Below are positions 1 through 64,000 of a stretch of 64,000 nt of DNA, piece by piece. Source of the stretch: a virus; the IMG/VR virus record IMGVR_UViG_3300017698_000036, positions 64,001-128,000 of that record; one strand, 5' to 3'. Numbering within the stretch: position 1 is the stretch's first letter; every line of letters starts with the position of its first letter. Both the position numbers and the translations under genes were made by a program. The notes under the pieces are model-generated. The model was not told the DNA's origin and did not search any database. It worked only from the letters and a program-made list of their open reading frames with translations.

Positions 1-1092
1 GACAACCTGTTTGAACGTAAGAAGTCGCCTACCGAGATAATGTACCACGGTACCAGTAGCAATTTCTTGGATAGTGTATTATCACAAGGTCTAATTCCTA
101 ATCCACCTAAGAGGTATTGGGATGATGGTGGAGATAAACCAGATCATCTCCCCGCAAATGTGATGCCAGACACTACGGTGGGAGGGGTGTATTTCTCCAG
201 TTCCATATCAGCTGCAAATAACGCCGCAGAAGACTCGGCTGAAAAATTCGGTGGTACACCCATGATCGTAATAGCCCAGATTCAGAGAAAGAGTGCATAT
301 GCAGATGAGGATGATATGTCTTTTGGACTTTTAAGTTTGATAGACGAGTTAAAGAGGGATGTTAAGATTTTACGTGGTGGAAGTGAAGTAAGTCAGAACA
401 ACTATCTGTTTGGTTATATAACGGCTCTTGGACAAGATGCCTCATATATATATGATACGTATGCTAAGTTAATCAATGATAAGTATGGTAATGAGAAAAC
501 ACCACCCGATCTAGATGGTGCATCCCTGGCCCTCAACGCCATACTCTATTCAATGTTTTCAAAATCTGGTAACTACGAAAAGAGACTGTTTGATGACGGT
601 TTCAGTGATGGTTACCACAGGTTGAACAAAGAGGATCCTACGCGTAGACAGTTGAGAAAGGCGAGACCTGAGATTGACACTCGGTCAGCCTACCAGCTGT
701 GGATAAAGGCTCAAGATAGGCTGACTAGAAGGTACAAAAATATAGCTACCAATTATGCAGACCATGGGGGATCGTCCACTCTAAGGTTGATGGAACCCGT
801 TGATTATAGTGGTTCAAACAAGATTATCGGCATTATAACGATACCTGAACGTGGTAAACTACAATTGGAGTATGGAGCCGTACCAGATTCCATGAGTAAT
901 GAACTTAGAAGAACGTTCGGTGAGTATGAGATAGTGTCAGATGAACAGTTAGATGAGTTTAGTGCTGCCGGAGCTGGGGCAGTATCCGGAACACCAGGAC
1001 CGTTAGGAAGTCCTGGAAAGTGGGTGACTAAGAAAGAACGTGATGAATATAATAAAAAGGTAACCAATTCCAAACTTATTAAGGGGAAGTAA
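1..1092 (+). CDS. 5'-truncated probable virion protein with an ADP-ribosyltransferase-like (YHGT) domain
   Basis: Frame is open from base 1 (DNLFERKKSPTEIMYHGT...). YHGT..L..VLSQGL.P followed by GGVYFSSS resembles the H-Y/S strands of ART/KptA folds. C-terminal QLDE-FSAAGAG segment; gene lies directly upstream of the neck genes. Confidence 0.5.
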   Translation, partial: DNLFERKKSPTEIMYHGTSSNFLDSVLSQGLIPNPPKRYWDDGGDKPDHLPANVMPDTTVGGVYFSSSISAANNAAEDSAEKFGGTPMIVIAQIQRKSAYADEDDMSFGLLSLIDELKRDVKILRGGSEVSQNNYLFGYITALGQDASYIYDTYAKLINDKYGNEKTPPDLDGASLALNAILYSMFSKSGNYEKRLFDDGFSDGYHRLNKEDPTRRQLRKARPEIDTRSAYQLWIKAQDRLTRRYKNIATNYADHGGSSTLRLMEPVDYSGSNKIIGIITIPERGKLQLEYGAVPDSMSNELRRTFGEYEIVSDEQLDEFSAAGAGAVSGTPGPLGSPGKWVTKKERDEYNKKVTNSKLIKGK

Positions 1093-1095
1093 TAG

Positions 1096-2394
1096 ATGTC
1101 ATATGTAGATACAGTACCAAGCAGTAATATCCCGAAAATAGTATTACCGAGTCAAGGAGTGCTCGTTAATGTTAATAAGGTTTCTGACCCTCTACCCTTC
1201 TCTCTTTATACGGACGATCAATACTTTCTAGAGGGTTGTGTAGATCAGGTATCATACACGTTTGATAGATTGGGTGGTAGAACGTTGGATATAGAAATCA
1301 GTGAACATGATGTATATTCTCACTACCAAGCTGCATGTATGAGATACTCCTACCTGGTAAACTATCATCATGCAAAAAGTATATTGGGAAATGTATTGGG
1401 TACGACACAGGGATCCTTTGATGAAGAAGGTAATCTGACCCCTGATAGTGATATTCCCGCTGGAAGTCATGTAGAACTTACGTACCCAAAGAACACTCTA
1501 AACGCCGCTAGAAGGATAGGTGAAGCTCTTGCAACCGAGGCCATGGTTGGTGGGTATACTGAAGTATATCGTACTGGCTTTGAGTTGGTTGGAGGACAGC
1601 AGGACTACGATCTCCAGGCTATAATCAAAGAACAGTCAGAGACCGACGATACGACTTCTTTCTATGGTAAAATAACCGACGGTGTAAACAACAAGATAAT
1701 CATTCGTAAAATATATTATAAGTCACCAATGGCCAGCTGGAGATTCTATGGTTATTTTGGTGCAGGACTAACTGTAATGGGAAACCTGTCTACCTACGGT
1801 CAATGGGCCGACGACTCACAGTTCCAGGTAATACCGGTATGGCAGAATAGATTACAAGCGATGGCCTACGAAGACAGCTTACATGTACGTCTAAGTCACT
1901 ATTCGTACGAGATAAAAAATAACAAAGTTCGTCTTTATCCTATTCCAGGAGGTTTGGCACCAACCAAGATGTATGTAGAGTTTACAATATCGGAAAGTCC
2001 ATGGGGTGAATCTGGTGATGAAGATACCGACGGTACTAGTGGTGTAGGTGGAATCAATAACGTCAACACTCTACCCTTCGAGAATATACCATTCCAGAGT
2101 ATCAACTCGATGGGTAAGGAGTGGATTCGTAGATTCGCCTTAGCATTGTCTAAAGAGGATCTTGGGTATGTACGTACCAAGTTTAATCAGATTCCATTCC
2201 CCAATCAGCCTTTGGTGCTCAATGGTGAAAGGATGTTGTCTGATGCTAAAGATGAACAACGAGAACTGACAGACGAACTTATACAGGTACTGGAAGATAC
2301 TCAATACGATTCTTTGTTGGAGAGAGAGAAAAACGCGACTGATAACGCTCAAAGTATTATGAGTCGTATTCCCATCCCAATATTTGTAGGATAA
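1096..2394 (+). CDS. neck/head-tail adaptor protein (T4 gp13-like)
   Basis: C-terminal KEWIRRFALALSKEDLG..R.KF..IPFP....LNGERMLSDAK.EQ.EL matches the gp13 pattern; first gene of the neck-tail block. Confidence 0.75.
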   Translation: MSYVDTVPSSNIPKIVLPSQGVLVNVNKVSDPLPFSLYTDDQYFLEGCVDQVSYTFDRLGGRTLDIEISEHDVYSHYQAACMRYSYLVNYHHAKSILGNVLGTTQGSFDEEGNLTPDSDIPAGSHVELTYPKNTLNAARRIGEALATEAMVGGYTEVYRTGFELVGGQQDYDLQAIIKEQSETDDTTSFYGKITDGVNNKIIIRKIYYKSPMASWRFYGYFGAGLTVMGNLSTYGQWADDSQFQVIPVWQNRLQAMAYEDSLHVRLSHYSYEIKNNKVRLYPIPGGLAPTKMYVEFTISESPWGESGDEDTDGTSGVGGINNVNTLPFENIPFQSINSMGKEWIRRFALALSKEDLGYVRTKFNQIPFPNQPLVLNGERMLSDAKDEQRELTDELIQVLEDTQYDSLLEREKNATDNAQSIMSRIPIPIFVG

Positions 2395-2400
2395 TAAGTC

Positions 2401-2904
2401 ATGACTGATGAAAATAAGTGGGTTTTACCTGACAATAATGAAGTCAATTCCCCAATGTTTGCAGGGGAGAAAGAAAGAAACTTTCAGAAACAAGTAAACG
2501 AGGAAATGGTCGAAACGGTCATGAATCAATTGGTTATATATTATCCAATAGACCATGACGCGACCAACTATCATCCGGTATATGGTGAATCCATCAATAA
2601 GACCTTTTTTCCACCCGTGAGAGTTATGTGTGTGGTTGAGTGGATGGGTGAAGAGACCACCACGGACGTTTTCAATATAGACAAAATACCAAAGGTACGT
2701 ATATATTTCGCTCATAGGAGATTAACTGAAGATCAGGGGTTGATGGTTCGCGAAGGTGATTTTGTTAAATATGGTCGCGACTTTTATGAGATCGTAAAGT
2801 TGAATGAAGACCAGGAACTGTATGGTACGTTTAAATATAAGGTTGAGATTGTGGCAGATTGTGTGAAGGCAAGAAATGGTGTCTTTGACGTAGAAGAGGT
2901 TTAA
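2401..2904 (+). CDS. neck/head-closure protein (T4 gp14-like)
   Basis: 167 aa; VREGDFVKYG..FYEIVK motif; lies between the gp13-like and gp15-like genes. Confidence 0.6.
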   Translation: MTDENKWVLPDNNEVNSPMFAGEKERNFQKQVNEEMVETVMNQLVIYYPIDHDATNYHPVYGESINKTFFPPVRVMCVVEWMGEETTTDVFNIDKIPKVRIYFAHRRLTEDQGLMVREGDFVKYGRDFYEIVKLNEDQELYGTFKYKVEIVADCVKARNGVFDVEEV

Positions 2905-2905
2905 T

Positions 2906-3766
2906 ATGACATATTCGAATGATATAGAGTACAATAGACGAGTGGTCCCTACGGAGGGGGATGATGTAGTTGATAATCTACCAATGAAAAAGACGGATAT
3001 GCCCTCCTTCGAATACTTTGATGGGGCTATGCTGAACTGGGTTAGGGATTTACACATATTCAGTGATACAAACAGGGGTTTTAAAGAGGTCCCAGTTATG
3101 TGGTATGGGTCCGAGAGAGCTTTTCAGATTAAGAAGGAAAAACAGTTACGAGATCGTTCTGGTTCCCTGATATTACCCATCATAACTGTAGGTAGGACTG
3201 GTTATAAGAAGAATCCATCCGTCAAGGGTATATATTGGGCCAACATCCCTGCAGTTCGTGACTTTATGGGTGGTACCATCACCGTGGGTAAGAAGATTAA
3301 ACAAAAGAAAACGTCTGAGTTCAACAATAATAAGACTCTTCAAAAGACAGGACAGTTAAATTATAAGTTCACAGATCCAGACGAAAAACCACTGTATGTA
3401 TACGAGACTCAGAATATACATATACCGGTGTATGTGGAAACTTATTATGAGATAAACATCTGGACTAGTTATCAACAACAGATGAATGAGATTGTACGAC
3501 CTTTCCTTACTAATGCTCAAGTGGGAAACTTGAACTATTTCACTATTGAGAATATGGGCTATAGATTCGAAGCGTTTATGGATGGTGATTTTGTTGAGGA
3601 TAATAATGTTGCTTCGTTGAATGAAGAGGATAGAAGGTATAAGACGAAGATCAAGGTTAACGTATTGGGTTACATAATTGGTGAAGGTAAGAATGAAGAT
3701 CAACAACATGTACCAAAAAGAGAGAGTATTACAAAAGTAAAGTTTGGTTTTGAATCAATAGAGTAA
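2906..3766 (+). CDS. tail terminator/completion protein (gp15-like)
   Basis: VPVMWYGSERAF..K...R.....LILPIITVGR and PVYVETYYEINIWT..QQQMNEIV motifs; immediately upstream of the sheath gene. Confidence 0.65.
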   Translation: MTYSNDIEYNRRVVPTEGDDVVDNLPMKKTDMPSFEYFDGAMLNWVRDLHIFSDTNRGFKEVPVMWYGSERAFQIKKEKQLRDRSGSLILPIITVGRTGYKKNPSVKGIYWANIPAVRDFMGGTITVGKKIKQKKTSEFNNNKTLQKTGQLNYKFTDPDEKPLYVYETQNIHIPVYVETYYEINIWTSYQQQMNEIVRPFLTNAQVGNLNYFTIENMGYRFEAFMDGDFVEDNNVASLNEEDRRYKTKIKVNVLGYIIGEGKNEDQQHVPKRESITKVKFGFESIE

Positions 3767-3852
3767 TTAATAATTAAACATCGAAAAACATAAAGATGTG
3801 TAATTATAGAAGAGATTGAAAAGACGTATTTACTATTAAGGAGATATAATAA

Positions 3853-6800
3853 ATGAGTGTAGATAAATTTAAATTTATATCACCCGGTGTTCAAACAGCT
3901 GAGATTGATAACAGTGCTTCACCTACCATTGGTGACGGTGTAGGCCCTCTAATTATCGGTAGAGCCAAGCGTGGTCCTGTTATGACACCCATCAAACTAA
4001 GATCACAATCTGAGTTTGTGGAGATATTTGGAGAACCCGTTTCTGGAACAGCCAGTGGTGATGTATGGAGAGAGGGAGATATCCTTTCACCTATGTATGG
4101 AGCGTACGCCGCATATGCATACCTCAAAAACGTATCTCCGGTAACGTATGTAAGATTGGCAGGTTGGGAACATCCTGACAGAACAGACTCTTTCGGAGAG
4201 GCCGGTTTTAAAACCACATACACTGAATTATCGGAAAACACTGTAGCTTCCTTAGCCGCAGACGATACTAATGGTGGGGCCTACGGTTTGTTCGTAATGG
4301 ACAAATTTTCAACTCCAGTATCGAGTTCATTTGCAGACGTTACGGTAACTGCAACACCTACAGCTCCAGCCCTTACTGGTACCAACATTAGTATCGTAGA
4401 GGCCTCATCTGGTGTCGTTGCAAATAGTATCTTACAAGTTAAGATTGAAACCGCGGTAACCTCATTTGTATATTCTACCGATGGTGGGTCAACGTTTACA
4501 GGCGTGGCAGTTCCCTTTGTGGCAGATACACCCATACAGATAGGGACTACGGGTCTGTATGTTACATTTACTGGTAGTTATACTCTTGCTGACACCTTTG
4601 GTGTACATATGCAGAACAGTGACATGGTTCTGGCTGCAAAATTCTACTGTAATGATGGAGCAATGGCCCTTAAGGGTGATCTGATTGGTGGAACTACCCC
4701 TACCGACAGTACAAGCGCTGCAGGTCTTATTGACTCTGTTGGTTCTAACTATGAATTTGATCTTAAAGTATATGACTCTGACTGGAACAATGCTGGTACA
4801 GAGGACACTGATGCTGAGTTAGAAACTATTAGATTTAACTTTAACAGATCTTCAAGTAGATATATTAGAAAAGTATTCAGTACTAATCCCACTCTTACTA
4901 ACTCTGAAATTACTACGGCCTCTAATGTTAAGTCCTACTGGTTGGGAGAGTCATATGACCAATTCCTAACTGACTCTCTTACCGGTTCCACTGGTGTAGG
5001 TAGTCAAGTGGCCACCCTTCTTAAGATCGAATCTGATACTGATATCGTAGGAAGCGGAGCGGATTATAGATTCGCCGCTCAAGATGCAGAGTCCGGTTGG
5101 GTATTTGCACAGGACTTCAGTGCTGACTACACCCTGTACAATCCAGACAGTATGCAAAAACTCTTTAAGATTTATTCTAGAGGAGACGGTGACTGGGCAG
5201 GTAAAAACATTAAGGTTTCTTTTGATAACATCAGATACTCTTCATTCTCCAGTGATCCATACGGCAAGTTCGATGTATTGGTAAGAGATGCAAGCGACAC
5301 TGACAAGAAGATGAAAGTACTAGAGACTTTCGCTCAATGTACATTAAACCCCAACGACCCTAACTACGTAGCTAGAAAGATTGGTAATAGATACATGACT
5401 TGGGACTCTACTAACCTTAGATACAAACCCTTTGGTAGGTTTGAGAATAGATCTAAGTTTATTCGTCTTGAGATGGATCAAGATGTTGACACTGGTGCTC
5501 ATAACCAATACTGTCTCCCATGGGGATATTATGGTAAGCCAGTATATGCCAACATTACTATTGATACTACCGCCGCAGGTACTATTAACTTTACAGGTAA
5601 TCACTTTGTTAGAGGTGGTAACACCACTACATCGTATCTACCATTCGCCACTGAAACTACTCCCGGTACTTTGGACGTCGACAGTGTAGAGATTCTCTCC
5701 ACTCTTAAAGACGCCGTAGTTAAACTTAGAGATGACAGTGTTGATGGTAATATAATCAACTATAAAAAGGCCTTCTGGGGTCTGTATACTAATAGAGACA
5801 GTAGCGATAAGTTCGATACATCCTATTATGATTTGGTAAGAAGTAAGTCCACCATGGCTAACGCTACAGGCGGTACTGCTTCCGGTATGAAGTTCTCTCA
5901 CAAGTTTACTTTGGATGATACTAGATATTATAATCCTGGAGTATCTGGAAGTGCGATTAGAGCTACATACGCTTCTGGAAACAGGGTAGCCGGTGATTCC
6001 ATTTCCGCGGGTGAGAATGCAGATGGTACTACATCTTCACCAACATACACAAGAGTGGTAGACGCAGGATACGCAAGGTTTACAGTTGAACTCTACGGCG
6101 GTTTCGACGGTAGAGACGTTAAAGAAAAAGATCCATTTAGAAATGAAAGACTTTCTAAAAATGGTGGTTCTGAACAACTCAACTATGCAATGTACTCTGT
6201 TAACACTGCGTTAAATATTGTATCAGATTCAGACTTGGTAGAATTCAACCTGTTGGCCGTTAACGGAATTACCAACAATGAAGTAAATACTAAGATGATC
6301 GACATCTCAGAGACTAGAGCCGACTGTTTTGCAGTTATCGATACTGAAGGACAGTACGTACCTTCCCATGAGAATAACTCGGCCGAGACCAGTAGGGTTG
6401 GTTCCGTGTCTGGGGCCGTGAATGCTCACCTGGCCAACGATATTGATACTTCGTATGCCGGAGCATATTTCAACTGGCCACAGATTGTTGATGGTAACAA
6501 CAACAGTGCGTTAATCTATATGCCACCTAGTGTAGCTGCAGTTGATACATATGCGATGTCTCAAAGGTTAACCGAGATCTGGATGGCCCCTGCAGGATTT
6601 ACTAGAGGTAACCTGACTAGTGGAAATACTGGTTTGAATTATGTAGACCTTCTGTTCACTCTCAACAAGGATGATCGAGATGAATTGTACGAGGCCAACT
6701 TAAACCCCATCACTAAGAGATCCGACGGAATTCAAGTGTATGGTAATAAGACCTTAGAACAATCTCAGACCGTTCTGTCTAGAGTTAACGTACGAAGGAT

Positions 6801-7095
6801 GTTAATTTATATCAAGAAAGAGATTTCTAAAATGGCTAATACGGTTCTGTTTGATCCCAATGTGGATGTTACATGGAACAGATTCACCAGTAAGGTAGAA
6901 CCTTTCTTGGCGGGTGTTAGAACCGGTTTAGGTATAGAGAATTATAAAGTAACTCTTAACAGAAGTACAACCACTCCCGATCTAGTTGATAGAAATATCA
7001 TTTATGGAATAATTAAAGTTAAACCTGTACAGGTAGTAGAGTATATCGCTCTCGATTTCGTAATTACCAATGCCGGTGCAGCCTTTGATGATTAA
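3853..7095 (+). CDS. contractile tail sheath protein (gp18-like), 1080 aa
   Basis: N-terminal FISPGVQTAEIDNS and IIGRAKRGP. C-terminal WMAPAGFTRG, RDELYEANLNPI, GNKTL, RVNVRRML, NYKV..NRSTTTPDLVDRN and P.QVVEYIALDF. SD AAGGAG. Confidence 0.97.
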   Translation: MSVDKFKFISPGVQTAEIDNSASPTIGDGVGPLIIGRAKRGPVMTPIKLRSQSEFVEIFGEPVSGTASGDVWREGDILSPMYGAYAAYAYLKNVSPVTYVRLAGWEHPDRTDSFGEAGFKTTYTELSENTVASLAADDTNGGAYGLFVMDKFSTPVSSSFADVTVTATPTAPALTGTNISIVEASSGVVANSILQVKIETAVTSFVYSTDGGSTFTGVAVPFVADTPIQIGTTGLYVTFTGSYTLADTFGVHMQNSDMVLAAKFYCNDGAMALKGDLIGGTTPTDSTSAAGLIDSVGSNYEFDLKVYDSDWNNAGTEDTDAELETIRFNFNRSSSRYIRKVFSTNPTLTNSEITTASNVKSYWLGESYDQFLTDSLTGSTGVGSQVATLLKIESDTDIVGSGADYRFAAQDAESGWVFAQDFSADYTLYNPDSMQKLFKIYSRGDGDWAGKNIKVSFDNIRYSSFSSDPYGKFDVLVRDASDTDKKMKVLETFAQCTLNPNDPNYVARKIGNRYMTWDSTNLRYKPFGRFENRSKFIRLEMDQDVDTGAHNQYCLPWGYYGKPVYANITIDTTAAGTINFTGNHFVRGGNTTTSYLPFATETTPGTLDVDSVEILSTLKDAVVKLRDDSVDGNIINYKKAFWGLYTNRDSSDKFDTSYYDLVRSKSTMANATGGTASGMKFSHKFTLDDTRYYNPGVSGSAIRATYASGNRVAGDSISAGENADGTTSSPTYTRVVDAGYARFTVELYGGFDGRDVKEKDPFRNERLSKNGGSEQLNYAMYSVNTALNIVSDSDLVEFNLLAVNGITNNEVNTKMIDISETRADCFAVIDTEGQYVPSHENNSAETSRVGSVSGAVNAHLANDIDTSYAGAYFNWPQIVDGNNNSALIYMPPSVAAVDTYAMSQRLTEIWMAPAGFTRGNLTSGNTGLNYVDLLFTLNKDDRDELYEANLNPITKRSDGIQVYGNKTLEQSQTVLSRVNVRRMLIYIKKEISKMANTVLFDPNVDVTWNRFTSKVEPFLAGVRTGLGIENYKVTLNRSTTTPDLVDRNIIYGIIKVKPVQVVEYIALDFVITNAGAAFDD

Positions 7096-7103
7096 GATTT
7101 GAT

Positions 7104-7122
7104 GGGGGGTCTTTGACCCCCC
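7104..7122 (+). terminator. intrinsic terminator-like hairpin after sheath, overlapping a probable sigma70 promoter of the HNH gene
   Basis: GGGGGGTC-ttt-GACCCCCC stem followed by tcttctt. TTGACC (7113) N17 TATATT (7136) overlaps it. Confidence 0.6.
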
Positions 7123-7151
7123 TCTTCTTATACAATATATTATAGTAGAAT

Positions 7152-7802
7152 ATGCATATACATAAAATCTGTTCAACATGTAAGGAAGATAAACCAGCCA
7201 GCGAGTTTGGTAAAGATAAAAGACTCAAAAGTGGTTTAACCTCTCAATGTTACACCTGTAAAAGATTGTCTGAGAAAAAATACAGGGTCTCTGAAAAGGG
7301 TCAAAAAAGTAAAGCTGAGTATCGTACAAAAAATAGAGAACGAATAACTAGAAAGAACAAAGAGTGGTATATCGCTAATAGAGAACATGTAATATATAGA
7401 GTTACAGAGTATGAAAGGAATAACATTCAGGTTAGACTAAGACACAATATTTCGAAAAGAATCTCTATGGGATTAAAGAAAGACGGTTTTAAAAAAGACA
7501 AGTCTGTTATTGAGTATGTTGATTATAGTATGAATCAATTGGTTGAACATCTTGAGTTTCAATTTGAAGATTGGATGAATTGGGATAATTACGGTAATGG
7601 TGATGGATGTTGGTCGTTGGATCATATTATTCCTCAATCACGTTATGACTTCACGAACGATTTAGAGATTAGTTTATGTTGGAATCTTAGAAACTTAAGA
7701 CCTTTGAGTCATAAAGAGAATATTACTAAGAATGCCAAGTTTGATTTATTATTAATAGAAAAGTATGGTATTAGTGATTTACTACCAGGTAGGGATCGTT
7801 AA
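7152..7802 (+). CDS. free-standing HNH (homing-type) endonuclease
   Basis: N-terminal CxxC...CxxC finger; HLEFQFEDWMNWDNYG...WSLDHIIP...CWNLRNLRPL...EN..KN is an HNH motif. Lies between sheath and tube. Confidence 0.85.
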   Translation: MHIHKICSTCKEDKPASEFGKDKRLKSGLTSQCYTCKRLSEKKYRVSEKGQKSKAEYRTKNRERITRKNKEWYIANREHVIYRVTEYERNNIQVRLRHNISKRISMGLKKDGFKKDKSVIEYVDYSMNQLVEHLEFQFEDWMNWDNYGNGDGCWSLDHIIPQSRYDFTNDLEISLCWNLRNLRPLSHKENITKNAKFDLLLIEKYGISDLLPGRDR

Positions 7803-7826
7803 AAAGTCCTGAAGAAGGAGAACGTT

Positions 7827-8390
7827 TTGAGTTTCTGGACAGACGAAAGAAATATAATTGAACCAAAAAGAAAAAATAGATGGGTTCTTATTATCAATAA
7901 TATCAAAGCCTACACATGTCTTAAGGCTGGTAAGCCGAAATATGAACAAGGTAAGGCCGAGCATAACTATATGGGTCACACCTACTACTTCCCCGGATCT
8001 ATCAAGTGGCAGCCCTCCGAGGTTACTGTTGTAGACCCTGTTGATGATCCTGCAACAAAAAAGTTGGTAGAGATTATAGAGAGATCCGGTTATCATCCAC
8101 TTAAAGACGTTAATGACTATGGTTTTGTATCTAAGAAAAAAGCCGTTGAAGAGTTGGGTCTCGTTAGATTGATGCAGATTGACGCAGTGGGTAATCCCGT
8201 TGAAACTTGGACGTTACATAATGCCTGGATTGAGAATGTTGACTTTGGTGACCTGGACTACGAAGATGATGGTTTAGTACAAATTACATTTACCATCTCT
8301 TTCGATTGGCCAACCCTTGAGAACGGTGACGGAACTAGAAACTTCGACTTAGGTGGAAGTAATCCCGCAGATACAACCCTTACTTTATAA
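7827..8390 (+). CDS. tail tube protein (gp19-like)
   Basis: EPKRKNRW, YFPGSIKWQP..VTVVDP, ETWTLHNAWI..VDFGDLDYEDD.LV.I..TISFDW. TTG start 6 nt after AAGGAG. Confidence 0.9.
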   Translation: MSFWTDERNIIEPKRKNRWVLIINNIKAYTCLKAGKPKYEQGKAEHNYMGHTYYFPGSIKWQPSEVTVVDPVDDPATKKLVEIIERSGYHPLKDVNDYGFVSKKKAVEELGLVRLMQIDAVGNPVETWTLHNAWIENVDFGDLDYEDDGLVQITFTISFDWPTLENGDGTRNFDLGGSNPADTTLTL

Positions 8391-8421
8391 AATCCCACAG
8401 AATCCTTAAAACGAGGTTAAA

Positions 8422-9414
8422 ATGAGTAGAAATGATGAAGAAAGATTGGGGATCACGAACGCACCAGTGTCGTCTCGTGAACAATTTAACTCAACGATGA
8501 AAGAGGCCGAAGTGATACAGGCTCCCAAACCCGTATCGTCCAACATCTCTCAACCTGTAGTGGACAGGGGGTTGGTGTTTGTAAACCCAACAAAACCAGT
8601 TGTACTACCTTCGAAGGGTGAAAAGTATCCCGAAGATCATCCACTGTATTGTGTAGAGGAGATCGAGATTAAACAGATGACCACAAATGAGGAAAACATC
8701 CTAACCAACCACGAATTGATAAGATCTGGTATGGCCATTGATGAGTTTCTCAGAAGTGTTATAGTTGATCGACGTATTGACCCTCAATCTCTATTAACCG
8801 GTGATAGGACTGCAATTCTCGTAGCTAGTAGAATATACGGTTACGGTTCAAACTATGTTGCCAAAGTACGATGTCCCATTTGTGGATCTATTATGGAGAG
8901 TGCTTTTGACCTAAAAGATGCGGTAGAGAACGGTTTAGAGGCCTTAGAACAGATTGAAGAAGTAGAGGCTGAATTTGGCGTTGTGTGGACTGGTAAAAAG
9001 ACCTTTAAGTTACATCTAGACACCACAGGGTGGGATGTAGAGTGTAAGTTGACAGACGGAAGAGACGAAAAGATTAACTTTGATATTAAACGAAAACGTG
9101 ATATCCAACAGAAACGTCTTCGTAAAAAGAACAAAGACATCATCGAGGTGGAAGACACCAAACATATGTCTGAATTTCTAAGATCCATTATTGTTTCTAT
9201 TGATGGAAATGATGGTGTAGGACCCAGAAAAGATAAGGGTCAGTTGAATAGGGCGATTGATTCCATGCCTACGATGGATATCGTTGTAATAAAAGATGTA
9301 TATAAACTTATTAATCCTAGAATCGCATTACTACAGGAATTATATTGTGAGAAATGCAATTACGAGGGGGTGATAGACGTTCCGATTAACGAAAACTTTT
9401 TTCGGGTTATCTGA
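8422..9414 (+). CDS. tail assembly chaperone / T4 gp26-like baseplate hub assembly protein
   Basis: VVLPSKG.KYP, IEIKQMTT.EE.IL, GDR.AIL..SRI.GYG.NY...V.CP.CG and a C-terminal CxxC. Lies between tube and tape measure. Confidence 0.7.
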   Translation: MSRNDEERLGITNAPVSSREQFNSTMKEAEVIQAPKPVSSNISQPVVDRGLVFVNPTKPVVLPSKGEKYPEDHPLYCVEEIEIKQMTTNEENILTNHELIRSGMAIDEFLRSVIVDRRIDPQSLLTGDRTAILVASRIYGYGSNYVAKVRCPICGSIMESAFDLKDAVENGLEALEQIEEVEAEFGVVWTGKKTFKLHLDTTGWDVECKLTDGRDEKINFDIKRKRDIQQKRLRKKNKDIIEVEDTKHMSEFLRSIIVSIDGNDGVGPRKDKGQLNRAIDSMPTMDIVVIKDVYKLINPRIALLQELYCEKCNYEGVIDVPINENFFRVI

Positions 9415-9655
9415 TAACTACGCGAAGAATATATTCGAACAGTTCCATTTTATGATGTATTATGGTAACTGGTCTTCACTTGCAGAGTTGGTCAACCTCC
9501 CCGTAGGTCTCCGTGACTTTTTCTTTAAAAAGCTTATTGAAACAAAGGAACGTGAGAAGGAGGCCAACTCAAACAAGGGAAATGCGAAAGAGGCTACTGC
9601 CGCCATTGCCAATCAAAACGCGGCTTATCAACATTATTCCAAAAGAACACAATAA
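9395..9655 (+). CDS. second (+1 frame) exon-like ORF of the tail chaperone (gp51-like / GT-type), probably reached by frameshift
   Basis: The +1 frame is open from 9377 and reads FFGLSDNYAKNIFEQFHFMMYYGNWSSLAELVNLPVGLRDFFFKKL. The ATG at 9452 has no SD. Confidence 0.6.
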   Translation, partial: TFFGLSDNYAKNIFEQFHFMMYYGNWSSLAELVNLPVGLRDFFFKKLIETKEREKEANSNKGNAKEATAAIANQNAAYQHYSKRTQ

Positions 9656-9853
9656 ATAAAAACGTAAAGGGGTCAAAAATCGATTCTGAGACACTTTATC
9701 TCATTTGACGATGTGTTGGTGTATCTTGGGTAGGAAACGTCAAAATGGTACCCAAATTTAAGTCTAATGACCTATCCCCTTTCTATAATCATTTGAGTGG
9801 TTGAACCTAAAAATGATAATTATAGGTAGTTCAAATGACGAGGAGTCTAGGAT

Positions 9854-10210
9854 ATGCATAAGATAGAGATAGATTTAAACAAGTTAAAAAGACAATCTGT
9901 TGACACGGAACGAGAAGATTTGGAGGAGGAACTGTTGAATGAGGGTGAGTTGGAACAGTTCGGTGCACAAATACAGCTTCTCCTGCAGAGAATGTTTGGT
10001 ATGAACAGTCTACCGGTTGAGATTACCGGTAATAAATCAGACGTAAGATCCTTTGCTCAGTTGGTTGGAAGAGAGAAGAACTATATTCAAAAGATAGCCG
10101 ACTATGGTCTTAATGATCCATCCGTTGTAAAGGACAAGTATAAGTTAAAACAGGCTATACATAAGTTCGAAAGAGAGACGGGCATAAAATATCCCTTTAA
10201 AACACGATAA
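9854..10210 (+). CDS. conserved-looking virion/tail-associated hypothetical protein
   Basis: 118 aa, SD GAGGAG, within the tail operon; contains LLNE-GELEQ. Confidence 0.5.
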   Translation: MHKIEIDLNKLKRQSVDTEREDLEEELLNEGELEQFGAQIQLLLQRMFGMNSLPVEITGNKSDVRSFAQLVGREKNYIQKIADYGLNDPSVVKDKYKLKQAIHKFERETGIKYPFKTR

Positions 10211-10225
10211 TAGGAAAACTCTGAT

Positions 10226-12697
10226 ATGGCAACTAAAATAGAAGAAGATCTTAGGAATCTAGAGTTAATAAAACAAAGTTACAGGGAATTACTAAGATTA
10301 GAAGAGGAGTTGGGGGAGGAACATCTTCAGACCAAGTTACACAGAGATACGATGTTGCAACAGGCTAAGTTTATACTTGATACGGAAGTAAAGACGGTAG
10401 AACAGTATAAGATTTTAGAAGAACATCTCGAAGGTATTAAAGACTCTCAGGAAGAGTATAACGAGATGCAACAACACAATTATCGTTTAAGTAGATTTAT
10501 GCGTAATGAAGTTGAGAAGGTATATGAGATAAAGGCCAAAGAGTATAAGTTGGAAGAAGATAAACTGGAGTACATGAGAGTTTCGGAAAAGATAACGAAA
10601 CAGGAGTATGAGGTTCGTCGTGATATACTAAACGATACGGCTAAGATGTATCAAAATCAAATTGATATAACTAAACAGACTAAACTGATGGTAACTGCCA
10701 GTACTGGACTTAGATCTCAGTACGGTGGTTTGGTAGAGGCCGCAAGACTGATAGGAAAGACTAGGGGCGGTTTTAGAGCTATGGGTGCTGGTATAGCCAG
10801 TGTATTAAACCCTATGAGTCTTTTATTGAACCTATTCCAAATGCATGTTGATAGAATAAAGGAGTTGGACGTAGCCAGAACTTCATTCAACCTACAGACC
10901 GGTGCGGTTAATAGATATAAAGAGCAGCTGGAGGATGCGTATCGTTCCAACATAAGGTACAATGTGAGTCTTCAAGAGATGAGCGGTTCATTTGCCTCTC
11001 TACATAAGGAGATGACAACGTTCTCTGGTATGTCTCAAAAAGCTCAAATGGATATTGCCGGATTCACTGCCAAACTTAGAAAGAACTTAGGGGTGGATGC
11101 TGTTGGAGGGTTGGAGACTTTAAGTAGGGTCATGGGTCAGACGGGAGACCAGGCAAAAGACACATTTACATCTATGATCGAGGAGGCAGACCAATTCAAT
11201 CTTAATATTCAGGAGGTTGGAAACGGTTTAATATCCAATGCCAACAATATAGCACTATACGGTAAACGTGGTGTTAAGGTGTATATGGAATTGGCTAAGA
11301 GATCTAAGACATTGGGTATCGAGATGGGTAAACTTCATGCGATGTCAGAACAGTTCTTAGACTTTGGTGCCGCTGCTCGAATGTCTGCAACCCTTGCTCA
11401 ATATGCGGGTAAACAGGTACTATCTGCCAGTAAGTTGATTACAGCCGATGCCGAAGAGCGTGTAGATATGATAACTGGAGCGGTTAGAAAGTTGGGTAAT
11501 TTCGAGAAGATGACTGCCCAAGAGCGAATGGATATTGCCCGCTCCATGGGTGTATCTACTGCAGATCTGGCCAAGATGATGAGGGGTGAAAAGACGGAGG
11601 CCCAAGAAAGACAGGAGACACAGAGAAATCTAAATACCATACTGAAACAGAGTATTACCGTCGCGGATAATATGACAAACGCGTGGAAGAATATGGTTCA
11701 AGCGTTAGGTCCTTTGTTGGATATTATGAGATGGGTTGTGGGAGTGTTTGCCGACTTTATGGCACTAGGAGGAGGTCTTATGGGTAAGATTATTCTTATT
11801 GGTGGTGCACTTATATGGTTAGCCTCTAAGATACTGGCCCTTGTTCCACCCATTAAGATATTAGGGGCCACTGTATCATTATCGACGTTACCGTTCACTC
11901 TATTCCTGGCTGCGATACTAGCCATTGCAGTAGCGGCGATATACTTTAGAGAAGAGATATTGGGGGCTTTCACGTATGTATTCGAAAGTCTAGGAGATAT
12001 GTTCTCAGATGCATATGAGTGGATGAAAGATGCAGGTTACAATATGGTTAAGTTCTTAGCGGACGGTATATGGTCTGCAGTAACATTACCAGTAAGAGCG
12101 ATAAAGAGTGTCGTGGGTAAGATAAGGGGTTTCCTACCCTTCTCTCCTGCTAAAGAAGGGCCCCTGAAGGATATTATGGATGTCGGTCCTAATATCGTAC
12201 GATTTATAGGTAATGGGATTGATGCAAACCAGGATATGGTAACTGAACCAATGAATAGATTGGCGGGTGATATAATGCATTCATCAATAACAAGTCCAAC
12301 ATCCATGGATGTCGGTCCTAATATCGTACGATTTATAGGTAATGGGATTGATGCAAACCAGGATATGGTAACTGGACCAATGAATAGATTGGCTGGTGAT
12401 ATAATGCATTCATCAATAACAAGTCCAACATCCATTACTAAGGCCATGGAGTCGACCACTTCTGATATTAAAAATAGGGAGGTTAATGACTTTAGAAAGG
12501 CTATTACCACATCTTCTAACGTGGACAATTCCAGTAGTTCATCCACCGCAGGAGATACCAACGTGGTTAATGGGGGAGCCCCCGGTCAACCTGTTATTAT
12601 TCAACTTAAGATTGATAGCAAGGTAATTAAAGAGATCGCCTTGGACGAAATAATGAAACAGACTAAATTAAGTAACGTATTTAGTACGTATAACTAA
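10226..12697 (+). CDS. tape measure protein
   Basis: 823 aa helical/coiled-coil N-terminus, Ala/Gly-rich middle, hydrophobic segments (approx. aa 490-580) and LPFSPAKEGPL motif; downstream of tube and chaperones. Confidence 0.85.
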   Translation: MATKIEEDLRNLELIKQSYRELLRLEEELGEEHLQTKLHRDTMLQQAKFILDTEVKTVEQYKILEEHLEGIKDSQEEYNEMQQHNYRLSRFMRNEVEKVYEIKAKEYKLEEDKLEYMRVSEKITKQEYEVRRDILNDTAKMYQNQIDITKQTKLMVTASTGLRSQYGGLVEAARLIGKTRGGFRAMGAGIASVLNPMSLLLNLFQMHVDRIKELDVARTSFNLQTGAVNRYKEQLEDAYRSNIRYNVSLQEMSGSFASLHKEMTTFSGMSQKAQMDIAGFTAKLRKNLGVDAVGGLETLSRVMGQTGDQAKDTFTSMIEEADQFNLNIQEVGNGLISNANNIALYGKRGVKVYMELAKRSKTLGIEMGKLHAMSEQFLDFGAAARMSATLAQYAGKQVLSASKLITADAEERVDMITGAVRKLGNFEKMTAQERMDIARSMGVSTADLAKMMRGEKTEAQERQETQRNLNTILKQSITVADNMTNAWKNMVQALGPLLDIMRWVVGVFADFMALGGGLMGKIILIGGALIWLASKILALVPPIKILGATVSLSTLPFTLFLAAILAIAVAAIYFREEILGAFTYVFESLGDMFSDAYEWMKDAGYNMVKFLADGIWSAVTLPVRAIKSVVGKIRGFLPFSPAKEGPLKDIMDVGPNIVRFIGNGIDANQDMVTEPMNRLAGDIMHSSITSPTSMDVGPNIVRFIGNGIDANQDMVTGPMNRLAGDIMHSSITSPTSITKAMESTTSDIKNREVNDFRKAITTSSNVDNSSSSSTAGDTNVVNGGAPGQPVIIQLKIDSKVIKEIALDEIMKQTKLSNVFSTYN
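12176..12433 (+). repeat. in-frame 129-bp tandem duplication (2 copies, 43 aa) in tape measure
   Basis: Copies 12176-12304 and 12305-12433 differ at 2 positions (gaa/gga, gcg/gct). Confidence 0.95.
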
Positions 12698-12713
12698 TAG
12701 ATAGGAGAAGGTC

Positions 12714-13331
12714 ATGCCCAATGATACAGTTATATTAGGAAAACGACAGGAAGTGTGGATCAGGTCCATACCTTCAAAGGCCGAAGTCACACTTCTATCT
12801 TTCTTAGACTCCTTCAATGACACCTATCAGGCTCATTGGGACAGAGAAGCGGTATACGGTCGACAGGATCCTATTTCGACATTTAAAAATACTGATAGGA
12901 TTATAACGTTTTCTTTAACCATTCCATCCAGTTCGGTTGATGAGGCCGTAGAGAACGCTCAAAAGATATGGCTTTTACAAAGAATGCTGTATCCTAGATA
13001 CAAAACATTAGACACTACAGGAGACAGAGTTATATCCACACCTCCTCTTATAGGGGTGTTTTTCTATCCACTTATAACCGAATACAGTCAGGAAAAAGGA
13101 GCTCATGACTATCTGTATGGTACTGTTGATACTGTATCTATGGATCCTAACTTAGCCGAGGGTTGGCTATTTACGGACAAGCGTACGCCGTTTCCTAAGT
13201 CATACAGTTTTAGTATGACATTAAATGTTATACATCAAAATCCCGTTGGTTGGAGTGAAAACGGTGGAAGAGACTTAGTAACAAAGAAATTAGGTAATAA
13301 ATACAGTATTCAGAAACACTTTAAAGGGTAA
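12714..13331 (+). CDS. baseplate/tail-tube initiator-like protein
   Basis: W..EAVYGRQDPI.TFKNT.R.I.FSLTI pattern; follows the tape measure gene. Confidence 0.6.
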   Translation: MPNDTVILGKRQEVWIRSIPSKAEVTLLSFLDSFNDTYQAHWDREAVYGRQDPISTFKNTDRIITFSLTIPSSSVDEAVENAQKIWLLQRMLYPRYKTLDTTGDRVISTPPLIGVFFYPLITEYSQEKGAHDYLYGTVDTVSMDPNLAEGWLFTDKRTPFPKSYSFSMTLNVIHQNPVGWSENGGRDLVTKKLGNKYSIQKHFKG

Positions 13332-13336
13332 TTGAT

Positions 13337-13672
13337 ATGGGTAGATTTGGTAACACGGAAACGTTCAATAATAGTAATGATTTGTATAGAGATAAGTTTA
13401 AAGACAAACAACTTAAGTACATAGAACAATATAAAACTACCACCTTTAATCAAATCACCGAAGAGATGTTAGAGGACGTACGTTTTTTTAACTATGCCTG
13501 GTCTGTGGGGGATACATGGCAGTATGTCGCTGATCAGTTTTATGACTCTCCAAAAGAGTGGAAAGTACTAGCATTGTTCAATAAGTTACCAACTGAACTT
13601 CACATTTCTGTTGGTGATATTATCAGACTTCCATACTCACTTGACGAACTTAAAAGCGCTATACTAGGATAA
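13337..13672 (+). CDS. LysM-like baseplate wedge protein (gp53/P2 gpX-like)
   Basis: YAWSVGDTW..VA.QFYD....W..LA.FN.......I.VGDII.LP. Confidence 0.75.
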   Translation: MGRFGNTETFNNSNDLYRDKFKDKQLKYIEQYKTTTFNQITEEMLEDVRFFNYAWSVGDTWQYVADQFYDSPKEWKVLALFNKLPTELHISVGDIIRLPYSLDELKSAILG

Positions 13673-13677
13673 CCATT

Positions 13678-16164
13678 ATGGTAGATAAAAATAAACAAAA
13701 ACCAGCTAAACCTGTCAGTTGGATGTCTGATGATGATGTAAAGGAACGACTAAGTCAACAGTGCGTTCTTATGTTGTATTCTGACATACTTAAGGGTTAT
13801 AGTGATCCTAAGGGTTTTTATGAACGTCGAGGTCCATATGTGGTGAATGATAAGTTCCCCGTATACAACTTTAAGAATAAAAATGTTGAATATAGTAAGA
13901 TAGAGGGATTCTCTACCTTAAAAAGAAATGTTGCTAAGTTACCCAACAACCACTCCATCAATCTGGACTATGTATATGATCAGTCTTCCGATGTAGACCC
14001 TAAACTCATCATACAGAAGTATTACAGTTCAGAAAATAAGTCATATGATAGTGAAATAGTCGAGTTTCTAGAATCACTATCTACTATTCAGTTATCTACC
14101 CTCATGGCCAACATTAGAGTGGATAAATTTGTGAAGGGATCAAATAGTGCAGAGATACCAGATGGCGTATATACGTTAGACCTTCATGGGGACAACAAGA
14201 GTACTCTTAAGGACTTTTTTGATGGTAAGAGGGAGAGTATAGGTGGGTATGGTATAAAAAGTCTAGGTATTAAGCAGGAGACATCTAGGAAGACCAACTA
14301 TTCAAGTGCTAGATATCATTTGGAATTAAAGATGGTGTTTAATTCTATGAAGGACCTACTCTATGAATACACACACAAGAATGGTTCGACCTATACCGCC
14401 ACTGATGTACTTATAGGATTCTCTAATTCGGTATTAAATGAACAACAGGGCCCTCTAACGTATACCACTAGATTTCATGTTGGATACGATTCGAGCTCTT
14501 TGGATCCTGAGATATTCCCTAGAACTGTTAATGGTAAAGACGTCGATTGGAAAAGAATATTGCAAGAGATAAGCTTAGAGCTCTTTGCTACAGCCTATCA
14601 GTGGGATATCAACATTACAGAAGAGGGTAAGATAGAGGTAGTCATCAACTATGTTGGCTATACATCTATGCAGGAGACCTCTAGAGCCACGAATATACTA
14701 TTTCTGGATGATGAACTCCTGGCTTTGAATCATATCAATGAGTCGAAGAAGACAGCCAAAGAGGATAAGAAGATATCCCAGTCGGAGAGTAAGAAGCGTC
14801 AAGAATGGGCAAACGAAGACTATAAGAATTTCCTGAAGTCTGGATATACTAGATTTGTAAAGGACCTGTTTGACAGTGGTAAGATAAACTTTGCCTATGT
14901 TGATTCTACAGATGTTGAAAACATAGAACGTGGTATTGATTATATAGAACAGAATGGAGATATAACATCTAGTGAATTCGCCAACATTAGAGTACCCGAC
15001 ACGGTTAGGGATAGTCTTAGACGTAACAAAATAATAGTGTCGGAATATGACGGTAGATATAATATTACATCTGACCAATCTATCAATGCCTCCAATCAAC
15101 TGTCTGGAAAGGGTCACGAAGGTAATAAGGTGTCACAGAGTAAGAGAAAACTGAGTTTAAGTGATCTGACTGTGGTAAATGGTACCGGTAAACGTGGAAA
15201 GGTGTTATTGGATAGAGATGATTTCCTGCAGATTAACGAATCGGGCAGTGGGGAGATTGTGTCGATACCCTATTTTTATTTCAAAGATCTGGTTGCAACC
15301 GCTATGGTTATATACTATGAAAATATGAAAACCCACTTTCAGAAAGTTGCTAAAGTCAATTTAACTATGGACTTTGGTGAGATAGACATCTATGATCCAG
15401 TGTTCCCCGATAAAACGTTTAGGATGAGTATAGGTGATATACCGATATCGTACGATCTATTTACTGTATGGTTTAATCACTATGTAGTTAAACCCAAAAA
15501 GATACAGTACTCCCTGAAAGAGTTTATCCGTGATTGTATAAGATATCTTATATTACCATCCATAAAGGCAGATCAGTGTTTCTATAAGGGTAACAATCCA
15601 TGGAAAAAGGGTGGTAATGCCGATACCGATATCGATCTATATATGAATTCAGATGTTAGTAAGGATTTCAAAAATGTATGGAATCAGTTTTATATATTCT
15701 CGTATGCCAAAAAAGATAGAAAGTTCAAGAGTAAAGAACAGGATGGTAGGGATGGTATAATCTGGTTGGCCCCCGGTAGAGATAAGGGGATCGTGAAGAG
15801 TATTAATTTCGGTAAGAATACATCCAGTATGCTTAAATCTCATCTCATGGTCAGAGCTTTAGAGAAAACTACGGATGCAGACAAAAAGTCTAAGGTGACA
15901 CAGTTACGAGAGGTTTATGATGTAACTGTACGTACTATAGGAAACTCATTCATCCAGACTGGTTCAACCGTGTGCGTTCAGCCGTCACTCCTAGATTTGG
16001 GTAATATATTAGACGGCGAGAATGAATCGTGGAAGATATTGGGTATGGGTGGATACTATTCTATCGTATCGGCCGAACTGAATTTCGAAGACGGCAAGTA
16101 TGATGGTGTATATAAAGGCGTTTGGCAAGGAACCCCCTTGTCTAGAAAGAAGAACGATAAATAG
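13678..16164 (+). CDS. probable baseplate hub protein (gp27-like, large)
   Basis: 828 aa following the LysM gene. C-terminal YDVTVRTIGNS..QTGS.V.V.P...LGMGGYY.I.S..L.F..G.Y resembles hub beta-barrels. Confidence 0.5.
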   Translation: MVDKNKQKPAKPVSWMSDDDVKERLSQQCVLMLYSDILKGYSDPKGFYERRGPYVVNDKFPVYNFKNKNVEYSKIEGFSTLKRNVAKLPNNHSINLDYVYDQSSDVDPKLIIQKYYSSENKSYDSEIVEFLESLSTIQLSTLMANIRVDKFVKGSNSAEIPDGVYTLDLHGDNKSTLKDFFDGKRESIGGYGIKSLGIKQETSRKTNYSSARYHLELKMVFNSMKDLLYEYTHKNGSTYTATDVLIGFSNSVLNEQQGPLTYTTRFHVGYDSSSLDPEIFPRTVNGKDVDWKRILQEISLELFATAYQWDINITEEGKIEVVINYVGYTSMQETSRATNILFLDDELLALNHINESKKTAKEDKKISQSESKKRQEWANEDYKNFLKSGYTRFVKDLFDSGKINFAYVDSTDVENIERGIDYIEQNGDITSSEFANIRVPDTVRDSLRRNKIIVSEYDGRYNITSDQSINASNQLSGKGHEGNKVSQSKRKLSLSDLTVVNGTGKRGKVLLDRDDFLQINESGSGEIVSIPYFYFKDLVATAMVIYYENMKTHFQKVAKVNLTMDFGEIDIYDPVFPDKTFRMSIGDIPISYDLFTVWFNHYVVKPKKIQYSLKEFIRDCIRYLILPSIKADQCFYKGNNPWKKGGNADTDIDLYMNSDVSKDFKNVWNQFYIFSYAKKDRKFKSKEQDGRDGIIWLAPGRDKGIVKSINFGKNTSSMLKSHLMVRALEKTTDADKKSKVTQLREVYDVTVRTIGNSFIQTGSTVCVQPSLLDLGNILDGENESWKILGMGGYYSIVSAELNFEDGKYDGVYKGVWQGTPLSRKKNDK

Positions 16165-16175
16165 GGGGATATAAT

Positions 16176-17471
16176 ATGGATTTTGTTAAGCTTAATAATC
16201 TACATCCTAGAAAAATGTTTGAGTATAGAAAAAATTATGATACATACATAAAGCAGTATATAGAGTGGATTACATTTAATAGACCAGATCTGGATCACAA
16301 CTTTATTGATGTTTGGTATAACAAGTATCTGTACGGTAAAGTAGATAACAATTTCATACCTGTATATCCAAAAGAGAGGTATATAAGGGTTGTAGAGTCA
16401 GAAAACAAAGAGGATATGTACCTTTTACAGTTTGTATATGATGCATATAGTGACTTTAAAGACTACTTCTTTACATCGTGCAATAAACAGGGCATAGTGG
16501 TTGGTGACTTTATAGATGGTGAAATTCACCGCGGTTATGAGAGTGCCTTTGAGTCGTATACTGAGCATGTACAGGGTATCGTAAATTCTTATTGGGATGT
16601 TTTTTATTTTAACAAGAAAGAGAACAACGTCGCCAATTTTACTGAGTTTGCAAAAGAGTTTATAGACTATTTAACCAACCAGACGGTCGACGTCTTTACA
16701 TTCAGTGGTTACGTAGAGTCGGGATACAATTCCATATACAGTACCGCCCTAGCCTTGGATATGGTGGATGGTGAGTATTTCAATGACGAGGACAAAATAA
16801 CAACCTATTTCGACTCAGACATATATACTGTCTTCGTCGAAGCCGCACGTCGTTTTGGTTTTTTGGTAGATCGTAATATTCCATGGAGGATAGTGGCTGA
16901 CCTGAATAGTAAGGCTATGCAGTATTACATTCATCGTATGTTAGACTTGGATTTTATTGAGAATGTTAGAGATGAGACTGGTGATTTTGAAAACTTTACA
17001 GAATATATGGTTGACTTTATCGACGAATACACTACATTAGATGAGTACATGTTGGACAAGAATCGTATCCCTTTAACCGCCATCTTCGACATCTTCTTCG
17101 AGAAGACATATAATGTATCGTTAGAGGGTGAGGATGACATGTTGAGATCCTTGGTCATATCCATGTATAACGACTTGGTTGAGGTAGAAAAGAGAAGAAT
17201 GACCGCCACAATCGACCAGTACACCGGCATGATCCGAGTTAGTACCATATGTAGGACGGTTAAGGATATCCTGTCTCACTATAATGAACCAAATTGGCTG
17301 AAGGAATACACCAAGATAAGATTGGTTGAGTCTGGTTTTTCTAAAAATGATAGTAATTTCAAGATACTGTTAAGAAAAACTAGTATGATGAAAAAAATAC
17401 TTGACAATGAGAAGAATTTAAACTATATTTCTAATAGACTTGCTTTTTACAGATACAAGTTGAAAAATTAA
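16176..17471 (+). CDS. hypothetical protein (likely virion-associated)
   Basis: 431 aa ORF with SD GGGG at the end of the structural block; FGFLVDRNIPWRIVADL motif. Confidence 0.45.
   Translation: MDFVKLNNLHPRKMFEYRKNYDTYIKQYIEWITFNRPDLDHNFIDVWYNKYLYGKVDNNFIPVYPKERYIRVVESENKEDMYLLQFVYDAYSDFKDYFFTSCNKQGIVVGDFIDGEIHRGYESAFESYTEHVQGIVNSYWDVFYFNKKENNVANFTEFAKEFIDYLTNQTVDVFTFSGYVESGYNSIYSTALALDMVDGEYFNDEDKITTYFDSDIYTVFVEAARRFGFLVDRNIPWRIVADLNSKAMQYYIHRMLDLDFIENVRDETGDFENFTEYMVDFIDEYTTLDEYMLDKNRIPLTAIFDIFFEKTYNVSLEGEDDMLRSLVISMYNDLVEVEKRRMTATIDQYTGMIRVSTICRTVKDILSHYNEPNWLKEYTKIRLVESGFSKNDSNFKILLRKTSMMKKILDNEKNLNYISNRLAFYRYKLKN
17401..17429 (+). promoter_or_regulatory. sigma70-type promoter upstream of PolA-like gene
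   Basis: TTGACA-N17-TATATT. Confidence 0.6.
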
Positions 17472-17514
17472 TCAAAACTAATAAAACTCTAAACAATTTC
17501 AAAACGGTGTTGAG

Positions 17515-18813
17515 TTGACTAACAAAAGTGAATATTTCCAGTTAATAAAATTGAGTGATTTTGGTGACAATGATTACCGCTCTATAGGTGTATTTGATCC
17601 AGATACATTCACCATAAACTATGATATGAGCTTAGATAACTGTAAGTCTAAAACCTACGATTACGATGAACTCCTGTCAGCTAAAACAATAGACTATGGT
17701 GGGTTATACTGTGGTGGTAAGACGATTCTTGATATGTTTAAGGAAAATCCAGAGTTAAATAACTTATTTTATGATCAATATATAAGCACATTGGATGAAA
17801 TTAAAAAATATCTTAAGATATACAGTAAGGTGCGTGATAAGAGGGAGTTGGTGGTAAACAATATTATACCCAACAAACTACTAGTATTGTATTATAATAT
17901 AAAAAATAGTATAACCAGATATATATTTGAAAACTACAATAAACCTCAGAATTATGATCTACTACAACAGTCCAACATCTTATTAGGTGATATTAGAAAT
18001 AGGGAATTGAAGTTAGATCAGGTTCGAACTGTGAGACATAAAATTAAAGGTCAGAATTTACATAAGTTGAACAGTATTGGTGAATATGGGGATAGTACCA
18101 ACTTACACTATAACCTATTTGGTACTGTAACCGGTAGATTGAAGACGGCTCCGAAGACCTTTCCTATAATGGGTTTAAATAAGGAGTATCGCGATATAGT
18201 TGTTCCGTCAAATGATATGTTCGTAGAGTTGGACTACAAGGGAGCCGATGTACAGACGTTTCTTTACCTGTTCGATTCAGAGCATAGTGACGTGTATGAA
18301 AAGTATGAAGATATATACGATTTTTTCAGAGATAAGTTCTTTGGAGATGCAAAAAATCGCGATGAGGTAAAACAGAAAACCTTTGAGTTATTATATGATA
18401 AGAGAGACAACTATTTTCTAACACACCTGCCCATAAATAAAATACTGCGGGGCATGAGTGTGTTAGAAAATGATACCGAAGTGATTTTGAGAAATCCCTA
18501 CGGTCATGAAATGGAGTTGTCTAAAGAGGGGGATTTTGTTAAGCACAAGAAGATTAGCTATATGATTCAGTCTACAACAAACTGTAATATGCTACAGTCG
18601 GCAATTAACATAAATGACTATCTAAAGTCTAACTGTGTGAAGTCGAAAGTGGCTTTTATGATTCACGACAGTGTTATTGTGGATTGGGACGAGGGAGAGT
18701 TCGTTAATCATTTTGATGTAGTGCAGAGTATATTTGAAAGTACTAAATTGGGTAAGTATAATTTTAATGTTTCCATGGGTAAGAATTTTAAAGACATGGA
18801 GAAGGTGGAATAG
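17515..18813 (+). CDS. minimal family A DNA polymerase-like protein (polymerase domain only)
   Basis: FGTVTGRL, motif A ELDYKGADV, motif B R..VK..TF..LY, YMIQST and motif C MIHDSV.VD. 432 aa, TTG start, no recognisable exonuclease domain. Confidence 0.75.
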   Translation: MTNKSEYFQLIKLSDFGDNDYRSIGVFDPDTFTINYDMSLDNCKSKTYDYDELLSAKTIDYGGLYCGGKTILDMFKENPELNNLFYDQYISTLDEIKKYLKIYSKVRDKRELVVNNIIPNKLLVLYYNIKNSITRYIFENYNKPQNYDLLQQSNILLGDIRNRELKLDQVRTVRHKIKGQNLHKLNSIGEYGDSTNLHYNLFGTVTGRLKTAPKTFPIMGLNKEYRDIVVPSNDMFVELDYKGADVQTFLYLFDSEHSDVYEKYEDIYDFFRDKFFGDAKNRDEVKQKTFELLYDKRDNYFLTHLPINKILRGMSVLENDTEVILRNPYGHEMELSKEGDFVKHKKISYMIQSTTNCNMLQSAININDYLKSNCVKSKVAFMIHDSVIVDWDEGEFVNHFDVVQSIFESTKLGKYNFNVSMGKNFKDMEKVE

Positions 18814-18814
18814 T

Positions 18815-19114
18815 ATGTTGTATGTTATTTTATTTGTTTTAGGTTTTATCATGGGGTACGGTGTTCGTTCTTTCTATGGAAAACAGACAGAGAAGGGCCC
18901 GTCTCACAAATGGGAATGTAAGGGCGCAATTAATATGTGTATACGGACATATAGTGGTGACACCCCCTTAGGAGAGTTTCGTTACCCCCTATATAGGGTC
19001 TGTAAGGTTTGTGGTCAGGTAGATAAAAACTGGAGAAATAGTGAGAATGACAAACATGAGACTTGGATATGCTCCGAGGTCGGTGATGGTAAGTGTGACA
19101 AGGATAAGGTGTAG
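18815..19114 (+). CDS. small membrane-anchored Cys/His protein
   Basis: N-terminal TM (MLYVILFVLGFIMGYGV), then H..C, CxxC and C..C. ATG at 18815 follows the PolA stop. Confidence 0.5.
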   Translation: MLYVILFVLGFIMGYGVRSFYGKQTEKGPSHKWECKGAINMCIRTYSGDTPLGEFRYPLYRVCKVCGQVDKNWRNSENDKHETWICSEVGDGKCDKDKV

Positions 19115-19116
19115 AT

Positions 19117-19701
19117 ATGCAGGTACACTCTGTTCAAAGTTCAGTTGTAGAGGACTTGGAGATCAACGTACGACTGTATATACTCTACCTGATAACTCAC
19201 TCGAATCGATTCATAATAGATCACCAGAAAGGTCATGTGGCTCCTTTTTTTAACCTTGTATATGATAATGTCAATAAGAGAAGTGTTAGAGAGAGTGTGT
19301 CAAAAAATATGATATTAAAGCTTGACGAAGCCCATGACTTTAATACTGGATATAATGATATTGTTAATGATATTATGAAAAACTATCGTGAATATGAAAA
19401 TGACTCTTATACCAGTCTTGATTATGAGTCCAAAATGGCCGGTATTTTTCATAAGTGTGGCACGTGTAAACATTGCCGACCTCATGATATCGTGCCAATG
19501 GCGGTGGAGTGTATGTTAAGACGTCAGTTTGATGGATCCATCGGCCAGCCACCACCAGATGTGTTTTTGTACGAGGCCTTTGGTGCACGGGGAACTTTAA
19601 GACCCCCCTACTGTGACTACGAGTTTTCAGACGATAGTGTTTTCAATAATATGTATAAGATGTACAATGAAGACATAAAACCCAAGTTTCAATTGTTTTA
19701 A
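19117..19701 (+). CDS. hypothetical protein ending in KFQLF
   Basis: 194 aa; CGTCKHC motif; C-terminal FQLF-stop. Confidence 0.55.
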   Translation: MQVHSVQSSVVEDLEINVRLYILYLITHSNRFIIDHQKGHVAPFFNLVYDNVNKRSVRESVSKNMILKLDEAHDFNTGYNDIVNDIMKNYREYENDSYTSLDYESKMAGIFHKCGTCKHCRPHDIVPMAVECMLRRQFDGSIGQPPPDVFLYEAFGARGTLRPPYCDYEFSDDSVFNNMYKMYNEDIKPKFQLF

Positions 19702-19715
19702 GGATGAGGTGTGAT

Positions 19716-20588
19716 ATGAATACCGTTATTAGTGTAGGTGAGACCAAACCATTTACAGACTATCTCAATAGTAGCCACAATGGTTTGTACGATTTAATTC
19801 ATATAGGGACCGAGGACTGTTTGTCGTATGGTTTTATAGATGTAGGTGGTATTGAGAAAAGTCATGAACGTTATGAGTCAGATTTTTTATCTACAGCAGG
19901 TGATTATTTGGATAAACTGTCTGGAGATAAGCTCACGTGTGTTGTAACATCTGAAAAACTGGCCGGTCTAGTTATGGTACTGTTGGACACTTTGAGGTCT
20001 AAGTTCAAAAATGTAACTGTGTATTTGGTCTTAAAGGAATCTCGTACGACAGATTACGAGGAGATATTGATAGAAAGACTCAATAAGGGAGTCTTATCTA
20101 ATGTCACAAAGGGAAAAAGACAGTTGGTCGATGAGTTGATGGTTATGTCCCTTGATAGAATGATAGGTGGATCATACTCATTCAGTAAACAGATAGAACA
20201 TTGTGCCAAAGACTTTCACACTATTAATGTATTCAGTCATCATAAACCAGAATACGTTAAGTCCAATATGATGAATTTAGATATGAAGTTGATTAAAAGG
20301 GCCAATGAATTGTCTAAGGTCTCGACAATATATGAGAATTCGTGTATAGGAGAAAAAAAGTTAGAAAATGCATTTTTTTCTCTTGACATGCCAACCAAGA
20401 TTTGCTATTATAGTAGTATAGGGTGTGAATCGGAATTAATCGATGAGGTTAATGAGATTGATAAACTGATGGACACTCTAGACAGTGATACATATTATGT
20501 TTTTGAGATATATAATCTTGGAAATAATACAAATATCTCTGTTATTTCTACTGATCAAGTTCTAGGAGATGATCCTAAGAAAGGTTAA
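19716..20588 (+). CDS. degenerate tubulin/FtsZ (PhuZ)-like protein
   Basis: Rossmann-like order (TVISVG..., CVVTSEKLAG...LL..L, VTVYLV..., FHTINVF, FFSLD..KICYY) and position between PolA-like and SSB genes. The GGGTG(S/T)G signature is absent. Start set by SD GAGGTG. Confidence 0.35.
   Translation: MNTVISVGETKPFTDYLNSSHNGLYDLIHIGTEDCLSYGFIDVGGIEKSHERYESDFLSTAGDYLDKLSGDKLTCVVTSEKLAGLVMVLLDTLRSKFKNVTVYLVLKESRTTDYEEILIERLNKGVLSNVTKGKRQLVDELMVMSLDRMIGGSYSFSKQIEHCAKDFHTINVFSHHKPEYVKSNMMNLDMKLIKRANELSKVSTIYENSCIGEKKLENAFFSLDMPTKICYYSSIGCESELIDEVNEIDKLMDTLDSDTYYVFEIYNLGNNTNISVISTDQVLGDDPKKG
20383..20411 (+). promoter_or_regulatory. sigma70-type promoter (intragenic) upstream of 20594 and LRR copy 1
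   Basis: TTGACA-N17-TATTAT. Confidence 0.45.
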
Positions 20589-20593
20589 CTACA

Positions 20594-20833
20594 ATGTCTA
20601 AATTCAATCATAAATCCGTAACCGATAGAGACTTCGAACCCAGAAAAGGTGAAGAGTTTGACCCTATGAATGCGATCGATCTTGCGATGGAATCTTATGA
20701 CGACCAGAGAGAGAGTGAAAACGCCTGTAGTGCCAAGAATCTCAACAGACATGCGAAAAAACTTCGTAACGTATTCACTGATGAGTATGGTATGATTTGT
20801 GATCCAACAGACGGAAAGTGGGTAGAATGTTAG
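20594..20833 (+). CDS. hypothetical protein
   Basis: 79-aa ORF with SD-like AAGG; its end overlaps the LRR copy 1 start. Confidence 0.5.
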   Translation: MSKFNHKSVTDRDFEPRKGEEFDPMNAIDLAMESYDDQRESENACSAKNLNRHAKKLRNVFTDEYGMICDPTDGKWVEC

Positions 20834-21240
20834 TAACAGCCAAACATATATTCGATGAACCCAAGATCTATCCATGGGATGTATTGGATTGGGCCGAGGA
20901 AGGACAGGTCGAATATGAAGTTGACTTGTATCTCAGAAATACCGATATAACCCACCTACCTGATAACATGACGGTCAATGGTTATTTAAATCTCTACAGT
21001 ACCAATATAACTCAACTACCTAAAGATCTACATGTTGGTGGCAACTTGTATCTCAATGATACCAACATAACTCAACTACCTAAAGATCTACATGTTGGAT
21101 ATCATTTAGTTCTCTACGGTACCAATATGGCTCAATTACCTGAAGGTCTGTATGTTGGTGGTAATTTACATCTTGGGCACGATGACAATATTAAGATTCC
21201 TGATTCTGTGGTCATAAAAGGTACAATTTGGCGTACTTGA
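20827..21240 (+). CDS. 20-aa LRR family protein, copy 1 (HIFDE/YPWD N-terminus)
   Basis: MLVTAKHIFDEPKIYPWDVLDW..EGQ, then repeats of L..TNITxLPxxLxVGGxLx. Confidence 0.8.
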   Translation: MLVTAKHIFDEPKIYPWDVLDWAEEGQVEYEVDLYLRNTDITHLPDNMTVNGYLNLYSTNITQLPKDLHVGGNLYLNDTNITQLPKDLHVGYHLVLYGTNMAQLPEGLYVGGNLHLGHDDNIKIPDSVVIKGTIWRT

Positions 21241-21262
21241 AAAAATTAATTTAAAATAATCC

Positions 21263-21291
21263 TTGACAATAAGAAAAATATATGGTATAAC
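21263..21291 (+). promoter_or_regulatory. sigma70-type promoter upstream of SSB
   Basis: TTGACA-N17-TATAAC with an AT-rich UP element. Confidence 0.75.
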
Positions 21292-21351
21292 TATAATAGA
21301 GGTAAAAACAGATTGTCTAACAATAAAGATAAAAAGGGAGAGCAAGAGGGG

Positions 21352-21483
21352 TTGAGTAATGTAAAATTCATTATTATAACGATTGTTTTCGTTATATTAG
21401 TGTTTTTATTGAATTATATTAATAAATTTAGTAACGAGGAATATGTGGTTAAACATGTTATTCCAGAAAGTGTAGGTAGATAA
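21352..21483 (+). CDS. small membrane protein (43 aa, absent from ORF track)
   Basis: TTG after GAGGGG; translates MSNVKFIIITIVFVILVFLLNYINKFSNEEYVVKHVIPESVGR. Confidence 0.45.
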   Translation: MSNVKFIIITIVFVILVFLLNYINKFSNEEYVVKHVIPESVGR

Positions 21484-21502
21484 ACACATAAGGAGAAAAA
21501 AT

Positions 21503-22249
21503 ATGAAGATTGATATGGCTAAAATGAAGGCAGCTTTCAACAGACTTAATGGTAAAGGCGGATCTGGTGTTTGGTATAAGGCAACCGATGGAGATCAAAT
21601 TAGAATCTTACCAACCGATGATGGAGTACCCCTCAAAGAGTATTTCTTTCACTACAATGTTGGTGATAAGGGGTTTCTGTGTCCCAAGAGAAATTATCAT
21701 CAGGACTGTCCTGTGTGCGATTTCGTAAGTGAGTTATTCAATTCCGGTGAAGAGGACGAGAAGGAATTTGCAAAAAATATCATGGCCAAGCCCAGATATC
21801 ACAGTATCGTCGCCGTTAGAGGTAAGGAGGGTGACGGTCCCAAGATCTGGGCCTACTCTCCAACAGTATTCAAGTCCATCTTTGGTCTTATGTTGGATGA
21901 AGAGGATTTCGGGGATATAACAGCCGTAGAGTCCGGTAACGATCTTAAGGTTTCTGTTGGTAAACAAAAAGGTCAGAAATATGCAATGGCCACAGTAAGT
22001 CCTAAGCCTACTAAAACCCCATTATCTAAATCAACCAGTGGAAGCCTGAAGGATGACGTAATTGATGTCCTTCTACGGGAGCAACCAGTCGTTCTAGACT
22101 ATTTAGATAAACTTACTTCTGAAGAGGTAGGACTTAGACTCAAACAGTTGGTAGGTAAGGAAAAAGAGACTCAGGTTGAGGTTAATACCGCCAAATCTGG
22201 ATCCATTGATGAGAAGAAGAAAGAGATCGACGAGTTTCTAAATCAATAG
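21503..22249 (+). CDS. single-stranded DNA-binding protein (T4 gp32-like)
   Basis: QIRILP, FFHY, CP...(H)..CPVC zinc site, PRYHSIV, GP.IW.Y..TVF, DIT....G.D; strong SD AAGGAG. Confidence 0.85.
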   Translation: MKIDMAKMKAAFNRLNGKGGSGVWYKATDGDQIRILPTDDGVPLKEYFFHYNVGDKGFLCPKRNYHQDCPVCDFVSELFNSGEEDEKEFAKNIMAKPRYHSIVAVRGKEGDGPKIWAYSPTVFKSIFGLMLDEEDFGDITAVESGNDLKVSVGKQKGQKYAMATVSPKPTKTPLSKSTSGSLKDDVIDVLLREQPVVLDYLDKLTSEEVGLRLKQLVGKEKETQVEVNTAKSGSIDEKKKEIDEFLNQ

Positions 22250-22327
22250 TAGGATAATCGTTTCTTATATATTAACTTAGCTTAACATTTTTTTATTTCA
22301 ATATACAATTAGGAGAAAAGAGGGACG

Positions 22328-23497
22328 ATGGCTAGAAAGACTAAAACTAGTAGTAAGAATACGTCCGGTATGAGTTTTAGAGAGAAGTACGCAAAGAAAC
22401 ATGGTGCCCTCTCTACGTCTGAAAACAGTGCGGTTGATATGTGGATTCCAACTGGTTCAAGATGGTTGGATTCCATTATTAACGCAGGATCAATGGCCGG
22501 CATTCCCACAGGTAAGATTACCGAGCTGGCAGGGGAGGAGTCAACCGGTAAGTCGTATTTGGGTATGCAGATTGCAAAAAACGCTTTAGATATGGGCCTG
22601 ATGGTAGTATATCTGGACTCTGAGTCTACATATGATGACACTTTCATGGAAAAGGTTGGGATAGACCCAGAGAATGAAAGGTTTATTCACGCACCAGCCG
22701 GAACAGTAGAGAACGTGTTTGAGGTTATAGACGATATGACTAAGGAGGCTATCGAGGCCGAGACCAGGGTTGTTGTTATATGGGACTCAGTGGCCAATAC
22801 ACCTTCAAAGGTAGAGATGGCAGGAGACTTCAACCCCAACTCATCCGTGGCCGTAACCCCTAGAATTATTTCATTGGGGTTCAAAAAACTAACTCAGACG
22901 ATGGGACAGACTAAGACCACGTTGATTTGTTTGAATCAACTTAAAACTAAAATTCATACCGGACCCAATGCACATATTGCGGCAATGTTGGATCCATGGA
23001 GTGCCCCAGGGGGGAAAGGTATACCTTATAACGCTTCGATGAGAATATGGCTAACCAAGAGAAAGTCCAAATCTTCATTTGTTTATGACGACAATGGATA
23101 CAGGATTGGATCCGAGGTTAAATGTACTATCAAGAAGTCACGGTTTGGTAGTGAGGGACGTGTTTGTACGTTTAAGATCCTTTGGGGAGGGGATGAGGTC
23201 CGTGTTGCCGATGAAGAGAGTTGGTTTGAGGCTCTTAAGACATCTGATAGTCTTTCGGTTGGTGCATGGTGTAATCTTCTCGACACTGACGGTAATGTCA
23301 TTGGAGGTCAGTTTAGATCGAAAGATTGGTTAAAGAAGCTTGAGGATCCTGCGTTTAGAGCACGCGTGGAAGAGTTGATGGACGAGGAGGTTATATACAA
23401 ATTCCACTCTAGGAAAGGTAAGGCTAGTGATTATTATACATTGGAAGATGATCGGGAGGGGGAACATCCTATTGAACCGACCATAGAAGAGGATTAA
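22328..23497 (+). CDS. recA: RecA/UvsX recombinase
   Basis: IPTGS..LD, G.ITELAGEESTGKS (Walker A), VVIWDSVA (Walker B), NQLK, PGGKG..Y.AS.RI.L. Confidence 0.95.
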   Translation: MARKTKTSSKNTSGMSFREKYAKKHGALSTSENSAVDMWIPTGSRWLDSIINAGSMAGIPTGKITELAGEESTGKSYLGMQIAKNALDMGLMVVYLDSESTYDDTFMEKVGIDPENERFIHAPAGTVENVFEVIDDMTKEAIEAETRVVVIWDSVANTPSKVEMAGDFNPNSSVAVTPRIISLGFKKLTQTMGQTKTTLICLNQLKTKIHTGPNAHIAAMLDPWSAPGGKGIPYNASMRIWLTKRKSKSSFVYDDNGYRIGSEVKCTIKKSRFGSEGRVCTFKILWGGDEVRVADEESWFEALKTSDSLSVGAWCNLLDTDGNVIGGQFRSKDWLKKLEDPAFRARVEELMDEEVIYKFHSRKGKASDYYTLEDDREGEHPIEPTIEED

Positions 23498-23508
23498 TTT
23501 TTTAAACT

Positions 23509-23528
23509 AAGGGTCCGTAAGGGCCCTT
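23509..23528 (+). terminator. terminator-like hairpin after recA
   Basis: AAGGGTCC-GTAA-GGGCCCTT (GNRA loop) followed by ctttat. Confidence 0.6.
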
Positions 23529-23534
23529 CTTTAT

Positions 23535-24521
23535 ATGGAGAGTAGATATAGGATGAGAAAGTTATATATAGATGGAAATAACACTTTTATTCGTCATTAC
23601 ACAGTCAATCCTGGTTTGAATGTTGATGGGTACCCTGTAGGCGGTATATTCGGTTTTCTTAGAGACGTGGGGAACCTTATGCACCTTAGTAGTCCGGATG
23701 AGGTGGTGATAGTCTGGGATGGTGAGGGTGGATCGGTAAAGAAACGTAAGATAATGAAGGAGTATAAGGAGGGACGTAAAGCTGTTTCTGGACCTAAACT
23801 AAATCGGGAGTATGAACTAGATCCGGGTGATGAAAAGTTAAACAGGTTCTTTCAAATGGATAAGTTGAAAGAGTATTTGGATTACACACCTATTAAACAG
23901 GTGGAGTTGGATGGTATAGAGGCTGATGATATCTTGGCTTATTTAGTTCAAAGGGACGCACGTAAGGGTCATAAGTGTGTGATCGTAAGTATGGATAAGG
24001 ACTTCTTACAGTTGGTTGACAGTAATGTTGTCATTTATAGACCTGTGAAAAAGGATGTATATACCGTTGATAAATTAGTAGAAGACTACGGTATCAGACC
24101 CAGAAACTTCGCTCTATATCGTTCTATGTTGGGTAAGGGAGATAAGAGCGACAATATAAAAGGAATTCAGGGAGTGGGAGAAAAGACATTTCTTAAGTTC
24201 TTTCCTATGTTCTCGGAAGATCGTGATGTGAATATAAATGAGGTGGTTGATTTCTGTCGTACTAATAGAAAGAAGTCTGTAAAATACGAAAGATGTGTAC
24301 AGGGATCGAATATTATAACACGTAATTATAGATTATCACAACTTTATTCCCCAATGATAGGGTCTGATAAGGTTTTAGAGTTAGAGTCTCAACTAGATGA
24401 CAATGATGGTAATTTTCAACATCACAATCTTATAATGTTGTTTAGAAAGGACGGGTTTCCCTTTATTGATGGTTTAGATAAGGCTTTTAGATACTTGAAG
24501 GGAATCGCGAAGAATTATTGA
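23535..24521 (+). CDS. 5'-3' exonuclease / flap endonuclease (T4 RNase H-like)
   Basis: LYIDGNN, VWDG, YK.GR, EADD, IVSMDKDFLQLV, GDKSDNIKGIQGVGEKT. An alternative start exists at 23553. Confidence 0.92.
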   Translation: MESRYRMRKLYIDGNNTFIRHYTVNPGLNVDGYPVGGIFGFLRDVGNLMHLSSPDEVVIVWDGEGGSVKKRKIMKEYKEGRKAVSGPKLNREYELDPGDEKLNRFFQMDKLKEYLDYTPIKQVELDGIEADDILAYLVQRDARKGHKCVIVSMDKDFLQLVDSNVVIYRPVKKDVYTVDKLVEDYGIRPRNFALYRSMLGKGDKSDNIKGIQGVGEKTFLKFFPMFSEDRDVNINEVVDFCRTNRKKSVKYERCVQGSNIITRNYRLSQLYSPMIGSDKVLELESQLDDNDGNFQHHNLIMLFRKDGFPFIDGLDKAFRYLKGIAKNY

Positions 24522-24533
24522 TGGAGTAGTATT

Positions 24534-24758
24534 ATGGAGTCTAGATGTCCCTACTGTAGAGAGATATATTGGAAGATATTTGTACAACGACCCTTTAAGG
24601 TTATTATAGATGGAGTACTTGAGACTGTGAATTTTGACAATGTACCTTATTGTCGATTTTGTAAGAGAGATGTACTGGAGATTAAACATATCATAATGGT
24701 AGAGAACTATCTGGATAAGAAATATAACGGTAAGGCTATATGGAGGAGAGATGAGTAA
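24534..24758 (+). CDS. small zinc-ribbon protein
   Basis: CPYC...CRFC, 74 aa. Confidence 0.55.
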   Translation: MESRCPYCREIYWKIFVQRPFKVIIDGVLETVNFDNVPYCRFCKRDVLEIKHIIMVENYLDKKYNGKAIWRRDE

Positions 24759-26592
24759 CGCAAACGGTGGTATGGTAAACTTTGCCAATTTCGGTACTAA
24801 GTTTCAAAGAAAATTAGGACAGGTTATGTTTGAGGAACATCTCTTCGCAGATCAGATGTTTGAGGTACTGGAGAATGAGTTCTTTACCGTTGGTTACGTT
24901 AGAGAGTTTATTAGATCCATAAAGGACTACAAGGAGAAATATGGAGTATTTCCCTCGTATGATATAATGGATACCGTTATAACAACTCAGATGGATGATA
25001 TGTCTGACATTGTTAAAAAACAGGTAATGGAATATTTCACCGATATGAAGAGTTCTGTTGTACAGGATAAGGAGTTCATAAAGGGAAATAGTTTAGACTT
25101 CTGTAAAAGACAAGCCTTAAAAAGGGCCCTCCTAGAGGTGGTGGGTTCGGTTGAGTCTGGTTCGTATGAAGATGCAGCCCGTACAATTGAATCCGCCCTG
25201 GCCTTGGGATCGAACAGAGATATGGGTCATACCATTATTGATGACTTCGAGGCCAGATATATGTTACAGCCAAGAGTACCAATACCCACAGGACAGAAGG
25301 CCTTGGATGATCTTATCGGTGGTGGATTGGCTAAGAAGGAGTTCGGTATTTTCGTTGGTGGAACAGGATGCCACGCTAGGGGGGCGGAGATCATGTTGTA
25401 TAGTGGTGATACACTATTGGTGGAGGATGTTAGGGTCGGTGAACTCCTCATGGGCCCTGATGGAAGAAGTAGGGTGGTTACGAGATTGTATAGAGGTACC
25501 TCTGACATGTATAGAATTACACCTGATGTAGGTAAATCTTTTGTGGTCAACGGAGAACATATACTGTCCTTAAAACACTATAAGACTGGTAAGGTGGTGA
25601 ATTTAAGTGTCAATGCTTACCGTGATAGGAACGATGAGTTTAAGTCTATTTATAAATTGTACAAGGTTATAATTGATAGGGATTTGGGAGACGAATTTAT
25701 TGATCGTCAACCAAGTAAGGATTCTCTATTATCAGATTTCAGACTAAGCTCAGAGGGGAGGGATGACTTTTTTGGGTTTAATCTTTCTGGTGATCATCTA
25801 TATTTGATGTCTGATTTCACAGTCACACACAACTCAGGCAAGAGTATTCAAATGGTTAATTTCGCTACTGATGCTATTTTGAACGGATATAATGTAATTT
25901 ATTATACCTTAGAACTTCAAGACAGTGTGGTGGGTAAAAGGTTTGATAGTTGTATAACTGGATTCCCTATGAGTGAGTTAGACAGCAACAAGGAGTTTGT
26001 ATATCAGGGTTTATCGGACAAGGTAACCGGTAAATTGATAATCAAAGAGTATCCGCCTGGTTACTGTACTGTGGCTATGATGAAGAATCATATTGAGAAA
26101 ACGTCTAGAACCCTGTTCAAGCCGGATTTAATCATTGTGGATTATGCTGATATTATGAAGGTGGTGGTCAGTAAGGGAGATTCGCGATATGATGCATTGG
26201 GATCCCTATATACTGAATTGAGGGGAATCGCCTCTCATTACAATGTGGCTTTATGGACAGTATCTCAGGTTAACAGAACCGGGTACTCTTCTGAGTTAGT
26301 ATCGGTTGATAATTTAAGCGACGCGTTCAATAAGGCCTTCATTGCCGATTTAATTGTGACTCTACAGAGAAGCCCTGCACAAAAACAAAAGAATGAGGCG
26401 ACATTCTTCTTGGCTAAAAATCGTAATGGTCCTGACGGTATAATACTTAAGGGACGGGTTAATCCTGGATGTATGCAGGTTAATATTGATGGTGAGAAGT
26501 CGTTTGAGGAACATAGTACTGACCAGAAGGACCTACAGAAGGACCTTAAGGATAGGATATTCAATAAATTCTCCAATCTCAAGAATTCTTAA
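24751..26592 (+). CDS. dnaB: DnaB-like replicative helicase (gp41-like) containing an intein
   Basis: IPTG...LD..IGGG, split Walker A GGTG/SGKS, YYTLEL, IIVDYADI, WTVSQVNR, KNRNGPDG. Confidence 0.93.
   Translation: MSNANGGMVNFANFGTKFQRKLGQVMFEEHLFADQMFEVLENEFFTVGYVREFIRSIKDYKEKYGVFPSYDIMDTVITTQMDDMSDIVKKQVMEYFTDMKSSVVQDKEFIKGNSLDFCKRQALKRALLEVVGSVESGSYEDAARTIESALALGSNRDMGHTIIDDFEARYMLQPRVPIPTGQKALDDLIGGGLAKKEFGIFVGGTGCHARGAEIMLYSGDTLLVEDVRVGELLMGPDGRSRVVTRLYRGTSDMYRITPDVGKSFVVNGEHILSLKHYKTGKVVNLSVNAYRDRNDEFKSIYKLYKVIIDRDLGDEFIDRQPSKDSLLSDFRLSSEGRDDFFGFNLSGDHLYLMSDFTVTHNSGKSIQMVNFATDAILNGYNVIYYTLELQDSVVGKRFDSCITGFPMSELDSNKEFVYQGLSDKVTGKLIIKEYPPGYCTVAMMKNHIEKTSRTLFKPDLIIVDYADIMKVVVSKGDSRYDALGSLYTELRGIASHYNVALWTVSQVNRTGYSSELVSVDNLSDAFNKAFIADLIVTLQRSPAQKQKNEATFFLAKNRNGPDGIILKGRVNPGCMQVNIDGEKSFEEHSTDQKDLQKDLKDRIFNKFSNLKNS
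25369..25833 (+). mobile_element. mini-intein (155 aa) in the DnaB P-loop
   Basis: Starts CHARG, has block B VNGEHIL and ends VTHN followed by Ser+1. Removal restores GGTGSGKS. No LAGLIDADG domain. Confidence 0.92.
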
Positions 26593-26836
26593 GTCGATCT
26601 CCGTAGAGGTACCAAATTTACATTCTGACGTACTTTTACCATCATTGATGTAAAGACACTAGTCATAGAAATAAACGTCAAAATGACCACTAAAAATTAG
26701 TTTAAAGGGTGTATTGATATTAATTCGGATAAATGGTTTGGTTTCGGAAATTTACCAACATATGTCATAATTAATTGTTACGCGGAGGCCGAATTGTTAA
26801 CAGACTATAATAAGTTTTTATAAAATAGGAGATATA

Positions 26837-29248
26837 ATGGGAATGATCTATACGGAAGAACGGGTACGTGAGGCTACATTAAGTTACTTTGACGGAGATG
26901 AGTTGGCAACTAACGTCTTTATGTCAAAGTATTGTTTGAGAGATAGAGTGGGTAATTTTTTAGAGTTAACCCCTGATGATATGCATCGGAGAATGGCGAA
27001 GGAGTTTTACAAGGCGGAGAGTGTCTACGGATCCTACATGACCGAGGAAGAGATCTATAACCTATTTAAGGACTTTAGATATATAGTGCCGGGAGGTTCT
27101 ATCATGTCTGGGTTGGGTGATGACGGTAGGTTGGTTAGTTTGAGTAACTGTACGGTTATTAAACCCCCCGAAGACAGTATAACCAGTATTATGGACACTG
27201 GTAGAGACATGGCCAATCTATTTAAGGCAAGGTGTGGAGTTGGAACTGACTTATCTCAATTAAGACCACATGGATATAGGGTTAATAATAGTGCGAAGTC
27301 ATCTACGGGTGCTTGGTCTTTTGCAAACTACTATTCTGAGGTCACCAAGTCTATCGGACAATCTGGTCGCCGTGGAGCTCTTATGGTGTCCATGGATGTG
27401 TCTCATCCGGATATATTCAAGTTTGTTACATGTAAGAAGGATCTGTCTAAAGTAACTGGTGCCAATATAAGTGTTAAGATTGATGACGAGTTTATGATGG
27501 CTGTCATGAATGATGATAAATATATGTTGAGGTGGAAAGAGTGCGAGGTCGAGATAGACGCTCTGGAACTTTGGAACACGATCGTCTCTACGGCTACCAC
27601 GACGGCCGAACCCGGTATTCTGTTTTGGGATCATCATCTAGATTATAACCCAACTAGTGTATACGATGAGTTAAGGCCTTGCGGAACCAACCCCTGCGGC
27701 GAACTTCCTCTGTCCGATGGTGATGCCTGTAGGTTAATGGCCTGTAATCTGGTTCATTTTGTCGAAAACCCATTTACCGACAAAGCCAGATTTAATTATG
27801 AAGAACTTAGAGACAGATTCACGAAGTTGACACGTCTAGGTGATGACTTGGTCGATCTTGAGTTGGATAAAATAAAATTGATCATGGATAAGGCTCGAGC
27901 CGAAGGTGACGTCGGAGTATTGTCTTTGTGGGACAAGTTCTTAAAGAAAGGTGAGCAGGGAAGACGACTGGGACTGGGTGTATTGGGTTTGGCCGACACC
28001 CTAGCCAGTCTGAAATTGAGATACGATTCAAATCTGGCCATAACGGAGGTCGATAAGATATTTAAGACAATCTTAGAGACCACCTATGAGACATCTATCC
28101 AGTTGGCCAAGGAAAGAGGTCCGTTCCCCCTGTTCGATTGGGAAAAAGAAAAGGATAATGAGTTTATAAAGTCGTTACCTCAAAAGATAAGACACGATAT
28201 GGCTCAATACGGTAGAAGGAACAGTACTTTGTTAACATGTGCACCCACCGGTTCTGGAAGTCTACTGGCCAAAGTATCATCGGGAATCGAACCAGTATTT
28301 CAAAATGATTATAAGAGAAGAAGAAAACTGGACAGTTCGGTAACCGGAGAGGGTATCATTACAATGGCCGATGGACAGAAGTTCGAGGAGTACGTGGTAT
28401 ATCATCACAACGTTCAGGACTTTATCAATAATCATAACAACGGTGATAAGGAACTCCCAGACTACTTTGTAACATCTGCGGATATAGATTGGCGTCAAAG
28501 AGTTAAGATTCAAGCTACAATTCAAAGATATATTGACAGTTCCATCAGTTCTACTATAAATCTCCCTAGAGGTACTTCGTCCAGTGTTGTGGGTGATATT
28601 TACCTAGAGGCCTGGAAGCAAAAACTGAAAGGTGTCACTGTGTATGTGGAAGGATCCAGAGAGGGAGTCCTAGTTGCTACTGATACAGAGGAAGAACGAA
28701 AATACCACGATCCCATCAGACGACCAGATGAGTTGGAGTGTGAGATACATCATACGTCTGTTAAGGGTGAGAAGTGGGTAGTGTTCGTGGGAATGTTGAA
28801 TGACAAACCCTATGAGGTATTTGGTGGTTTAAGTGAGTATATTGATTTGAGTAAGAAGTACACAAGCGGCCATATCGTGAAGAGAACCTACAAGACTAAA
28901 CACAACAGGTACGACTTGATAATCAATAAGGATCGAGAGGACGAAATTACTATTAAGAATATTGTTAAAATGTTTGAAAACCCCAACCATGGTGTTCTGG
29001 GAAGATTAATCAGTCTGTCTCTGAGACATGGTGCTCGTTCTGCATACGTAACCGATCAACTATTCAAGGATACTGAATTTGACTTTACAACCTATAGTAA
29101 AGTGATGGGTCGAATTCTGAAGAAGTATATCGGTGACGGAGAGGAGCCGGAGACGGAAGAGCACTGTAAAGATTGTGGTGGTAAGATGATATTCCAGGGA
29201 GGCTGTAAAGAGTGCGAGGGTTGTGGAAATTCGTACTGTTCCGGTTAA
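26837..29248 (+). CDS. nrdJ: class II (adenosylcobalamin-dependent) ribonucleotide reductase
   Basis: PGGSI, LSNC, TNPCGE, R.LGLG..GLAD, CAPTGS, SGIEP, IDSSISSTINLP and a C-terminal Zn ribbon. No small-subunit gene nearby. Confidence 0.92.
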   Translation: MGMIYTEERVREATLSYFDGDELATNVFMSKYCLRDRVGNFLELTPDDMHRRMAKEFYKAESVYGSYMTEEEIYNLFKDFRYIVPGGSIMSGLGDDGRLVSLSNCTVIKPPEDSITSIMDTGRDMANLFKARCGVGTDLSQLRPHGYRVNNSAKSSTGAWSFANYYSEVTKSIGQSGRRGALMVSMDVSHPDIFKFVTCKKDLSKVTGANISVKIDDEFMMAVMNDDKYMLRWKECEVEIDALELWNTIVSTATTTAEPGILFWDHHLDYNPTSVYDELRPCGTNPCGELPLSDGDACRLMACNLVHFVENPFTDKARFNYEELRDRFTKLTRLGDDLVDLELDKIKLIMDKARAEGDVGVLSLWDKFLKKGEQGRRLGLGVLGLADTLASLKLRYDSNLAITEVDKIFKTILETTYETSIQLAKERGPFPLFDWEKEKDNEFIKSLPQKIRHDMAQYGRRNSTLLTCAPTGSGSLLAKVSSGIEPVFQNDYKRRRKLDSSVTGEGIITMADGQKFEEYVVYHHNVQDFINNHNNGDKELPDYFVTSADIDWRQRVKIQATIQRYIDSSISSTINLPRGTSSSVVGDIYLEAWKQKLKGVTVYVEGSREGVLVATDTEEERKYHDPIRRPDELECEIHHTSVKGEKWVVFVGMLNDKPYEVFGGLSEYIDLSKKYTSGHIVKRTYKTKHNRYDLIINKDREDEITIKNIVKMFENPNHGVLGRLISLSLRHGARSAYVTDQLFKDTEFDFTTYSKVMGRILKKYIGDGEEPETEEHCKDCGGKMIFQGGCKECEGCGNSYCSG

Positions 29249-29291
29249 TATCCCCACTTTCTTTCCTTTCTAATAATTCTTAAAATAATAC

Positions 29292-29319
29292 TTGACAATT
29301 GAATAAAATGGGGTATAAC
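29292..29319 (+). promoter_or_regulatory. sigma70-type promoter, same family as 32262 and 62461
   Basis: TTGACA-attgaataaaatgggg-TATAAC (16-nt spacer) followed by taag. Confidence 0.75.
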
Positions 29320-29373
29320 TAAGGTATTGGTGGACTAACAATTTTCACCGTTAACATAGGAAGGATTTAAAAT

Positions 29374-29961
29374 ATGACATGTATTATTGGTTTAGTAGAT
29401 AAAGACGGAAAGACTTACTTGGCTGGTGACAGTATGGGATATGCCAATGTTTCATGGGGAACCCCGGTATCCAATCCCAAGGTTTTCAAGGTAAAAGATA
29501 AACCCATTGTGTTGGGATACACTACAAGTTTTAGGATGGGCCAATTGTTGGAATTTCATCCTGAGATATTTCCAGATCTACATAGAGACAAAACTGAATA
29601 CACACGTGAATATATTATCAGGGAGGTAATTCCTAGATTACAGGGACTCTATAGAGAGTCTGGATGGGGTAAGAAAGATGGTGATGGGGCCGCAGATGGA
29701 GGAACTTTCCTAATTGGTGTCCCCGGAGCCGTTTATACCGTACAGGACAATTTTGCAGTACTGGAACATATCCATGGTTATGAGGCCTGTGGGTGTGGTT
29801 GTTACGCCGCCTGTGCCTCGGTAGCTACATCTTGTAAAAATGGTGTAGAGGATCCAAAAACGATCCTCAAGGCCGCCATGGAAGTTACCGTACAGTACTC
29901 TCCTGGGGTTCAACCTCCATTTCACTATGTAACAACAGATGGTGAGGCTGGAGAGTTGTAA
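29374..29961 (+). CDS. HslV/proteasome-beta-like Ntn peptidase
   Basis: MTCIIGL (Thr1 nucleophile after Met removal), AGDS, KVF, GGTFLIG. Confidence 0.7.
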   Translation: MTCIIGLVDKDGKTYLAGDSMGYANVSWGTPVSNPKVFKVKDKPIVLGYTTSFRMGQLLEFHPEIFPDLHRDKTEYTREYIIREVIPRLQGLYRESGWGKKDGDGAADGGTFLIGVPGAVYTVQDNFAVLEHIHGYEACGCGCYAACASVATSCKNGVEDPKTILKAAMEVTVQYSPGVQPPFHYVTTDGEAGEL

Positions 29962-30149
29962 TGGGGTTTATCAAATATTTACTAAAATCCATTTGGCGAT
30001 GGTTTAAGCAGTTGGGTTTCATTATTATAATATTTCCGTTCTTTCCAATATTGTGGGTTTATCTAATGCTGGCCGACAAGAAGGAGGAGTATGACAACCA
30101 TATTGCAAACGAGAAATTACACAAAAAAGATAAGTCTGGAGATTTGTGA
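29961..30149 (+). CDS. small membrane protein
   Basis: Hydrophobic LGFIIIIFPFFPILWVYLML; TAATG overlap with the previous gene. Confidence 0.5.
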   Translation: MGFIKYLLKSIWRWFKQLGFIIIIFPFFPILWVYLMLADKKEEYDNHIANEKLHKKDKSGDL

Positions 30150-30505
30150 TGATTATCAGGTTGCGTGAGTATGACAAGAAGGGCTTTAGAATGTTTACCA
30201 TTTTTGATACGGAGGGTATGGACTTGTATGTCTTCTTGGTTCAATTAAAGGCTCACTTAACGTCCAATTTGGTTACTTGGAGCGATTCAGAAGATAAGTG
30301 TCGTGTGTCAAAGATAGATTTTGATTATTTTGATCAAATAGCCGAAGAGTATGGTATGCGTGTTGATGAGCTAATTTGTGAGATAGAGGATATGGACTTT
30401 TGTGTATCTATCGACAACGTCGCACAGTTTGTTGTGATAGGTTGTTCAAGACCAACGTACAATGATGGTAAGCGCTCGCTATTTTCAGAGGTGTATCATG
30501 AATAG
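30146..30505 (+). CDS. hypothetical protein with NDGKRSLFS tail
   Basis: ATGA overlap with the previous gene; C-terminal motif. Confidence 0.6.
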   Translation: MMIIRLREYDKKGFRMFTIFDTEGMDLYVFLVQLKAHLTSNLVTWSDSEDKCRVSKIDFDYFDQIAEEYGMRVDELICEIEDMDFCVSIDNVAQFVVIGCSRPTYNDGKRSLFSEVYHE

Positions 30506-30845
30506 TTGGAGAGATAGATGTTTTATGTTGTATTACGAAGAAGAGCTCGGCCGAATGAACGCAGTAGTAAACATGACCAATTACAATGACTGGCCATTAA
30601 CTGAGGATAAGTTAATTAGGGATTGTCGATGGGCTTGGGATATGTTACAGTATTATAACGGGCCCGGTGTAAGATACCGTTCAGAGGCTCTAGATTATTT
30701 TAATTTAGAATTCAACTTCAACCTTTCAATTGAAGACCTGTTGGGTGATTCGTATTTTATAAAAGAACAAGATTCAGAGTTTTTGATTTATAAGATTGAA
30801 CCCAGTAATGACGGTAAACACTCACTATTTTCAGAGGTGTATTGA
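30498..30845 (+). CDS. hypothetical protein with NDGKHSLFS tail
   Basis: ATG 30498 after GAGGTG; C-terminal motif. Confidence 0.6.
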   Translation: MNSWRDRCFMLYYEEELGRMNAVVNMTNYNDWPLTEDKLIRDCRWAWDMLQYYNGPGVRYRSEALDYFNLEFNFNLSIEDLLGDSYFIKEQDSEFLIYKIEPSNDGKHSLFSEVY

Positions 30846-30846
30846 G

Positions 30847-31218
30847 ATGAACTTAGATAGGTATGGTATAGTGTTTAAAAGATACCAAGAGGAAACGCTC
30901 GAATGGACCTACTTCATATGTTCTAAGAGGGGTAGAGGTAGACGAAGATACTCTAAGCAAGGAGAGTGTTTGTGTGTTCTGAGAGAGATGATAAGAAATA
31001 TTTGTAAACGAAATGTATTGGAGGAGTTATACATTCCCTTTGACTGTTTTGATGCAATATGGGAAGAGTTTAATGAATATGAATTAAACGTTTCTGAGTT
31101 AATATGTGATGATATAGACATCAAACGTGACTGTTATGACGGTACTGGAATAACGTTTACGTATGGTGGATTCTTTATCCCCGATGATGGTAAACATTCA
31201 CTATTCTCTAAGTTTTAA
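30847..31218 (+). CDS. hypothetical protein with DDGKHSLFS tail
   Basis: ATG 30847 after GAGGTG; C-terminal motif. Confidence 0.6.
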   Translation: MNLDRYGIVFKRYQEETLEWTYFICSKRGRGRRRYSKQGECLCVLREMIRNICKRNVLEELYIPFDCFDAIWEEFNEYELNVSELICDDIDIKRDCYDGTGITFTYGGFFIPDDGKHSLFSKF

Positions 31219-31295
31219 ACAATTTATTGATAATAAGTGATAATTAAAACCATATTGAATGAGATAACTTATTTTATTAAGGAGAAGATATAAAG

Positions 31296-32246
31296 ATGGA
31301 TCTTAAAATTTCTAGAAATGGCTCAAAACTTATTACGGAAAGTGAAAATAAAAGTATTAAGTTAGATCGTGGTTTTGCAAAAAAGATTATGAAGTACTCG
31401 AAAGAGTTTAATGATGTATACCAAAGAATCGCAGATGATATCGACGACGGTGTACCTGTGGACAAGGGAGAGATGAGGGAACTTATTTACGCTCTCAGAC
31501 ATACGGAAGGTGATCATGCCAAATCTGCAAAGTCTTTGGGAAATAAGCTCTATAAGATGCGCATGAGTGACGGTCAACCCGAACCTGCTTCCACACCCAA
31601 CGTTCAAACTCAATTTGACACCCTTACACCTCAATCCGCCACTCCTCCTGTACAGGATAATGGTGGTGTACCTCCAACCCCTCCAGAGACTCCAGTAGCT
31701 GCAGTAGCTCTAGAAGAGGATAGACTAAAAGAGATTTACAGTACTGCCCTTAATGAGTTCGACCCCAGTGGTATGTTTCATGATTATACCGACAAGGATC
31801 CTAAGTTAGCTCAAAAGATCAAGGCTCGTGATACCGCCGCGAAGAGTGCCAAGTTGAGACAGAAGAAAAAGTCTAAGAATGACTGGAAGGCCGGCACTGA
31901 GCTTAAAGGTGGACTTCCTGGTGGACAAGGTGGAATCGATTGGGGTAAATTTGCAGAAGCCATGAAGATGATTCGTGAACATGAAACCTCTACTGGTAAA
32001 TTCTTAAATGAACAAGAAGCTGAGTCACTCTTTAGAGGCCTTTTTGAGAGATTCGAAAAGATGGGTAAGGTTCGTCGTGTTAAGGGCAAGGAAGAGGTTG
32101 ACGAAGGTTGTGGTTACAAGAAAGAAAAGATGGAAGAGGAAAATCCTGTTGATGAGGCCGCTGACACAACCCGTCGTGAGAAGAAGATCGAGAAAAGTGG
32201 TGTACCTCAAAGAAGAACTTCTGACTTCAACGAATCTAAAAAATAA
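31296..32246 (+). CDS. charged, low-complexity probable internal head protein
   Basis: SD AAGGAG; Pro-rich linker; multiple [LIV]xE sites (LITE, FLNE, EVDE, PVDE). Confidence 0.4.
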   Translation: MDLKISRNGSKLITESENKSIKLDRGFAKKIMKYSKEFNDVYQRIADDIDDGVPVDKGEMRELIYALRHTEGDHAKSAKSLGNKLYKMRMSDGQPEPASTPNVQTQFDTLTPQSATPPVQDNGGVPPTPPETPVAAVALEEDRLKEIYSTALNEFDPSGMFHDYTDKDPKLAQKIKARDTAAKSAKLRQKKKSKNDWKAGTELKGGLPGGQGGIDWGKFAEAMKMIREHETSTGKFLNEQEAESLFRGLFERFEKMGKVRRVKGKEEVDEGCGYKKEKMEEENPVDEAADTTRREKKIEKSGVPQRRTSDFNESKK

Positions 32247-32249
32247 TTC

Positions 32250-32317
32250 TTAAATTAATCCTTGACAACTGAATAAAAATGGGGTATAACTAAGTAAGGA
32301 AGGATAGATTTATCATG
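32250..32317 (+). promoter_or_regulatory. promoter+RBS module repeated at 62449-62516
   Basis: TTGACA (32262) N17 TATAAC. 49 bp are identical to 62449-62497, with only 3 mismatches over the 68 bp through the ATG. Confidence 0.9.
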
Positions 32318-32671
32318 ATTGTAACAACCGAACATATATTCGATGAAGTTAAGATTTACCCGTGGGATATATTGGATTGGGTTGAGGAGGGTCAAACTGA
32401 GTACGGTAATGATTTAAATCTCAGATATACCGATATAACACACTTACCCGACAATATGAAAGTTGATGGTTATTTAGATCTCAGAGGTACCAACATAGCT
32501 CAATTACCCGACAATCTGCGAGTCGAGTATGGATTAAACCTTGGAGATACAAATATAACTGACTTACCCGATGACCTGTATGTTGGTGGTAGTTTAACTC
32601 TCAGTAATACCAATATGGCTGACTTACCGGTACAGGATAGTGTGTTTGTTGGAATGGAGATATTCAGATGA
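32315..32671 (+). CDS. 20-aa LRR family protein, copy 2
   Basis: MIVTTEHIFDEVKIYPWD; ends VGMEIFR with an ATGA overlap. Confidence 0.8.
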   Translation: MIVTTEHIFDEVKIYPWDILDWVEEGQTEYGNDLNLRYTDITHLPDNMKVDGYLDLRGTNIAQLPDNLRVEYGLNLGDTNITDLPDDLYVGGSLTLSNTNMADLPVQDSVFVGMEIFR

Positions 32672-33033
32672 TTGTAACAACCGAACATATATTTGACGAG
32701 TGTGTACCTAGAGTTTACCCGTGGGATGTATTTGAAAACATTTATGAAGGTCAGACTAGGTATTGTAACGATATAGATTTTTATGATACCGGTATAACCC
32801 ATTTACCAGATAATATGATCTATGAGGGTCATTTAGATTTAGAAGATAATACTGACATAATTGAACTGCCTGATAACATGACGGTCGATGGCTATTTGGA
32901 CATTAGAAGAACCAAAATATCTAAACTGCCTAATCACTTAAAGGTTCGTTGTTGGTTAAATACTGAAGATACCGGTATATGTAGTATTCCGGATACTGTA
33001 GAGGTGGGAGGGGTGACATATCTTGATAATTAA
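32668..33033 (+). CDS. 20-aa LRR family protein, copy 3
   Basis: MIVTTEHIFDECVPRVYPWD; first 26 nt identical to copy 2. Confidence 0.8.
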   Translation: MIVTTEHIFDECVPRVYPWDVFENIYEGQTRYCNDIDFYDTGITHLPDNMIYEGHLDLEDNTDIIELPDNMTVDGYLDIRRTKISKLPNHLKVRCWLNTEDTGICSIPDTVEVGGVTYLDN

Positions 33034-33334
33034 AACAGCATTGACCAACAAGGATATTAGAAAAGAAAAGGTTCGTAAATGTTCCATACAATTGCTAAAA
33101 GACGCATACAGTATAGAGCCACCTAGGTATGACTGGACCTATGAACTGTGTAATATTGAATATATGGTGAGGGAGTTTAAACGGGAACATCACCGATACC
33201 CAAAGGACTTTTATGAGTTTTGGGATAAATCCGCGGATGTAGTACATTCCGACTCTCTATTTTGGCAATTTGAACTGGCTGATGACCCTCATTCGTTTTT
33301 ATCAACCTATGTATGGATTAACAGTTTATTGTAG
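33023..33334 (+). CDS. hypothetical protein
   Basis: TTG start after GGAGGGG; 103 aa. Confidence 0.45.
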   Translation: MIIKTALTNKDIRKEKVRKCSIQLLKDAYSIEPPRYDWTYELCNIEYMVREFKREHHRYPKDFYEFWDKSADVVHSDSLFWQFELADDPHSFLSTYVWINSLL

Positions 33335-33342
33335 GAGTTGTT

Positions 33343-33717
33343 ATGGGTCGTAAGAGAAAAAACTTTAAATACAAACTCCTATTAACTCACGATATAGAGT
33401 CGGAGTGTTCGTACATAAAGACAGTTACGTCTAAATATTTTACTAAGTATGAAGTGGGCGGAGTTGAGTATCTTGTCAGTAAGAGATTTTATGGTTTAAA
33501 GGGGGAATATGACGACGAGAAGACCGTCGGATATAGTACTCTGACTGGAGACTCCGTTTATGTGTTTGTCGATGAATGGTACATGTACCTGGAGACCTAT
33601 AACGACGATATGCATAAGATACTATCTGGACCTTGCAAAACATTCAACGATAAGGTAAAGAGGTTTATTCCGGTGGCCTTAAATAGAGCTGCGTTACTAA
33701 GGAAGTTTATAAAATGA
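33343..33717 (+). CDS. hypothetical protein
   Basis: SD AGGAG; 124 aa. Confidence 0.55.
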   Translation: MGRKRKNFKYKLLLTHDIESECSYIKTVTSKYFTKYEVGGVEYLVSKRFYGLKGEYDDEKTVGYSTLTGDSVYVFVDEWYMYLETYNDDMHKILSGPCKTFNDKVKRFIPVALNRAALLRKFIK

Positions 33718-34100
33718 AAACTGAAGCTCGTAAAACTACGGCCAATTACCTGGGTAAGTACGACATTAGAATATCCGGATATGCGATGGATATGTTTGAT
33801 ATACCTTATTCAGATTCGTCCAATTTTTACAAACTAAACCCATCAGATAGATTAGAGGTACTGTGTAAGGCGATCACCTATATATTGAGAGCCGGTAGCG
33901 AATATCGAGGTACACCAAGTTACTTAAAGGTAACATACTACGATTGTTATGACTGGCTTAATATGACTATAGCCAAGGTGTTAGCCAATATAGGTCCTAG
34001 TACTGATCTGTTGTGTGAGGACAATTACAATTTGGGTTATTTAAGATTCAGGCTTAAACCCGCAGATGATGGAAGGTTTTCTTTATTTTCTAAAAACTGA
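33714..34100 (+). CDS. hypothetical protein with DDGRFSLFS tail
   Basis: C-terminal motif; start overlaps the previous gene. Confidence 0.55.
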   Translation: MKTEARKTTANYLGKYDIRISGYAMDMFDIPYSDSSNFYKLNPSDRLEVLCKAITYILRAGSEYRGTPSYLKVTYYDCYDWLNMTIAKVLANIGPSTDLLCEDNYNLGYLRFRLKPADDGRFSLFSKN

Positions 34101-34117
34101 TTTTAGAGGAGGATATA

Positions 34118-34591
34118 TTGAGATTTATAAATTATGTTAAAAATAATAGTAAGTTGGAGTGGTTGGTCGATGACGTAGACAATCCAACTAGGATCATGTT
34201 TTGTTATCTAGGATCATATTCTAATCGATCCGGTACAGAAAAATGTCAGAAGTTCGTGGATAAGTATGGAGATAATAGGATCAAAAAGAAATTTCCCGTG
34301 TTTGAGGTAGATTTCGTATTTGATCACACTTGGTTATGGGAGTCATCTGCAGGTTGGGTATGTAAGGATGTTGACACCGATGAAGAGTTTAGGGTGTCTA
34401 TTGTAGACCAGGACGGTTTAATGGATAGGGTAGAACTCGTAAGAACAATAGAGGGAAACGGTGATGTCGACGACAAGAAAGTGTATCGTATGAAGGGTTT
34501 TTATCGTAAGAAGTCAAGTTATGTATACTTTATTCCGTTCGTTGGAAGTATAAATGAAGTATACAAACCAAAGGCACATCAATTATTTTAA
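34118..34591 (+). CDS. hypothetical protein ending in AHQLF
   Basis: TTG after GAGGAGG; 157 aa. Confidence 0.55.
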   Translation: MRFINYVKNNSKLEWLVDDVDNPTRIMFCYLGSYSNRSGTEKCQKFVDKYGDNRIKKKFPVFEVDFVFDHTWLWESSAGWVCKDVDTDEEFRVSIVDQDGLMDRVELVRTIEGNGDVDDKKVYRMKGFYRKKSSYVYFIPFVGSINEVYKPKAHQLF

Positions 34592-34609
34592 ATATAAGAG
34601 GTAGTATAT

Positions 34610-35314
34610 ATGGCATTTGATATTAGAGAACATTTTAAGAAAGAAGAGGTGTTGGACAAAGGGTATATTGAATTAACCGACGGCATGGTGAGTGATCCAT
34701 TGTTGAAGATAGTAAACTCCGCCAGGGTATCCTTTCAGAAGGAATCAACTGTATTAACTAAAAAGGATAAACAGTTGATTAACTATTTGTATGAACATAA
34801 ACACTTCAGCACATTCAGACATAGCTATTTTACGTTTAGAGTTGGTGCACCCCTGTTTTGTTTTAAGCAGTGGTGGAAGCATCAAATTGGAAGTGACTTT
34901 CTAGAACGCGATATCGGAGAAGTTCAAATGCCAGAGACGAACTGGAATGAGGTTAGTGGTAGATACGTGGAGTGGAAACCTGAATTCTATATACCTGCCG
35001 TGTGGAGAGGACAGAGTGATGATAACAAGCAGGGATCCTCTGATGTGGTAATTCATGTTGATGACTTTGAGGATAAGTGTAATCGTGACTATGATTACTA
35101 TAAAAGTCTATTGGATCGAGGGGTGGCTAAAGAGATGGCCCGTATGGTTCTCCCTCCCAATCTATACTCCGAGTGTATTTGGACTGTGTCGTTACAGGGA
35201 CTGCTATATTGGTTAGATCTAAGAAGCGACAGTCATGCTCAGTGGGAAATACGCCAATACGCCAATGCCATTGTCAGTCTCATGAGTGGAATGTTGGGGG
35301 ACATGGTGGAGTAA
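34610..35314 (+). CDS. thyX: flavin-dependent thymidylate synthase
   Basis: IVNSARVSF, LINYL..HKH.S.F.H, QWWKH, WNEVSGRY, GVAKEMARMVLP, HAQWEIRQYA. Confidence 0.93.
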   Translation: MAFDIREHFKKEEVLDKGYIELTDGMVSDPLLKIVNSARVSFQKESTVLTKKDKQLINYLYEHKHFSTFRHSYFTFRVGAPLFCFKQWWKHQIGSDFLERDIGEVQMPETNWNEVSGRYVEWKPEFYIPAVWRGQSDDNKQGSSDVVIHVDDFEDKCNRDYDYYKSLLDRGVAKEMARMVLPPNLYSECIWTVSLQGLLYWLDLRSDSHAQWEIRQYANAIVSLMSGMLGDMVE

Positions 35315-35721
35315 TGTCCAAAGATGATAATGAATTTGAGATCTATGCGGAGGGTCGTTACGGGGCCGTTCATTTCAATCTACAGGTTAATCTAAGGTGT
35401 GGGTTGGGAATGTATCACGGCCTCATGGAAACATTAACAAGATACGATGAGTATATACATTATCTTATCTGGAGTCGTAAGTTACAACGAGAAGAGTGGG
35501 ATACCATTAAGGATATGTATAACCTGAATGGTATGGACGTCGATAGAGTCCTAGAGTCTCAGGATGTATGTGGAGATAAGTTAGATATGGTAGCCCTTTT
35601 GGTTGGAGAAGATCATTTCGAGGTTGAGTTTGTGGTAGATAATATAGCCAAGTCATATAAATACTATACACCAAAGGATGATGGTCGACATTCTTTATTT
35701 TCGGTTACATACGATGCATAG
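35314..35721 (+). CDS. hypothetical protein with DDGRHSLFS tail
   Basis: TAATG overlap with thyX; C-terminal motif. Confidence 0.55.
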   Translation: MSKDDNEFEIYAEGRYGAVHFNLQVNLRCGLGMYHGLMETLTRYDEYIHYLIWSRKLQREEWDTIKDMYNLNGMDVDRVLESQDVCGDKLDMVALLVGEDHFEVEFVVDNIAKSYKYYTPKDDGRHSLFSVTYDA

Positions 35722-36613
35722 AAATAGTGTCAAATCCATTGTATTGGGGGCCACGTCTGAATCTATCAAGTATGCCATGAGTAATAATTCTCATGTGATA
35801 TATAGAAATGTAGACTATCCAGTTCAGTTTAATATTGATGATATAGACATTATGGAGACCAGTATGATGTTACTGTCTTTAGTGGGAAATCTTCACGAGG
35901 TAGAGAGACCAACCGTAACTTTGGATATGGTTAACTCTCGAATCAAATATGAAAACATTGGCCAGGAGATAGAGTTTGAGTATGAAGAGTTGAAAATATA
36001 TGATGACTCAATGATTCGAGAGTTGGCAGGAAAGACATACTCCGACGAAAGCTTTGAGTATCGTATTACGTATGAGTTTCTTGTTAACATAGGTCGTTTT
36101 CACTTGGCCGGTAAAGATTTTGACTTTGACGATTTTGGGTTTGACAGTATGGATATTGGTAAAAGCGTTAAGGGACGATCGTCAAATACGCTTAGTCGAA
36201 ACTGTGTAGTGGAGACAGAACGTTGTAGTATCGAGGATTTGTGTGTTACTCACGGTTTCAGGATAAATTGTATTGACTCACCACCTTTAACTGTGTATAA
36301 TGATGGTTGGGAAGATTTGATAGAGTGGGAAGAGACGCGATTTGATAGTTTGGGAGATGACTGGGAATCTATCAGAGCTCTTCAGAGATACTCAGACACA
36401 TTTACCAATATATTCACAGTTATACAGGCTGATGAGTACGATGAGTCTTGGATAGAAAAGTTCGAGGTGTTACTGTGTGAGTGTATAGTGGCTAAGACTT
36501 TAACCAAGGAGGTTGAGTTGACTGAATTGAGGGTGGAAAAGATTAGACTCAACAAGGTCTACGATAGTTTAAGAGAAGAGGTTGAGAGTTATGATAATGT
36601 GGAGGTTTTATGA
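35714..36613 (+). CDS. hypothetical protein with a degenerate Rossmann-like N-terminus
   Basis: SIVLGATSESIKYA resembles a beta-alpha dinucleotide-binding start without the full GxGxxG. Confidence 0.35.
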   Translation: MHRNSVKSIVLGATSESIKYAMSNNSHVIYRNVDYPVQFNIDDIDIMETSMMLLSLVGNLHEVERPTVTLDMVNSRIKYENIGQEIEFEYEELKIYDDSMIRELAGKTYSDESFEYRITYEFLVNIGRFHLAGKDFDFDDFGFDSMDIGKSVKGRSSNTLSRNCVVETERCSIEDLCVTHGFRINCIDSPPLTVYNDGWEDLIEWEETRFDSLGDDWESIRALQRYSDTFTNIFTVIQADEYDESWIEKFEVLLCECIVAKTLTKEVELTELRVEKIRLNKVYDSLREEVESYDNVEVL

Positions 36614-37728
36614 AGAAACCCATAAGTGTGTTTGATCACAAGTCTATAAGGTATAAAAATAACGTAGTTGGTATAATTCCAGTTAACGAAAACCATCTGG
36701 GTTTAAATTACCCATGGCCTGATTATATGATGCCGATTGACAAAGATTATACCTTGGTAGAGAACGCTGTGGTGACTCAATCTGTCTTGGGAGTAGATAG
36801 TATATGGATTGTAGCCTCTCCTAGTACTACAGGTTTATTAAAGGCTAGAGTTGGGGAGAACATACTTGACCCAACATCTTTAGACAGACTACAGGATGAG
36901 TTTCTTAGATCCACATTACTTGATAAGAGATCAGAGTGTATGAGAGAAACCAACTGGTGGACGTCGGAGATAAAGATAATACCTATATATTATATTAGTT
37001 TACCGAATTCAGATAGGTTGGCTGGTTTGGAGGGGTCTGATCTATGGAAGGTCATGTATGGGGCTTATACTCTTAACAATGTGTTACGTAAATTTACATC
37101 ATTTATGGAACCCAAGAAATATGTGGTTACCAATCCTTATGGTATCACTCCGATGTTGAAGTACTTTACTGATCGTAATAATCATGAAGTTTTAAAGCAG
37201 CTGCGAATGAGAATGGCCAACGGACGTCATCGTGGATATATCGGAAAGGGAGAAGGTAGGAGTCGGTCTGATCGGTCGGATAAGGATCAAATGTTGTTAT
37301 TTGTTGATGAAAGTGACAAAAGTGCAGTAGACGGTAATAGGCTAACGTTCTCTTTTGATAAAAAAATATGGGAAGAGATGAGAAAATATGTTTACAAAGA
37401 GTCTAAAACGTGCTATAACATTAATGATGACGGTAGTACCTCACTCATGACGTTTAAAGACTTTTTACCAACTGTCTCTAAACACTATAAGAGGGCCCAC
37501 CGATACACTATGTCTCCATATCACGAGATAAACTCGTATGAGGATTACTCTAGGTATATGGGATTTAGAGCCAGTTTGATGGAGAATGATGATAAATGTG
37601 ATAAGATGGATTTTAAACCTAATTATTACATGGAAGACTATCGTTTAGGTAGGTCAGGATGGGGAGAGAGGGACAACGATGTTGATGTTATTTTGTTTAA
37701 AAATCTATTTACTGGTGATTTTGTATAA
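36610..37728 (+). CDS. degenerate sugar-nucleotidyltransferase (GT-A/NTP_transferase)-like protein
   Basis: VVGIIPV......L..PWPDYMMPI...TLVENAV......GVDSIWIV pattern. Confidence 0.45.
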   Translation: MKKPISVFDHKSIRYKNNVVGIIPVNENHLGLNYPWPDYMMPIDKDYTLVENAVVTQSVLGVDSIWIVASPSTTGLLKARVGENILDPTSLDRLQDEFLRSTLLDKRSECMRETNWWTSEIKIIPIYYISLPNSDRLAGLEGSDLWKVMYGAYTLNNVLRKFTSFMEPKKYVVTNPYGITPMLKYFTDRNNHEVLKQLRMRMANGRHRGYIGKGEGRSRSDRSDKDQMLLFVDESDKSAVDGNRLTFSFDKKIWEEMRKYVYKESKTCYNINDDGSTSLMTFKDFLPTVSKHYKRAHRYTMSPYHEINSYEDYSRYMGFRASLMENDDKCDKMDFKPNYYMEDYRLGRSGWGERDNDVDVILFKNLFTGDFV

Positions 37729-37739
37729 GGAGAGTATAA

Positions 37740-37979
37740 GTGATGACCAATAAGAAAAATATAGGCTGGTATAAGAAACAAGTTAAGGAAGAGTTGACCG
37801 AGTGTCCCATCTGTAGGGGTTCGCTAAAGTTAAAACATGAACCAAAGACTGAATTCAATTGGCAGGGAAAGGTGGTTATCATTAAAGATCTGGAATTGTT
37901 GCAATGTATGGGTACTTGTGGTGAATCCTTTTACACTTTAGAGTCCGAAGCCAAAATGGAAATGATATTAAGGAAGTGA
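37740..37979 (+). CDS. YgiT/MqsA-type zinc finger protein
   Basis: CPICRG.L......FNWQGK.VIIKDL..LQC..TCGESFY. Confidence 0.7.
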   Translation: MMTNKKNIGWYKKQVKEELTECPICRGSLKLKHEPKTEFNWQGKVVIIKDLELLQCMGTCGESFYTLESEAKMEMILRK

Positions 37980-37982
37980 TAT

Positions 37983-38078
37983 ATGTCGTATCGATGTTGT
38001 AGTGAGTTTACAGATTGTGAGCTCAAAGTACATAATAAGTTAAAATTAGTTCCATTTCAAAGATTTCAACTATTTTAA
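37983..38078 (+). CDS. 31-aa peptide ending in RFQLF (absent from ORF track)
   Basis: MSYRCCSEFTDCELKVHNKLKLVPFQRFQLF; SD-like AGGAAG. Confidence 0.5.
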   Translation: MSYRCCSEFTDCELKVHNKLKLVPFQRFQLF

Positions 38079-38086
38079 AATAATCC

Positions 38087-38115
38087 TTGACAAGTCAATA
38101 AAAATCTGGTACAAT
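38087..38115 (+). promoter_or_regulatory. sigma70-type promoter
   Basis: TTGACA-N17-TACAAT. Confidence 0.7.
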
Positions 38116-38161
38116 TATATAAGAAGGTAAGTTTTGTTCGTTATCTAAGAAAGGAGACAGC

Positions 38162-38662
38162 ATGTTGGGATTTTTAGGTGGTGTATTTGGTTACTTAATA
38201 TTACTGTATATTGTGATCCATATAAGAGTAGCATATACGTCAGAAGTGGATGAGATAAATGAGCTTTTTAATCAAAGACGTGAAATTATTGAATATGCAT
38301 ATTTACTCAATCAAGAACCCGTTGTCGAAATGAAAGATCATGAAAGATTTCGTAAGTTTAGATTTCATAAAAATATAGACCTTCAATCTAGAGACAAAAG
38401 GTTTAAATTGGATATTGTCCATGAGGCCACAATGTTGAGTGGTAAATATCGTGACTATAAGAGTGAACGAATTCGTGAAACCACAAAGGCCTTATTTAAA
38501 CTGTATACAACCGCATATTTTAATCATAGAGAGGTTGTGAAAATATATGATGAGTTTTTAAAACAAAGAGTCAATAATGGTCATCAAACGCTAAAAGACT
38601 ATATGGTATTCCACAATTCAGATTATCCAGTTAGGGATTTCGATAAATTTCAACTGTTTTAA
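38162..38662 (+). CDS. N-terminally membrane-anchored protein ending in KFQLF
   Basis: TM MLGFLGGVFGYLILLYIVIHI; SD AAGGAG. Confidence 0.6.
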   Translation: MLGFLGGVFGYLILLYIVIHIRVAYTSEVDEINELFNQRREIIEYAYLLNQEPVVEMKDHERFRKFRFHKNIDLQSRDKRFKLDIVHEATMLSGKYRDYKSERIRETTKALFKLYTTAYFNHREVVKIYDEFLKQRVNNGHQTLKDYMVFHNSDYPVRDFDKFQLF

Positions 38663-38672
38663 GGTATTAATC

Positions 38673-38978
38673 ATGATTGTTAAAAAGAAGACCGAGTATG
38701 TTAAATCCCAAAAGGGTAGGTATTTCGAACCACCAAAGCGCCACCGCCAAATCACGTATGATAGGTTTACGGATCTTGGTTTAAGTTGTTATGATTGTGC
38801 GTATTTTAATGGAGTAGGCGAAGAGTGCACATGTTGGATTCGTCAGTGTAAACCAGGAGGCCTCCCCCAAGGTATGATTGCATCCATATTAGCTTGTTGT
38901 AATCTACCCAAAGCACTTTGTATACAGTTTAGATTAATGGCAACTGTTAAAATATATAAAGATTTTCAACTATTTTAA
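38673..38978 (+). CDS. Cys-rich hypothetical protein ending in DFQLF
   Basis: CYDCAYF...C.C pattern; C-terminal motif. Confidence 0.55.
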   Translation: MIVKKKTEYVKSQKGRYFEPPKRHRQITYDRFTDLGLSCYDCAYFNGVGEECTCWIRQCKPGGLPQGMIASILACCNLPKALCIQFRLMATVKIYKDFQLF

Positions 38979-38990
38979 AAGGAAGGATAT

Positions 38991-41900
38991 ATGAGTAAAA
39001 GACAATACGTTCCACTTCACACACACACTGGTCTTGGATCCCCCTATGATGGCCTCGGATACCCAGATGAATTCGTAAAATTCGTATCTGAAAAGGGTAT
39101 GAACACAATGGCCATTACCGAACATGGTAACATGAACTCTTTGGGAGAGTTTGTATCTGCATTAAAGTCACACAGTAAAGACGATGGAGGAATGAAGGGT
39201 ATATATGGGGTGGAGGCTTACTACATACCCTCTATAGACGAATGGCAAAAGAACTATGATTTGTTCGAACAGTTGAAGAAGGACAAAAAGATTAAACGTG
39301 GTACAAAGAAGATTAATATGGATACGGACGATATCACTGAAGGGTCTTATGTCGACATAGCTTGTTGGGTTTCTAAGGATGACTCTGTTGATATTGATGA
39401 TATTGTAATGAAGATAAAGGAGAGATATCACATCCTCCTCTTGGCCATGGATGAGGAGGGGTTAAAGAATTTATATACCCTCGTTTCCAAATCTCACATG
39501 GTTGAAGATAAAAGATATTTTTATAAGTTTCCACGTATTGACAAGGATCTACTTATGAGGCATAATAAGGGTATCATAGGTTCTTCTGCGTGTATGGGAG
39601 GAGTACTTGGTGGTGTATACTGGAACTATAAGGATGTTGTACCCGATATACAGAATAAGATAGATGACACCAACAGGGAGTTTCAATCCATCTTTGGTGA
39701 TAGATGGTACAATGAAATTCAGTTTAATAAAATTAAAGGTCAAAAAGAGATAAATGATCACGTAATCAAATCGGCTCATAAACTCAACATACCAATTATA
39801 GCCACTGTGGATAGTCATTTTACAGATAAGAATCTATGGCAGGCTAGGTGGTTATATAATAAAATGAGGTTCATGAGAGGATCAAGTGTTCAGGAGATAG
39901 AAATACCTCAGGATATTGATGAGTTAACATGTCAACTTTATATGAAGGACGGTGACGAGGTGTTCGAGTCATATAAGGAGTATTCTTCTGAGATACCTGA
40001 AGAGTTGGTTGAGAGGGCAATTCAAGAAACGGTTAAGCTGTCGGACAGAATAGACACGTTCTACCCAGACAACTCCGTAAGACTCCCTAATTTTATTCTA
40101 CCCGAAGGTGTTGATCCTGATGATGAGTTACGTAGACTTGGTCTTGAGGGTTTAAGACAGAAGGGTTTCATAAATGATCCGGATTATAATGAACGATTGG
40201 AACATGAGTTAGATGTTATCATTTATAGGGGATTTTCACGTTACTTCCTGGCCATGAAGGTGATCGTAGGTAAGGCCAAAGAGACTATGCTAAATGGAGT
40301 CTCTCGTGGTTCTGCGGGAGGTTCACTATTGTCCTACTGTTTGGGTATAACCGACATTGATCCCATACCCATGAACTTGGATTTTTCAAGGTTTATGACT
40401 AAGGGAAGTGGTGGTTATCCGGATATTGATTTCGACGTAAGTGCACCTGCAGACTTTAAGGAACTGTTGAAGTCCGAATGGGGGGAAACCTCCTTGGCCT
40501 ATGTTAGTAATTGGAACAAGTTAAGTTTCAAAAGCTTGATCAAGGATATAGCTAAGTTTCACGGTATACCATTCCAGGAAGTTAATAATGCGACCACCCA
40601 AATGATTGAACAGATTGTTGATACAGTCCGGACAATGGATGAGTACAAGAATGAGATCATATCCGCCAGTAGTTTTAAGGTTGAGTTAAAACATCTCAAC
40701 TACTCTAAGGCTTATAGGGAGTTTGTTACAAGATATCCTGAAATAAAGGAACCGTTGGAGACTCTCTTGGGACAGGTTCGTGATGTCGCTACCCACGCTG
40801 GTGGTGTCATTATCGGTGACAATCTTGAGAGTGATATGCCACTGATACGTAAGAATGACAAACTCCAAACTCCATGGCCAGAGAGTGGAAAACATCGTGT
40901 GTTGGAGGAGATGGGTTTCGTCAAGTTCGACATATTGGGTATCTCTACTTTGAAGATGATTGAGAATACTATAGAGTTGATATTGAAGAAACGTGGTAAC
41001 TCGTCTCCATCTTTTGAGGATGTTAGAAACTACTATGAACAAATTATGCTCCCTAGTGTTCTAAATATGGAAGATCCCGACGTATGGAAGAATATATTTC
41101 ATGACGGTAATATGATAGGAGTTTTTCAATTTACGAGTCCCGGTATGCAAAGTTTCTGTATGCAGGTAAAACCAAGCTCCATCGTAGAATTGGCAGCTGT
41201 TACCGCCATCTACAGACCAGGACCGATGGGTGCCAATGTACATAACGACTATGCACAAACTGCAAGTGGGAAAAGAAAGTCTGTTTATCTTGGAGACGAA
41301 CATCGTAATGTGACAGAAAAGACGTTTGGTTATTTAGTATTCCAGGAACAACTAGCTGAATTGGTTCATAAGCTGGGTGACGGTATTACGATAGATGAGG
41401 GTCATAAGATTCGTAAATTGTTAACCAGTAAAGGTGAGAAGCAAAAGCTACAGGCCGAAGAGTACAAGGATAAGTTCATTGTTGGGTGTAAGGCTCATGG
41501 TATCACCAAAACAAAAGCCCTCAAGCTGTGGGCAGACATTGTAAAGTTCTCAGGTTATGGTTTCAACAAGATTCATGCCGTAGGTTATTCTGTGGTATCA
41601 TATCAGTGCGCCTGGCTCTGTCACTATTTCCCTGTGGAGTGGGCTAGTGCCTATCTGAATAAGGAATCTACCAGTAAGTTGGAGAAATCTATTGCCACAG
41701 TTCAAAAGTCTGGATTTAAGATTATGGAAGTGGATATTAACAGTTCGGGGTCGGAGTGGATTCCAATTGGTCAAAACGAGGTTGTACAGCCGTTAACTTC
41801 AATTAAAGGGTTGGGTATTAAGACCGTTGAGGCCGTAGAGAGGAATCGACCAATCGCAAGTCTGGAAGAGTTGATGTTTGGTGGTAAGTTTAAGAAATCT

Positions 41901-42506
41901 GAGTTGAATAAAAAGGCCATGAATCTGTTGATCAGATCTGGAGCCATGGATGACTTATTACGAGTCGTTCCAGAGGTTAAAAATAAGAAACAGATAGTTA
42001 CAGTCCTGGAAGAGGAAAAGAAAGGATTCAAAACATATGAAGATTTCACTCAGGCTTTGACTAAATGTGATGTTCCAAATTACACGTTTGAGGAAAAGAT
42101 AGAAAATATATTTAACCTCACCGGGGTGTTCCCGTCTCATCTGATATTTGATGATCAATTGAGGGACGATATGAACAAGCGTGGAATATTGAGTCTGACT
42201 CAGTTTGAGGATCTGTACAATGAGATAAAAAATGACGAAAGTATAAATGACTATAGTTGGGATAATTTGAGTGTCTGGTTTATACTTCGTGGATATGAGG
42301 TTAAAAGTACGCGTAGGAATCGTAAGTATGTACGTACCTGTATGGTAGATGATGAAGGCTTGGTGAGATATATGAATATGTGGAACTCTAACGATGAAAC
42401 AGAGAGTAAGTTACAGCGTTACGGTCTATATCTTGCCAAAGTGAAATACTCGGAACAGTGGGGATTTTCCATTAGTTCAAATAAGAATTTTATGAAAGTT
42501 AAGTAG
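38991..42506 (+). CDS. dnaE: DNA polymerase III alpha subunit (family C)
   Basis: PHP motifs (LHTHT, ITEHG, GVEAY, DSHF), RGSAGGSL..Y.LGIT.IDP, PDIDFD, HAGGV, KFDILG, YRPGPM, FQEQ, FSGYGFNK.HA, L..IKGLG. Confidence 0.97.
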   Translation: MSKRQYVPLHTHTGLGSPYDGLGYPDEFVKFVSEKGMNTMAITEHGNMNSLGEFVSALKSHSKDDGGMKGIYGVEAYYIPSIDEWQKNYDLFEQLKKDKKIKRGTKKINMDTDDITEGSYVDIACWVSKDDSVDIDDIVMKIKERYHILLLAMDEEGLKNLYTLVSKSHMVEDKRYFYKFPRIDKDLLMRHNKGIIGSSACMGGVLGGVYWNYKDVVPDIQNKIDDTNREFQSIFGDRWYNEIQFNKIKGQKEINDHVIKSAHKLNIPIIATVDSHFTDKNLWQARWLYNKMRFMRGSSVQEIEIPQDIDELTCQLYMKDGDEVFESYKEYSSEIPEELVERAIQETVKLSDRIDTFYPDNSVRLPNFILPEGVDPDDELRRLGLEGLRQKGFINDPDYNERLEHELDVIIYRGFSRYFLAMKVIVGKAKETMLNGVSRGSAGGSLLSYCLGITDIDPIPMNLDFSRFMTKGSGGYPDIDFDVSAPADFKELLKSEWGETSLAYVSNWNKLSFKSLIKDIAKFHGIPFQEVNNATTQMIEQIVDTVRTMDEYKNEIISASSFKVELKHLNYSKAYREFVTRYPEIKEPLETLLGQVRDVATHAGGVIIGDNLESDMPLIRKNDKLQTPWPESGKHRVLEEMGFVKFDILGISTLKMIENTIELILKKRGNSSPSFEDVRNYYEQIMLPSVLNMEDPDVWKNIFHDGNMIGVFQFTSPGMQSFCMQVKPSSIVELAAVTAIYRPGPMGANVHNDYAQTASGKRKSVYLGDEHRNVTEKTFGYLVFQEQLAELVHKLGDGITIDEGHKIRKLLTSKGEKQKLQAEEYKDKFIVGCKAHGITKTKALKLWADIVKFSGYGFNKIHAVGYSVVSYQCAWLCHYFPVEWASAYLNKESTSKLEKSIATVQKSGFKIMEVDINSSGSEWIPIGQNEVVQPLTSIKGLGIKTVEAVERNRPIASLEELMFGGKFKKSELNKKAMNLLIRSGAMDDLLRVVPEVKNKKQIVTVLEEEKKGFKTYEDFTQALTKCDVPNYTFEEKIENIFNLTGVFPSHLIFDDQLRDDMNKRGILSLTQFEDLYNEIKNDESINDYSWDNLSVWFILRGYEVKSTRRNRKYVRTCMVDDEGLVRYMNMWNSNDETESKLQRYGLYLAKVKYSEQWGFSISSNKNFMKVK

Positions 42507-42514
42507 GTGTAAAT

Positions 42515-42859
42515 ATGATTGTTATATTTGGAGTTGCCATCGGCCTAGCGCTACTGCTCTGGTTTATAAATAGTACGATAAATCATGTAGTTGAGAAGAA
42601 GATTACAGCCGCTGTGGTCAAAGGCCTAGAGAAGACGGTTGTAAAGTATATAGAAGATTACGATAAACATGTAGACAGTAAAATACACACATTGTACGGA
42701 CTTATGATATTAGTTAGAGGTATGTCGGATGAGGAGTTCAAAAACACCTTCTCCCTCAACTTTAATGATACAGAGTATACGTACGATGTTAGGGACAAGA
42801 AGGCAGTAATAACTTATATAAAGAAGGCAAAAGAACTCATGGAGGAAAAAGATGACTAA
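42515..42859 (+). CDS. membrane-anchored hypothetical protein
   Basis: N-terminal TM; 114 aa. Confidence 0.5.
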   Translation: MIVIFGVAIGLALLLWFINSTINHVVEKKITAAVVKGLEKTVVKYIEDYDKHVDSKIHTLYGLMILVRGMSDEEFKNTFSLNFNDTEYTYDVRDKKAVITYIKKAKELMEEKDD

Positions 42860-43130
42860 GAAAGATTTAATTAACAAATTGGCCAATGAACGTGGGTGTA
42901 GTAAGGTTGAGGCCACAGAGATTGTAGAGACATTGTTGGATATTATGGTTGAGGAACTTACCGACGGTGGAGAGATTAAGGTTAGTGGTTTTGGTGTACT
43001 GTCTTCAAAAGAGTACAAGGCCAAAACCATCCATTCGGGTATTACAGGTGATATCATTAATGTACCAAAAAAGTATGTTGTTAAGTTTAAATCCAGTAAG
43101 GTGTTAGAGAAAAAGGTCAATAGAGACTAG
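42852..43130 (+). CDS. HU/IHF-family DNA-binding protein
   Basis: MTKKDLI..LA.......EA..IVE.LL..M.E.L..GGEI.V.GFG...........TG..I.VP...V.KF..SK.L. Confidence 0.92.
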   Translation: MTKKDLINKLANERGCSKVEATEIVETLLDIMVEELTDGGEIKVSGFGVLSSKEYKAKTIHSGITGDIINVPKKYVVKFKSSKVLEKKVNRD

Positions 43131-43138
43131 GAGAGTTT

Positions 43139-43588
43139 ATGTATCTAAAGTATTCTAAATTAAAAGACGATGTTATGGATCCAACCCGTGCAAACCCCTC
43201 AGATGCAGGATTGGATGTATACCACTATAGTGATGTAGATATTACCGTTAGTCCAGGTGAAAGTGTGATACTTAAGACCGGGTTGAAATTTGAGGTACCT
43301 CACGGTTATATGCTTCAAGTGTGTAATAGGGGTGGTATGGGGGCGAAGAAGAGTTTGGTTTTCGGAGCTCATATTATCGACTCAGGGTATGACGGTCCAG
43401 TATTTATCAATCTTCATAATATTGGCACTACCAAACAGGTGATATGTGGAGGTGATAAGATCGCACAGTTGATTCTAACACCGGTAGTATCGTTTATTCC
43501 AATTTTGTGTGATGAAAAAGAACTTTACGACGAAGATGTATCTATGTCTAATAGAGGGGATGGAAGTCTGGGTAGTACTGGTCAATAG
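43139..43588 (+). CDS. dut: trimeric dUTPase
   Basis: DAGLD, LKTGL, RGG.G, IIDSGYDG, GDKIAQL, RGDGSLGSTG. Confidence 0.95.
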   Translation: MYLKYSKLKDDVMDPTRANPSDAGLDVYHYSDVDITVSPGESVILKTGLKFEVPHGYMLQVCNRGGMGAKKSLVFGAHIIDSGYDGPVFINLHNIGTTKQVICGGDKIAQLILTPVVSFIPILCDEKELYDEDVSMSNRGDGSLGSTGQ

Positions 43589-43600
43589 GGGGTATGTTAA

Positions 43601-43678
43601 GGGATGTCACATATCTAAATAAGACACTGTTGATCTCACGGAAATAGTACAGGTCTAGGTGGGATAGTGTGACATCCC
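43601..43678 (+). other. long intergenic imperfect hairpin
   Basis: GGGATGTCACA (43601-11) pairs with TGTGACATCCC (43668-78). Inner TATC/GATA, AGAC/GTCT and CTGT/ACAG pairings. Confidence 0.55.
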
Positions 43679-43748
43679 CAAACTATCATTTTTATAGTTA
43701 ATTAAGTGGTTAATCTGATATTTAAATACAGATTAGGAGATTACGATA

Positions 43749-44201
43749 ATGGCAAATAAATTAGGAAATAACTATAGAAATCACACAGTAGCAGGACCCT
43801 CAATTAATCGTACGGACGTAATTAAGGGCATTATAGGGTTTTCTGAGACTCTAAAGAATGAAAACCCTGACTTTTATAAATATGGTCTGAAATTGAAAGA
43901 AGTTGATTGGAGTAACGAGAAGAACGTTGATTTCATGATGGACAAACTACTTGGCATAATGGACAATATCGCTCCCGAAGGTTCAGACTTTAAACAGGGT
44001 GAGGACGGTTCATGGTCGTTTGTGTCTGATGTAACCATCGAACCAGAACCTCAGGATCCTATTGATGGTAGTGAGGATAGAGCGTTTCAGTCTGAGGGAG
44101 GTAACGAGTTTACATATATACCCGCTCCAGTACCAGTATCTGAAAGTCATATTAAGTATATATATTCAGAGACCATAAAGAACGTATTAAAAGAAGACTA
44201 A
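43749..44201 (+). CDS. hypothetical, possibly head-associated protein
   Basis: SD AGGAG; acidic C-terminus VSESHIKYIYSETIKNVLKED. Confidence 0.45.
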   Translation: MANKLGNNYRNHTVAGPSINRTDVIKGIIGFSETLKNENPDFYKYGLKLKEVDWSNEKNVDFMMDKLLGIMDNIAPEGSDFKQGEDGSWSFVSDVTIEPEPQDPIDGSEDRAFQSEGGNEFTYIPAPVPVSESHIKYIYSETIKNVLKED

Positions 44202-44217
44202 TAGTAAAGAGGTTAAA

Positions 44218-45276
44218 ATGGAAAAAAAGAGGGCTTATGGATATGACGATATAGTGTTGTGTCCCACATATTCGGCCATAGAGAGTAGGTCTGAGGTAGA
44301 TGTGGGAATCACTCTGGCCAATGGGATAGAACTGTCTCTACCCGTCATTGCGGCCCCCATGGACACTGTATGTGATTCTAGTATGGCGATAGCTATAGGG
44401 CTTAGTGGTGGATTGGGAATAATACACCGTTATATGTCTATAGAAGAACAGGTTGTACATATTAAAAAGACATTGAGTAAGATACCTTATGTAGGGTTTG
44501 CATGTGGTCTTCATGGTAAGGATGGTATGGATCGTGTTGTGGCGGGTGTGGACGCAGGAGCCCAGTTGGTTTGTGTTGATGTTGCCTTCGGAGCCACCAC
44601 AATGTCCAACAACATGGTACACGAGATCAGAAAAAGATACGGAGACTCGGTACACGTCATGGTTGGAAACATAGCCACAGAGAGTCAGGTAACGTTTATT
44701 GACAATAACACCAAGTCTATATCCCATGTTGACAGTTTCAGAGTTGGTATTGGAGGAGGTTCAGTGTGTACAACATCACGTGATACGGGATTTGGTATAC
44801 CCACAGTAACATCCATAGAGTCGGTACGAAGTGGTATGGGCTATACTGTCAATCGAGCTTTAATAGCCGATGGTGGTATCAAGTATACTGGTGACATCGT
44901 AAAGGCCATCGCTGTTGGAGCGGATGTGGTCATGTTAGGTTCCATGTTGGCCGGATATAAGGAGAGCGCTGGTAAGAGTGTGGACGGTGAATATAAAGAG
45001 TTCAGAGGAATGGCCAGTAGGGAAGCTAGGGAAGAGTATACAAAGACCGAAACTAAGCACGTAGAGGGTATCTCAACAAAACTTCTGATTAAAGATGGGT
45101 CGGTTACCGACCTGTTTGATTCGATTGAGGCCAACATTAAATCAGGCCTGTCTTATGTAGGGGCTAGAAACCTTAAGGAGTTTAGAGGTAGGGTACGTTA
45201 TTATGTTACCACACCTGCAGGATTCCAGGAGAGATTACCACGGTATGCAGAAAAAACACCCAATGGGGCTGAATAA
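44218..45276 (+). CDS. IMP dehydrogenase / GMP reductase family enzyme (no CBS domains)
   Basis: YDDIVLCP, PVIAAPMDTV, GGLGIIHR, VGIGGGSVCTT, IADGGI...GDIVKA.A.GAD.VMLGS, FRGMAS, EG.S. Confidence 0.9.
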   Translation: MEKKRAYGYDDIVLCPTYSAIESRSEVDVGITLANGIELSLPVIAAPMDTVCDSSMAIAIGLSGGLGIIHRYMSIEEQVVHIKKTLSKIPYVGFACGLHGKDGMDRVVAGVDAGAQLVCVDVAFGATTMSNNMVHEIRKRYGDSVHVMVGNIATESQVTFIDNNTKSISHVDSFRVGIGGGSVCTTSRDTGFGIPTVTSIESVRSGMGYTVNRALIADGGIKYTGDIVKAIAVGADVVMLGSMLAGYKESAGKSVDGEYKEFRGMASREAREEYTKTETKHVEGISTKLLIKDGSVTDLFDSIEANIKSGLSYVGARNLKEFRGRVRYYVTTPAGFQERLPRYAEKTPNGAE

Positions 45277-45706
45277 GAATAGAACTTTCAAGTCGTACAA
45301 GTCAACACGGAAGGGGTGGGGTAAGAGGTATTCCTCCAAAGCCAACAAAGAACAGGCCTTGGAAGAAATAGAACTTGATAAAAGGTTGATGGACCTACTT
45401 GACCTAAAGGACGAGTATGAGATTCCAAGAATATATACGAGGCTAATAAGGGAGAAGTGGACATTATACGATATCTTACGTATACTGTTAGAGGGTTTTA
45501 TTGTCGACAATTCTAATATAATGAAATATTTGAGTCTAACAAAAAGTGAAGAGAATGAACCTTCATACCCTAATAAATATAGAGAGTTAGATGAAAAAGA
45601 TATTGAAGTTAGAGAAGAGTTGAGAAAGATGTTCGATTATGAATATTTAAGTAAAGAAGAAAAAGAGTCACTATTTGATTTAATAGAGCAAGAAATGGAT
45701 AATTAA
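45263..45706 (+). CDS. hypothetical protein
   Basis: ATG 45263 overlaps the end of the previous gene; basic N-terminus. Confidence 0.45.
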   Translation: MGLNKNRTFKSYKSTRKGWGKRYSSKANKEQALEEIELDKRLMDLLDLKDEYEIPRIYTRLIREKWTLYDILRILLEGFIVDNSNIMKYLSLTKSEENEPSYPNKYRELDEKDIEVREELRKMFDYEYLSKEEKESLFDLIEQEMDN

Positions 45707-45743
45707 CAGCACGTTAACGTATTTTAAAGGAGATATATCGATT

Positions 45744-46493
45744 ATGAGTAACAAGATTAACCTTTCTGAAAAACAAACCAGAAGATTTATGAAGTTGGCC
45801 GGGAATGGTAACTATGCAGACTCTTTTCTTAAAGAGCAAGAGATCACTAAAAAGACACCAGAACAACCAGAGCCCCAACCTTACAATGGCGATACCAGCG
45901 GAGTTGGTACCCCCTACAGTGAGGCCAATGACAAGAAGACGGAAGTACCCCCTGAGAAGGAAACTAAGGATCCTCTCGATGTTCCTATTAATGAGGACGT
46001 AAACGAACTCGAAGACAAACTCTACAACAAGCTTATGGAACAGTTTGACATCGAAGATGAAGAGGACGAAGTAGATGTAGAGATGGGTGGTGACGATTCT
46101 GATCCTTTTGATTTGGGTGGTGAAGAAGACTTCAATTCTGATGAAGAAGACATGGGTGGTGAGCCTGCAGAACTAGATATGGGTACAGGTGAACTCAGTG
46201 TATCTCCAGAAGACGCCAAAGAAGTTGCAACAGTACTCATGGGAGCTCTTAGTGATATCCTACCTGGTGTAGATATTGCCGTAGAGGAAGTTGGTGTAGA
46301 AGTAGAGCCTGAGATTGAACTACCTGCAGAAGACGCTCTTCCTGAACCTGAAATTGAAACTCCCGAAGAGGAAGTAGAAGATGCAGAAGAGGAAGAGATG
46401 GACGATCTTTTCGAGTCTAAAATTAAAGACTATGCCAAGCGCCTTGTAATGGAAACAATGAAATCCATTAAAACCAAAAAGAAAAGTAAATAA
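45744..46493 (+). CDS. very acidic probable prohead core/scaffold-type protein
   Basis: NLSEKQTRRFMKLAG N-terminus, D/E-rich middle, basic C-terminal tail; SD AAGGAG. Confidence 0.5.
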   Translation: MSNKINLSEKQTRRFMKLAGNGNYADSFLKEQEITKKTPEQPEPQPYNGDTSGVGTPYSEANDKKTEVPPEKETKDPLDVPINEDVNELEDKLYNKLMEQFDIEDEEDEVDVEMGGDDSDPFDLGGEEDFNSDEEDMGGEPAELDMGTGELSVSPEDAKEVATVLMGALSDILPGVDIAVEEVGVEVEPEIELPAEDALPEPEIETPEEEVEDAEEEEMDDLFESKIKDYAKRLVMETMKSIKTKKKSK

Positions 46494-46554
46494 ACTATCT
46501 TATAAAAAATAAAGTTTAAAAAAAGAAGTAATCTAAAACGGGGAAACCTAAACA

Positions 46555-47346
46555 GTGGAGAAATTTATGTTCAAATCTATGTTCAAAGACTATATCAGAA
46601 AAACCATTATCGAATTCTTAAACGGTGGCCCCCTAGAAGAAGAGCAAACGATGACCAAGGAGGAACTGGTAAAACACATTCAGGAGCAGGTAGAGGGAAA
46701 GGAGGAAGAGGAAGGAGAGTCTAAAAGTTTAATCAGTCAACTACAGATCGAAGAGGCTTTGAAGATTTTAGAACTTCAAGTACCTATTTATATTAACAGA
46801 GTGATCGATGAAAAGCTTTTCGACTCAGTTATTACAAGACTTCATGATATTCTATTTTTACGTAAACGTATTAAAGAGTTAAAGGAGAAGTATCCAGACG
46901 AAAAGATGCTCTCCCACGTTGATTTAAATGCACCAGTAAAGATTGTCATTGCGACTCCAGGTGGTAATGTACGTGAAGGAATGGCCATCTATGACGCTAT
47001 GCAACTTCTCAAGAAGGATGGTTGTATTGTTGAGACGATAGGATCAGGACAGGTATTTTCTATGGGAACTCTTCTGTTGGCGGGAGGTTCTAAAGGTCAT
47101 CGTTATATGACCAAAAACTCAATGTTAATGATACACAATATTAGTGGAGGTACCATTGGAACTCTACCAGATATGGAAACCAGACTGAAAGAGATGAAAC
47201 GTCTTAAGGAACAGTTTTTCAGTGTATTCAAGACGGATACAGATTTTTCAGAGGACCATCTTAGGGATTTGTTAAATGAGAAGACGGATCAGTATTTGAC
47301 CCCTTCTGAGTGTCTTAGATACGGCGTTGTTGACAAGGTTATCTAA
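46555..47346 (+). CDS. clpP: ClpP-family serine protease with N-terminal extension
   Basis: IATPGGNV..GMAIYDAMQ, GQVFSMG.LLLAGG.KG.R...NS.LMIH, D.YLT..E...YG.VD.VI. GTG start as called by the ORF track. Confidence 0.88.
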   Translation: MEKFMFKSMFKDYIRKTIIEFLNGGPLEEEQTMTKEELVKHIQEQVEGKEEEEGESKSLISQLQIEEALKILELQVPIYINRVIDEKLFDSVITRLHDILFLRKRIKELKEKYPDEKMLSHVDLNAPVKIVIATPGGNVREGMAIYDAMQLLKKDGCIVETIGSGQVFSMGTLLLAGGSKGHRYMTKNSMLMIHNISGGTIGTLPDMETRLKEMKRLKEQFFSVFKTDTDFSEDHLRDLLNEKTDQYLTPSECLRYGVVDKVI

Positions 47347-47401
47347 TATTTATACTATGTGGGTCAATATATAATAAATGTCAAAAAAACATATAAAGTA
47401 C

Positions 47402-47430
47402 TTGACTCACATAGTATAATGTGCTATAAT
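47402..47430 (+). promoter_or_regulatory. sigma70-type promoter
   Basis: TTGACT-N17-TATAAT with TG extended -10. Confidence 0.7.
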
Positions 47431-47644
47431 ATATATAGGTAGTAAAAAAATCAATTTTAAAAATAGAAGTCATAAGAGGGAAAGGTTCTAAAGGGCCCTG
47501 ATATCGTTAACATATCTTAAAAACAAATCTGGGAGTATAATGCCGATTTGTTTTCTTTAGCACAGAAATTTATAACATAAAATTTAATTTAACAAGGGGA
47601 GTATCGTTTATAGATATACAGTATTTCCCTAGTGGAGGTAAGTA

Positions 47645-49018
47645 ATGAATAGTAGTAATGATTATAGAAATATGAATGGTAGTGAGTTTAATAAATTGTT
47701 TAGTTCGGAGCGAAAGGAGAAGGCGCGAGGGTATTTTATTGATGAGTATGTTGATAAAAACAATCCTCTTCCGGTAAGTTCAAAATGGTGTTCTAACAAC
47801 TCTGAATACACCGAAGTCAAGCTAAGGGCCCCCTCCACAGTGAGGAGTTTGATAAACGGTGCAAAGGTGAAAAGAGGGATTTTTAAGTCTGGTATTGAGT
47901 GTACAGCTACCACTAAGGATGGTAAACAAGTACCAGTCGAACTCAAACCCTCTGATTTGGTAAAGATACCAGAGTTGGGAGGACAACCAAAGAATAAGTC
48001 GGTTCATCATGAGATTGAGTTTGTGGATAAGTTGAACAACGATCTTAAGTCAATTATGAGTTCACCTGACACTGGTATTGATCTTGTTATGGAGGACACC
48101 GATTCTGGTATTAAGACGGTGATTCGTGGTGTGTTTTTGGTTGAGAGACTCGGAAAGGCCTGCCTGGCGGATGTAGTACTGCTTGACGTTAATGGTAATC
48201 CTGTTGGGCATTTATCTCACAAAGCCGGTGTAAGTAATAGACAACAAGACTCTTCATGTAAACAGAAGCCATTGTTAAGAATGGCCACCAAGGAGTATCA
48301 TAGGGTTATACGTCTTATTACGGTACCATTTCAAACGGCTGATGATGTGTTAACATCCAAGGGTAAGGGAGGTTGTGTGGGTTATCACGGTAACCCCCTT
48401 CTGAAGTATGGTAAGGGTAAGGGACGTCTATCTGGTTGTTTATACAGTGTTGTCAACGATCCCAGAGTTATAATGGCTAGTAAGTTTGGTGTAAATTACT
48501 CTCACAATACTCCCAATGTCGAGAACTGTGAGGCTGTAATATACGGTACAGTTAAATTATTACATACCAACCCAGGTGAATGTACTATGATAGCTGACGG
48601 TAAGGACAGCGCTATACTGACCAAGGAACATTATAGTAGTTTAATTAGAGAGGGCCAACCGTTACCCCCTCTGTATTACCAGGCTAGATGTACTGAAGAT
48701 TCTGGTCGTAAGATCGGTGATATTGGTCGACTACGTGAGTTTATTGTAGATCGTAATTTGATATTTGATACCAAGGGAGGTGTCAAAAGAACATGTAACG
48801 CTCTACCCTTAACCAATATTCAGGTAATGAGATATTTGATTGAAACGAGTAAAACGATTCCTTGGACTTGGAAGAAGGGTGAGATGACTCTCAAAGACTC
48901 TATGTTGATGTACTTTGAGGATGTTGTAGGAAACGGAATACCAGTTCCAGTCACAATTATCAATGAGTTGGATGACTGTCTGAAGGATCCAACGTACGGT
49001 ATAGTAGATAGAACTTAG
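47645..49018 (+). CDS. hypothetical protein, possible PD-(D/E)xK-like nuclease
   Basis: HEIEF...N and LADVVLL......GHLSHK resemble E...D-x(n)-SHK variant active sites; SD GGAGG. Confidence 0.35.
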   Translation: MNSSNDYRNMNGSEFNKLFSSERKEKARGYFIDEYVDKNNPLPVSSKWCSNNSEYTEVKLRAPSTVRSLINGAKVKRGIFKSGIECTATTKDGKQVPVELKPSDLVKIPELGGQPKNKSVHHEIEFVDKLNNDLKSIMSSPDTGIDLVMEDTDSGIKTVIRGVFLVERLGKACLADVVLLDVNGNPVGHLSHKAGVSNRQQDSSCKQKPLLRMATKEYHRVIRLITVPFQTADDVLTSKGKGGCVGYHGNPLLKYGKGKGRLSGCLYSVVNDPRVIMASKFGVNYSHNTPNVENCEAVIYGTVKLLHTNPGECTMIADGKDSAILTKEHYSSLIREGQPLPPLYYQARCTEDSGRKIGDIGRLREFIVDRNLIFDTKGGVKRTCNALPLTNIQVMRYLIETSKTIPWTWKKGEMTLKDSMLMYFEDVVGNGIPVPVTIINELDDCLKDPTYGIVDRT

Positions 49019-49028
49019 TAGAGATTTG

Positions 49029-49050
49029 GGTGGCCTTCGGGCCACCATTT
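49029..49050 (+). terminator. intrinsic terminator
   Basis: GGTGGCC-TTCG-GGCCACC followed by ATTTT. Confidence 0.8.
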
Positions 49051-49075
49051 TATATAATATATAGGAGTTAGAAGT

Positions 49076-50662
49076 ATGTTATTAAAAAGTTATGATGATA
49101 GAAAGAAAGTACTTGACATTTTCAAAGGACTGTATGATCATGTGAGCTCTAGTTTAGGGCCTTTAGGGCATACTAGTTTTATTAGAAAAGAGAACGGTAA
49201 TCATATAATCACTAAAGATGGTGTGACAATCTGTAAACACTATAAGGGAGATGATGATTTCTCCAACTTATTGATCGATATCATAAAAGAAGTTTCCCAA
49301 CGAACCGACTATGGTGTGGGTGATGGAACAACCAGTACCATCGTATTCGCCTATCACCTATTCGAGGAACTTCTTAGACTGTCTAACAGTGGTTATAGGT
49401 ATGTTGACCTGATTGAGGGTGTTGATGAGGCGGTGACCAGAGTGTTGACTGAATTGTCTAAGTACAGGAAAGATGTTACCACTACAGAAGAGTTGGGTAA
49501 TATCGCTTTTGTATCTTCCAACAATGATAGAGAAGTGGCCGATATTATTCAAAAAGCCATTGAGGAGGTTGGTAACGACGGCACCATTATCACTACGAGA
49601 AACAGAAGATATAACAAAACCGTGTTAGATATCAGAGAAGGTTTCACGTTCGATGGAGGTTATATTAGTGAGATGTTTGTTACTAATCCGGATTCCAAGT
49701 CTACTGAATATCATGAGCCTCATGTAATTGTAACAGATTACGCCATACATACCGTCAAACAGATATGGCCACTATTACAGTTGTTAAGTGCAGATAGAAG
49801 ACCTGCAGTACTCATCGCAGATACCATTGAAGAAGAGGCTTTGGGTTCTTTGATTAAAAATGCCACAGAGGGGGCTATTAGGGTGTGTGGTATCAATGCT
49901 CCATACTATGGAGATGAAAGAAAGGCCTTCTATGAGGATGTGTGTGATATTACTGGTGCAACATTCATATCCAAGCACAGTGGTAAAATGTTGGAAGATA
50001 TCTCCCTTTCGGATTTTGGAAAGTGTGGTAAGCTTGACTCACGAAAAAAGATAACCACTCTAATCAACGGCGCGGGTGATATGGCCAAGATTAGGTCTAA
50101 AGTACAGAGTTTAAAAGATGAAATGTTGAATATCGATATTACGGAAGAAGAGATGGAAGATCTTACCGATCGCGTTAATCGATTAGCGTCAGGTGTGGCA
50201 GAGATTCAAATAGGTGGTTATACCGAAGCTGAGATTAAAGAGAAGAAGTATCGGTTTGACGATGCTCTATCTGCGGTTCAAGCCAGTTACAAGTCCGGTA
50301 CTGTAGTTGGTGGTGGTATTACATACATAAATATCTCGAAGGATTTAGAGGGACGTATTGATCCCAACTACAGAGAGGGAGTTAAAATGGGTTATAAGGC
50401 CGTAATCAAGGCCCTCTACTCTCCATTTGATAGATTATTGGAGAGTTCTAATAGACAGGGAGAAAGACCTCTTATCTTAGGAAAAATAGAGAGACATCAT
50501 ACAGAATTTGGTAATGAGTATGGATACAATATTCGTACCGATGAATACTGTAATCTAAGAGACAGCGGTATTATTGAACCCTCCTTAATTCTGAAAAATG
50601 TAGTACGAAATTCTTCCAGTATTGTGAAATTACTGTTAAATAGTACATCCATTATTTTATAA
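49076..50662 (+). CDS. groEL: phage chaperonin (GroEL-like)
   Basis: SLGPLG, ITKDGVTI, VGDGTT, G.TFDGGYIS.MF, R..RL..GVA.I.IGG.TE.E.KEKK.R.DDAL.A, G.V.GGG. No GGM tail. Confidence 0.93.
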   Translation: MLLKSYDDRKKVLDIFKGLYDHVSSSLGPLGHTSFIRKENGNHIITKDGVTICKHYKGDDDFSNLLIDIIKEVSQRTDYGVGDGTTSTIVFAYHLFEELLRLSNSGYRYVDLIEGVDEAVTRVLTELSKYRKDVTTTEELGNIAFVSSNNDREVADIIQKAIEEVGNDGTIITTRNRRYNKTVLDIREGFTFDGGYISEMFVTNPDSKSTEYHEPHVIVTDYAIHTVKQIWPLLQLLSADRRPAVLIADTIEEEALGSLIKNATEGAIRVCGINAPYYGDERKAFYEDVCDITGATFISKHSGKMLEDISLSDFGKCGKLDSRKKITTLINGAGDMAKIRSKVQSLKDEMLNIDITEEEMEDLTDRVNRLASGVAEIQIGGYTEAEIKEKKYRFDDALSAVQASYKSGTVVGGGITYINISKDLEGRIDPNYREGVKMGYKAVIKALYSPFDRLLESSNRQGERPLILGKIERHHTEFGNEYGYNIRTDEYCNLRDSGIIEPSLILKNVVRNSSSIVKLLLNSTSIIL

Positions 50663-50718
50663 AATTAATAATTAAAGATTGTAATACTTACTTATATTAA
50701 TATAAGGAACCACAATCT

Positions 50719-51261
50719 ATGCGAAAACCTAGAACAGTACACGTACAGAAGACGTTAGACAAGATAAAGAGAGACAATATAAGTGCACATGCTGACATAG
50801 AGTATGGCCTTTTACTAGAACAGTTATCAATCTTGATAGATATTTCAGACAGACATGAGGACGAGGTCAGTAGTTTAAACGAGATTATTGGTGAGTTGGA
50901 GACCTCCAGACGTTTACTGGAAGAGAAATTCGGTCAACATCTGGAAACTTCCACCTCTACCAATTCTAAGATTGATGAAATACACGATAGGTTAATGAAT
51001 CCGGACAATGGTCTGGTGGTAGAACATCGTGATGTAAAACGAAGATTGGGTGAGCTTGAGGAACATAATCAGGACGTCAATCAAAATGAAAAAGAAAAAA
51101 TACAAGAAACCAAACTGGAGGTTCAAGAAGAGGCTAAGATCAAGAGAGAGAAAAGGTGGAATATTATATATATAGTCACCATGTCTTTGATGGTACTAGG
51201 AGTGTTCGGTAAACAGGTTGCCATTCCTATCATAAAGGCTCTTATTGCCGTCCTTCTATAA
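50719..51261 (+). CDS. coiled-coil protein with C-terminal membrane anchor
   Basis: Heptad-rich body; C-terminal IIYIVTMSLMVLGVFG...IALL. Confidence 0.5.
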   Translation: MRKPRTVHVQKTLDKIKRDNISAHADIEYGLLLEQLSILIDISDRHEDEVSSLNEIIGELETSRRLLEEKFGQHLETSTSTNSKIDEIHDRLMNPDNGLVVEHRDVKRRLGELEEHNQDVNQNEKEKIQETKLEVQEEAKIKREKRWNIIYIVTMSLMVLGVFGKQVAIPIIKALIAVLL

Positions 51262-51273
51262 AATAGGTGTTAA

Positions 51274-51633
51274 ATGAAAGAAAAAACGTTATATAAAGTG
51301 GGGTATATGCTAGAGGAGGATGAGGTAGAGGAACATTTCTCTAACCTAATACTGTCTCAGTTAGGAAGAGTATTAAACATGGTTGATGAGTCTATGATGG
51401 GGTCGTTAAATCTCGCAGCGACAAAGCTGGACACTCCGGAAGGTATCAGACATTTTAACCAAGAGGTAACCAATTGTCTAAATCAAGTTTCTGTGTATAT
51501 AGCTCAGTTGGAGGACAATGTGGAAGGTTTAAATGAGTATGCACACTATCTGGAATCCAAGGATCAGTTCGGTGTATCTCCCCAACCCGGTCTTATCACA
51601 GAGACCCTGGAAAATGACGACGATCCTCAATAA
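51274..51633 (+). CDS. hypothetical protein
   Basis: 119-aa ORF. Confidence 0.5.
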   Translation: MKEKTLYKVGYMLEEDEVEEHFSNLILSQLGRVLNMVDESMMGSLNLAATKLDTPEGIRHFNQEVTNCLNQVSVYIAQLEDNVEGLNEYAHYLESKDQFGVSPQPGLITETLENDDDPQ

Positions 51634-51654
51634 CAAAAAAATATATTTCATCTC

Positions 51655-51682
51655 TTGACATTCTTAAAATAGTACCTATAAT
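51655..51682 (+). promoter_or_regulatory. sigma70-type promoter upstream of Hsp20-like gene
   Basis: TTGACA-N16-TATAAT. Confidence 0.6.
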
Positions 51683-51724
51683 AATAAGTGTGATAATTTA
51701 ATATTGACTTTTTAATTCGATACA

Positions 51725-52372
51725 ATGAAGGAGTTTATTATGAAGGATATAAAATTTGATGGAAAATTGGAAGATACTTTATTTTATTTTAACGTAAGAG
51801 CTAGTGCAGGTTCCAGCCTTACGTGGGTACCTTTGACTGAAATAATGAAAAACAGACTTGACGTCAATAGTGCAACTGTTGTCCGCGGATACTTGAGCTA
51901 TCGCAACATCGAGGGCTTGGATGCATATTTGAAGCTTCATGGATGGAAACGTAGACCAGAACCTCAACAGACCAATAAGGGTGTTAGTACAGACTGTGGT
52001 GAATGTCTTGCAATGACCGATGAGGATTGTGTGTGTCCTCCATCACCAGGACCCGTAGAAGACAAACAGAAGGAGGGTGTTTTACGGTTCGATACTGTGA
52101 TTGTTGGAGGTCACAAGGAAGACATCCATGTTGCAATTAAGGGCAATACACTGTCTATTACTTACGACGGACCCAGAGAGTCTTTTTATCGTGATTTAAG
52201 TTTAATAAAACGACAAAGTATAACCCCGATGGGAGTCTCCTTTCTGAAAATTAATACCCAAGAAGTAGAACTCGACGTCGAGAATATTGTATGTAAGTAC
52301 GATGTTGGTATTTTGACAGTTAGTATTCCTTGGACAGAGAAAGACAACACCATCAATATACCCGTGACGTAA
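51725..52372 (+). CDS. Hsp20/alpha-crystallin domain protein with long N-terminus
   Basis: VIVGGHKEDIHVAIKGNTLSI.....F.R...L......D.ENI.CKYD.GILTVSIP. Confidence 0.7.
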   Translation: MKEFIMKDIKFDGKLEDTLFYFNVRASAGSSLTWVPLTEIMKNRLDVNSATVVRGYLSYRNIEGLDAYLKLHGWKRRPEPQQTNKGVSTDCGECLAMTDEDCVCPPSPGPVEDKQKEGVLRFDTVIVGGHKEDIHVAIKGNTLSITYDGPRESFYRDLSLIKRQSITPMGVSFLKINTQEVELDVENIVCKYDVGILTVSIPWTEKDNTINIPVT

Positions 52373-52388
52373 TAAATCTAATTCAAAT

Positions 52389-52430
52389 AACTACCTCCTA
52401 TACGGATAATTAATACCATAGGAGGTAGTT
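52389..52430 (+). promoter_or_regulatory. 13-bp perfect hairpin that sequesters the SD of ORF 52434
   Basis: AACTACCTCCTAT (52389-401) pairs with ATAGGAGGTAGTT (52418-30). The loop contains GGATAATTAA; the ATG is at 52434. Confidence 0.8.
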
Positions 52431-52433
52431 AGA

Positions 52434-53084
52434 ATGAACGTCTATAACACCGATTTAAAATTAAGTAGAACAAAAATAGTAACATGGTATAGGAAGATGG
52501 GGGACAGGTTTTCTGTAAAGTATATACAGAAGAAACGTTCATTCCTCATGATCATAATTTCATTCTTCTTAGGGATAGGACATCTATTTAGTAAGGGGAT
52601 ATGTAGTCGTAAAGAGTTTATGGATGACTTTACGACTACATTGTATGGTAGGATTTATATTGATTACGAGATAGGCAATTCCAAACAGATGTCCTATCGT
52701 AGCAATATACCACATATTATGCACGAGATTCAACATACCCGACAATTCAGGAAAAACCCCATCATGATGCCGTTGAGGTACCTATTTTCTAAAAGTTGGA
52801 GAGCGAGGTACGAGGCTGAATGTTGGATGACCCATTTGGAGTATTCATATAAGTATGAGTTGAATGGAACAAAAGACTCTAAAATCGTTCATTTATCTAG
52901 ATATATCAGAGATTGTAGTGATAAACTTATAGACTATTATGGAGTTGATAGGTTGAATGCTTTAAAGGTGTATGATGTAATGATGAATAAACTGTCATAT
53001 ATATCCAAAGATCCAGACAGTCACAAGAATGAGATCGTAGAGTATTCATATTCTGTTCTGAAAGAGTTAGAGGCTATCTCCTAA
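52434..53084 (+). CDS. HExxH zinc-metallopeptidase-like protein with N-terminal hydrophobic segment
   Basis: TTTLYGRIY, IMHEIQHTRQF, RARYEAE. Confidence 0.6.
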   Translation: MNVYNTDLKLSRTKIVTWYRKMGDRFSVKYIQKKRSFLMIIISFFLGIGHLFSKGICSRKEFMDDFTTTLYGRIYIDYEIGNSKQMSYRSNIPHIMHEIQHTRQFRKNPIMMPLRYLFSKSWRARYEAECWMTHLEYSYKYELNGTKDSKIVHLSRYIRDCSDKLIDYYGVDRLNALKVYDVMMNKLSYISKDPDSHKNEIVEYSYSVLKELEAIS

Positions 53085-53108
53085 CAAGTAGTCTCAAGGT
53101 AGAATTAA

Positions 53109-54218
53109 ATGTCAAAAAGGAAGTCTTCATATGGGGTCAAACAGTGTGCTTATTGTGGTAGTCGTAAGCATTATACCCAACATTGTCCACTGATTAAACA
53201 GGATAAGAAACAAATTCTAGAACAAAATAGGATATATCGTAGGACACTCATAGAGACGATAGAGAAGGTCTGTCTGTTTCCGGCGTCGACGATAAGGACC
53301 TCCTCGAAACCCTTCCCTCACATTGGCTTTGAGAGTAATTTTCACTACGACACTCTGTGGATGGTTAAGGATTTAAAACTTCACAATGAGTATATTCAGT
53401 ATATCGATATCGAGGACTATAAACTAGCTAAGACTCGACACTACAAGCGTTTAAAAAAGAAGAGAGGGCGTAACTTTGAGTTCATGTACGTTGGATCCTC
53501 CAGTAATGTTAACTCCTGCGGTACAGTCAAGTTATTCACTCCCCACTCTTCAGTTGAAACAGTACCGTTTTCACTGACTCCGTCCCTGGTTAGTGATCAC
53601 CAAATTGATGGTTATAACTTTATATCCTATGCACAAGACGGAAAGAATATTGATACCATAGACGGGCTGGACTTAAACGACTTCTTGTATACCCTACCAA
53701 TAAGTTCGACGGTAAGAGGGGACAGTATAAGTCTACATGATAGTGTCCAAACGATAGAACGTACTCTGTCCAGATTAAAAAAGGCCAGTGTGAGTCCGGA
53801 TCGAGAAACTTTTCAGATACAATTCATGTTACTAGACTCTTTTAGAGACATGTATAAGAAGATATACGGTCCGTCGGTATATCAGTATATGGTTTATAGT
53901 GTATTTACTATGATGTTTATAATGATGAATGATTATAAACCCTATTCCAATGCGATCCGTACGGTAGAAAGAGAGTTTCATCACGACTACCTTAAGCATG
54001 TTTCTAAGAGTAAAACTCATATCGATTCTGTCCTACCATTTAGTGTTAAAATTAACTCTTACGAGAATGATCAAGGGAGAACTATAGATTCGATCAATTA
54101 TCCAAATTTGGGTACCGTATCGATCGATGAGTGGGTTAATCTTACCAAATACGATGAAGATATGATATGGAAAAACTTTCTATCTGGTTTTAATACTCAT
54201 GTTAAAAACTCAAAATAA
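53109..54218 (+). CDS. hypothetical protein with CCHC zinc knuckle
   Basis: CAYCGSRKHYTQHC (Cx2Cx4Hx4C). Confidence 0.55.
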   Translation: MSKRKSSYGVKQCAYCGSRKHYTQHCPLIKQDKKQILEQNRIYRRTLIETIEKVCLFPASTIRTSSKPFPHIGFESNFHYDTLWMVKDLKLHNEYIQYIDIEDYKLAKTRHYKRLKKKRGRNFEFMYVGSSSNVNSCGTVKLFTPHSSVETVPFSLTPSLVSDHQIDGYNFISYAQDGKNIDTIDGLDLNDFLYTLPISSTVRGDSISLHDSVQTIERTLSRLKKASVSPDRETFQIQFMLLDSFRDMYKKIYGPSVYQYMVYSVFTMMFIMMNDYKPYSNAIRTVEREFHHDYLKHVSKSKTHIDSVLPFSVKINSYENDQGRTIDSINYPNLGTVSIDEWVNLTKYDEDMIWKNFLSGFNTHVKNSK

Positions 54219-54262
54219 CACATCTTTAAACTAAAAAATAATAAAAAAAGTTAATAAGGGGG

Positions 54263-54290
54263 TTGACATATCGATATGATGGGGTATAAT
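54263..54290 (+). promoter_or_regulatory. sigma70-type promoter upstream of LRR copies 4-5
   Basis: TTGACA-N16-TATAAT, GGGG before -10. Confidence 0.75.
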
Positions 54291-54339
54291 TGTGGTAGAG
54301 GGTAAGGTTTATTATTCTCATAAAACTTAATGAAAGGAT

Positions 54340-54879
54340 ATGAAGATGAACAAGCTTGACGGTTTAAGGGTATCACTCATGGATGTATGTGAAAATCTTT
54401 ATGGTACCATGGTTTTTGATCACGGCATTATTATATACGAAGGTTCCCTGTCCTTACGCAATTCCGACATAACACATCTTCCAGACAACTTTTATGTAAA
54501 CGGAGGCCTGAACATAGGTGGGTCTAAGATGACACAGTTACCAGGAAATTTAACTGTCCACGATCATTTCAATTTGTCCCACACCAATATTACAGAACTC
54601 CCAGATGATTTAAAGGTTGGTAAGTGGTTGAATGTTCGTGGTTCTAAGGTGACTAAAATTCCGGACAATATGACTGTAAATGGTACCTTTATTGCGGCCG
54701 CCACACCGTTAGAGCTCTTACCAGGTGGTCTACATGTACGTGAGGGTTTGGATTTGTCAAACACCAATATTACAAAATTACCCGATGATCTAATTGTGGA
54801 TGGTTGGTTAGATATTAGAAACACCAATATAACCAACATTCCTGAAACCGTGAAGATTGGTGGAGAGATATTTAGATGA
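54340..54879 (+). CDS. 20-aa LRR family protein, copy 4 (different N-terminus, about 7 repeats)
   Basis: ITHLPDNFYVNGGLN repeats; ends IGGEIFR with an ATGA overlap. Confidence 0.8.
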   Translation: MKMNKLDGLRVSLMDVCENLYGTMVFDHGIIIYEGSLSLRNSDITHLPDNFYVNGGLNIGGSKMTQLPGNLTVHDHFNLSHTNITELPDDLKVGKWLNVRGSKVTKIPDNMTVNGTFIAAATPLELLPGGLHVREGLDLSNTNITKLPDDLIVDGWLDIRNTNITNIPETVKIGGEIFR

Positions 54880-55286
54880 TCACAACAACCAGGCATATAT
54901 TCGACGAACCCAAAGTCTATCCGTGGGACATACTTGAATGGGTTAAGGAGGGACAGAGATGCTATGATGGACCAGTTGATCTGTCTCTTGAACATGTAAC
55001 CCACCTTCCGTATGGTATGGAGGTAAATGGTGCGTTGGATTTAGAGAACTCACATTTAACCGTTCTCCCTAGCGGTTTACGTGTTGAAGATTGGTTAGAT
55101 CTCAGTGGTACCAACATAACTCATTTACCTGATGATCTATATGTTGGTGGTAGTTTGTATCTCGGTGGTACAAATATAACTCATTTACCCGACAATCTAG
55201 AGGTTGGAGGTAGTTTAGATATAAGAAACACCAACATTGTTGACATTCCAGATACTGTAAAGGTGCTCAGGAGGATAATAAGATGA
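54876..55286 (+). CDS. 20-aa LRR family protein, copy 5
   Basis: MITTTRHIFDEPKVYPWD; ends RRIIR followed by ATGA. Confidence 0.8.
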   Translation: MITTTRHIFDEPKVYPWDILEWVKEGQRCYDGPVDLSLEHVTHLPYGMEVNGALDLENSHLTVLPSGLRVEDWLDLSGTNITHLPDDLYVGGSLYLGGTNITHLPDNLEVGGSLDIRNTNIVDIPDTVKVLRRIIR

Positions 55287-55319
55287 TTACAATTACCATA
55301 AAAATAATGGAGGTACTAG

Positions 55320-55550
55320 ATGAGTAAAAAATCAACATACACGTGTGATATATGTAAAAAGGAAGTGGATAATAATGATTACGATAAGGATAAATGGTGC
55401 TCGGCCTATGTGGTTGGAAACCTTAACAGTGCCAGAAACAAGTTCTCGACTGTGGATAGGCCGCTGGAGGATGTATGCGTCGACTGTATCGTTAGGATTC
55501 GCATGGCCATTGATAAGGAAATTGAATTATTAGAAAAGGGAGACGAATAA
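55320..55550 (+). CDS. small zinc-finger protein
   Basis: TCDIC...DVCVDC; SD GGAGG. Confidence 0.6.
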   Translation: MSKKSTYTCDICKKEVDNNDYDKDKWCSAYVVGNLNSARNKFSTVDRPLEDVCVDCIVRIRMAIDKEIELLEKGDE

Positions 55551-55930
55551 TGAGACCTCCAAAACCTACACGTGTGAGAGAATTGAGGGATTGGATATCG
55601 GAATATGCAACTAAAAAGGCCTTCCTTCATGACAAATTCCATGCATACTTCAGAGTGTTGATTGGATTTTGGGTGGTATGGTTTGAGTGGATTGTGAGAG
55701 TGTTTAAAGAGGGGGTTCCTCTTTATGGATTATTAATATGGATCCTAAGTCCCATAGCATACGTACTCTATATCCCTATTCATCCATTTTACATTCCTTT
55801 CAAGATGATATTTTTTAGACTTAAGGTTAGAAAGACTCTAAAGGTCCTGGACGAATTAATACTTGAGGGTCACGGAAAAGATGACGTACCGAAGTTTCTC
55901 GACGACAATATGAATAGGATAAAAGAATAA
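55550..55930 (+). CDS. membrane protein
   Basis: Two hydrophobic segments; TAATG overlap. Confidence 0.55.
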   Translation: MRPPKPTRVRELRDWISEYATKKAFLHDKFHAYFRVLIGFWVVWFEWIVRVFKEGVPLYGLLIWILSPIAYVLYIPIHPFYIPFKMIFFRLKVRKTLKVLDELILEGHGKDDVPKFLDDNMNRIKE

Positions 55931-55931
55931 C

Positions 55932-55960
55932 TTGACAAACGGGTCAATATCGGGTATAAT
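55932..55960 (+). promoter_or_regulatory. sigma70-type promoter upstream of LRR copies 6-7
   Basis: TTGACA-N17-TATAAT. Confidence 0.75.
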
Positions 55961-55982
55961 TTTAATAGAGAGGATTTATATT

Positions 55983-56339
55983 ATGTTAGTAACAACCGAA
56001 CATATATTTGACGAGTGTATACCTAGAATTTATCCATGGGATGTATTGGATTGGGTCGAGGAGCGCCAAACTAGGTACCATCGTAGTTTATTTCTCAGAG
56101 ATACTAACATAACTCATTTACCTGACAATATGACAGTTAATGGTTGTTTAAATCTCAGAGATACTAACATAACTCATTTACCTAATAATCTAAAAGTTAT
56201 TGGTGATTTATATCTAGACAGAACCAACATAACTAAATTACCCAACGATCTATATGTTGGTGGTAATTTAGATTTATATGGTATCAATATAACCAACATG
56301 CCTGAGAGTGTACGTGTTGGTGGAGAGATAATAAGATGA
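55983..56339 (+). CDS. 20-aa LRR family protein, copy 6
   Basis: ATG 55983 after GAGAGG; MLVTTEHIFDECIPRIYPWD; 31-nt direct repeat with 60-nt period (56093/56153); ends VGGEIIR with ATGA. Confidence 0.8.
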   Translation: MLVTTEHIFDECIPRIYPWDVLDWVEERQTRYHRSLFLRDTNITHLPDNMTVNGCLNLRDTNITHLPNNLKVIGDLYLDRTNITKLPNDLYVGGNLDLYGINITNMPESVRVGGEIIR

Positions 56340-56842
56340 ATTTATATGAGGCATTAGAAAAAGACTATCCTGGAAGATTTTACGAAGATCAAAAAGAGTT
56401 TGGTTGTAGTTTATATCCTCATAATAAAACAAACTTATTACCTGTTTCCATGACGGTGTTGGGTGACCTTAATTTAGAAAACACAAGGGTGGATAAACTG
56501 CCAGAGTTTCTGATTGTGAGTGGTACTTTGGATATTAGAGGTACCAAGATAAGAACCTTGTCCAATGTGATAAAGGTTGGTAGAGGTCTACAGGCTTCTC
56601 ACTCTAAATTGACGTCTTTACCAGACAACCTCCACGTTGCTTACTTAGACATTAGTAGCACCGACGTAGAGGAGTTACCTGTGGGGTTAGTAGTAGATGG
56701 TTATGTTGACGTAACAAATACACGTATCACAAGTATTCCGAATGATAGTTTGATCGGAGGTAGAATTTATTCAAAAAAACCTCTTGACAAACCAAAAAAA
56801 ATAGACTATAACTATAGTATGATTGGTTACAAAGTAATTTAA
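56336..56842 (+). CDS. 20-aa LRR family protein, copy 7 (divergent, different N-terminus)
   Basis: LP..MTVLGDLNLENT, LPEFLIVSGTLDIRGT, LPVGLVVDGYVDVTNT repeats. Confidence 0.7.
   Translation: MNLYEALEKDYPGRFYEDQKEFGCSLYPHNKTNLLPVSMTVLGDLNLENTRVDKLPEFLIVSGTLDIRGTKIRTLSNVIKVGRGLQASHSKLTSLPDNLHVAYLDISSTDVEELPVGLVVDGYVDVTNTRITSIPNDSLIGGRIYSKKPLDKPKKIDYNYSMIGYKVI
56784..56812 (+). promoter_or_regulatory. sigma70-type promoter embedded in the end of LRR copy 7
   Basis: TTGACA-N17-TATAAC. Confidence 0.6.
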
Positions 56843-56869
56843 TTTTAACAATTTCACAGAATGGAGTTA
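56835..56869 (+). repeat. 35-bp leader repeat, copy 1 (copy 2 at 57751-57785)
   Basis: TAATTTAATTTTAACAATTTCACAGAATGGAGTTA is identical in both copies, then 1 mismatch and GTATGA. Confidence 0.95.
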
Positions 56870-56872
56870 GGT

Positions 56873-57718
56873 ATGAAAACGTTTGAGGAGTTTAAACAAG
56901 ATGTTTTAAATCCATATCTCAAGGATAAGGGTATTGAGGTTGGTAATACTATTAGCACTACACTGTCTGTTAAGTTCGACAATGAGGCCGACTTTCGTCG
57001 TTTGGCCCTGAGTGATGAAGAGAAAAATATCCTTAGTCATTGTATAAAAATTAACTATTTTGTCAGAGATGTCGAAATAGATTCTGCCGAAAAGAAATAC
57101 AATAACGGTTTTGACGAAACTGTCGAGCTTGTTGAGTTAACCGGGTCGGTTCTTTATTGTCAAGAGGAAATGACCATTGGTCTAAGTTCAATCATTGTCG
57201 ATGAGCGTCTTTTTGATATATATGACAGACTGAATACTGATACCAATACTGCCTCAACCGATGCGGTGACTCTGTTGAATGGAGTTTTGAATACATTGGT
57301 GGAGTTATATAATTATAATATGGCTATCCCTTATCGTGATTCAAAAAGCTGTCTAGACCTAAGTTTTTCATCGATCGATAAAGTTTATAAGATTTCTCAT
57401 ATCGATGAAGAATACATTACAGACCTTATAGACAAGGATTCGGATTACAACACATTTAGATATAATTTAGACTATCTGGATATTCAACAATGGGCCCTCA
57501 AGCGTGGCATGGATGTGTTTAAATACCGTATCATTGACGAATCACCAAACACGTTCAAGTCAAGAATGTCCAAACGTAATAATGATATATTCGAACATAT
57601 TCAGATCGAGCACTATAAACCGTTGGTTCCTGGTCAAACCTACCCAAATGTGTATAGTGGTGAAGTTCGTCATGGTAAAAGGACACTGGGAATGAGTGTT
57701 GACTTGATCGTACAGTAG
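56873..57718 (+). CDS. hypothetical protein, paralog A
   Basis: Shares EKKY, LY.YN, FRYN.D..DIQQWA...G.DV.KY..ID, RNND.F....EH.KPL with ORF 57789. Start chosen by GGAG spacing. Confidence 0.7.
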   Translation: MKTFEEFKQDVLNPYLKDKGIEVGNTISTTLSVKFDNEADFRRLALSDEEKNILSHCIKINYFVRDVEIDSAEKKYNNGFDETVELVELTGSVLYCQEEMTIGLSSIIVDERLFDIYDRLNTDTNTASTDAVTLLNGVLNTLVELYNYNMAIPYRDSKSCLDLSFSSIDKVYKISHIDEEYITDLIDKDSDYNTFRYNLDYLDIQQWALKRGMDVFKYRIIDESPNTFKSRMSKRNNDIFEHIQIEHYKPLVPGQTYPNVYSGEVRHGKRTLGMSVDLIVQ

Positions 57719-57750
57719 AGCTTGTAATACAACTTATGTTGTGGTGTATA

Positions 57751-57785
57751 TAATTTAATTTTAACAATTTCACAGAATGGAGTTA
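57751..57785 (+). repeat. 35-bp leader repeat, copy 2
   Basis: Identical to 56835-56869. Confidence 0.95.
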
Positions 57786-57788
57786 AGT

Positions 57789-58664
57789 ATGAGTAAAAAG
57801 AGTTTTAAAAGTTTCCTTAAAGATATCGTTGAACCTTACATGAAAGATAGAGGTCTTGCAAAAGGAAAGGTGGTTAAACTTGATTATGCGTTTGACGTCT
57901 TCAATGAGAAAGATCCGGATAAGTATGAGAATGTTCAGGGAGTCGTTGACAAACTGGCCAACCATGGTAACGTTATGAATTACATGTTCATCACGGATAT
58001 TGATTTAGAGCCACTAGAGAAGAAGTACGATGGCGGTTTGGAGAAAGAGTACTCAAGACTTGTTGATGAGACGACACTCCACGCCCAGGAGGAGTTCAAT
58101 CTCAGTATCTTCAAGACTGTGGTAATGGGTAAATTCTTTAAATATGTTAAAGAGTTGTCTGAGGACGACGAAGAGATGGGTAGGGTCTTCAACGATAACA
58201 TTATCGACAAACCCATCGACCTGTATCACTATAATGTCATTCTTCCTGAGAAAGACAAAGTGACATGTAACCCCAAATATACCAACATGTTTGACATTGT
58301 CAAACATGGTACCAGGGAATATGCGTCCATCGCCAAGACTATGCTTCTCAAAGAGGCTGGCAACTCATTTAGGTACAATTTTGATCTGGTCGATATTCAA
58401 CAATGGGCCAGAGACAATGGTATCGATGTGTCCAAATATAAACTTATCGATGGTACCAAAGAGGACCTCATAAGTCGTATTGAACACAGAAACAATGATA
58501 CCTTCAAGGGTGTTGAGTTGGAACACTTAAAACCACTGGCTCACAATGCGAAGTATCAACGTAATGGTCTTATCGATCAGAAAACCGTTAAAGGCGTGAA
58601 TGAAGACGCTAAAGACGGTGGTGCGAGGGTTCGTGTTAACGTTAAGGTTGATATCGTAGGGTAG
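57789..58664 (+). CDS. hypothetical protein, paralog B
   Basis: Shares the blocks listed for paralog A. Confidence 0.7.
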   Translation: MSKKSFKSFLKDIVEPYMKDRGLAKGKVVKLDYAFDVFNEKDPDKYENVQGVVDKLANHGNVMNYMFITDIDLEPLEKKYDGGLEKEYSRLVDETTLHAQEEFNLSIFKTVVMGKFFKYVKELSEDDEEMGRVFNDNIIDKPIDLYHYNVILPEKDKVTCNPKYTNMFDIVKHGTREYASIAKTMLLKEAGNSFRYNFDLVDIQQWARDNGIDVSKYKLIDGTKEDLISRIEHRNNDTFKGVELEHLKPLAHNAKYQRNGLIDQKTVKGVNEDAKDGGARVRVNVKVDIVG

Positions 58665-58669
58665 AGCGA

Positions 58670-58690
58670 ATGGGGGGTTTGTCCCCCCAT
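58670..58690 (+). terminator. hairpin after paralog pair
   Basis: ATGGGGGG-tttgt-CCCCCCAT; weak U tract. Confidence 0.5.
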
Positions 58691-58713
58691 AATTCTATCA
58701 AAGGAGTGATGTT

Positions 58714-58902
58714 ATGATTATATTTATAACATTGTTGGTTTTGTCTTTAGTGGCGATTGGTATGCAGTATCTTAAACGATATATAAATAATGTAAGATAC
58801 TATATGATTGCCGATTTGGTTGACGATGTAGTGTCCTGTTATATCGTAATCATCGTCTTCTTCTCTCTGTATGAACTAGTCCCACTATTCATTTTAAATT
58901 AA
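58714..58902 (+). CDS. small two-TM membrane protein
   Basis: Two hydrophobic helices; SD AAGGAG. Confidence 0.55.
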   Translation: MIIFITLLVLSLVAIGMQYLKRYINNVRYYMIADLVDDVVSCYIVIIVFFSLYELVPLFILN

Positions 58903-58904
58903 AC

Positions 58905-59321
58905 GTGTTACAAGTTAATATAGAGGTGAATTACGATTCGGCCGACTTAGAGTATTATGCTGATCGAGAATTGTGTCAGACGATCATATCAGAGGTGGTC
59001 AATGATTTCAAACTAGATCGAACCGTTACATTTTATGAGTTAAATCCCAATGAAGAACATGGAATATCATTACGTAAGAATGAACAGTTGTTAGGCTTGT
59101 ATATATCATATTGTTGGATTGATAGGATTAAAGTCTTAAAAGAGTCCGAAGGTTATAACATAAACACTTTACTTCACGAATTGGCTCACATGTTACAGTA
59201 TCAACATTACTGTGATGAGAGTGTGGGAACAAGTGCACACGGTTACTATTTCACATTGGCCAAGAGAAGAATTCAAACTTGGTATAAACGAAACTATGGT
59301 GAATCTATAAGGGTTAGGTAG
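58905..59321 (+). CDS. SprT-like zinc metallopeptidase
   Basis: LLGLY, TLLHELAHMLQY, AHG..F; GTG start. Confidence 0.7.
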   Translation: MLQVNIEVNYDSADLEYYADRELCQTIISEVVNDFKLDRTVTFYELNPNEEHGISLRKNEQLLGLYISYCWIDRIKVLKESEGYNINTLLHELAHMLQYQHYCDESVGTSAHGYYFTLAKRRIQTWYKRNYGESIRVR

Positions 59322-59322
59322 T

Positions 59323-59748
59323 ATGGATATAAAGAGTAGAAAATTAAATAACAAAAATAGGAATTATTTTAAGGTATATTTCATAGTAAATAAAAGATAC
59401 AACCTGGTATGGCATGTTCGTCATGTAGAACGTTATGTGTCTGGATTTCGCAAGGGTCAAATTAAACTGAGAAAAGACATGATAAGTCTCACTAGAAACC
59501 AAGCTCAGGGGAAATTAAACCGTCTCTATTGGCGTAGTGATGATGAGCAGACATATGAAGTAGGAATCAATCAAAAAGAGTTAGAGACTTACTACGGAGG
59601 TAAAACAGATTGTGATATAAAACTCAACCCTGATTCAATAAACAGTTACAAGGTCACAGTATACCTTTCAGATTTAGAGATAGTAGAGCACTCTGTCGAC
59701 GTTACACAGTTGATTGAAAAAGATTCTGAAATGTTTTCCTTATTTTAA
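59323..59748 (+). CDS. hypothetical protein ending in MFSLF
   Basis: 141 aa; C-terminal motif; a promoter follows the stop immediately. Confidence 0.55.
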   Translation: MDIKSRKLNNKNRNYFKVYFIVNKRYNLVWHVRHVERYVSGFRKGQIKLRKDMISLTRNQAQGKLNRLYWRSDDEQTYEVGINQKELETYYGGKTDCDIKLNPDSINSYKVTVYLSDLEIVEHSVDVTQLIEKDSEMFSLF

Positions 59749-59753
59749 AACTC

Positions 59754-59782
59754 TTGACAAGAGATTCAGTTTGAGGTATAAC
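59754..59782 (+). promoter_or_regulatory. sigma70-type promoter upstream of LRR copy 8
   Basis: TTGACA-N17-TATAAC, then TAAATAAGAAAGGA. Confidence 0.8.
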
Positions 59783-59806
59783 TAAATAAGAAAGGATAAT
59801 TTCATT

Positions 59807-60097
59807 ATGTTAGTACCAACCAAGCATATATTCGATGAGTGTAGAGTTTATCCATGGGATGTATTGGAATGGATTGAAGAAGGTCAAACTGACTATATCG
59901 GTAGTTTAACTCTCAGAAATACCAATATAACCCATTTACCCAATAACATGACGGTCGATGGTTGGTTAGATCTCAGGGGTACCAACATGGTTCAACTGCC
60001 CGATTATCTATATGTTGGTGGCGGTTTGTTTCTCGGTGGTACAAATATAATTAACATACCAGAAAGTGTATTTGTTGGTGGAGAGATATTCAGATGA
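59807..60097 (+). CDS. 20-aa LRR family protein, copy 8
   Basis: MLVPTKHIFDECRVYPWD; ends VGGEIFR with ATGA. Confidence 0.8.
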   Translation: MLVPTKHIFDECRVYPWDVLEWIEEGQTDYIGSLTLRNTNITHLPNNMTVDGWLDLRGTNMVQLPDYLYVGGGLFLGGTNIINIPESVFVGGEIFR

Positions 60098-60363
60098 CTT
60101 ATAGCAGGGTAAAAACCTACATACTCATACTATTCGGTAAACCTACATTTGAAAATCCGGATGAAGAAGGTGTAGAGTGTTACGAGTATATAATAGATAG
60201 ACATATTAGGTTGTTCTTCTTCTTCGATCCAGATGACGTTAAATATTTATTACTTTCATCTTCTAGTGGATTCACGGAAGGTGTTGTGCGTGGTGAAGAG
60301 GACGTTAGGAGGGTGTTTGAATTACTCAAGGAGACACGTAAGGAGTATGAGACGTATGAGTAG
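60094..60363 (+). CDS. hypothetical protein
   Basis: ATGA-coupled to LRR copy 8; 89 aa. Confidence 0.5.
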   Translation: MTYSRVKTYILILFGKPTFENPDEEGVECYEYIIDRHIRLFFFFDPDDVKYLLLSSSSGFTEGVVRGEEDVRRVFELLKETRKEYETYE

Positions 60364-60652
60364 ACTGTTGGTTGTGTTATTAATTGTTTTTATGGGATGT
60401 GACGACGGTAGTGTGAATGATGGTAAACAGACCAACAACACTACGATGGAGTCCGTCTGTGGAAATGGTATATTCGAGGGTCGTGAGGGTTATGAGATGG
60501 ACGATGATGGTAACATAATATCGTACTATGGTAGTCCTGTAACCTGTGAAGATTTTGCATTTGATGGTGGGACATTAATATTGAGTGATGACTGTAGGGT
60601 TGACTTTACGGATTGTATATGTTTACCCGACAATCCTTACTGTAATGAATAA
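60356..60652 (+). CDS. lipoprotein with cysteine-rich CGNG repeat
   Basis: MSRLLVVLLIVFMG-C lipobox; VCGNGIFEG.E...TCEDFAFDGGTL...DC..DFTDC. Confidence 0.7.
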   Translation: MSRLLVVLLIVFMGCDDGSVNDGKQTNNTTMESVCGNGIFEGREGYEMDDDGNIISYYGSPVTCEDFAFDGGTLILSDDCRVDFTDCICLPDNPYCNE

Positions 60653-60669
60653 CGAAGGGAGATGGATAT

Positions 60670-60909
60670 ATGGTTGTAACTAAAGTACTTAAGGGCTCTA
60701 CGGTGGAACTCCTCGAAACGGCCCTCAATGATTGGTTATTAAAGTATGAAGGTATATATCACGATAATAATGTAGAGATAGTTATTACGGGTGATAGTGA
60801 CACTAATGGTTGGACTGCACTGATCAAACTACAAAAGATAGACAAAACGGTAGTGGTGAAGAATGCATACGATGCAGGTACCAGGACCGACGGATTCAGG
60901 TTCAGTTAG
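60670..60909 (+). CDS. hypothetical protein
   Basis: SD AAGGGAG; 79 aa. Confidence 0.5.
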   Translation: MVVTKVLKGSTVELLETALNDWLLKYEGIYHDNNVEIVITGDSDTNGWTALIKLQKIDKTVVVKNAYDAGTRTDGFRFS

Positions 60910-60918
60910 GAGTTTATT

Positions 60919-61119
60919 ATGGAAGGAACATATGATGGAAAAGTAACCTATCGTGACAAGGATGATATTTCTCTCTTTCTTCGGCATTGGGAGGGAGTTG
61001 ATACGGTAAGTTGGACGGCCGACGGCAAGGTTAGAATTGTGGTAGATTCATCAATGACTTCTACCGATAAGGCCCTGTGGCAAAAACGTCAATATTTTGC
61101 AAATAATCAGTTGTTTTAG
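60919..61119 (+). CDS. hypothetical protein ending in NNQLF
   Basis: SD AGGAG; C-terminal motif. Confidence 0.55.
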   Translation: MEGTYDGKVTYRDKDDISLFLRHWEGVDTVSWTADGKVRIVVDSSMTSTDKALWQKRQYFANNQLF

Positions 61120-61149
61120 TTGTGATTAAATAAAAAGATAAAAAAACAC

Positions 61150-61178
61150 TTGACTGATGTAAAGTTTATCACTATATT
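61150..61178 (+). promoter_or_regulatory. sigma70-type promoter
   Basis: TTGACT-N17-TATATT. Confidence 0.6.
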
Positions 61179-61228
61179 AAAGGTATGGGAATAAACCCAT
61201 ACTAACTTAGAATGGAAAGAGAGTTAAA

Positions 61229-61390
61229 ATGTCCAAGACTTACAGAAAACAAATTGGTAACAAGAAAATCAAAAGACAAGATAATAAAAAAGGTAGAAGA
61301 CATAATGTGAAACAGAAACTTCACGATCTTGTCAACAGTGGAGAATGTACCAACTGTGATTTTGAAATTCCAGAAACTTGGGAAGGGTAA
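61229..61390 (+). CDS. small basic protein (53 aa, absent from ORF track)
   Basis: MSKTYRKQIGNKKIKRQDNKKGRRHNVKQKLHDLVNSGECTNCDFEIPETWEG. Confidence 0.5.
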   Translation: MSKTYRKQIGNKKIKRQDNKKGRRHNVKQKLHDLVNSGECTNCDFEIPETWEG

Positions 61391-61395
61391 CTAAA

Positions 61396-61659
61396 ATGAC
61401 CAAAGTTAAAACAGGACCTAATATTTTCTCTCAAATGGAATATGGTTTGGACTCTCCATCTGCTTTAAAAAGAAAGATTGACACATTGGCAGGTACCTTG
61501 GTCGAGAAAATGAACGAGGAGTTGGATACTGATAAGTTCAAAGATATGAACTCCGACATGTTGCGACTTGTTAAAGAGGAGTTGGAGAAGGATATCAAAA
61601 AGGCTATTGATAGTGCTTTTAGTGAGTACATGAAAACTAAAAGTCATTCATTGTTTTAA
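61396..61659 (+). CDS. hypothetical protein ending in KSHSLF
   Basis: ATG 61396; helical; C-terminal motif. Confidence 0.55.
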   Translation: MTKVKTGPNIFSQMEYGLDSPSALKRKIDTLAGTLVEKMNEELDTDKFKDMNSDMLRLVKEELEKDIKKAIDSAFSEYMKTKSHSLF

Positions 61660-61706
61660 GATATAAACTGACAACGGGATAATTATTATAACAGGAGACA
61701 GAAAAT

Positions 61707-61865
61707 ATGTCAGATTTTTTATATGAAATGGAAATTATAGATAAGAATGGTAATAAGATCTTACTTAAAACCAATGATAGAACAGAGTATCAACAGTGGT
61801 TAAAAGAGTACAAATCTTCACCATCACCTCAAAAAGAATCTAGAAAGGTTCTTCTCAAAGGTTAA
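61707..61865 (+). CDS. small protein (52 aa, absent from ORF track) ending ESRKVLLKG
   Basis: SD AGGAG, 9 nt upstream of the ATG; GGATAATTA upstream. Confidence 0.55.
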   Translation: MSDFLYEMEIIDKNGNKILLKTNDRTEYQQWLKEYKSSPSPQKESRKVLLKG

Positions 61866-61874
61866 TAAGTTCAA

Positions 61875-62138
61875 TTGTTGGTCCCGCCTGTCTTTATTAC
61901 AAATCTTAAAAATATCAAAAATGTGGATGTTTGGAAACGTGAACTCGTAGAACAGTTCAAGTATTTGTTAATGACTGAAGATGGTACCATACTCGTTACT
62001 GAATTGTTGAAAGAGTTGAGTTTAACGGGTGTGGATGTGGAAGAGATAGTTGAAATGATGTACAGTAAGGTTAACGATGGTAGGTACTCTCTGTTCTCCG
62101 AAGAGTATGTTGTAGAACTAGGAGAGGAAAGGTTTTAG
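61875..62138 (+). CDS. hypothetical protein with NDGRYSLFS motif
   Basis: Motif at 62073-62099; start uncertain. Confidence 0.45.
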   Translation: MLVPPVFITNLKNIKNVDVWKRELVEQFKYLLMTEDGTILVTELLKELSLTGVDVEEIVEMMYSKVNDGRYSLFSEEYVVELGEERF

Positions 62139-62143
62139 TTCAT

Positions 62144-62452
62144 ATGTATTTCAGTGTAGCAAAACAGTTTTCAATTTTTCCAGGAGCTAGATATAGAAAG
62201 ACTTCCAATTGGAGCGCGCAAGAGTTATATGAAGATCATCTTGAAGTAATGTTAAAACAGTCTGTTAAGTATAGTATCAAACTGCACTTTGACCTAGATG
62301 GTACCTGTGGATATGGTGTTAGTTTTTTACACCAACTGGCATTCCTGATAAAAACAAATATACCGGAATCAATTCCATTTATAAGGTTTATATCAAAAGA
62401 AGAACCATATTTGGTGGAAGAATTCATGGGATATATCGACTCAATTTATTAA
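62144..62452 (+). CDS. DUF4325/STAS-like small protein
   Basis: VAKQFS.FPGARY......SA.E.....L.......DLDGT.GYG.SFL pattern. Confidence 0.55.
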   Translation: MYFSVAKQFSIFPGARYRKTSNWSAQELYEDHLEVMLKQSVKYSIKLHFDLDGTCGYGVSFLHQLAFLIKTNIPESIPFIRFISKEEPYLVEEFMGYIDSIY

Positions 62453-62516
62453 ATTAATCCTTGACAACTGAATAAAAATGGGGTATAACTAAGTAAGAAA
62501 GGACAGATTTATAATG
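62449..62516 (+). promoter_or_regulatory. promoter+RBS module repeated at 32250-32317
   Basis: TTGACA (62461) N17 TATAAC. Confidence 0.9.
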
Positions 62517-62810
62517 TTAGTAACGACCAAACATATATTCGATGATTGTATACCTAGAGTCTATCCGTGGGACGTATTTGATTGGATTGAAGAGGGTCAA
62601 ACTGAGTTCTATGGTAACTTAAGTTTTCACGAAAGTAGTATAACCCACCTACCCAACAATATGAAGGTTGAAGGTTGGTTAGATCTCACTAATACCAATA
62701 TAACTAAATTACCCGACAATCTGTACGTTGGCGGTAATTTATATATCGAAAGAACCAACATAACTAATTTACCCAACGATCTAAGACTTGTTGGGGGGGT
62801 AATAAGATGA
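62514..62810 (+). CDS. 20-aa LRR family protein, copy 9
   Basis: MLVTTKHIFDDCIPRVYPWD; ends VGGVIR with ATGA. Confidence 0.8.
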   Translation: MLVTTKHIFDDCIPRVYPWDVFDWIEEGQTEFYGNLSFHESSITHLPNNMKVEGWLDLTNTNITKLPDNLYVGGNLYIERTNITNLPNDLRLVGGVIR

Positions 62811-63148
62811 AAAAGATTGAAATCAAGGTAGGTCCATATCGTTACGGGCCCTTTGAGGTTTATTATAATAACATATCTAAATCATGCCGAGTCATTCCGA
62901 TCGTTGCTAATAGTGCTCCGGCTGCAGACAGTGTCAGTTGTTTTTGTGATATGTTACATAATGAATATTCTAAAACAAATCCTCTGGTGGCCACCCAGTC
63001 ATGGGCCGCGGCATGGTGTGAGTTGGAAATGATAGAAATTCGCGATGATATACATGTAGGTTACCATCCAGAGCGGGAAGAGTATACATTTTACCCATTA
63101 GACCCAAAGAATGATGGAAGATTTTCTCTATTTTCAGAGTTTTATTAA
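62807..63148 (+). CDS. hypothetical protein with NDGRFSLFS tail
   Basis: ATGA-coupled to LRR copy 9; a promoter follows the stop. Confidence 0.6.
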   Translation: MKKIEIKVGPYRYGPFEVYYNNISKSCRVIPIVANSAPAADSVSCFCDMLHNEYSKTNPLVATQSWAAAWCELEMIEIRDDIHVGYHPEREEYTFYPLDPKNDGRFSLFSEFY

Positions 63149-63155
63149 AAAACAC

Positions 63156-63184
63156 TTGACATGTGATAAAATGTGTGGTATATT
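63156..63184 (+). promoter_or_regulatory. sigma70-type promoter
   Basis: TTGACA-N17-TATATT with TG extension. Confidence 0.75.
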
Positions 63185-63243
63185 AATATTAAGTAAGTTG
63201 ATAAAAGATACAATATCCATTAACGAAAGAATTGGAGCTTATA

Positions 63244-64000
63244 ATGACAGAAAAGAACGAAGAAACAAAAGATCTTACTGAACAAGAAGCCAAGGATATG
63301 ATAGAAGATGCTATCAAGGAACAGATCAAGGCTATGAAGGAAAAGGAGAAAAAATATCCTCCCGTAGATTGGGATACTGTCTTTTCTACTACCTTCACAG
63401 ATGATGAGCACCTCTTTGATTATATTCTAGGACAGTTTAGAGTTGTTAAGTCGACCCAAGTACCCATTGCCGGTGTTACATACAGTCCTAGTTTGGAGAA
63501 GTTTGTATTACTTTATAACGATGTTAACATGAGAGAGATTCTCAAAGAAACTGGTAAGAGTAAGATTCGTGGCATTATTAAACATGAGATCTATCATGTC
63601 ATGTTGGGTCATCTGTCTGATCGTAGACCAAAGAATACTAAGTTTGCCAAGATTTGGAACTACGCCACTGACTTGGCCATTAATACCAATATCCCATCAG
63701 ATCAACTACCTGAGTTTTGTCTATTACCGGGAAAGGAACCATTTCAGGAATTCAAATCCAACCAAACGGCCGAATACTATTTTCGTAAGATTATTGATGT
63801 CTACGGTGATATGTCCGAGGAAGAGTTGGAACAGATGCAATGTGGTGAAGGAGACGGGTTAATGCCTGGTAATCTCAAAGAGGCCACAATGGGCCATGAT
63901 CAGTGGGAAAAGATGAACGGTGAGGGTAGTAATTTAACAGATGAAGAAAAGGCCTTCATGAGACAGCAGGCCGCACAGGCAGGTAAGGAACTGGTTGAGG
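63244..64000 (+). CDS. 3'-truncated DUF2201-type HExxH metallopeptidase-like protein (usually fused to vWA)
   Basis: PIAGV, L.YN, IIKHEIYHVMLGH, WNYATDLAIN, TAEYY, HDQW; open to the window end. Confidence 0.75.
   Translation, partial: MTEKNEETKDLTEQEAKDMIEDAIKEQIKAMKEKEKKYPPVDWDTVFSTTFTDDEHLFDYILGQFRVVKSTQVPIAGVTYSPSLEKFVLLYNDVNMREILKETGKSKIRGIIKHEIYHVMLGHLSDRRPKNTKFAKIWNYATDLAINTNIPSDQLPEFCLLPGKEPFQEFKSNQTAEYYFRKIIDVYGDMSEEELEQMQCGEGDGLMPGNLKEATMGHDQWEKMNGEGSNLTDEEKAFMRQQAAQAGKELVE

What the first reader, a model, noticed from the sequence alone, without database searches (positions are those of the whole stretch)
9391..9655. Probable +1 programmed frameshift (TTT TTT CGG) joining the two tail-chaperone ORFs
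The 0 frame ends GAA AAC TTT TTT CGG GTT ATC TGA. The +1 frame is open from 9377 with no start codon until an SD-less ATG at 9452, yet the upstream part reads as protein (GLSDNYAKNIFEQFHF-MMYYGNW). P-site tRNA-Phe can re-pair UUU to UUC while an Arg CGG codon (rare in many bacteria) sits in the A site. This is the UUU_CGN +1 motif established for influenza PA-X. Tail chaperone G/GT frameshifts are established, usually -1 (lambda) and -2 in Mu, so +1 would be unusual. Predicted products are 330 aa and 410 aa (+1) or 411 aa (-2).
Basis: partly seen in the sequence, partly recalled or inferred. Interest (0 to 1): 0.7.

Follow-up and report, generated by a model that had tools for sequence, protein, structure and literature searches.

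The report
Frameshift in phage gp26-type tail chaperone
One tail-assembly helper gene of this uncultured T4-related phage very probably makes a short (330 aa) and a long (410 aa) protein because some ribosomes slip forward one base at TTT-TTT-CGG; this would give T4-type phages, long listed as the exception, their own version of the lambda G/GT trick.

Summary
ORF 8422-9414 (330 aa) ends GAA AAC TTT TTT CGG GTT ATC TGA. The +1 frame is open from 9377 to 9655, and its first ATG (9452) has no Shine-Dalgarno sequence.

The gene belongs to the T4 gp26/gp51 family (Pfam PF12322). It lies between the tail tube gene and a tape-measure-like gene.

- All 16 relatives read, some very distant, keep the same frame break a few codons after the conserved Phe-Phe.
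- All keep a conserved +1 peptide (FFGLSxEY...NLPxxLR) with third-position substitution bias and no conserved start codon.
- The only slip element common to all is TTT_Y. That fits a +1 shift of tRNA-Phe and excludes -2 in several relatives.
- Natural single-frame versions exist with exactly the +1 junction (EFF-GLS).
- One contig instead carries two adjacent paralogs, one short and one long, and its short copy has non-slippery TTC TTC. T4 likewise has two genes, 26 and 51.
- The N-domain model matches the three solved tail assembly chaperones, and only those, at Z of 5 or more.

The shift has not been shown experimentally. Its efficiency and any stimulator are unknown. I found no published report in six literature searches. 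This scan has noted the same phenomenon on other DNA in over 200 genomes, mostly as -1 shifts.

The parts
8422..9414 (+). 0-frame gene for the short form (330 aa, P0001): T4 gp26/gp51-family protein with two CxxC pairs (RCPICGS, YCEKCNY) and a tail-assembly-chaperone-like N-domain
   Evidence: PF12322 at 9.6e-11 and 42.2 bits against a cut-off of 24.5; phrog_150 'baseplate hub' at 3.8e-12. AF2 model pLDDT 82.9. Residues 43-151 match 3fgx, 2ob9 and 3klu at Z 6.3, 5.6 and 5.5.
9397..9405 (+). Proposed shift site TTT TTT CGG: tRNA-Phe on TTT 9400-9402 re-pairs to TTC 9401-9403 while the rare CGG (9403-9405) awaits decoding; reading resumes at GGG 9404
   Evidence: Sequence read directly. TTT_Y is conserved in 16 relatives. 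CGG occurs 0.9 times per 1000 codons in this phage.
9377..9411 (+). Window in which the frame change must occur: between the last +1-frame stop (TAG 9374-9376) and the 0-frame stop (TGA 9412-9414)
   Evidence: In relatives L012-L015 this window is only about 8 codons and is centred on the T run.
9404..9655 (+). +1-frame extension, 83 codons plus TAA: GLSDNYAKNIFEQFHF...NLPVGLRDFFFKKLIE..., modelled in a homologue as three helices
   Evidence: Conserved peptide family (A1, A3, A5). 674 clusters at 50% identity match it at E<=1e-3. Third-position substitution bias. Helices H290-307, 311-316 and 319-342 in the model of the natural fusion P0043.
7827..8390 (+). Tail tube gene, immediately upstream
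   Evidence: phrog_4542 'tail tube protein' at 2.2e-20; weak PF06841 gp19 hit.
3853..7095 (+). Tail sheath gene (1080 aa)
   Evidence: phrog_23 at 2.7e-50; PF17482 and PF04984.
10226..12697 (+). Tape-measure-like gene (823 aa), downstream
   Evidence: ESM Atlas feature hits at 0.97, with 22 of 30 being tape measure clusters (a lead only). The syntenic genes are annotated as tape measure in immuto, LIS04 and HSE3.
9854..10210 (+). Conserved small ORF (118 aa) of unknown function between the chaperone and the tape-measure-like gene
   Evidence: No Pfam or PHROG hit. A 110-128 aa ORF sits in the same place in L007-L011 and L023.

Best explanation
The gene at 8422-9414 encodes a T4 gp26-type tail and baseplate-hub assembly chaperone. 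Most ribosomes stop at TGA 9412 and make the 330-aa short form. A minority, with tRNA-Phe in the P site on TTT 9400-9402 and the rare Arg codon CGG waiting in the A site, slip one base forward onto TTC. They then read GGG TTA TCT... and make a 410-aa long form (...ENFF-GLSDNYAK...) that carries an extra 83-residue helical tail. By analogy with lambda gpG/gpGT, the shared body would coat the tape measure protein and the rare long form would link that complex to another tail part through its tail (inferred). Shown here: the sequence features, their conservation, protein-level selection on the +1 frame, natural one-frame and two-gene equivalents, family membership, gene order and fold resemblance. 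Inferred: that the shift is ribosomal and +1, that it is inefficient, and what the two forms bind.
For: (1) The site and frames are as described. (2) All 16 relatives read keep the 0-frame stop 3-6 codons after [DENK]-F-F, or F-L in two of them. All keep a +1 frame of 61-122 codons with a homologous peptide, and the third frame is closed. They include isolates from five host genera: Microcystis Mel-JY01, Flavobacterium immuto, Streptococcus GXN1, Bacillus SP-15 and HSE3, and Listeria LIS04. (3) There is no conserved start. L012-L014 have no ATG in the +1 ORF, and L015 has only one, 55 codons in. Candidate starts elsewhere lack Shine-Dalgarno sequences and lie inside the conserved region. (4) Substitutions in the +1 frame fall mainly on third codon positions in 9 pairs. 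(5) Natural in-frame fusions exist. P0043 (347 aa, junction EFF-GLS, DNA GAG TTT TTT GGC) is identical in two independent samples. P0274 and P0284 (junction without any T run) are also in frame. (6) Contig L023 has two adjacent PF12322 paralogs. The short one ends FFWPDVDV*, has its FF encoded TTC TTC, and has a closed +1 frame. The long one carries the extension in frame. (7) T4 gp26 ends ...EFFELL* at the same motif. T4 gp51 is also PF12322 (3.9e-52) and has 48 extra C-terminal residues. T4 has two PF12322 genes. SP-15, HSE3 and this contig have one each. (8) In both AF2 models, the only PDB chains with Z>=5 among 48,161 are 3fgx, 3klu and 2ob9. PMC9603447 describes all three as tail assembly chaperones. 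(9) CGG is the rarest Arg codon in this phage. UUU_CGU is an established +1 site in influenza PA-X, where it works at very low level without stimulators (PMC5009743).
Against: There is no experimental evidence: no peptide, reporter or ribosome profiling data. No stimulatory RNA structure was found (z -0.88 and 0.04). No suitably spaced Shine-Dalgarno-like element is present. In-frame TTT TTT C and TTT TTT T also occur in other long ORFs of this phage, so the motif alone cannot be an efficient shifter. The A-site codon is not conserved (CGG, TGG, CCA, CGT, CTA, AGT, CAC), so the hungry-codon part may hold only for this sub-lineage. The host and its tRNA pool are unknown. The T6 or T7 run present in most relatives would also allow RNA polymerase slippage. 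Fold matches at Z 5.5-6.3 are middling by the tool's own caution.
Confidence: 0.7

Rival explanations
1. Transcriptional slippage. RNA polymerase drops one U (or adds two) in the T6 run, so a minority of mRNAs encode the long form in one frame and the ribosome does nothing unusual.
For: Most relatives have T6 or T7 at the junction. In-frame variants differ from the frameshifted ones by exactly one T: T6-GGC against T7-GG. No RNA structure or Shine-Dalgarno-like stimulator for a ribosomal shift was found.
Against: Relatives with TTT CTT TGG, TTC TTT CGT and TTT CTA TTC have no homopolymer run yet keep the same architecture. By general knowledge of bacterial RNA polymerase slippage, a T6 run is short. 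The contig has 43 other T6+ runs on this strand.
Confidence: 0.1
2. A -2 ribosomal frameshift. The P-site tRNA-Phe slips back two bases within the T run, giving ...ENFFF-GLS... (411 aa), as reported for phage Mu's tail chaperone.
For: TTT TTT allows perfect re-pairing two bases back. A -2 shift is documented for Mu (PMC5009743).
Against: A -2 shift cannot re-pair in immuto, LR756508, GXN1 or HSE3. The natural in-frame proteins have two Phe before Gly, not three.
Confidence: 0.07
3. There is no recoding. The downstream frame is a separate small gene, translated from ATG 9452 or by re-initiation after the TGA, giving a 67-aa protein.
For: Gene callers often call this frame as a stand-alone 46-130 aa ORF. 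Some relatives have a start-like codon 2-3 codons before FF, for example P0142 (MRTFFGLS) and P0146.
Against: In the window there is no start codon between 9377 and 9452, and no Shine-Dalgarno sequence at 9452. The 18 residues before that ATG (FFGLSDNYAKNIFEQFHF) include invariant positions F1, L4 and Y8. L012-L014 have no ATG in the +1 ORF. Natural fused proteins exist.
Confidence: 0.06
4. Artefact or decay. The frame break is a homopolymer sequencing error or a pseudogene, and the real gene is a single 410-aa frame.
For: A few database versions are in frame with T6-GGC. One low-coverage long-read contig (L021) has T8 and other breaks.
Against: The break is present in the window and in all 16 relatives read, which come from independent records (JGI, ENA and seven GenBank phage records), with different site sequences, some without a homopolymer. 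All 38 homologues (209-322 aa) lack the extension, and those aligned end 2-5 residues after the Phe-Phe.
Confidence: 0.03

Closest known systems
Lambda gpG/gpGT and the conserved tail-assembly-chaperone frameshift of long-tailed phages (P2 E/E+E', Mu; Xu, Hendrix and Duda 2004, as reviewed in PMC5009743)
   Same: The gene lies between the tube and tape-measure genes. There are two overlapping frames, with a slip site a few codons before the first stop. Short and long products share an N-terminal body. The architecture is conserved despite sequence divergence. The N-domain model resembles the solved chaperones 2ob9, 3klu and 3fgx.
   Different: The shift is +1 at UUU_UUU_Y, not -1 at X XXY YYZ. 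The protein is larger (330 aa) and belongs to PF12322, with two CxxC pairs. It has no sequence match to Pfam tail-assembly-chaperone families. An extra 118-aa ORF lies before the tape-measure-like gene. Binding partners are untested.
Phage T4 gp26 (208 aa) and gp51 (249 aa), baseplate hub assembly proteins
   Same: Same Pfam family. gp26 ends 3 residues after the same E-F-F motif. gp51 is the same domain plus a 48-residue tail that starts at the equivalent V-F position. This is a short and long pair, like the one proposed here and like the two paralogs in L023.
   Different: T4 uses two genes on opposite strands and no frameshift, and they are not next to the tube gene. Homology of the gp51 tail to the +1 extension is not established. 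The best hhalign alignment is tail-to-tail, but at probability 1.2% and E 0.042.
Influenza A PA-X +1 frameshift at UCC_UUU_CGU (and UUU_CGN sites in other RNA viruses; PMC5009743)
   Same: P-site UUU followed by a CGN Arg codon. tRNA-Phe can re-pair to UUC. No stimulatory structure is evident. A low level is expected.
   Different: This is a bacterial rather than a eukaryotic ribosome. The CGN codon is not conserved among relatives (mostly UGG). A second UUU precedes the site.
[quoted passage not shown]
   Same: A +1 direction is used to add a C-terminal extension to a structural or assembly protein. For HSTV-2 it occurs in the chaperone position of a myovirus.
   Different: PSA shifts on a Pro codon before a stop codon or a pseudoknot. 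Neither case involves the gp26 family or a UUU_Y site. None of this was compared at sequence level here.

Membership tests
T4 gp26/gp51 family (Pfam PF12322 T4_baseplate; PHROG 150 baseplate hub) | Profile HMM match above the curated cut-off over most of the model | tested here: met
   42.2 bits against a cut-off of 24.5, model positions 9-218 of 219. phrog_150 at 3.8e-12. All 39 homologues carry PF12322.
T4 gp26/gp51 family (Pfam PF12322 T4_baseplate; PHROG 150 baseplate hub) | Two CxxC pairs, and a C-terminal [DE]-F-F motif at the end of the domain | tested here: met
   RCPICGS and YCEKCNY, then ...ENFF, in P0001. T4 gp26 has CTCG/CPECG and ...KEFFELL*. FF is nearly invariant in A4.
Frameshift-expressed tail assembly chaperone pair (lambda G/GT type) | Gene located between the tail tube gene and the tape measure gene | tested here: met
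   Tube 7827-8390, chaperone 8422-9655, 118-aa ORF, then the 823-aa tape-measure-like gene. The order is the same in relatives whose tape measure gene is annotated.
Frameshift-expressed tail assembly chaperone pair (lambda G/GT type) | Overlapping second frame without its own start, reached at a slippery site near the 3' end and conserved among relatives | tested here: met
Frameshift-expressed tail assembly chaperone pair (lambda G/GT type) | Tail-assembly-chaperone fold of the shared N-terminal body | tested here: inconclusive
   3fgx, 2ob9 and 3klu are the only chains at Z>=5 (Z 5.5-6.3, 84-92 residues aligned, rmsd 4.3-7.8) in two independent models. These are the top three of 48,161 chains, but Z is below 8. 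Foldseek gave 2ob9 only E=2.
Frameshift-expressed tail assembly chaperone pair (lambda G/GT type) | Sequence membership in a described tail-assembly-chaperone family | tested here: not met
   Pfam and PHROG scans of P0001 and of the extension return only PF12322 and phrog_150. I therefore file it as working like G/GT, not as a member of those families.
Frameshift-expressed tail assembly chaperone pair (lambda G/GT type) | Two products in a fixed ratio, absent from virions; short form binds the tape measure, long form also binds the tube or hub | not testable with these tools
   Needs expression, mass spectrometry and pull-downs.
+1 ribosomal frameshift of the UUU_CGN type (influenza PA-X) | P-site UUU that can re-pair as UUC, followed by a slowly decoded CGN codon | tested here: met
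   TTT TTT CGG at 9397-9405. CGG is 34 of 1683 Arg codons in this phage. Host tRNA abundance is unknown.
+1 ribosomal frameshift of the UUU_CGN type (influenza PA-X) | Demonstrated trans-frame product with the +1 junction | not testable with these tools
   Only indirect support: natural in-frame relatives have the FF-G junction.

The most novel reading that the evidence does not exclude
The gp26/gp51 family is the long-missing tail assembly chaperone of T4-type and many other large myoviruses. It shares its fold with lambda-type gpG. Its short and long pair is obligatory and has been encoded at least three ways seen here: a +1 frameshift at UUU_Y (this phage), two paralogous genes (T4 26/51, L023), or a single fused frame. 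Other notes of this scan report a -1 shift as a further way. That would remove T4 as the stated exception to the universal G/GT rule and assign a mechanism to gp26 and gp51.
Probability: 0.5. Interest if true: 0.75.

Novelty: new variant of a known kind. Interest (0 to 1): 0.66.

Why it matters
The 2016 recoding review (PMC5009743) states that G-T frameshifting is conserved among long-tailed phages 'except T4'. The roles of T4 gp26 and gp51 in hub assembly are poorly understood; PMC9024508 calls them only 'proposed' chaperones or cofactors.

A conserved frameshift in the gp26 family connects these two facts. The family shows chaperone gene position, a chaperone-like fold and a two-gene equivalent. 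Together these give a directly testable model for how T4-type tails start.

It also matters for annotation. None of the GenBank records read marks the shift. Databases hold hundreds of spurious small 'hypothetical proteins' that are really the +1 tail: 674 clusters at 50% identity.

It adds a bacterial-virus example of a +1 shift on UUU_Y with no obvious stimulator.

Tried and rejected
- DNA-level search of phage records with 8300-9900: no match. tblastn of the extension against phage records: no match.
- The search for related loci in IMG/VR with P0001: nothing confirmed.
- RNA structure: the folds of 9403-9500 and 9340-9460 are no better than shuffles. No terminator or notable promoter lies near the site.
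The only relaxed-threshold call is a poor 96-base structure. The contig is about 70% complete, so this is not excluded.
- Homology of the +1 tail to the T4 gp51 tail: three hhalign runs with growing profiles gave probabilities of 0.2-1.2%. Only the last aligned tail to tail. I do not claim it.
- Foldseek against PDB: no hit at E<=0.001.
- The extension alone gives only generic helical matches.
- Shine-Dalgarno-like GAGGGGGTGAT at 9365-9375: it lies 24 nt from the slip codon, too far for known +1 stimulation by my knowledge of prfB. It is explained by conserved E-[GEV]-V codons, so I rejected it as a stimulator.
- Stop-codon reassignment: rejected. Relatives use TAA, TAG and TGA as the 0-frame stop, and the extension is in another frame.
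- Literature: six searches found no paper on a gp26 or gp51 frameshift.

Full report
**1. The observation**

- ORF 8422-9414 (330 aa, P0001) ends GAA AAC TTT TTT CGG GTT ATC TGA. The two TTT codons are at 9397-9402, CGG is at 9403-9405 and the stop is at 9412-9414.
- The +1 frame is closed by TGA TAG at 9371-9376. It is then open for 92 codons to TAA at 9653-9655. The third frame closes after 21 codons.
- The first ATG in the +1 frame is at 9452 and has no Shine-Dalgarno sequence upstream.
- A +1 shift on the second TTT gives 327 + 83 = 410 aa. A -2 shift gives 411 aa.

**2. What the gene is**

- P0001 matches Pfam PF12322 'T4_baseplate' at 42.2 bits against a cut-off of 24.5, covering model positions 9-218 of 219. 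It also matches PHROG 150 'baseplate hub'.
- The +1 peptide alone hits nothing in Pfam or PHROGs.
- The gene order is: sheath (3853-7095), an endonuclease VII/HNH-like gene (7152-7802), tail tube (7827-8390), this gene, a 118-aa ORF (9854-10210), then an 823-aa protein.
- The ESM Atlas places the 823-aa protein among tape measure proteins, at score 0.97 with 22 of 30 hits. This is a lead only.
- The window is part of a 138,656-bp IMG/VR virus contig estimated about 70% complete.

**3. Conservation of the frame break**

Distant homologues in GenBank phages all show the same features:
- The phages are Microcystis Mel-JY01, Flavobacterium immuto, Streptococcus GXN1, Bacillus SP-15 and HSE3, Listeria LIS04 and the uncultured huge phage LR756508.
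- The gene sits after the tube gene and before the (annotated) tape measure gene.
- The 0 frame stops 3-6 codons after a [DEN]-F-F/L motif.
- The +1 frame continues for 70-120 codons.
- No record annotates a frameshift.

Nine metagenome loci fetched through closer homologues behave identically. The 38 homologues are 209-322 aa long. None has the 61-85-residue extension, and those aligned end 2-5 residues after the Phe-Phe.

The +1 peptides align as one family, FFGLSxEY....F..[LM].Y.GG[WF]S..E..NLP.GLR.[WF]F...L, followed by a Lys/Glu-rich tail.

Substitutions between pairs fall mainly on the third codon position of the +1 frame. Examples are 4:2:16, 6:2:18, 3:2:10 and 14:5:24. That frame is therefore under protein-level selection.

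A profile of the extension finds 674 clusters at 50% identity (117 at E<=1e-10). Almost all are 46-130 aa ORFs, which means gene callers have called the tail as an orphan gene.

**4. Not a separate gene**

- In the window, the 18 residues upstream of ATG 9452 include invariant positions of the family.
- L012-L014 have no ATG anywhere in the +1 ORF, and L015 has only one, 55 codons in.
- Candidate starts are scattered and have no Shine-Dalgarno sequence.
- In L012-L015 the +1 frame opens only three codons before the Phe-Phe. This confines the frame change to about eight codons around the T run.

**5. Direction and site**

The site sequences are:

| Relative(s) | Site |
|---|---|
| window, L007 | TTT TTT CGG |
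| L008 | TTT TTT CCA |
| eight relatives | TTT TTT TGG |
| SP-15 | TTT TTT CAC |
| LIS04 | TTT TTT AGT |
| GXN1, HSE3 | TTC TTT CGT |
| immuto | TTT CTT TGG |
| LR756508 | TTT CTA TTC |

- Except in LIS04, every site has a TTT followed by C or T. tRNA-Phe can then re-pair one base downstream. In LIS04 the slip can occur on the first TTT of the run.
- A -2 slip cannot re-pair in the last four relatives of the table.
- So +1 is the one mechanism that fits the whole family.
- In this phage CGG is the rarest Arg codon, at 34 of 1683 or 0.9 per 1000.
- No RNA structure stands out (z -0.88 and 0.04).
- In-frame TTT TTT C and TTT TTT T occur in other genes of the phage. I therefore expect a low efficiency, as in lambda G/GT (about 30:1) and PA-X (PMC5009743).

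**6. Natural equivalents of the long form**

A search for longer proteins carrying the extension found P0043 (347 aa, PF12322).
- Body and tail are in one frame, with junction ...GVEFF-GLSDAY....
- The DNA reads GAG TTT TTT GGC, one T fewer than the usual T7.
- It is identical in two independent samples.
- This is exactly the predicted +1 product, not the -2 product.

P0274 (308 aa) and P0284 (313 aa) are further in-frame forms. P0284 has no T run at the junction.

The contig of P0284 (L023) carries two adjacent PF12322 paralogs.
- The upstream one is a short form ending ...GVGFFWPDVDV*. Its Phe-Phe is encoded TTC TTC, and its +1 frame is closed at once by TAG.
- The downstream one is the long form.
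- So where the long form has its own gene, the slippery run is gone.

**7. T4**

A lead from earlier notes of this scan said that T4 makes the pair from genes 26 and 51. I checked the following.
- gp26 (208 aa) ends ...KEFFELL* and gene 25 follows, so it has no extension.
- gp51 (249 aa) is also PF12322 (3.9e-52 over residues 1-201). It has 48 further residues starting at the equivalent ...DVF-KLLVNPDE... position.
- T4 has two PF12322 genes. The complete genomes of SP-15 and HSE3, and this contig, have one each.
- Homology between the gp51 tail and the +1 tail is not established. With the broadest profile, the best hhalign alignment is tail-to-tail and in register, but at probability 1.2% and E 0.042.

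**8. Fold**

- The AF2 model of the natural fusion P0043 has pLDDT 85.4 and pTM 0.78. It shows the extension as three helices.
- The model of the window's own P0001 has pLDDT 82.9.
- Both models were searched exhaustively with VIA-align against 48,161 PDB representatives. In each search the only chains with Z>=5 are 3fgx_B (6.3), 3klu_A (6.0 and 5.5) and 2ob9_B (5.5 and 5.6). They cover residues 43-151 of P0001 and most of each target. The next unrelated fold scores 4.1 in the P0001 search.
- PMC9603447 states that these three are phage tail assembly chaperones.
- The Z values are middling, and Foldseek alone did not find them significantly. I rate the fold link as likely but not proven.
- BFVD hits are gp26/gp51-family 'baseplate hub' proteins.

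**9. Reading**

The best explanation is a programmed, probably inefficient, +1 ribosomal frameshift. It makes a lambda G/GT-like short and long chaperone pair from a gp26-family gene.

| Rival | Confidence |
|---|---|
| Transcriptional slippage | 0.10 |
| -2 ribosomal shift | 0.07 |
| Independent small gene | 0.06 |
| Sequencing artefact or pseudogene | 0.03 |

**10. Novelty**

- Six literature searches found no report of a gp26 or gp51 frameshift.
- The main review lists T4 as the exception to G-T frameshifting.
- The library lacks most subscription journals, so an earlier report cannot be excluded.
- Within this scan the phenomenon has been noted on other DNA in over 200 genomes. Most are -1 shifts at T TTT TTC, and at least one is a +1 shift at UUU UUU CGG. 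I did not test the -1 cases.

Noticed in passing
window 7152-7802 (+): An endonuclease VII/HNH-like gene (phrog_1035 at 3.8e-22) sits between the sheath and tube genes. Relatives have sheath and tube adjacent, so it looks like a homing-endonuclease insertion.
   Followed up: no
window 9365-9375: A strong Shine-Dalgarno-like GAGGGGGTGAT lies 24 nt upstream of the slip codon. Most relatives have GAGGT or GGAGG 18-27 nt upstream, encoded by the conserved E-V-P residues. The distance is too great for known +1 stimulators, so its meaning is unclear.
   Followed up: partly
L023:1-1720: Two adjacent PF12322 paralogs on one metagenome contig. The short one has FF encoded TTC TTC. The long one has the extension in frame. 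This is a two-gene version of the pair, like T4 26/51 but in tandem.
   Followed up: yes
L019:1368-2411 and L020:140-1183: A relative whose chaperone gene is a single 347-aa frame (T6-GGC instead of T7-GG), identical in two independent samples. It would make only the long form unless another event restores a short one.
   Followed up: partly
P0043 residues 173-281; P0001 residues 192-302: The second half of the gp26-family protein matches the first half of the Pfam model (two stretches). It gives a weak fold match to a PICI ORF19 protein (5ir0, Z 4.1-4.5). The family may be an internal duplication of a chaperone-like unit, each half ending in a CxxC.
   Followed up: no
window 9854-10210 (+): A 118-aa ORF with no family hit lies between the chaperone and the tape-measure-like gene. 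An ORF of 110-128 aa sits in the same place in L007-L011 and L023. It may be a second assembly factor.
   Followed up: no
whole contig G000 (138,656 bp): ARAGORN finds no tRNA gene in the recovered 70% of this large phage genome. 82 of the 83 ORFs of 150 aa or more are on one strand.
   Followed up: partly
public protein databases: 674 clusters at 50% identity of 46-130 aa 'proteins' are really the +1 tail of this gene family, called as orphan ORFs. Some are fused by chance to unrelated sequence (P0044, P0045).
   Followed up: partly

Follow-up and report, generated by a model that had tools for sequence, protein, structure and literature searches.

Unrelated proteins can carry the same portable label in their last few residues, as with the PTS1 signal SKL and the cargo peptides of encapsulins. 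Hydrophobic C-terminal tails are also a known class of bacterial degron, for example the ssrA/ClpX C-motif 1. In phages, the C-terminal tails of T4 gp43, gp55 and gp33 dock on the gp45 clamp, and the acidic tails of T7 gp2.5 and gp4 end in Phe. The Dalrymple-type motif QL[SD]LF is a hydrophobic peptide ending in L-F, often C-terminal, that docks unrelated proteins, including phage ones, on one hub. In Mu, MuC uses QHDLF and QPDLF, and Mor functions with DLF alone of the clamp consensus (PMC12867686). Zincin-peptidase peptide-processing modules are attached to vWA-MoxR systems in bacterial conflict systems, where small, highly variable proteins whose C-terminal peptide is conserved (FxSxx, RxD or acidic) are encoded near zincin and MoxR-vWA genes with a radical-SAM or AP-ATPase partner (Kaur, Burroughs, Iyer, Aravind 2020, PMC7159879). 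For the MoxR/metallopeptidase-vWA pair of group 2.2 jumbo phages a role in virion assembly, not in reading tags, has been proposed, and tagged proteins are not mentioned (Iyer et al. 2021, PMC7824862).

The locus compared here is a stretch of 64,000 nt (the window) of a 138.7-kb viral contig that is about 70% complete. L005 is a stretch of the same contig that runs beyond the end of the window (L005 232 is window position 63232). At least 12 small early proteins of this one contig, 8 in the window and 4 beyond, carry a [K/R][F/H][Q/S]-L-F-stop tail; over the 12 tails the consensus is [K/R/x]-[F/H/x]-[Q/S]-L-F-COOH, at the extreme end of the carrier. The first-pass annotation had reported eight such tails. 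All eight ORFs lie and end as it described, within a set that proves larger; for the ORF ending in KSHSLF the longest start is at 61378, against 61396 in the annotation. The tagged ORFs are the following.

19117..19701, + strand: 194 aa, Cys-rich C-terminal half, KPKFQLF-stop (ORF ends, alignment)
34118..34591, + strand: 157 aa, KPKAHQLF-stop, final small gene ahead of thyX (ORF ends)
37983..38078, + strand: 31 aa, QRFQLF-stop, AAGGAAG ribosome-binding site; a TTGACA-17-TACAAT promoter follows
38162..38662, + strand: 166 aa, hydrophobic N-terminal segment, DFDKFQLF-stop
38673..38978, + strand: 101 aa, Cys-rich, YKDFQLF-stop, adjoining dnaE (38991-42506) on its upstream side
59323..59748, + strand: 141 aa, SEMFSLF-stop, then a promoter-like site
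60919..61119, + strand: 66 aa, ANNQLF-stop (TAG), then a promoter-like site at 61150-61178
61378..61659, + strand: 93 aa, TKSHSLF-stop
L005 7138-7896: beyond the window, DKFQLF
L005 10521-10958: beyond the window, NKQLF
L005 10967-11299: beyond the window, DLQLF
L005 11309-11626: beyond the window, QQLF; the contig ends 30 bases later

The residue before L-F is Q in 10 tails and S in the two others, while position -5 reads K, A, R, K, D, M, N, S, K, N, D and K. Read directly from the tails, the residues ahead are polar or Pro-containing in most copies. No window gene ends in L-F without Q or S in front of these two residues. With typical residue frequencies we estimate that about 0.03-0.05 [QS]LF gene ends are expected among the ~92 ORFs, and 8 are observed; the count against chance that the annotation had proposed thus lies far above expectation. 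At the DNA level, counted on both strands and in any frame, the window has 6 matches to the Q-L-F-stop pattern where shuffled sequence gives 1.05 +/- 1.0; each of the 6 lies in frame at the end of a + strand ORF. Half of the 12 + strand 9-mers coding for Q-L-F in any frame are the final three codons of a gene. Contig-wide there are 11 forward and 2 reverse matches to Q-L-F-stop, where the reversed pattern, taken as control, gives 2 and 1. Both forward Q-L-F-stop matches that lie in the first 64 kb are out of frame within large genes, and both S-L-F-stop matches there are likewise out of frame.

A second set of proteins bears [ND]DG[KR]xSLFS followed by 2-12 residues, with 7 copies in the window and one upstream. 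It has the core [KR][FHY]SLF in common with the tail, and Ser precedes L-F in 8/8 members. Its members share a domain of about 50 aa at the C-terminus, and the set looks like one paralog family. The copies in the window are:

30146..31218, + strand: three overlapping members, ends NDGKRSLFSEVYHE, NDGKHSLFSEVY and DDGKHSLFSKF
33714..34100, + strand: end DDGRFSLFSKN, immediately upstream of the tagged ORF at 34118
35299..35721, + strand: end DDGRHSLFSVTYDA, start uncertain, open frame from 35173
61875..62138, + strand: NDGRYSLFS, then 12 further residues
62807..63148, + strand: end NDGRFSLFSEFY; its ATGA start overlaps the stop of an LRR-like gene (62514-62810)

The tagged genes lie in operons with sigma-70-like promoters, and consensus-like promoters separate the cassettes; no tagged gene is found in the structural half of the genome. 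Three consecutive tagged ORFs (37983, 38162 and 38673) stand directly upstream of dnaE, as had been noted before. In the nearest relative found, a distant one whose DnaE is 44% identical, the order DnaE-dUTPase-ClpP-GroEL is the same, the upstream 372-aa gene abuts dnaE directly and the intervening small ORFs are absent (10-kb stretch of the relative). Judged by this gene order the tagged ORFs are accessory genes. The contig also encodes GroEL. Two further products, both peptidases, and a MoxR AAA+/zincin-vWA pair (PF07728, and PF13203 with PF09967) are considered below as candidate partners of the tail:

29374..29961, + strand: HslV-family peptidase-like protein, alternative candidate (phrog_1040, E=6e-14; no Pfam match)
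46555..47346, + strand: phage ClpP with an N-terminal extension of ~117 aa, alternative candidate reader/protease
63156..63184, + strand: sigma-70-like promoter, TTGACA-17-TATATT with TG, ahead of the zincin-vWA/MoxR operon
63232..64000 (full gene L005 232-1671), + strand: start of the gene for a zincin-peptidase (DUF2201_N) and vWA (DUF2201) protein, candidate tail reader
L005 1790-2911: MoxR-type AAA+ gene, after the zincin-vWA gene

Is the signal in the DNA or in the peptide? Across the 12 tails the Leu codon is TTG (4), TTA (3), CTA (3) or CTG (2), the four codons on which the first-pass annotation had based its case for selection on the peptide. Gln is CAA in 6 and CAG in 4, Phe is TTT in 11 and TTC in one, and the stop is TAA (9), TAG (2) or TGA (1). 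These Q, L, F and stop codons differ at synonymous positions only, and no DNA conservation appears outside the final 4-5 codons in the flanks compared. Since the conserved stretch is confined to the last codons, varies synonymously and is invariably in frame, on the gene strand and at the gene end, the signal is a peptide and not a DNA site; conservation of the tail at the protein level is therefore supported. A signal acting in DNA or translation, whether as part of a promoter UP element, as a boundary of recombination, or as a context for termination or frameshifting at TTT-TAA, could draw on the sigma-70-like promoter that lies 10-40 bases after 4 of the 8 tail copies in the window, and on the near-constant TTT and the constant YTR of the Leu codon. 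But the 3' flanks differ, the remaining copies running straight into the next gene, whose ribosome-binding site directly follows some tails; the pattern at gene ends never occurs in another frame or on the opposite strand; and the downstream frames are incompatible with a +1 fusion. No conserved, frame-independent nucleotides with conserved flanks, which a fixed DNA site would show, were found. Such a signal is largely refuted and we consider it extremely improbable. A tail inherited from common ancestors is a less remote idea, although still improbable: the carriers would form one or several highly diverged families, and the tail would be a final structural element and not an exposed tag. The tandem pair at L005 10967 and 11309 is indeed weakly similar (E=1e-4), the second set resembles a single family, and fast-diverging paralogs abound in phage early regions, as in contig L020. 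Against it, carrier lengths range from 31 to 252 aa, their make-up varies (hydrophobic N-terminal segment, Cys-rich, coiled-coil-like, beta-rich) and the tail is preceded by polar or Pro linkers. Forced alignment of the carriers gives 13-27% identity with L and F alone invariant, and BLASTP between pairs finds nothing common but the tail, so that the earlier description of the bodies as unrelated holds with the tandem pair as sole exception. The tagged ORFs have no match in PHROG and, in Pfam, chance-level matches all under the curated cut-offs; that at 34118..34591 has no match among GenBank phages. On these comparisons the carriers are ORFans, mutually unrelated bar this one weak pair. With twelve proteins so short and so quick to evolve, the number of ancestors may still be smaller than sequence comparison can reveal.

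A motif far above chance, peptide-level selection, unrelated carriers and sigma-70-type operons are the basis on which we read the tail as a short linear motif, an address or docking handle for one common partner on many small effector proteins. We give this reading about an even chance. The partner would recognise the hydrophobic L-F end and would handle many different small effectors as one group; that a single reader serves all tails is what we infer. The likeness to PTS1 and encapsulin cargo peptides is that of a portable terminal label, with a different sequence and no matching receptor identified. No description of a QLF-type tail came up in our literature search. Peptide-level selection, as first proposed, stands; clamp docking, a degron and a localisation signal, which had been offered with it, keep the rank of hypotheses.

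As a degenerate QL[SD]LF the tail could dock early proteins on the beta-sliding clamp of the host, on which this phage with its own DnaE has to draw. The proposed relation holds in part: the terminal L-F corresponds to positions 4-5 of the motif in 12/12 tails, the two S variants and the entire second set fit [SD]LF, and clamp motifs are often at the extreme C-terminus. By eye the DnaE is of bacterial type, with EELMF where E. coli has QADMF. In the 138.7 kb of this ~70% complete contig there is no match to DnaN, nor to a gp45-like clamp or clamp loader (PF09116, PF02916, PF13177), an absence that is not proof. The tails nevertheless depart from the motif, with Q at position 1 in 0/12 and Q in place of S or D at position 3 in 10/12. 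Their carriers are ORFans of early cassettes and not DNA enzymes, while the FEN, RecA-like protein, helicase and SSB of this phage are without the tail. The T4 and T7 tails also join unrelated phage proteins to one phage partner. There, however, the carriers are 2-4 proteins of replication or transcription whose partners are known, whereas here a non-acidic tail is on at least 12 function-unassigned carriers in a contig with no gp45-like gene. Clamp docking thus seems rather unlikely to us. We rate slightly higher, although still as unlikely, a degron for timed removal of early proteins by the phage ClpP with a host unfoldase, by the HslV-like peptidase, by the zincin domain or by a protease of the host; proteins of host takeover would thereby vanish once middle or late functions begin. 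The carriers are early-operon proteins, their hydrophobic tails suit a known degron class, and the ClpP and HslV-family peptidase on which the first-pass annotation had built this proposal are indeed encoded. However, neither PDZ_2 nor Peptidase_S41, the tail-specific protease family, has a match in the contig, and no Clp/Hsp100 unfoldase was found there, the Clp-type AAA+ model PF07724 matching the MoxR gene alone. Like ssrA LAA and the ClpX C-motifs the tail is a short terminal label on unrelated proteins, but its sequence is different (no tail has an LAA-like or RRKKAI-like ending, all end in [QS]LF) and no receptor that fits it was identified. ClpP belongs to the core genes and is present also in the relative that is without the three tagged ORFs upstream of dnaE (10-kb stretch). 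Finally, PDZ and tail-specific protease systems strictly need a free C-terminus; the second-set core is internal, 2-12 residues from the end, and so fits groove binding better than end-recognition.

For the handle reading, the single best candidate for a reader is the phage MoxR-type AAA+ ATPase with its zincin-peptidase/vWA partner, which we advance tentatively and as an unlikely bet in itself. Together they would bind the tail and then remodel or clip the tagged proteins. The zincin-vWA protein has H118/E119/H122/H127 (HExxH...H) and D348/S350/S352 (DxSxS metal site), invariant in 88 homologs. The pair sits among tagged arrays with an early-type promoter directly upstream; tagged genes are also found 25-45 kb away from it. 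The fused zincin-vWA and MoxR architecture is the same as in the published vWA-MoxR systems. The tail differs ([FH][QS]LF here), no radical-SAM protein or AP-ATPase was returned in general Pfam scans of ~45 window and L005 proteins, and the link between tail and pair in this phage is one of neighbourhood. Among five other contigs with a homologous pair, one shows a clear shared tail on dissimilar neighbours in the DNA compared: in L021, from another phage, at least 6 dissimilar small neighbours share a different tail, [DN]L[KR]KExLKxhh. Within ~10 kb of the pair, contigs L019, L020, L022 and L023 have no clear shared tail, or an ordinary paralog family only. Thus the link between pair and tail is not general in this sample.

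If one reader serves a dozen or more unrelated early proteins, this five-residue handle would offer experiments an inexpensive way in: the reader could be captured with a reporter that bears the tail, and the tag itself would mark probable host-takeover effectors as a set, in a phage lineage whose effectors are all ORFans. With the host sliding clamp or a protease as reader, the finding would instead carry the established logic of docking or of degrons over to a client set of unusual size. We also suggest, more speculatively than the choice of reader itself, that large phages may have tag-addressed protein handling, in which the MoxR AAA+/zincin-vWA machine of the phage itself would read a lineage-specific C-terminal peptide on at least a tenth of early accessory proteins and would activate, assemble or clip these proteins. 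This would give a function and a client list to the widespread and unexplained phage MoxR-vWA pair. If lineage-specific address tags on early proteins are a common principle, they would be a general feature of phage cell biology, so far undescribed.

All eight C-terminal [QS]LF-stop tails that the first-pass annotation had reported in the window were found there, and four further tagged ORFs lie in the last 4.5 kb of the contig, in the part that runs beyond the window end (L005):

L005 7138-7896, tagged ORF
L005 10521-10958, tagged ORF
L005 10967-11299, tagged ORF
L005 11309-11626, tagged ORF

The contig ends only 30 bases past the last of these, so the tagged array probably extends further. 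No tail is present in the first 64 kb of the contig, which carry large structural genes; the four DNA matches in this part are out of frame within big genes. Frequencies were assessed by pattern searches and ORF lists. The Q-L-F-stop pattern occurs 6 times in the window against 1.05 +/- 1.0 in shuffled sequence, all six in frame and at gene ends. For the whole contig the pattern is found 11 times forward and 2 times reverse, against 2 and 1 in the control. On the + strand of the window 12 sites encode Q-L-F in any frame, half of which (6) are terminal tails, and in all window genes with a terminal L-F the -3 residue is Q or S. The tail is real, statistically overwhelming and a feature of the peptide. 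No published account of a tail of the QLF type was found.

The tagged proteins range from 31 to 252 aa. Their bodies are unrelated, as first described: BLASTP finds no similarity beyond the tail, with the exception of one tandem pair (L005 10967 and 11309, E=1e-4). They belong to no PHROG family and have no Pfam match above chance. In its longer form the tail consensus reads [K/R/x]-[F/H/x]-[Q/S]-L-F, the -4 residue being F in 6 of the 12 tails and H in 2. The residues preceding the tail are polar, often with Pro (KPK-, KPKA-, VPFQR-, YPVRDFDK-, NPKDK-, SPTLNKLNK-), and together with the tail this stretch resembles a linker that leads into a short docking peptide. Structure prediction for the tagged protein 34118-34591 was too poor to judge tail exposure (mean pLDDT 35.8); for 19117-19701 the ESM Atlas returned chance-level rows only, its own model being poor.

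We aligned the 12 stops with 35 bases upstream and 70 downstream. Conservation is limited to the final four or five codons, in which all variable positions are synonymous: CAA/CAG for Gln, TTG/TTA/CTA/CTG for Leu, TTT eleven times and TTC once for Phe, and TAA/TAG/TGA for the stop. The sequences 3' of the tails differ, four copies being followed by a sigma-70-like promoter (e.g. TTGACA-17-TACAAT after the 31-aa tagged ORF) and the others directly by the next ribosome-binding site. A fixed DNA site acting regardless of frame, the alternative that the first-pass annotation had set against selection on the peptide, is therefore unsupported, and we regard any DNA-level signal as a scarcely credible explanation. 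A +1 frameshift at TTT-TAA was also considered and rejected: the reading frames beyond the stop are not compatible with it, and it would not account for the constant Q/S-L.

Nearly all genes of the window are on the + strand, and the tagged genes are in short co-directional cassettes separated by consensus-like sigma-70 promoters. Perfect or near-perfect TTGACA-16/17-TATAAT promoters are found at:

38088-38116, promoter
54263-54290, promoter
55932-55960, promoter
63156-63184, promoter

Their recurrence between small-gene cassettes suggests that the host sigma-70 RNA polymerase drives the whole region, and we infer that the tagged genes are early genes. The cassettes often open with a member of an LRR-like family of about ten proteins, which includes:

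20818-21240, LRR-like protein
32315-33033, LRR-like protein
54340-55286, LRR-like protein
55932-56339, LRR-like protein
59807-60097, LRR-like protein
62514-62810, LRR-like protein
L005 2935-3330, LRR-like protein

These proteins consist of an N-terminal module that hardly varies (M-[IL]-V-T-T-x-H-I-F-D-E...Y-P-W-D), a varying count of 20-aa repeats and a GGEIFR-like end; in several cases the TGA stop and the ATG start of the following gene overlap. The family alignment found no relatives in IMG/VR and, in metagenomes, three LRR-repeat matches only; the one examined (contig L026) has no enrichment in L-F-stop.

The window spans bases 64001-128000 of an IMG/VR viral contig that is 138,656 bp long and classed as linear and about 70% complete. 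The DNA is present in sequencing runs of one sand-metagenome study, with no RNA run among those listed. As for genes with a recognisable function, the following were identified on the contig. It encodes a gp32-like SSB, a RecA/UvsX-like protein, a 5'-3' exonuclease, a DnaB-like helicase with an intein, ribonucleotide reductase, ThyX, a bacterial-type DnaE (38991-42506), dUTPase, GMP reductase, ClpP and GroEL. By sequence comparison this is a lineage with almost no sampled members. DnaE has matches of at most 44% identity (below 30% in cultured phages) and none in IMG/VR, and for the dnaE region megablast retrieved nothing from GenBank phages. Searches of GenBank phages with two tagged proteins (tblastn) were equally negative, and an IMG/VR scan for DNA coding for DGKHSLFS, a motif discussed below, gave a single chance match, which lies in an unrelated phage of high GC content and on the wrong strand. 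The 372-aa protein encoded upstream of dnaE has a single match, at 41%, on a 1.3-kb contig. The order 372-aa gene, DnaE, dUTPase, ClpP, GroEL is common to one short metagenome contig (L014/L015), where the start of dnaE overlaps the 372-aa gene homolog. Here these two genes are separated by four small ORFs, three of them tagged, none of which occurs in L014; they are thus accessory genes.

Two probable inteins were noticed. The DnaB-like helicase (24751-26592) contains a Hint domain of the Hom_end-associated kind, and a 548-aa cytosine-methyltransferase-like ORF (L005 5399-7045) is split by a Hint-like insert, as seen by eye in the translation. Separately, L017, a metagenome contig with a DnaE 42% identical to that of the phage, carries genes at 9228-12224 that match the Pfam models of Cas7 and, faintly, of Cas5d; they follow dnaE and dUTPase at a distance of a few genes, and their surroundings are phage-like.

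Candidate readers of the tail were sought on the contig. The first-pass annotation had proposed docking on a sliding clamp through a motif related to QL[SD]LF. The contig yielded no DnaN, no clamp of the gp45 type and no clamp loader; a clamp for the phage DnaE must be borrowed, and by eye this DnaE has EELMF where E. coli has QADMF. The clamp motifs of MuC and Mor of phage Mu are close to the consensus or even reduced to DLF (PMC12867686), which makes a degenerate version with a final L-F conceivable. However, Gln is at position 1 in none of the 12 tails and position 3 is Gln rather than Ser or Asp in 10 of 12, so the tail fails two of the three sequence features of the QL[SD]LF family; nor does it occur on those phage proteins that are recognisable as DNA enzymes. 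Docking on the host clamp is in our opinion doubtful. A degron, also proposed at first, is unlikely, if a little less so. On the contig we found no PDZ domain, no S41 peptidase and no Clp/Hsp100-type unfoldase, the MoxR gene being the sole match to that AAA+ model. The contig does encode a ClpP with an N-terminal extension and an HslV-like peptidase as candidate readers, besides GroEL, the LRR-like family and the MoxR pair described below. The HslV-like protein (29374-29961, 195 aa, starting M-T-C-I-I-G-L-V) matches the PHROG 'peptidase HslV family' at E=6e-14 and no Pfam model; by its sequence it is a putative stand-alone proteasome-like peptidase, beside ClpP and GroEL in the same phage. In a forced alignment of the tagged proteins L and F are the sole invariant residues, and we find it improbable that the tail is a diverged structural relic. 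The most likely function, with about an even chance of being correct, is that of a docking or address handle which the carriers share and a single partner reads; below it we rank, in this order, degron, host clamp docking, structural relic and DNA-level signal.

Within the handle reading the best single candidate reader, a tentative one, is a pair of genes flanked by tagged cassettes and directly preceded by a strong promoter-like site:

L005 232-1671 (start at window 63232), zincin peptidase (DUF2201_N) fused to vWA (DUF2201)
L005 1790-2911, MoxR-type AAA+ ATPase

The HExxH...H and DxSxS metal site are invariant across 88 homologs; with these and the DUF2201_N/DUF2201 domains, the label 'HNH endonuclease' of the zincin-vWA protein's best PHROG (phrog_1314) looks wrong. 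This protein has no GenBank phage homolog at E<=1e-10, and its profile, like the sequences of three mid-size proteins that lack annotation, retrieved nothing useful from the PDB. MoxR matches GenBank phages at 32% identity or less, nothing being closer, and none was found in IMG/VR. A complex prediction of zincin-vWA with the tagged protein 38673-38978, Zn and Mg scored 0.00, giving no verdict either way. The same pair architecture exists in group 2.2 jumbo phages, for which a role in virion assembly was proposed (PMC7824862), and bacterial zincin peptidases adjoining vWA-MoxR systems process variable small proteins with conserved C-terminal peptides (PMC7159879). Compared with these published peptide-processing modules, the phage differs in tail type and partner genes and is not a member. 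Co-occurrence of pair and tail is mixed among five other contigs with a homologous pair. In the metagenome contig L021 (pair at 2690-5103) at least 6 dissimilar small proteins flanking the pair (5143-13470) have another common tail, approximately [DN]-L-[KR]-K-E-x-L-K-x-hydrophobic-hydrophobic; the tag differs, but the case may be a parallel one. For L020 we found an ordinary family of paralogs, and for L019, L022 and L023 no clear common tail in the DNA covered. The tail may work like those of the QL[SD]LF family or of the vWA-MoxR modules, yet can be filed under neither.

A second set of proteins, seven in the window and one upstream (L003 5964), has [ND]DG[KR]x-S-L-F-S followed by 2-12 residues. 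Its core, [KR][FHY]SLF, is that of the S-variant tails. Because its members have in common a C-terminal domain, some 50 aa long and loosely conserved, we treat them as one paralog family and not as independent carriers; structure prediction from their alignment was too poor to judge exposure (pLDDT 51, below 50 in the tail region). If this set has the same reader as the terminal tails, that reader would need no free carboxylate.

Follow-up and report, generated by a model that had tools for sequence, protein, structure and literature searches.

An uncultured, aquatic phage that is distantly related to T4 carries a family of small leucine-rich repeat (LRR) proteins, and the reading we favor, with slightly more confidence than doubt, is that these are ten paralogous cytoplasmic proteins made early in infection, each of which binds a different partner via its variable face. 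Nine of the genes lie in the window, that is, the whole stretch of 64,000 nucleotides analyzed here (positions 64,001 to 128,000 of virus record IMGVR_UViG_3300017698_000036), and positions below are those of the window unless the record is named. A previous reading of the sequence alone had listed nine copies, all of which proved to be intact, stop-free reading frames on translation; the family has at least ten members, however, as another copy (copy 10, 116 aa) was found 2 kb beyond the window end, at 129980-130330 of the record (L001:1980-2330). The record (138.7 kb) is only about 70% complete. The copies in the window, most of which begin with a common N-terminal segment (the leader), are as follows.

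20827..21240, plus strand: LRR copy 1, 137 aa, leader and 5 repeats
32315..32671, plus strand: LRR copy 2, 118 aa, leader and 4 repeats, first gene behind a promoter
32668..33033, plus strand: LRR copy 3, 121 aa, leader and 4 repeats, ATGA-coupled to copy 2
54340..54879, plus strand: LRR copy 4, 179 aa, 7 repeats, diverged N-terminus
54876..55286, plus strand: LRR copy 5, 136 aa, leader and 5 repeats, ATGA-coupled to copy 4
55983..56339, plus strand: LRR copy 6, 118 aa, leader and 4 repeats
56336..56842, plus strand: LRR copy 7, 168 aa, about 6 repeats, diverged N-terminus and basic C-terminal tail, ATGA-coupled to copy 6
59807..60097, plus strand: LRR copy 8, 96 aa, leader and 3 repeats
62514..62810, plus strand: LRR copy 9, 98 aa, leader and 3 repeats

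The proteins are 96-179 aa long with 3-7 units of the 20-aa repeat xGxLxLxxTNITxLPDNLxV each, and the listed repeat numbers agree with the earlier estimate of about 3 to 7. The 60-nt period noted in the DNA was also reported by Tandem Repeats Finder (20979-21168, 55099-55216 and 56086-56246). The start of copy 1 overlaps the stop of a 79-aa ORF upstream. All the copies carry a negative net charge (-1 to -16), with pI 4.0-5.4 in eight of the ten and near neutrality in the other two; this acidity is moderate compared with the proteome median pI of 5.4, and the idea of DNA mimicry was dropped for these reasons. Judged by inspection, the copies have no signal peptide, the N-termini being polar or acidic (MLVTTEHIFDE...) and free of any hydrophobic stretch.

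Structure prediction, which had been proposed as a check for a solenoid, gave confident LRR solenoids (AlphaFold pLDDT 92 for copy 5 and 84.5 for copy 4), with two short strands in every repeat of both models. When the predicted models were used for a structure search with VIA-align, every match above Z 9.9 was an LRR protein; the best was FlrP (8z5u_0, Z 15.3), followed by a Leptospira LRR, YopM, XopL, SspH1 and SlrP, and profile matches to solved LRRs were obtained for FlrP (1e-40), SHOC2 (1e-10) and SlrP (2e-8). Among 41 in-register 20-aa units, L4 was found in 36, L/I6 in 34, T/S9 in 39, I11 in 31, L14 in 33, P15 in 39 and V20 in 37. On the strength of these tandem repeats and the modeled solenoids, the copies belong to the leucine-rich repeat superfamily. 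Pfam LRR_1 exceeded its cut-off (20.6 bits) in copies 4 (22.4 bits) and 5 (21.9 bits), the other copies being below it or without a match, and in NCBIfam the models for SlrP (5e-5), XopL and XopAC were matched over their LRR part, all below threshold. DUF5649 (PF18886) was rejected, as copy 1 alone matched it at 13.2 bits (E 0.11), below the gathering cut-off of 25 bits; a metagenomic relative, P0006, carries a precomputed match to this domain. The NEL domain (PF14496) gave no match, and the proteins stop directly behind the last repeat. Each solenoid has an N-terminal cap formed by the leader. The first repeat behind the cap is conserved (ITHLPDNM), the internal repeats vary in number, and the last repeat, again conserved (NIPESV), is followed by the closing half-strand GGEIFR.

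The leader is 30-32 aa long and common to eight of the ten copies, with 11 invariant residues that include polar ones (H7, D10, D20, E27 and Q29); the motif M[LI]xxxxHIFD[ED]..[IV]YPWD[VI] was present, as previously described, in seven copies of the window. For the remaining two, the departure from the leader was correctly seen, but they do not look like clean swaps of the N-terminus and rather resemble strongly diverged caps: copy 4 retains RV..MDV.ENLYG, matched against RVYPWDVFENIYEG of copy 3, and copy 7 retains a YP. AlphaFold predicts a helix and beta-hairpin cap at the N-terminus of copy 4, and in the model of copy 5 residues 10-30 of the leader pack as the solenoid cap, while residues 1-9 are predicted to be disordered yet are conserved. 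In an exhaustive HMM search of 1.84 billion representative proteins, the leader was absent from all except two metagenomic relatives, P0020 and P0009, apart from three low-complexity false hits; in P0009 it is internal, behind a 160-aa domain. A word search with the leader only matched nothing but the phage's own protein.

The claim that variation is concentrated at the x positions of the repeat agreed with the per-position entropy, which was 2.5-3.2 bits at positions 1, 3, 5, 7, 8, 13, 17 and 19 and 0.3-1.2 bits at positions 4, 9, 11, 14, 15 and 20. The variable positions (19, 1, 3, 5, 7, 8 and 13) are mostly on or around the two short strands. In the predicted fold, the hydrophobic core and the TNITxLPDNL side are constant across copies, and the residues alternating with the core along the short strands and in the next loop (19, 1, 3, 5, 7 and 8) differ between them; a constant scaffold with one variable face is what one would predict if every paralogue used that face to bind a partner of its own.

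Decay of the family, which would have spoken against a function, was not observed: there were no frameshifts or stops, and the leader (pN 0.15 vs pS 0.57; dN/dS approximately 0.16) and the repeat core (pN 0.26) are under purifying selection. The per-site comparison showed no excess at the variable positions, where pN (0.57) and pS (0.63) were about equal, and since synonymous sites are saturated among the paralogues (pS 0.57-0.70), diversifying selection is not separable from relaxed constraint at these positions. The near saturation also indicates that the duplications are ancient and that the copies have been maintained instead of decaying. The nearest neighbor of a repeat was in another paralogue for 39 of the 41 units, usually at the same rank, indicating that whole genes were duplicated.

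The 30-nt identity reported for copies 3 and 6 was confirmed, at 32674 in the former and 55989 in the latter, and the longest DNA tracts shared between copies were 35, 30, 30, 26 and 25 nt. These were longer than the top tracts (mean 20.6, 18.4 and 17.2 nt; maximum 31 in 60 runs) obtained when the proteins were kept and synonymous codons were resampled. As this null takes no account of shared ancestry, the proposed recombination or conversion between copies is suggested only.

Promoters of the LRR genes were called as consensus sequence matches, and the following were found.

32262..32290, plus strand: sigma-70-type promoter TTGACA-N17-TATAAC, consensus match, before copy 2
54263..54290, plus strand: promoter TTGACA-N16-TATAAT, perfect 12/12 match, before copy 4
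55932..55960, plus strand: promoter TTGACA-N17-TATAAT, perfect 12/12 match, before copy 6
59754..59782, plus strand: promoter TTGACA-N17-TATAAC, consensus match, before copy 8
62461..62489, plus strand: promoter TTGACA-N17-TATAAC, consensus match, before copy 9

Beyond 84 kb of the record there are 15 TTGACA-type sites, five of them directly before LRR genes (hypergeometric P 0.009, run with 13 promoters among 79 genes). Three further copies (3, 5 and 7) are ATGA-coupled to the preceding LRR gene, and copies 1 and 10 are without a recognizable promoter of their own. A putative late motif, AATAATTA, occurs 12 times on the plus strand and twice on the minus strand, mostly in the structural half, and never before the LRR genes; the late promoter of T4, TATAAATA, was discarded as a late signal here because it showed no strand bias (9 vs 9). 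The LRR genes would be transcribed early in infection from host sigma-70-type promoters. Because such promoters head short operons in the replication/accessory half, the LRR proteins are most likely made early, in accordance with the early expression that the sequence-only reading had assumed.

The genes are located in that half and not among the structural genes, with a gp32-like SSB, RecA/UvsX-like recombinase, 5'-3' exonuclease, DnaB, RNR, ThyX and DnaE as neighbors and with ORFans around them. A megablast search with 9 kb of sequence, covering 50,697 phage records, gave no match to a cultured relative, and no tRNAs were found in the window. In another view the genes would be mere passengers, neutral or selfish, in which a promoter and an LRR gene formed a cassette that was multiplied by recombination between repeated promoters with little benefit to the phage. 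Mobile promoter cassettes of T4-type phages spread by recombination likewise; the regions of about 70 nt before copies 2 and 9 are nearly identical, and the long identical tracts and the ORFan surroundings fit as well. Nevertheless, ten copies have stayed intact while synonymous sites became saturated, with the leader and core under strong purifying selection, and we consider such passengers very unlikely.

The constant leader raises other possibilities. The internal proteins IPI-III and Alt of T4 likewise have a constant short N-terminal peptide on divergent proteins in a phage with a gp21-type protease, and polymorphic internal proteins that have a tag in common are known from T4-type phages (PMC9026906). 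By analogy, the leader could be a capsid-targeting sequence, in which case the LRR proteins would enter the prohead, undergo trimming by the protease and reach the host together with the injected DNA. The present phage encodes a large terminase of the T4 type, a Gp23-type capsid protein and a gp21-like prohead protease (Peptidase_S77, 63.9 bits, record 57272-57793), and conservation of residues 1-9, which are predicted to be disordered, would suit a tag. MLVTTEHIFDE also resembles the start of Alt (MELITELFDE), although over a span of about 10 residues that may be due to chance. However, a conserved (L/I)xE cleavage site is lacking: the E of position 6 is replaced by K or R in five of eight copies, and that of position 11, although retained in seven of the eight, gives way to D in copy 9 and to V in P0020, with F instead of L/I at P3. 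Further points against a tag are the internal leader of P0009, the packing of residues 10-30, most of the leader, as the structural cap, and promoters that, where recognizable, are all of the early and not the late type, without the putative late motif upstream. The cap, the promoters and the missing cleavage motif set the family apart from IPI-III and Alt, and the capsid-tag explanation is judged unlikely.

The leader could also dock on one shared effector, for example a protease of the host or the phage, or else a modifying enzyme, to which the variable LRR would bring different targets, so that the family would consist of adaptors or substrate receptors in the manner of F-box-LRR or IpaH proteins. 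The phage would then maintain an inherited set of LRR binders, each variable face picking a different host protein, as an F-box- or IpaH-like substrate-receptor system acting inside a bacterium early in infection. A constant module joined to a variable LRR has this design, the invariant polar residues of the leader are not needed for a hydrophobic cap, its dN/dS is low, and bacterial proteins combine NEL ligase domains with this type of repeat. Against it, no candidate for the effector was found, most of the leader, with its mere 30 aa, is predicted to be a structural cap, and two family members have lost the motif; both the docking role and the panel built on it appear quite improbable.

Returning to the preferred reading of separate binders, we infer that the LRR copies bind proteins that their partners are host proteins or variable components of host defence, and that the conserved leader has a shared function beyond capping as well. 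The anti-defence or host-takeover repertoire proposed earlier stays conjectural, as PADLOC gave no match for the copies, PHROGs gave only two weak matches of unknown function, and the literature provided no link.

Unlike the leader, the repeat type is common in uncultured phages. The small, uncharacterized "Leucine-rich repeat" proteins of uncultured Caudovirales (BFVD A0A6J7X9U5, A0A6J7X691 and A0A6J5LZF9) and gp47 of Edwardsiella phage Edno5 share it, with 35-52% identity to the phage copies over the repeats, but they lack the HIFDE-YPWD leader and a ten-fold expansion is not known in them. The gene for gp47, a distant homologue, is located in an early-left accessory operon beside CIII/Exo/RecT, and another homologue is found in the early/accessory region of an independent phage (prophage-like contig L006). 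The ESM Atlas contains many mostly viral clusters of 120-180 aa with the same repeat type. Viral-contig scans with the family profile and with P0020 detected no related locus, exact matching with P0020 and P0009 retrieved no contig, and the scan of a single metagenome gave three loci with one 262-aa LRR gene amid radical-SAM-like genes.

The nearest solved relative is FlrP of the Vibrio polar flagellar motor (PDB 8z5u chain 0; E 1e-40, Z 15.3, rmsd 3.4 Å over 119 residues, 28% identity), which has the same 20-residue repeat, LxLxxTxIxxLPxxLxVxGx, and is likewise a small, free-standing beta-solenoid whose head and tail are short. FlrP carries a Sec signal peptide (M1-A19), is periplasmic and positively charged, fits the P ring and binds the flagellar rod as a structural spacer, not an inhibitor (bioRxiv 10.64898/2025.12.04.692373). 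That the sole characterized relative has this structural role counts against the preferred reading; the phage copies differ in having no signal peptide, mostly acidic composition, a different N-terminal module and a ten-gene family. This relationship might also suggest an FlrP mimic or an envelope or virion adhesion protein, with an extracytoplasmic site of action at the flagellum or the cell surface. Since the copies lack a signal peptide or hydrophobic N-terminus, are mostly acidic and are encoded in the replication half, such a role is highly improbable.

The NEL E3-ligase effectors (SlrP, SspH1 and IpaH) and YopM represent the short "bacterial" LRR class, in which repeats of some 20 residues with a conserved LP build a solenoid that binds targets, and the phage copies resemble them in repeat and solenoid (structural Z 9-11, with weak profile matches). 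Repeat position 9 is T in the phage copies and N in that class, and neither a catalytic domain, NEL or other, nor a secretion signal is present in the phage proteins. Longer metagenomic homologues do carry PF14496, and the targeting module of bacterial NEL E3-ligase proteins is of the same repeat type.

Multigene families of binding scaffolds have hardly been described in bacteriophages, and a literature search found no paper on a multigene LRR family in phages. Should the targets be proteins of host defence or housekeeping, the family would provide a set of natural, small and easily expressed inhibitors and would help to show which host proteins this phage lineage must neutralize. Elsewhere such families serve host manipulation or recognition, as in the ankyrin proteins of poxviruses, the IpaH effectors and the VLRs of lampreys, and the phage case is a compact one, with ten small genes, a fixed scaffold, one variable face, a private N-terminal module and what appear to be early promoters.

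Translation of the nine leucine-rich-repeat (LRR) genes proposed in the sequence-only reading showed that all of them are open and lie exactly where they had been placed, but the count of nine did not stand, because a search of the whole record recovered a tenth copy outside the window.

Window 20827, 32315, 32668, 54340, 54876, 55983, 56336, 59807 and 62514: starts of copies 1 to 9
Record 129980-130330: tenth LRR copy, 2 kb past the window end

The ten-member small-LRR family is real and well defined, with a constant scaffold, one variable face and a lineage-specific N-terminal module. Identity of the paralogues to copy 6, used as the reference, is 28-65%. With the LP dipeptide as an anchor, 41 in-register units of 20 residues were aligned across the family, which read x1 G2 x3 L4 x5 L6 x7 x8 T9 N10 I11 T12 x13 L14 P15 D16 N17 L18 x19 V20 in canonical LRR numbering, and the first (ITHLPDNM) and last repeats (N[IM]P[DE][ST]V, then GGEIFR) are each of a distinct, recognisable type. 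Repeat number varies from 3 to 7 per copy, as had been claimed, and the claimed 60-nt DNA period was detected in three copies. For 39 of the 41 units the closest unit is located in a different paralogue, usually at the same rank, indicating that the family grew by whole-gene duplication and internal change of repeat number, not by within-gene homogenisation. Directly 5′ of the tenth copy, a GC-rich hairpin is followed by a T-run in a terminator-like arrangement (L001:1900-1975 in the region past the window end, record ~129900-129975).

Variation had been claimed to concentrate at the x positions, and entropy was indeed highest (2.5-3.2 bits) at repeat positions 3, 19, 1, 13, 7, 8, 17 and 5, with minima at 15, 20, 4, 9, 14 and 11; the TNITxLPDNL half of the repeat is nearly invariable. 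Positions 19, 1, 3, 5, 7 and 8 alternate with the buried V20, G2, L4 and L6 along two strands and the subsequent loop, and therefore form one continuous exposed face.

Nei-Gojobori counts among paralogues, by region
Leader: pN 0.15, pS 0.57, dN/dS ~0.16
Core positions: pN 0.26, pS 0.62
Variable positions: pN 0.57, pS 0.63

Because synonymous sites are near saturation, the duplicates are old, and the persistence of ten intact copies implies selection to retain them; for the same reason, the counts at the variable sites do not separate positive selection from relaxed constraint.

The window spans positions 64001-128000 of an IMG/VR virus record of 138,656 bp (completeness estimated at 70% by CheckV); every long ORF is on the + strand, and G+C is ~38%. 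The large terminase of the phage is of T4 type, with Flavobacterium phage immuto and Microcystis phage Mel-JY01 as the best cultured matches (~40% identity), and a Gp23-type capsid protein and a gp21-type prohead protease are also encoded. The stretch of the window that carries the LRR genes is the replication/accessory half of the genome, where ORFans are numerous and the neighbours include a gp32-like SSB, a RecA/UvsX-like recombinase, a 5′-3′ exonuclease, DnaB (carrying a Hint insert), RNR, ThyX and a DnaE-type polymerase.

Window 24751-26592, + strand: DnaB-type helicase with a Hint (intein) domain
Record 56111-57898 (L010:340-2127): gp21-type prohead protease ORF, 595 aa

Two Peptidase_S77 matches in the protease ORF are separated by a large insert, which likewise resembles an intein or a homing endonuclease.

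Inspection of upstream sequences places the LRR genes at the head of putative early operons. A TTGACA-N16/17-TATAA(T/C) promoter lies 50-77 nt upstream of copies 2, 4, 6, 8 and 9 (two are perfect, 12/12), and the starts of copies 3, 5 and 7 share an ATGA with the stop codon of the LRR gene ahead; upstream of the tenth copy, a recognisable promoter was not found. Such promoters number 17 on the + strand versus two on the - strand, and five of the 15 + strand promoters past 84 kb precede LRR genes (P = 0.009, hypergeometric, with 13 promoters among 79 genes as input). The sequence 5′ of copies 2 and 9 is near-identical over ~70 nt. An extended near-identical early promoter family (ttaatcCTTGACAa.tgaataaaaatGGGGTATAAC) occurs at no fewer than five sites (window 29292, 32262, 38087 and 62461; record 134054), and may represent a strong extended consensus or a substrate for cassette recombination. 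The motif AATAATTA, with 12 sites on the + strand and two on the - strand, six of them in the GAATAATTA form, is probably the late promoter of the phage, the counterpart of T4 TATAAATA; its sites span record 1544-71008 (window up to ~7008) plus window 50667, mostly intergenic and ahead of structural genes, and it was not found ahead of any LRR gene. The host-type -35/-10 promoters suggest a host with conventional sigma-70, and, given the nature of Bacteroidota promoters, would argue against a Bacteroidota host.

Unrelated small ORFs ending in ...DG[KR]FSLFS(xx) or ...QLF-stop (window 33714-34100, 62807-63148, 34118-34591 and 60919-61119) are often found 3′ of an LRR gene and within its operon. 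Their tails presumably resemble sliding-clamp-binding C-termini, such as bacterial QL[SD]LF and the T4 gp45-binding tails.

The N-terminal leader, 30-32 residues long and common to eight copies, has 11 invariant positions (M1, H7, I8, F9, D10, Y17, P18, W19, D20, E27 and Q29). A HMMER search of 1.84 billion representative proteins with its profile matched the phage's own copies and two metagenomic relatives, P0020 (144 aa) and P0009 (301 aa, leader motif internal), only, apart from three low-complexity false matches; by this distribution, the leader is private to the phage lineage. A minor alternative is that it serves as a T4-like capsid tag, since the required gp21-type protease is present and the leader start is similar to that of T4 Alt. 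However, the cleavage motif is unconserved among leaders, the leader is internal in P0009, the LRR promoters are of early type, and in the AlphaFold model residues 10-30 are predicted to form an N-terminal cap (residues 1-9 are of low confidence), which would make the leader largely structural. A repertoire of binders fits the whole anatomy of the family, and an anti-defence or host-takeover role is plausible as a hypothesis.

The repeat type itself is widespread: 252 homologues of similar length have highly diverse ends, longer ones are fused to NEL and other domains, and the ESM Atlas holds many clusters, mostly viral. Among 50,697 cultured phage records, the sole clear homologue was gp47 of Edwardsiella phage Edno5 (52% identity over the repeats), which offers a cultured-phage protein open to experimental study.

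L005:3863-4606 (Edno5): gp47, 247-aa hypothetical protein, lambdoid early-left operon

It lies between the repressor region and CIII/Exo/RecT, and a second homologue is among small early genes on a prophage-like contig. On a 25-kb metagenome contig, a 262-aa protein (L002:9827-10615) is encoded among radical-SAM/SPASM-like and carbamoyltransferase-like genes; it has about ten units of this repeat type, in an ITHIGDNL variant.

Structure prediction, proposed earlier as a check for a solenoid, was run with AlphaFold and gave regular solenoids for copies 4 (pLDDT 84.5) and 5 (pLDDT 92, pTM 0.84), with two short strands per repeat at positions 19-20 and 3-5. Pfam models barely detected the family, and the family profile matched the Vibrio flagellar-rod protein FlrP (E 1e-40), SHOC2 (1e-10) and SlrP (2e-8). 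In an exhaustive structural comparison FlrP was again the top match (PDB 8z5u chain 0; Z 15.3, rmsd 3.4 Å, 119 residues), and all others above Z 9.9 were LRR proteins, including Leptospira LRRs, YopM, XopL, SspH1, SlrP and Slit. The LRR fold assignment is firm. A December 2025 preprint (bioRxiv 10.64898/2025.12.04.692373) described FlrP, which was not known before, as an LRR protein of 21.5 kDa located in the periplasm; it carries a Sec signal, has a positively charged surface and attaches to the polar flagellar motor rod. In contrast, the phage copies are without a signal peptide and mostly acidic, and therefore they are not FlrP orthologues.

Follow-up and report, generated by a model that had tools for sequence, protein, structure and literature searches.

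Tagged genes at the locus

The window analysed here is a 64-kb stretch, positions 64001-128000 of a 138,656-bp (138.7 kb) contig from an uncultured T4-like phage; coordinates are those of the window unless given as genome positions. On its plus strand lie seven genes whose products carry the motif [ND]DG[KR]xSLFS close to the C-terminus. Tagged genes 1 to 3 are found at 30149..30505 (118 aa, acidic; motif at 30461-30487, followed by five residues and the stop), 30498..30845 (115 aa; motif at 30807-30833) and 30847..31218 (123 aa; motif at 31183-31209). The downstream neighbour of gene 4 (33714..34100; 128 aa; motif at 34065-34091) ends in QLF-stop, and gene 5 (35314..35721; 135 aa; motif at 35677-35703) directly follows thyX. 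Gene 6, at 61875..62138, encodes at most 87 aa, its start being uncertain, and the 12 residues after its motif (62073-62099) form the longest extension among the seven. Gene 7 (62807..63148; 113 aa; motif at 63110-63136) shares 4 nt with an LRR gene at the latter's stop, and its own end lies 84 bp before a plus-strand gene for a zincin metallopeptidase fused to a vWA domain (63232..64000, continuing to genome position 128671; 479 aa), which is followed by a gene for a MoxR-type AAA_5 ATPase (genome 128790-129911). A sigma-70-like promoter is present at 63156-63184, ahead of the zincin-vWA gene.

Seven further plus-strand genes of the window encode proteins that stop exactly at a related sequence. 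Three end in FQLF-stop, namely, a 194-aa protein encoded downstream of PolA-like genes (19117..19701), a 166-aa protein with an N-terminal hydrophobic helix (38162..38662), and a Cys-rich 101-aa protein with dnaE immediately downstream (38673..38978). The others end in HQLF-stop (34118..34591; 157 aa), FSLF-stop (59323..59748; 141 aa; after a SprT-like gene), NQLF-stop (60919..61119; 66 aa) and HSLF-stop (61378..61659; 93 aa). A near-consensus sigma-70-like promoter lies at 38087-38115, ahead of the gene at 38162..38662.

Over the whole contig, the number of small accessory proteins that bear the tag is at least 20, that is, 20 of 150 ORFs (~13%, about one in seven) or 20 of the 94 ORFs of at most 260 aa. 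All 20 are accessory ORFs within that size limit, and none of the recognised replication or structural enzymes of the phage has the tail. The carriers are scattered across 96 kb, with 18 of them in the company of replication and nucleotide-metabolism genes, away from the structural block, and nine inside the 15 kb around the zincin-vWA/MoxR pair (p = 0.027 by gene count). Several sigma-70-like promoters occur in the carrier regions outside the structural block, which weakly suggests early expression.

One core peptide in two forms

A six-frame regular-expression search of the window returned the seven copies of [ND]DG[KR]xSLFS described above and no others, all of them on the plus strand, in frame and at ORF ends, 2-12 residues ahead of the stop. 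Extension of the search to the whole contig added an eighth copy, at genome 43673-44005. The motifs vary synonymously (GAT/GAC, GGT/GGA, AAA/AAG, CTA/TTA/CTG, TTT/TTC), with four Arg codons and four TCN Ser codons, and the carriers use all three stop codons. Because these codons vary synonymously, it is the peptide that is constrained, and selected, rather than the DNA. Both the position of the seven motifs and their free synonymous variation had been described in an earlier note on this DNA, and both were borne out.

ORFs ending exactly in [QS]LF-stop number 12 in the whole contig, seven of them inside the window, where 0.05-0.06 such termini would be expected for the contig; no such ending occurs among ORFs of at least 60 aa in the three minus-strand frames. 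Of the 37 [QS]LF tripeptides in the proteome (~44,600 residues), 20 are at the C-terminus or at most 13 residues from it. The overlap that the earlier note had seen between the core of its motif and a [HF]-[QS]-L-F-stop tag holds, and one core, P-K-x(1-3)-[KR]-[FHY]-[SQ]-L-F, fits both forms, the [KR]-[FHY]-[SQ]-L-F part usually having P-K or P-x ahead of it. The terminal form stops at the phenylalanine (12 proteins), and the long form, [ND]DG[KR]xSLFS[EK]xY, runs 3-13 residues beyond it (eight proteins) and is invariant across 9-14 residues. The same note put the tagged proteins of the 64 kb at about 15, which was right: there are seven plus seven, and 45203-45706 has a doubtful KESLFD, nine residues before its end.

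Ahead of each long motif lies a strand-like hydrophobic stretch, so that the recurring order in these carriers is strand-like stretch, turn-like P-x-[ND]DG and SLFS stretch; six of the long-motif proteins also have a weak [DE]-L-L-x-[DE] element 22-33 residues upstream. With such a hydrophobic stretch ahead of the motif, tail and body might form a hairpin together, which counts against a portable address.

Carrier bodies and lineage specificity

Little similarity among the bodies had been claimed, and this stood for 35 of the 36 carrier pairs compared, in which none was detected. It failed for the remaining pair, genes 1 and 3, which are paralogues (p = 5.6e-4). The carriers gave no Pfam, PHROG or NCBIfam matches. 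The carrier at genome 43673-44005 has a body copied from residues 29-89 of the major capsid protein (E = 4e-6), and a tandem sibling next door is without the tail; a fragment of the terminase ATPase has an FSLF end. Outside this genome a single carrier was found, P0128, which is encoded on a different contig and ends in the long motif. Six metagenome homologues of P0128 end just ahead of the tail position, and in its family, with 1097 representatives, the tail is present in 0 of the 149 other members inspected, these being the best representatives. In the AlphaFold2 model of P0128 the body is predicted with confidence (pLDDT 85-98) and the last ten residues with low confidence (pLDDT 49), although the latter could merely reflect missing alignment depth there.

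The carrier bodies are of independent origin and, as judged from their sequences, the tag is portable. The proposal that a short peptide was grafted onto unrelated proteins is strengthened by the capsid and terminase fragments and by the tailless family of P0128, and we hold with about even confidence that the carriers share a portable address peptide at the C-terminus, as opposed to the conserved core of a single protein family. The earlier note had also named lack of conservation in orthologues as grounds for refutation. Formally it is not kept in those of P0128, the only family with outside relatives, but its absence there marks the tail as a lineage-specific add-on and is not an argument against a tag.

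Besides P0128, no carrier was found elsewhere in 5.8 billion proteins, IMG/VR or GTDB genomes, and four phage contigs with a DnaE 42-44% identical (L006-L009) have no tag near dnaE. The tag is thus, on the sequences searched, specific to this phage lineage. Literature searches found no paper describing such a tag or motif in phages, which agrees with the earlier statement that it is not a described phage motif.

Candidate reader and alternative explanations

A docking, sorting or degradation address, as first proposed, is a candidate function for a tail of this kind. One common partner would read all tails, so that the carrier proteins would be handled as a group. The best candidate for this reader or processor, which we put forward tentatively, is the phage's own zincin-vWA protein together with the MoxR AAA+ ATPase. 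These DUF2201_N + DUF2201 and AAA_5 genes form a pair that adjoins tagged gene 7, and their HExxH (residue 118 of the zincin-vWA protein), MIDAS (vWA DxSxS at 348) and Walker A motifs are all intact. The action of the pair on the tails would be either docking or cutting, and cutting after SLF would convert the long form into the terminal one. Against a link between pair and tail, Alteromonas phage AD45-P1 has the pair but a shared tail in 0 of 43 neighbouring genes, the tail-sharing neighbours in Bacillus phage AR9 are plain paralogues, and the enrichment of tags near the pair is weak after allowing for gene density. It may simply be that tags and pair both lie in accessory regions, probably with early expression. 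The contig is ~70% complete, and a different reader may lie in the missing part.

Taken further, these elements could make up an undescribed addressing system of T4-like phages, in which a zincin-vWA adaptor-peptidase and a MoxR motor would read a lineage-specific tail on a tenth to a third of the small early proteins, and dock, remodel or cut them as one group. There would be two tiers in this phage, the long form being latent until cut after SLF, and the capsid and terminase fragments would be enrolled as clients, possibly as decoys. We regard this composite reading as rather doubtful. The tagged capsid and terminase copies are of separate interest, and bacterial immune sensors recognise both protein classes.

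Degradation is one alternative use of such tails, as C-terminal degrons also bring unrelated proteins to one machine through a terminal hydrophobic tail that is sometimes exposed by a cut. ClpX reads signals such as the LAA end of ssrA and the basic-hydrophobic end of MuA, and latent VAA ends are uncovered when LexA and RseA are cleaved. The tail would then time the removal of early accessory proteins by an AAA+ protease, for example host ClpX/ClpA or FtsH with the phage ClpP (46555-47346; E = 1.7e-34), the long form being a latent degron exposed after a cut. Basic residues precede the hydrophobic tail, which lies at the extreme C-terminus in 12 proteins and is carried only by the accessory ORFs, never by a recognised replication or structural enzyme, all of which would suit a degron. 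However, it matches no known degron, including LAA and MuA-type ends; the stretch over which its long form is invariant is far longer than a degron usually requires; the ~70% complete contig yielded no unfoldase gene; and ClpP-encoding phage contigs with a DnaE 44% identical to that of this phage have no tails. The tail is also confined to one lineage. The wholly different tails of the comparable set in Vibrio phage Va1 are more in keeping with a phage reader that co-evolves than with a host protease that is conserved, and we consider a degron unlikely. Recruitment to a sliding clamp, either the host beta clamp or an unrecognised phage clamp, is in our view very unlikely. Clamp-binding peptides are likewise short, hydrophobic and L-F-ending, may be terminal or internal, and are carried by several unrelated proteins of one genome and read by one pocket. 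The bacterial consensus QL[SD]LF, the SLF of the delta subunit and the ASLF-containing tail of the RB69 polymerase resemble the core x-Phi-[SQ]-L-F, T4 gp43, gp33 and gp55 have gp45-binding tails, and this phage replicates with a DnaE-type Pol III alpha. Yet, set against this consensus, with its defining Gln at position 1 and L-F or L-x-L at positions 4-5, position 1 in the 20 tails is K, R, D, N, T or S, with Q in one only, L-F being invariant. Moreover, the tail is absent from the phage DnaE, PolA-like protein, flap endonuclease, RecA, DnaB helicase and SSB; no DnaN, gp45 or clamp-loader Pfam match was obtained in the contig (70% complete); twenty small unannotated clients are far more than any known clamp has; and a conserved host pocket predicts the same tail in many phages, not one unique to this lineage.

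Two other explanations concern the carriers themselves. The eight long-motif proteins could be one fast-evolving paralogue family whose best-kept element is a C-terminal beta-hairpin, the QLF ends being unrelated or convergent. Their similar sizes (87-135 aa), the acidity of most, the tandem arrangement of three of the genes with one pair demonstrably paralogous, and the strand, turn and SLFS order recurring in all of them, together with the weak upstream element in six, point in this direction. However, one of the bodies is a capsid fragment, that of P0128 belongs to a separate large family without the tail (hhalign of this family against three carriers gave probabilities below 1%), 35 of 36 body pairs are unrelated, and the same core ends 12 more unrelated proteins, which makes a single family quite unlikely. 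Finally, encapsulins load cargo via short C-terminal peptides that bind an HK97-fold shell, and the tail could similarly be a signal by which proteins enter the T4-type prohead, to be injected together with the DNA. The virion module is T4-like (portal, terminase, sheath), and tails are found on an N-terminal capsid fragment and a terminase fragment. We judge this highly improbable, since 18 of the 20 carriers are encoded outside the structural block, where the promoters suggest, though weakly, early expression, T4 capsid-targeting signals are N-terminal, and one carrier has a membrane helix.

Comparison with known systems

The closest parallel to the tail and its candidate reader, the zincin-vWA/MoxR pair, is found in Vibrio phage Va1, where 17 small ORFs with the ending [YHN]PEx[FL][IL]-stop lie around a gene of the same architecture and show no similar bodies among their 136 pairs; these tails are kept in phiKT1024. 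In all three T4-like phages many small ORFs of unrelated body share a tail, a DUF2201_N + DUF2201 gene is situated among them and a MoxR-like ATPase is encoded in the genome. We take as a Va1-type set at least 10% of genes being small, with unrelated bodies and one shared tail, and here the proportion is 20 of 150. The Va1 tail also ends in two hydrophobic residues, but its sequence is wholly different from [KR]Phi[SQ]LF, it is always terminal, whereas eight carriers here run 3-13 residues past the phenylalanine, and its carriers form one tight array instead of being scattered. For the candidate role of the pair in reading or cutting tails, the association fits in Va1 and phiKT1024 but not in AD45-P1.

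The function of most small early genes of large phages is not known, and a common tail on 13% of the proteome implies that its carriers are handled together. Finding the reader would assign a shared step, be it docking, cutting, removal or localisation, to twenty proteins at once and, if the Va1-type sets are the same thing, likewise to hundreds of proteins in cultured T4-like phages. At 9-14 residues, the tail peptide itself could be put to experimental use, in pull-downs and in fusions to reporters.

Group 2.2 (T4-like) jumbo phages have a MoxR-vWA pair with an N-terminal metallopeptidase, for which a role in virion assembly and structural-protein processing was proposed (Iyer et al., 2021; PMC7824862). 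The gene pair and the ClpP, SprT-like peptidase and Hsp20 repertoire are the same here; that work does not mention tagged clients, and its proposal, which is not one of handling early proteins, counts against the pair as tail reader. FxSxx-COOH modules, found with vWA-MoxR systems, have zincin peptidases that reportedly remove from small, variable proteins a conserved C-terminal peptide (Kaur, Burroughs, Iyer and Aravind, 2020; PMC7159879). Linked to vWA-MoxR ternary systems, these modules are actinobacterial conflict systems with one or few precursors, a separate peptidase gene, radical-SAM/SPASM partners and AP-ATPase effectors (PMC7159879). NCBIfam FxSxx models gave no match here at E <= 0.1, radical-SAM (PF04055) gave none in the incomplete contig, and carriers end in F-S-x-x, F-S-x-x-x or longer, or stop at F, rather than in F-x-S-x-x. 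The phage shares with these modules small, fast-diverging proteins with a conserved C-terminal peptide, a zincin metallopeptidase, with cleavage here a prediction, and the association with vWA and MoxR components, and differs from them in that its peptidase is fused to the vWA domain and accompanied by 20 carriers.

A C-terminal peptide in two versions

The earlier note had described seven copies of a [ND]DG[KR]xSLFS motif near the ends of proteins encoded between window positions 30461 and 63136, with synonymous codons varying freely. All seven are in frame on the + strand, 2-12 residues ahead of the stop; synonymous codons are interchanged freely among them, and each of the three stop codons occurs. 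The earlier observation is thereby confirmed and extends further than first reported. An eighth copy of the long motif lies in the remainder of the contig, outside the window, and 12 ORFs in the contig end exactly in [QS]LF-stop, against 0.05-0.06 predicted from composition; in the antisense frames of the contig, no long ORF has such an end. Aligned on L-F, both forms have a common core, namely, a Pro, basic residues and then [FHY]-[SQ]-L-F, and the long form amounts to this core with D-G inserted before the basic residue and a continuation into S-[EK]-x-Y. Because of this shared core, the long and terminal forms are treated here as one tag in two versions. The contig encodes 20 carriers, all of 260 aa or less, 18 of them outside the structural block and none with a significant family match.

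Resemblances to the tag are also found elsewhere. With K-E-S-L-F placed nine residues ahead of its stop, the protein of window 45203-45706 may be the window's fifteenth carrier or a coincidence, ~1 chance match being expected. At N-termini, tag-like sequences occur at residues 6-14 of the protein from genome 131923-132336 (K-D-Q-L-F-S-N-E-Y, with the LFSxxY extension retained), and at residues 5-9 of that from genome 131495-131656 (Y-K-Q-L-F).

Bodies of the tagged proteins and the phage that encodes them

The motif had been read as a short peptide grafted onto unrelated proteins, and this reading is well supported by the unrelated bodies, by capsid and terminase fragments, and by the P0128 family, which lacks the tail. 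When bodies without the motif were aligned locally and compared with shuffles, those of window 30149-30505 and 30847-31218 proved to be related (p = 5.6e-4), and the remaining 35 body pairs showed no similarity, in agreement with BLAST. Residues 29-89 of the major capsid protein are copied in the carrier at genome 43673-44005, whose tandem sibling is likewise a capsid fragment and lacks the tail. A terminase-ATPase fragment encoded two genes upstream of this carrier ends in FSLF. The terminase-ATPase fragment and the capsid copies may be decoys or assembly regulators. Across the region as a whole (genome 42176-44329, ~20 kb before the window), the terminase-ATPase fragment and a tandem pair of copies of major-capsid residues ~20-90 are arranged around a gene whose product has a peptidoglycan-binding domain.

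A tail-profile search of 5.8 billion proteins returned only proteins of the phage itself and P0128, a protein of 160 aa from another contig (JGI, 24 kb), with the long motif at its end. Six metagenome homologues of P0128 end exactly where its tail starts, and within its family (1097 representatives) the tail is present in none of the other 149 best. Comparison of this family with three carriers using hhalign gave a probability of <1%, and a PDB search with the fold of the P0128 body had no significant match. For P0128, AF2 modelling from 60 homologues gives the body pLDDT values of 85-98 and the last ten residues a value of 49, which is only mild evidence that the tail is flexible, because it has no alignment depth. 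A word-based search for relatives of the tagged proteins returned the query alone, and DNA-pattern scans for the motif gave one chance match in IMG/VR, zero with a longer pattern, and two chance matches in GTDB genomes. Assignment of the protein of window 62807-63148 to DUF4313 was rejected, as its ESM Atlas score of 0.86 is under the level at which the tool considers a match more than a lead, and Pfam does not assign it to that family. Combined, the body alignments, the capsid and terminase fragments, the profile search and the P0128 results show a peptide appended to bodies of separate origin inside one phage lineage.

The DnaE of this phage is only 29-44% identical to its nearest public relatives, and at most 29% identical to those of cultured phages (tblastn). 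Megablast of 20 kb of sequence against phage records gave no match, and an IMG/VR search for related loci, using one tagged protein and DnaE as queries, found none. The IMG/VR viral contig (138,656 bp, 38% G+C, completeness estimate ~70%), of which the window covers bases 64001-128000, has ~150 ORFs, nearly all on the same strand, and no tRNAs. A T4-like virion module comprises a Gp20-type portal, a T4-type terminase, sheath, baseplate and a gp19-like tube. The contig also encodes a DnaE-type Pol III alpha, a PolA-like protein, an intein-bearing DnaB, RecA, a gp32-like SSB and a flap endonuclease; RNR, ThyX and dUTPase for nucleotide metabolism; ClpP, a GroEL-like chaperonin, an Hsp20-like protein and a SprT-like protein; and a zincin-vWA protein together with a MoxR-type ATPase.

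Alongside its T4-type virion module, the phage has both a PolA-like polymerase (window 16176-18813) and the DnaE-type enzyme (38991-42506), and no T4-type polymerase accessory genes, namely, clamp and clamp loader, were detected in the contig. The DnaE has no recognisable clamp-binding motif. Inteins are present in the DnaB-like helicase (window 24751-26592) and in a C5 cytosine methyltransferase (genome 132399-134045). Two genes upstream of dnaE, encoding 311 and 372 aa (window 35678-37728), are kept beside it in those phage contigs whose DnaE is closest to this one. The N-terminus of the 372-aa protein resembles a sugar nucleotidyltransferase, a possible hint at modification of DNA or nucleotides. 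One JGI contig, L009, apparently phage and with a DnaE 42% identical to that of this phage, has Cas7-like and faint Cas5-like genes (9228-12224) located 3' of dnaE, dUTPase and a PAPS-reductase-like gene.

Candidate readers of the tail

That the tail is a portable address read by one partner seems to us about as probable as its opposite; should it be so, the zincin-vWA/MoxR pair is our best candidate for the reader, though less likely than not. The seventh tagged gene of the window (62807-63148, +) is followed after 84 bp by the first gene of the pair (from 63232), which is preceded by a near-consensus sigma-70-like promoter, and the HExxH, MIDAS and Walker A motifs of the pair are intact. The 15 kb around the pair hold 9 of the 20 tags, which is a significant enrichment when judged by length (p = 1e-4), but only a weakly significant one when genes are counted (p = 0.027). 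The alignment of the two forms suggests that a cut after SLF might convert the long form into the terminal one.

The core of the tag resembles a clamp-binding peptide; however, the defining Gln of such peptides is missing, the tail is found in none of the DNA enzymes of the phage, DnaE included, and neither clamp nor clamp loader is detectable in the contig, which is ~70% complete. A hidden clamp beside dnaE was considered and rejected, since the conserved 372-aa neighbour is nucleotidyltransferase-like instead. The tail may also be a degron, with the phage ClpP assisting in its recognition, but this would leave unexplained both the invariance of the long form over 9-14 residues and the confinement of the tail to one lineage.

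Ten paralogous short leucine-rich-repeat (LRR) proteins are encoded as well, at window 20818-21240, 32315-33033, 54340-55286, 55932-56842, 59807-60097 and 62514-62810, and at genome 129935-130330. Their repeats are 20 residues long; ~30 near-invariant residues cap the N-terminus, whereas the C-terminus is uncapped. Several of their genes are directly 5' of tagged genes. This recurring order made them candidate readers, which we set aside since their variable faces would probably fit an invariant tail poorly.

Tails beside the pair in other phages

Homologues of the zincin-vWA protein were found by tblastn in 20 cultured phage records. In Vibrio phage Va1, which also has a MoxR-like gene, 17 ORFs of 75-139 aa lie around the gene of like architecture and end in [YHN]PEx[FL][IL]-stop, with body similarity in none of 136 pairs, and these tails are retained in phiKT1024. 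In Bacillus phage AR9, five proteins encoded 3' of the pair have a common tail, yet they are ordinary paralogues, and for this reason AR9 is not counted as support for a link between tail and pair. In Alteromonas phage AD45-P1 the pair is present, and no common tail is visible. In the jumbo Vibrio phage 2.275.O (L025, 17619-18894), three adjacent ORFs share the tail A-D-L-[VI]-L, 2.4-3.7 kb downstream of AAA+ and zincin-vWA genes.

In the literature, we found no paper describing such tails. The pair itself was described earlier from T4-like jumbo phages, where it was given a role in virion assembly and tagged clients went unmentioned (PMC7824862). A published analogue is the peptide-processing module of vWA-MoxR conflict systems, in which a zincin peptidase removes a conserved peptide from the C-terminus of a variable small protein (PMC7159879). 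The hallmarks of that family are missing from the present phage, which has no FxSxx end, no model match and, in a contig ~70% complete, no radical-SAM gene.
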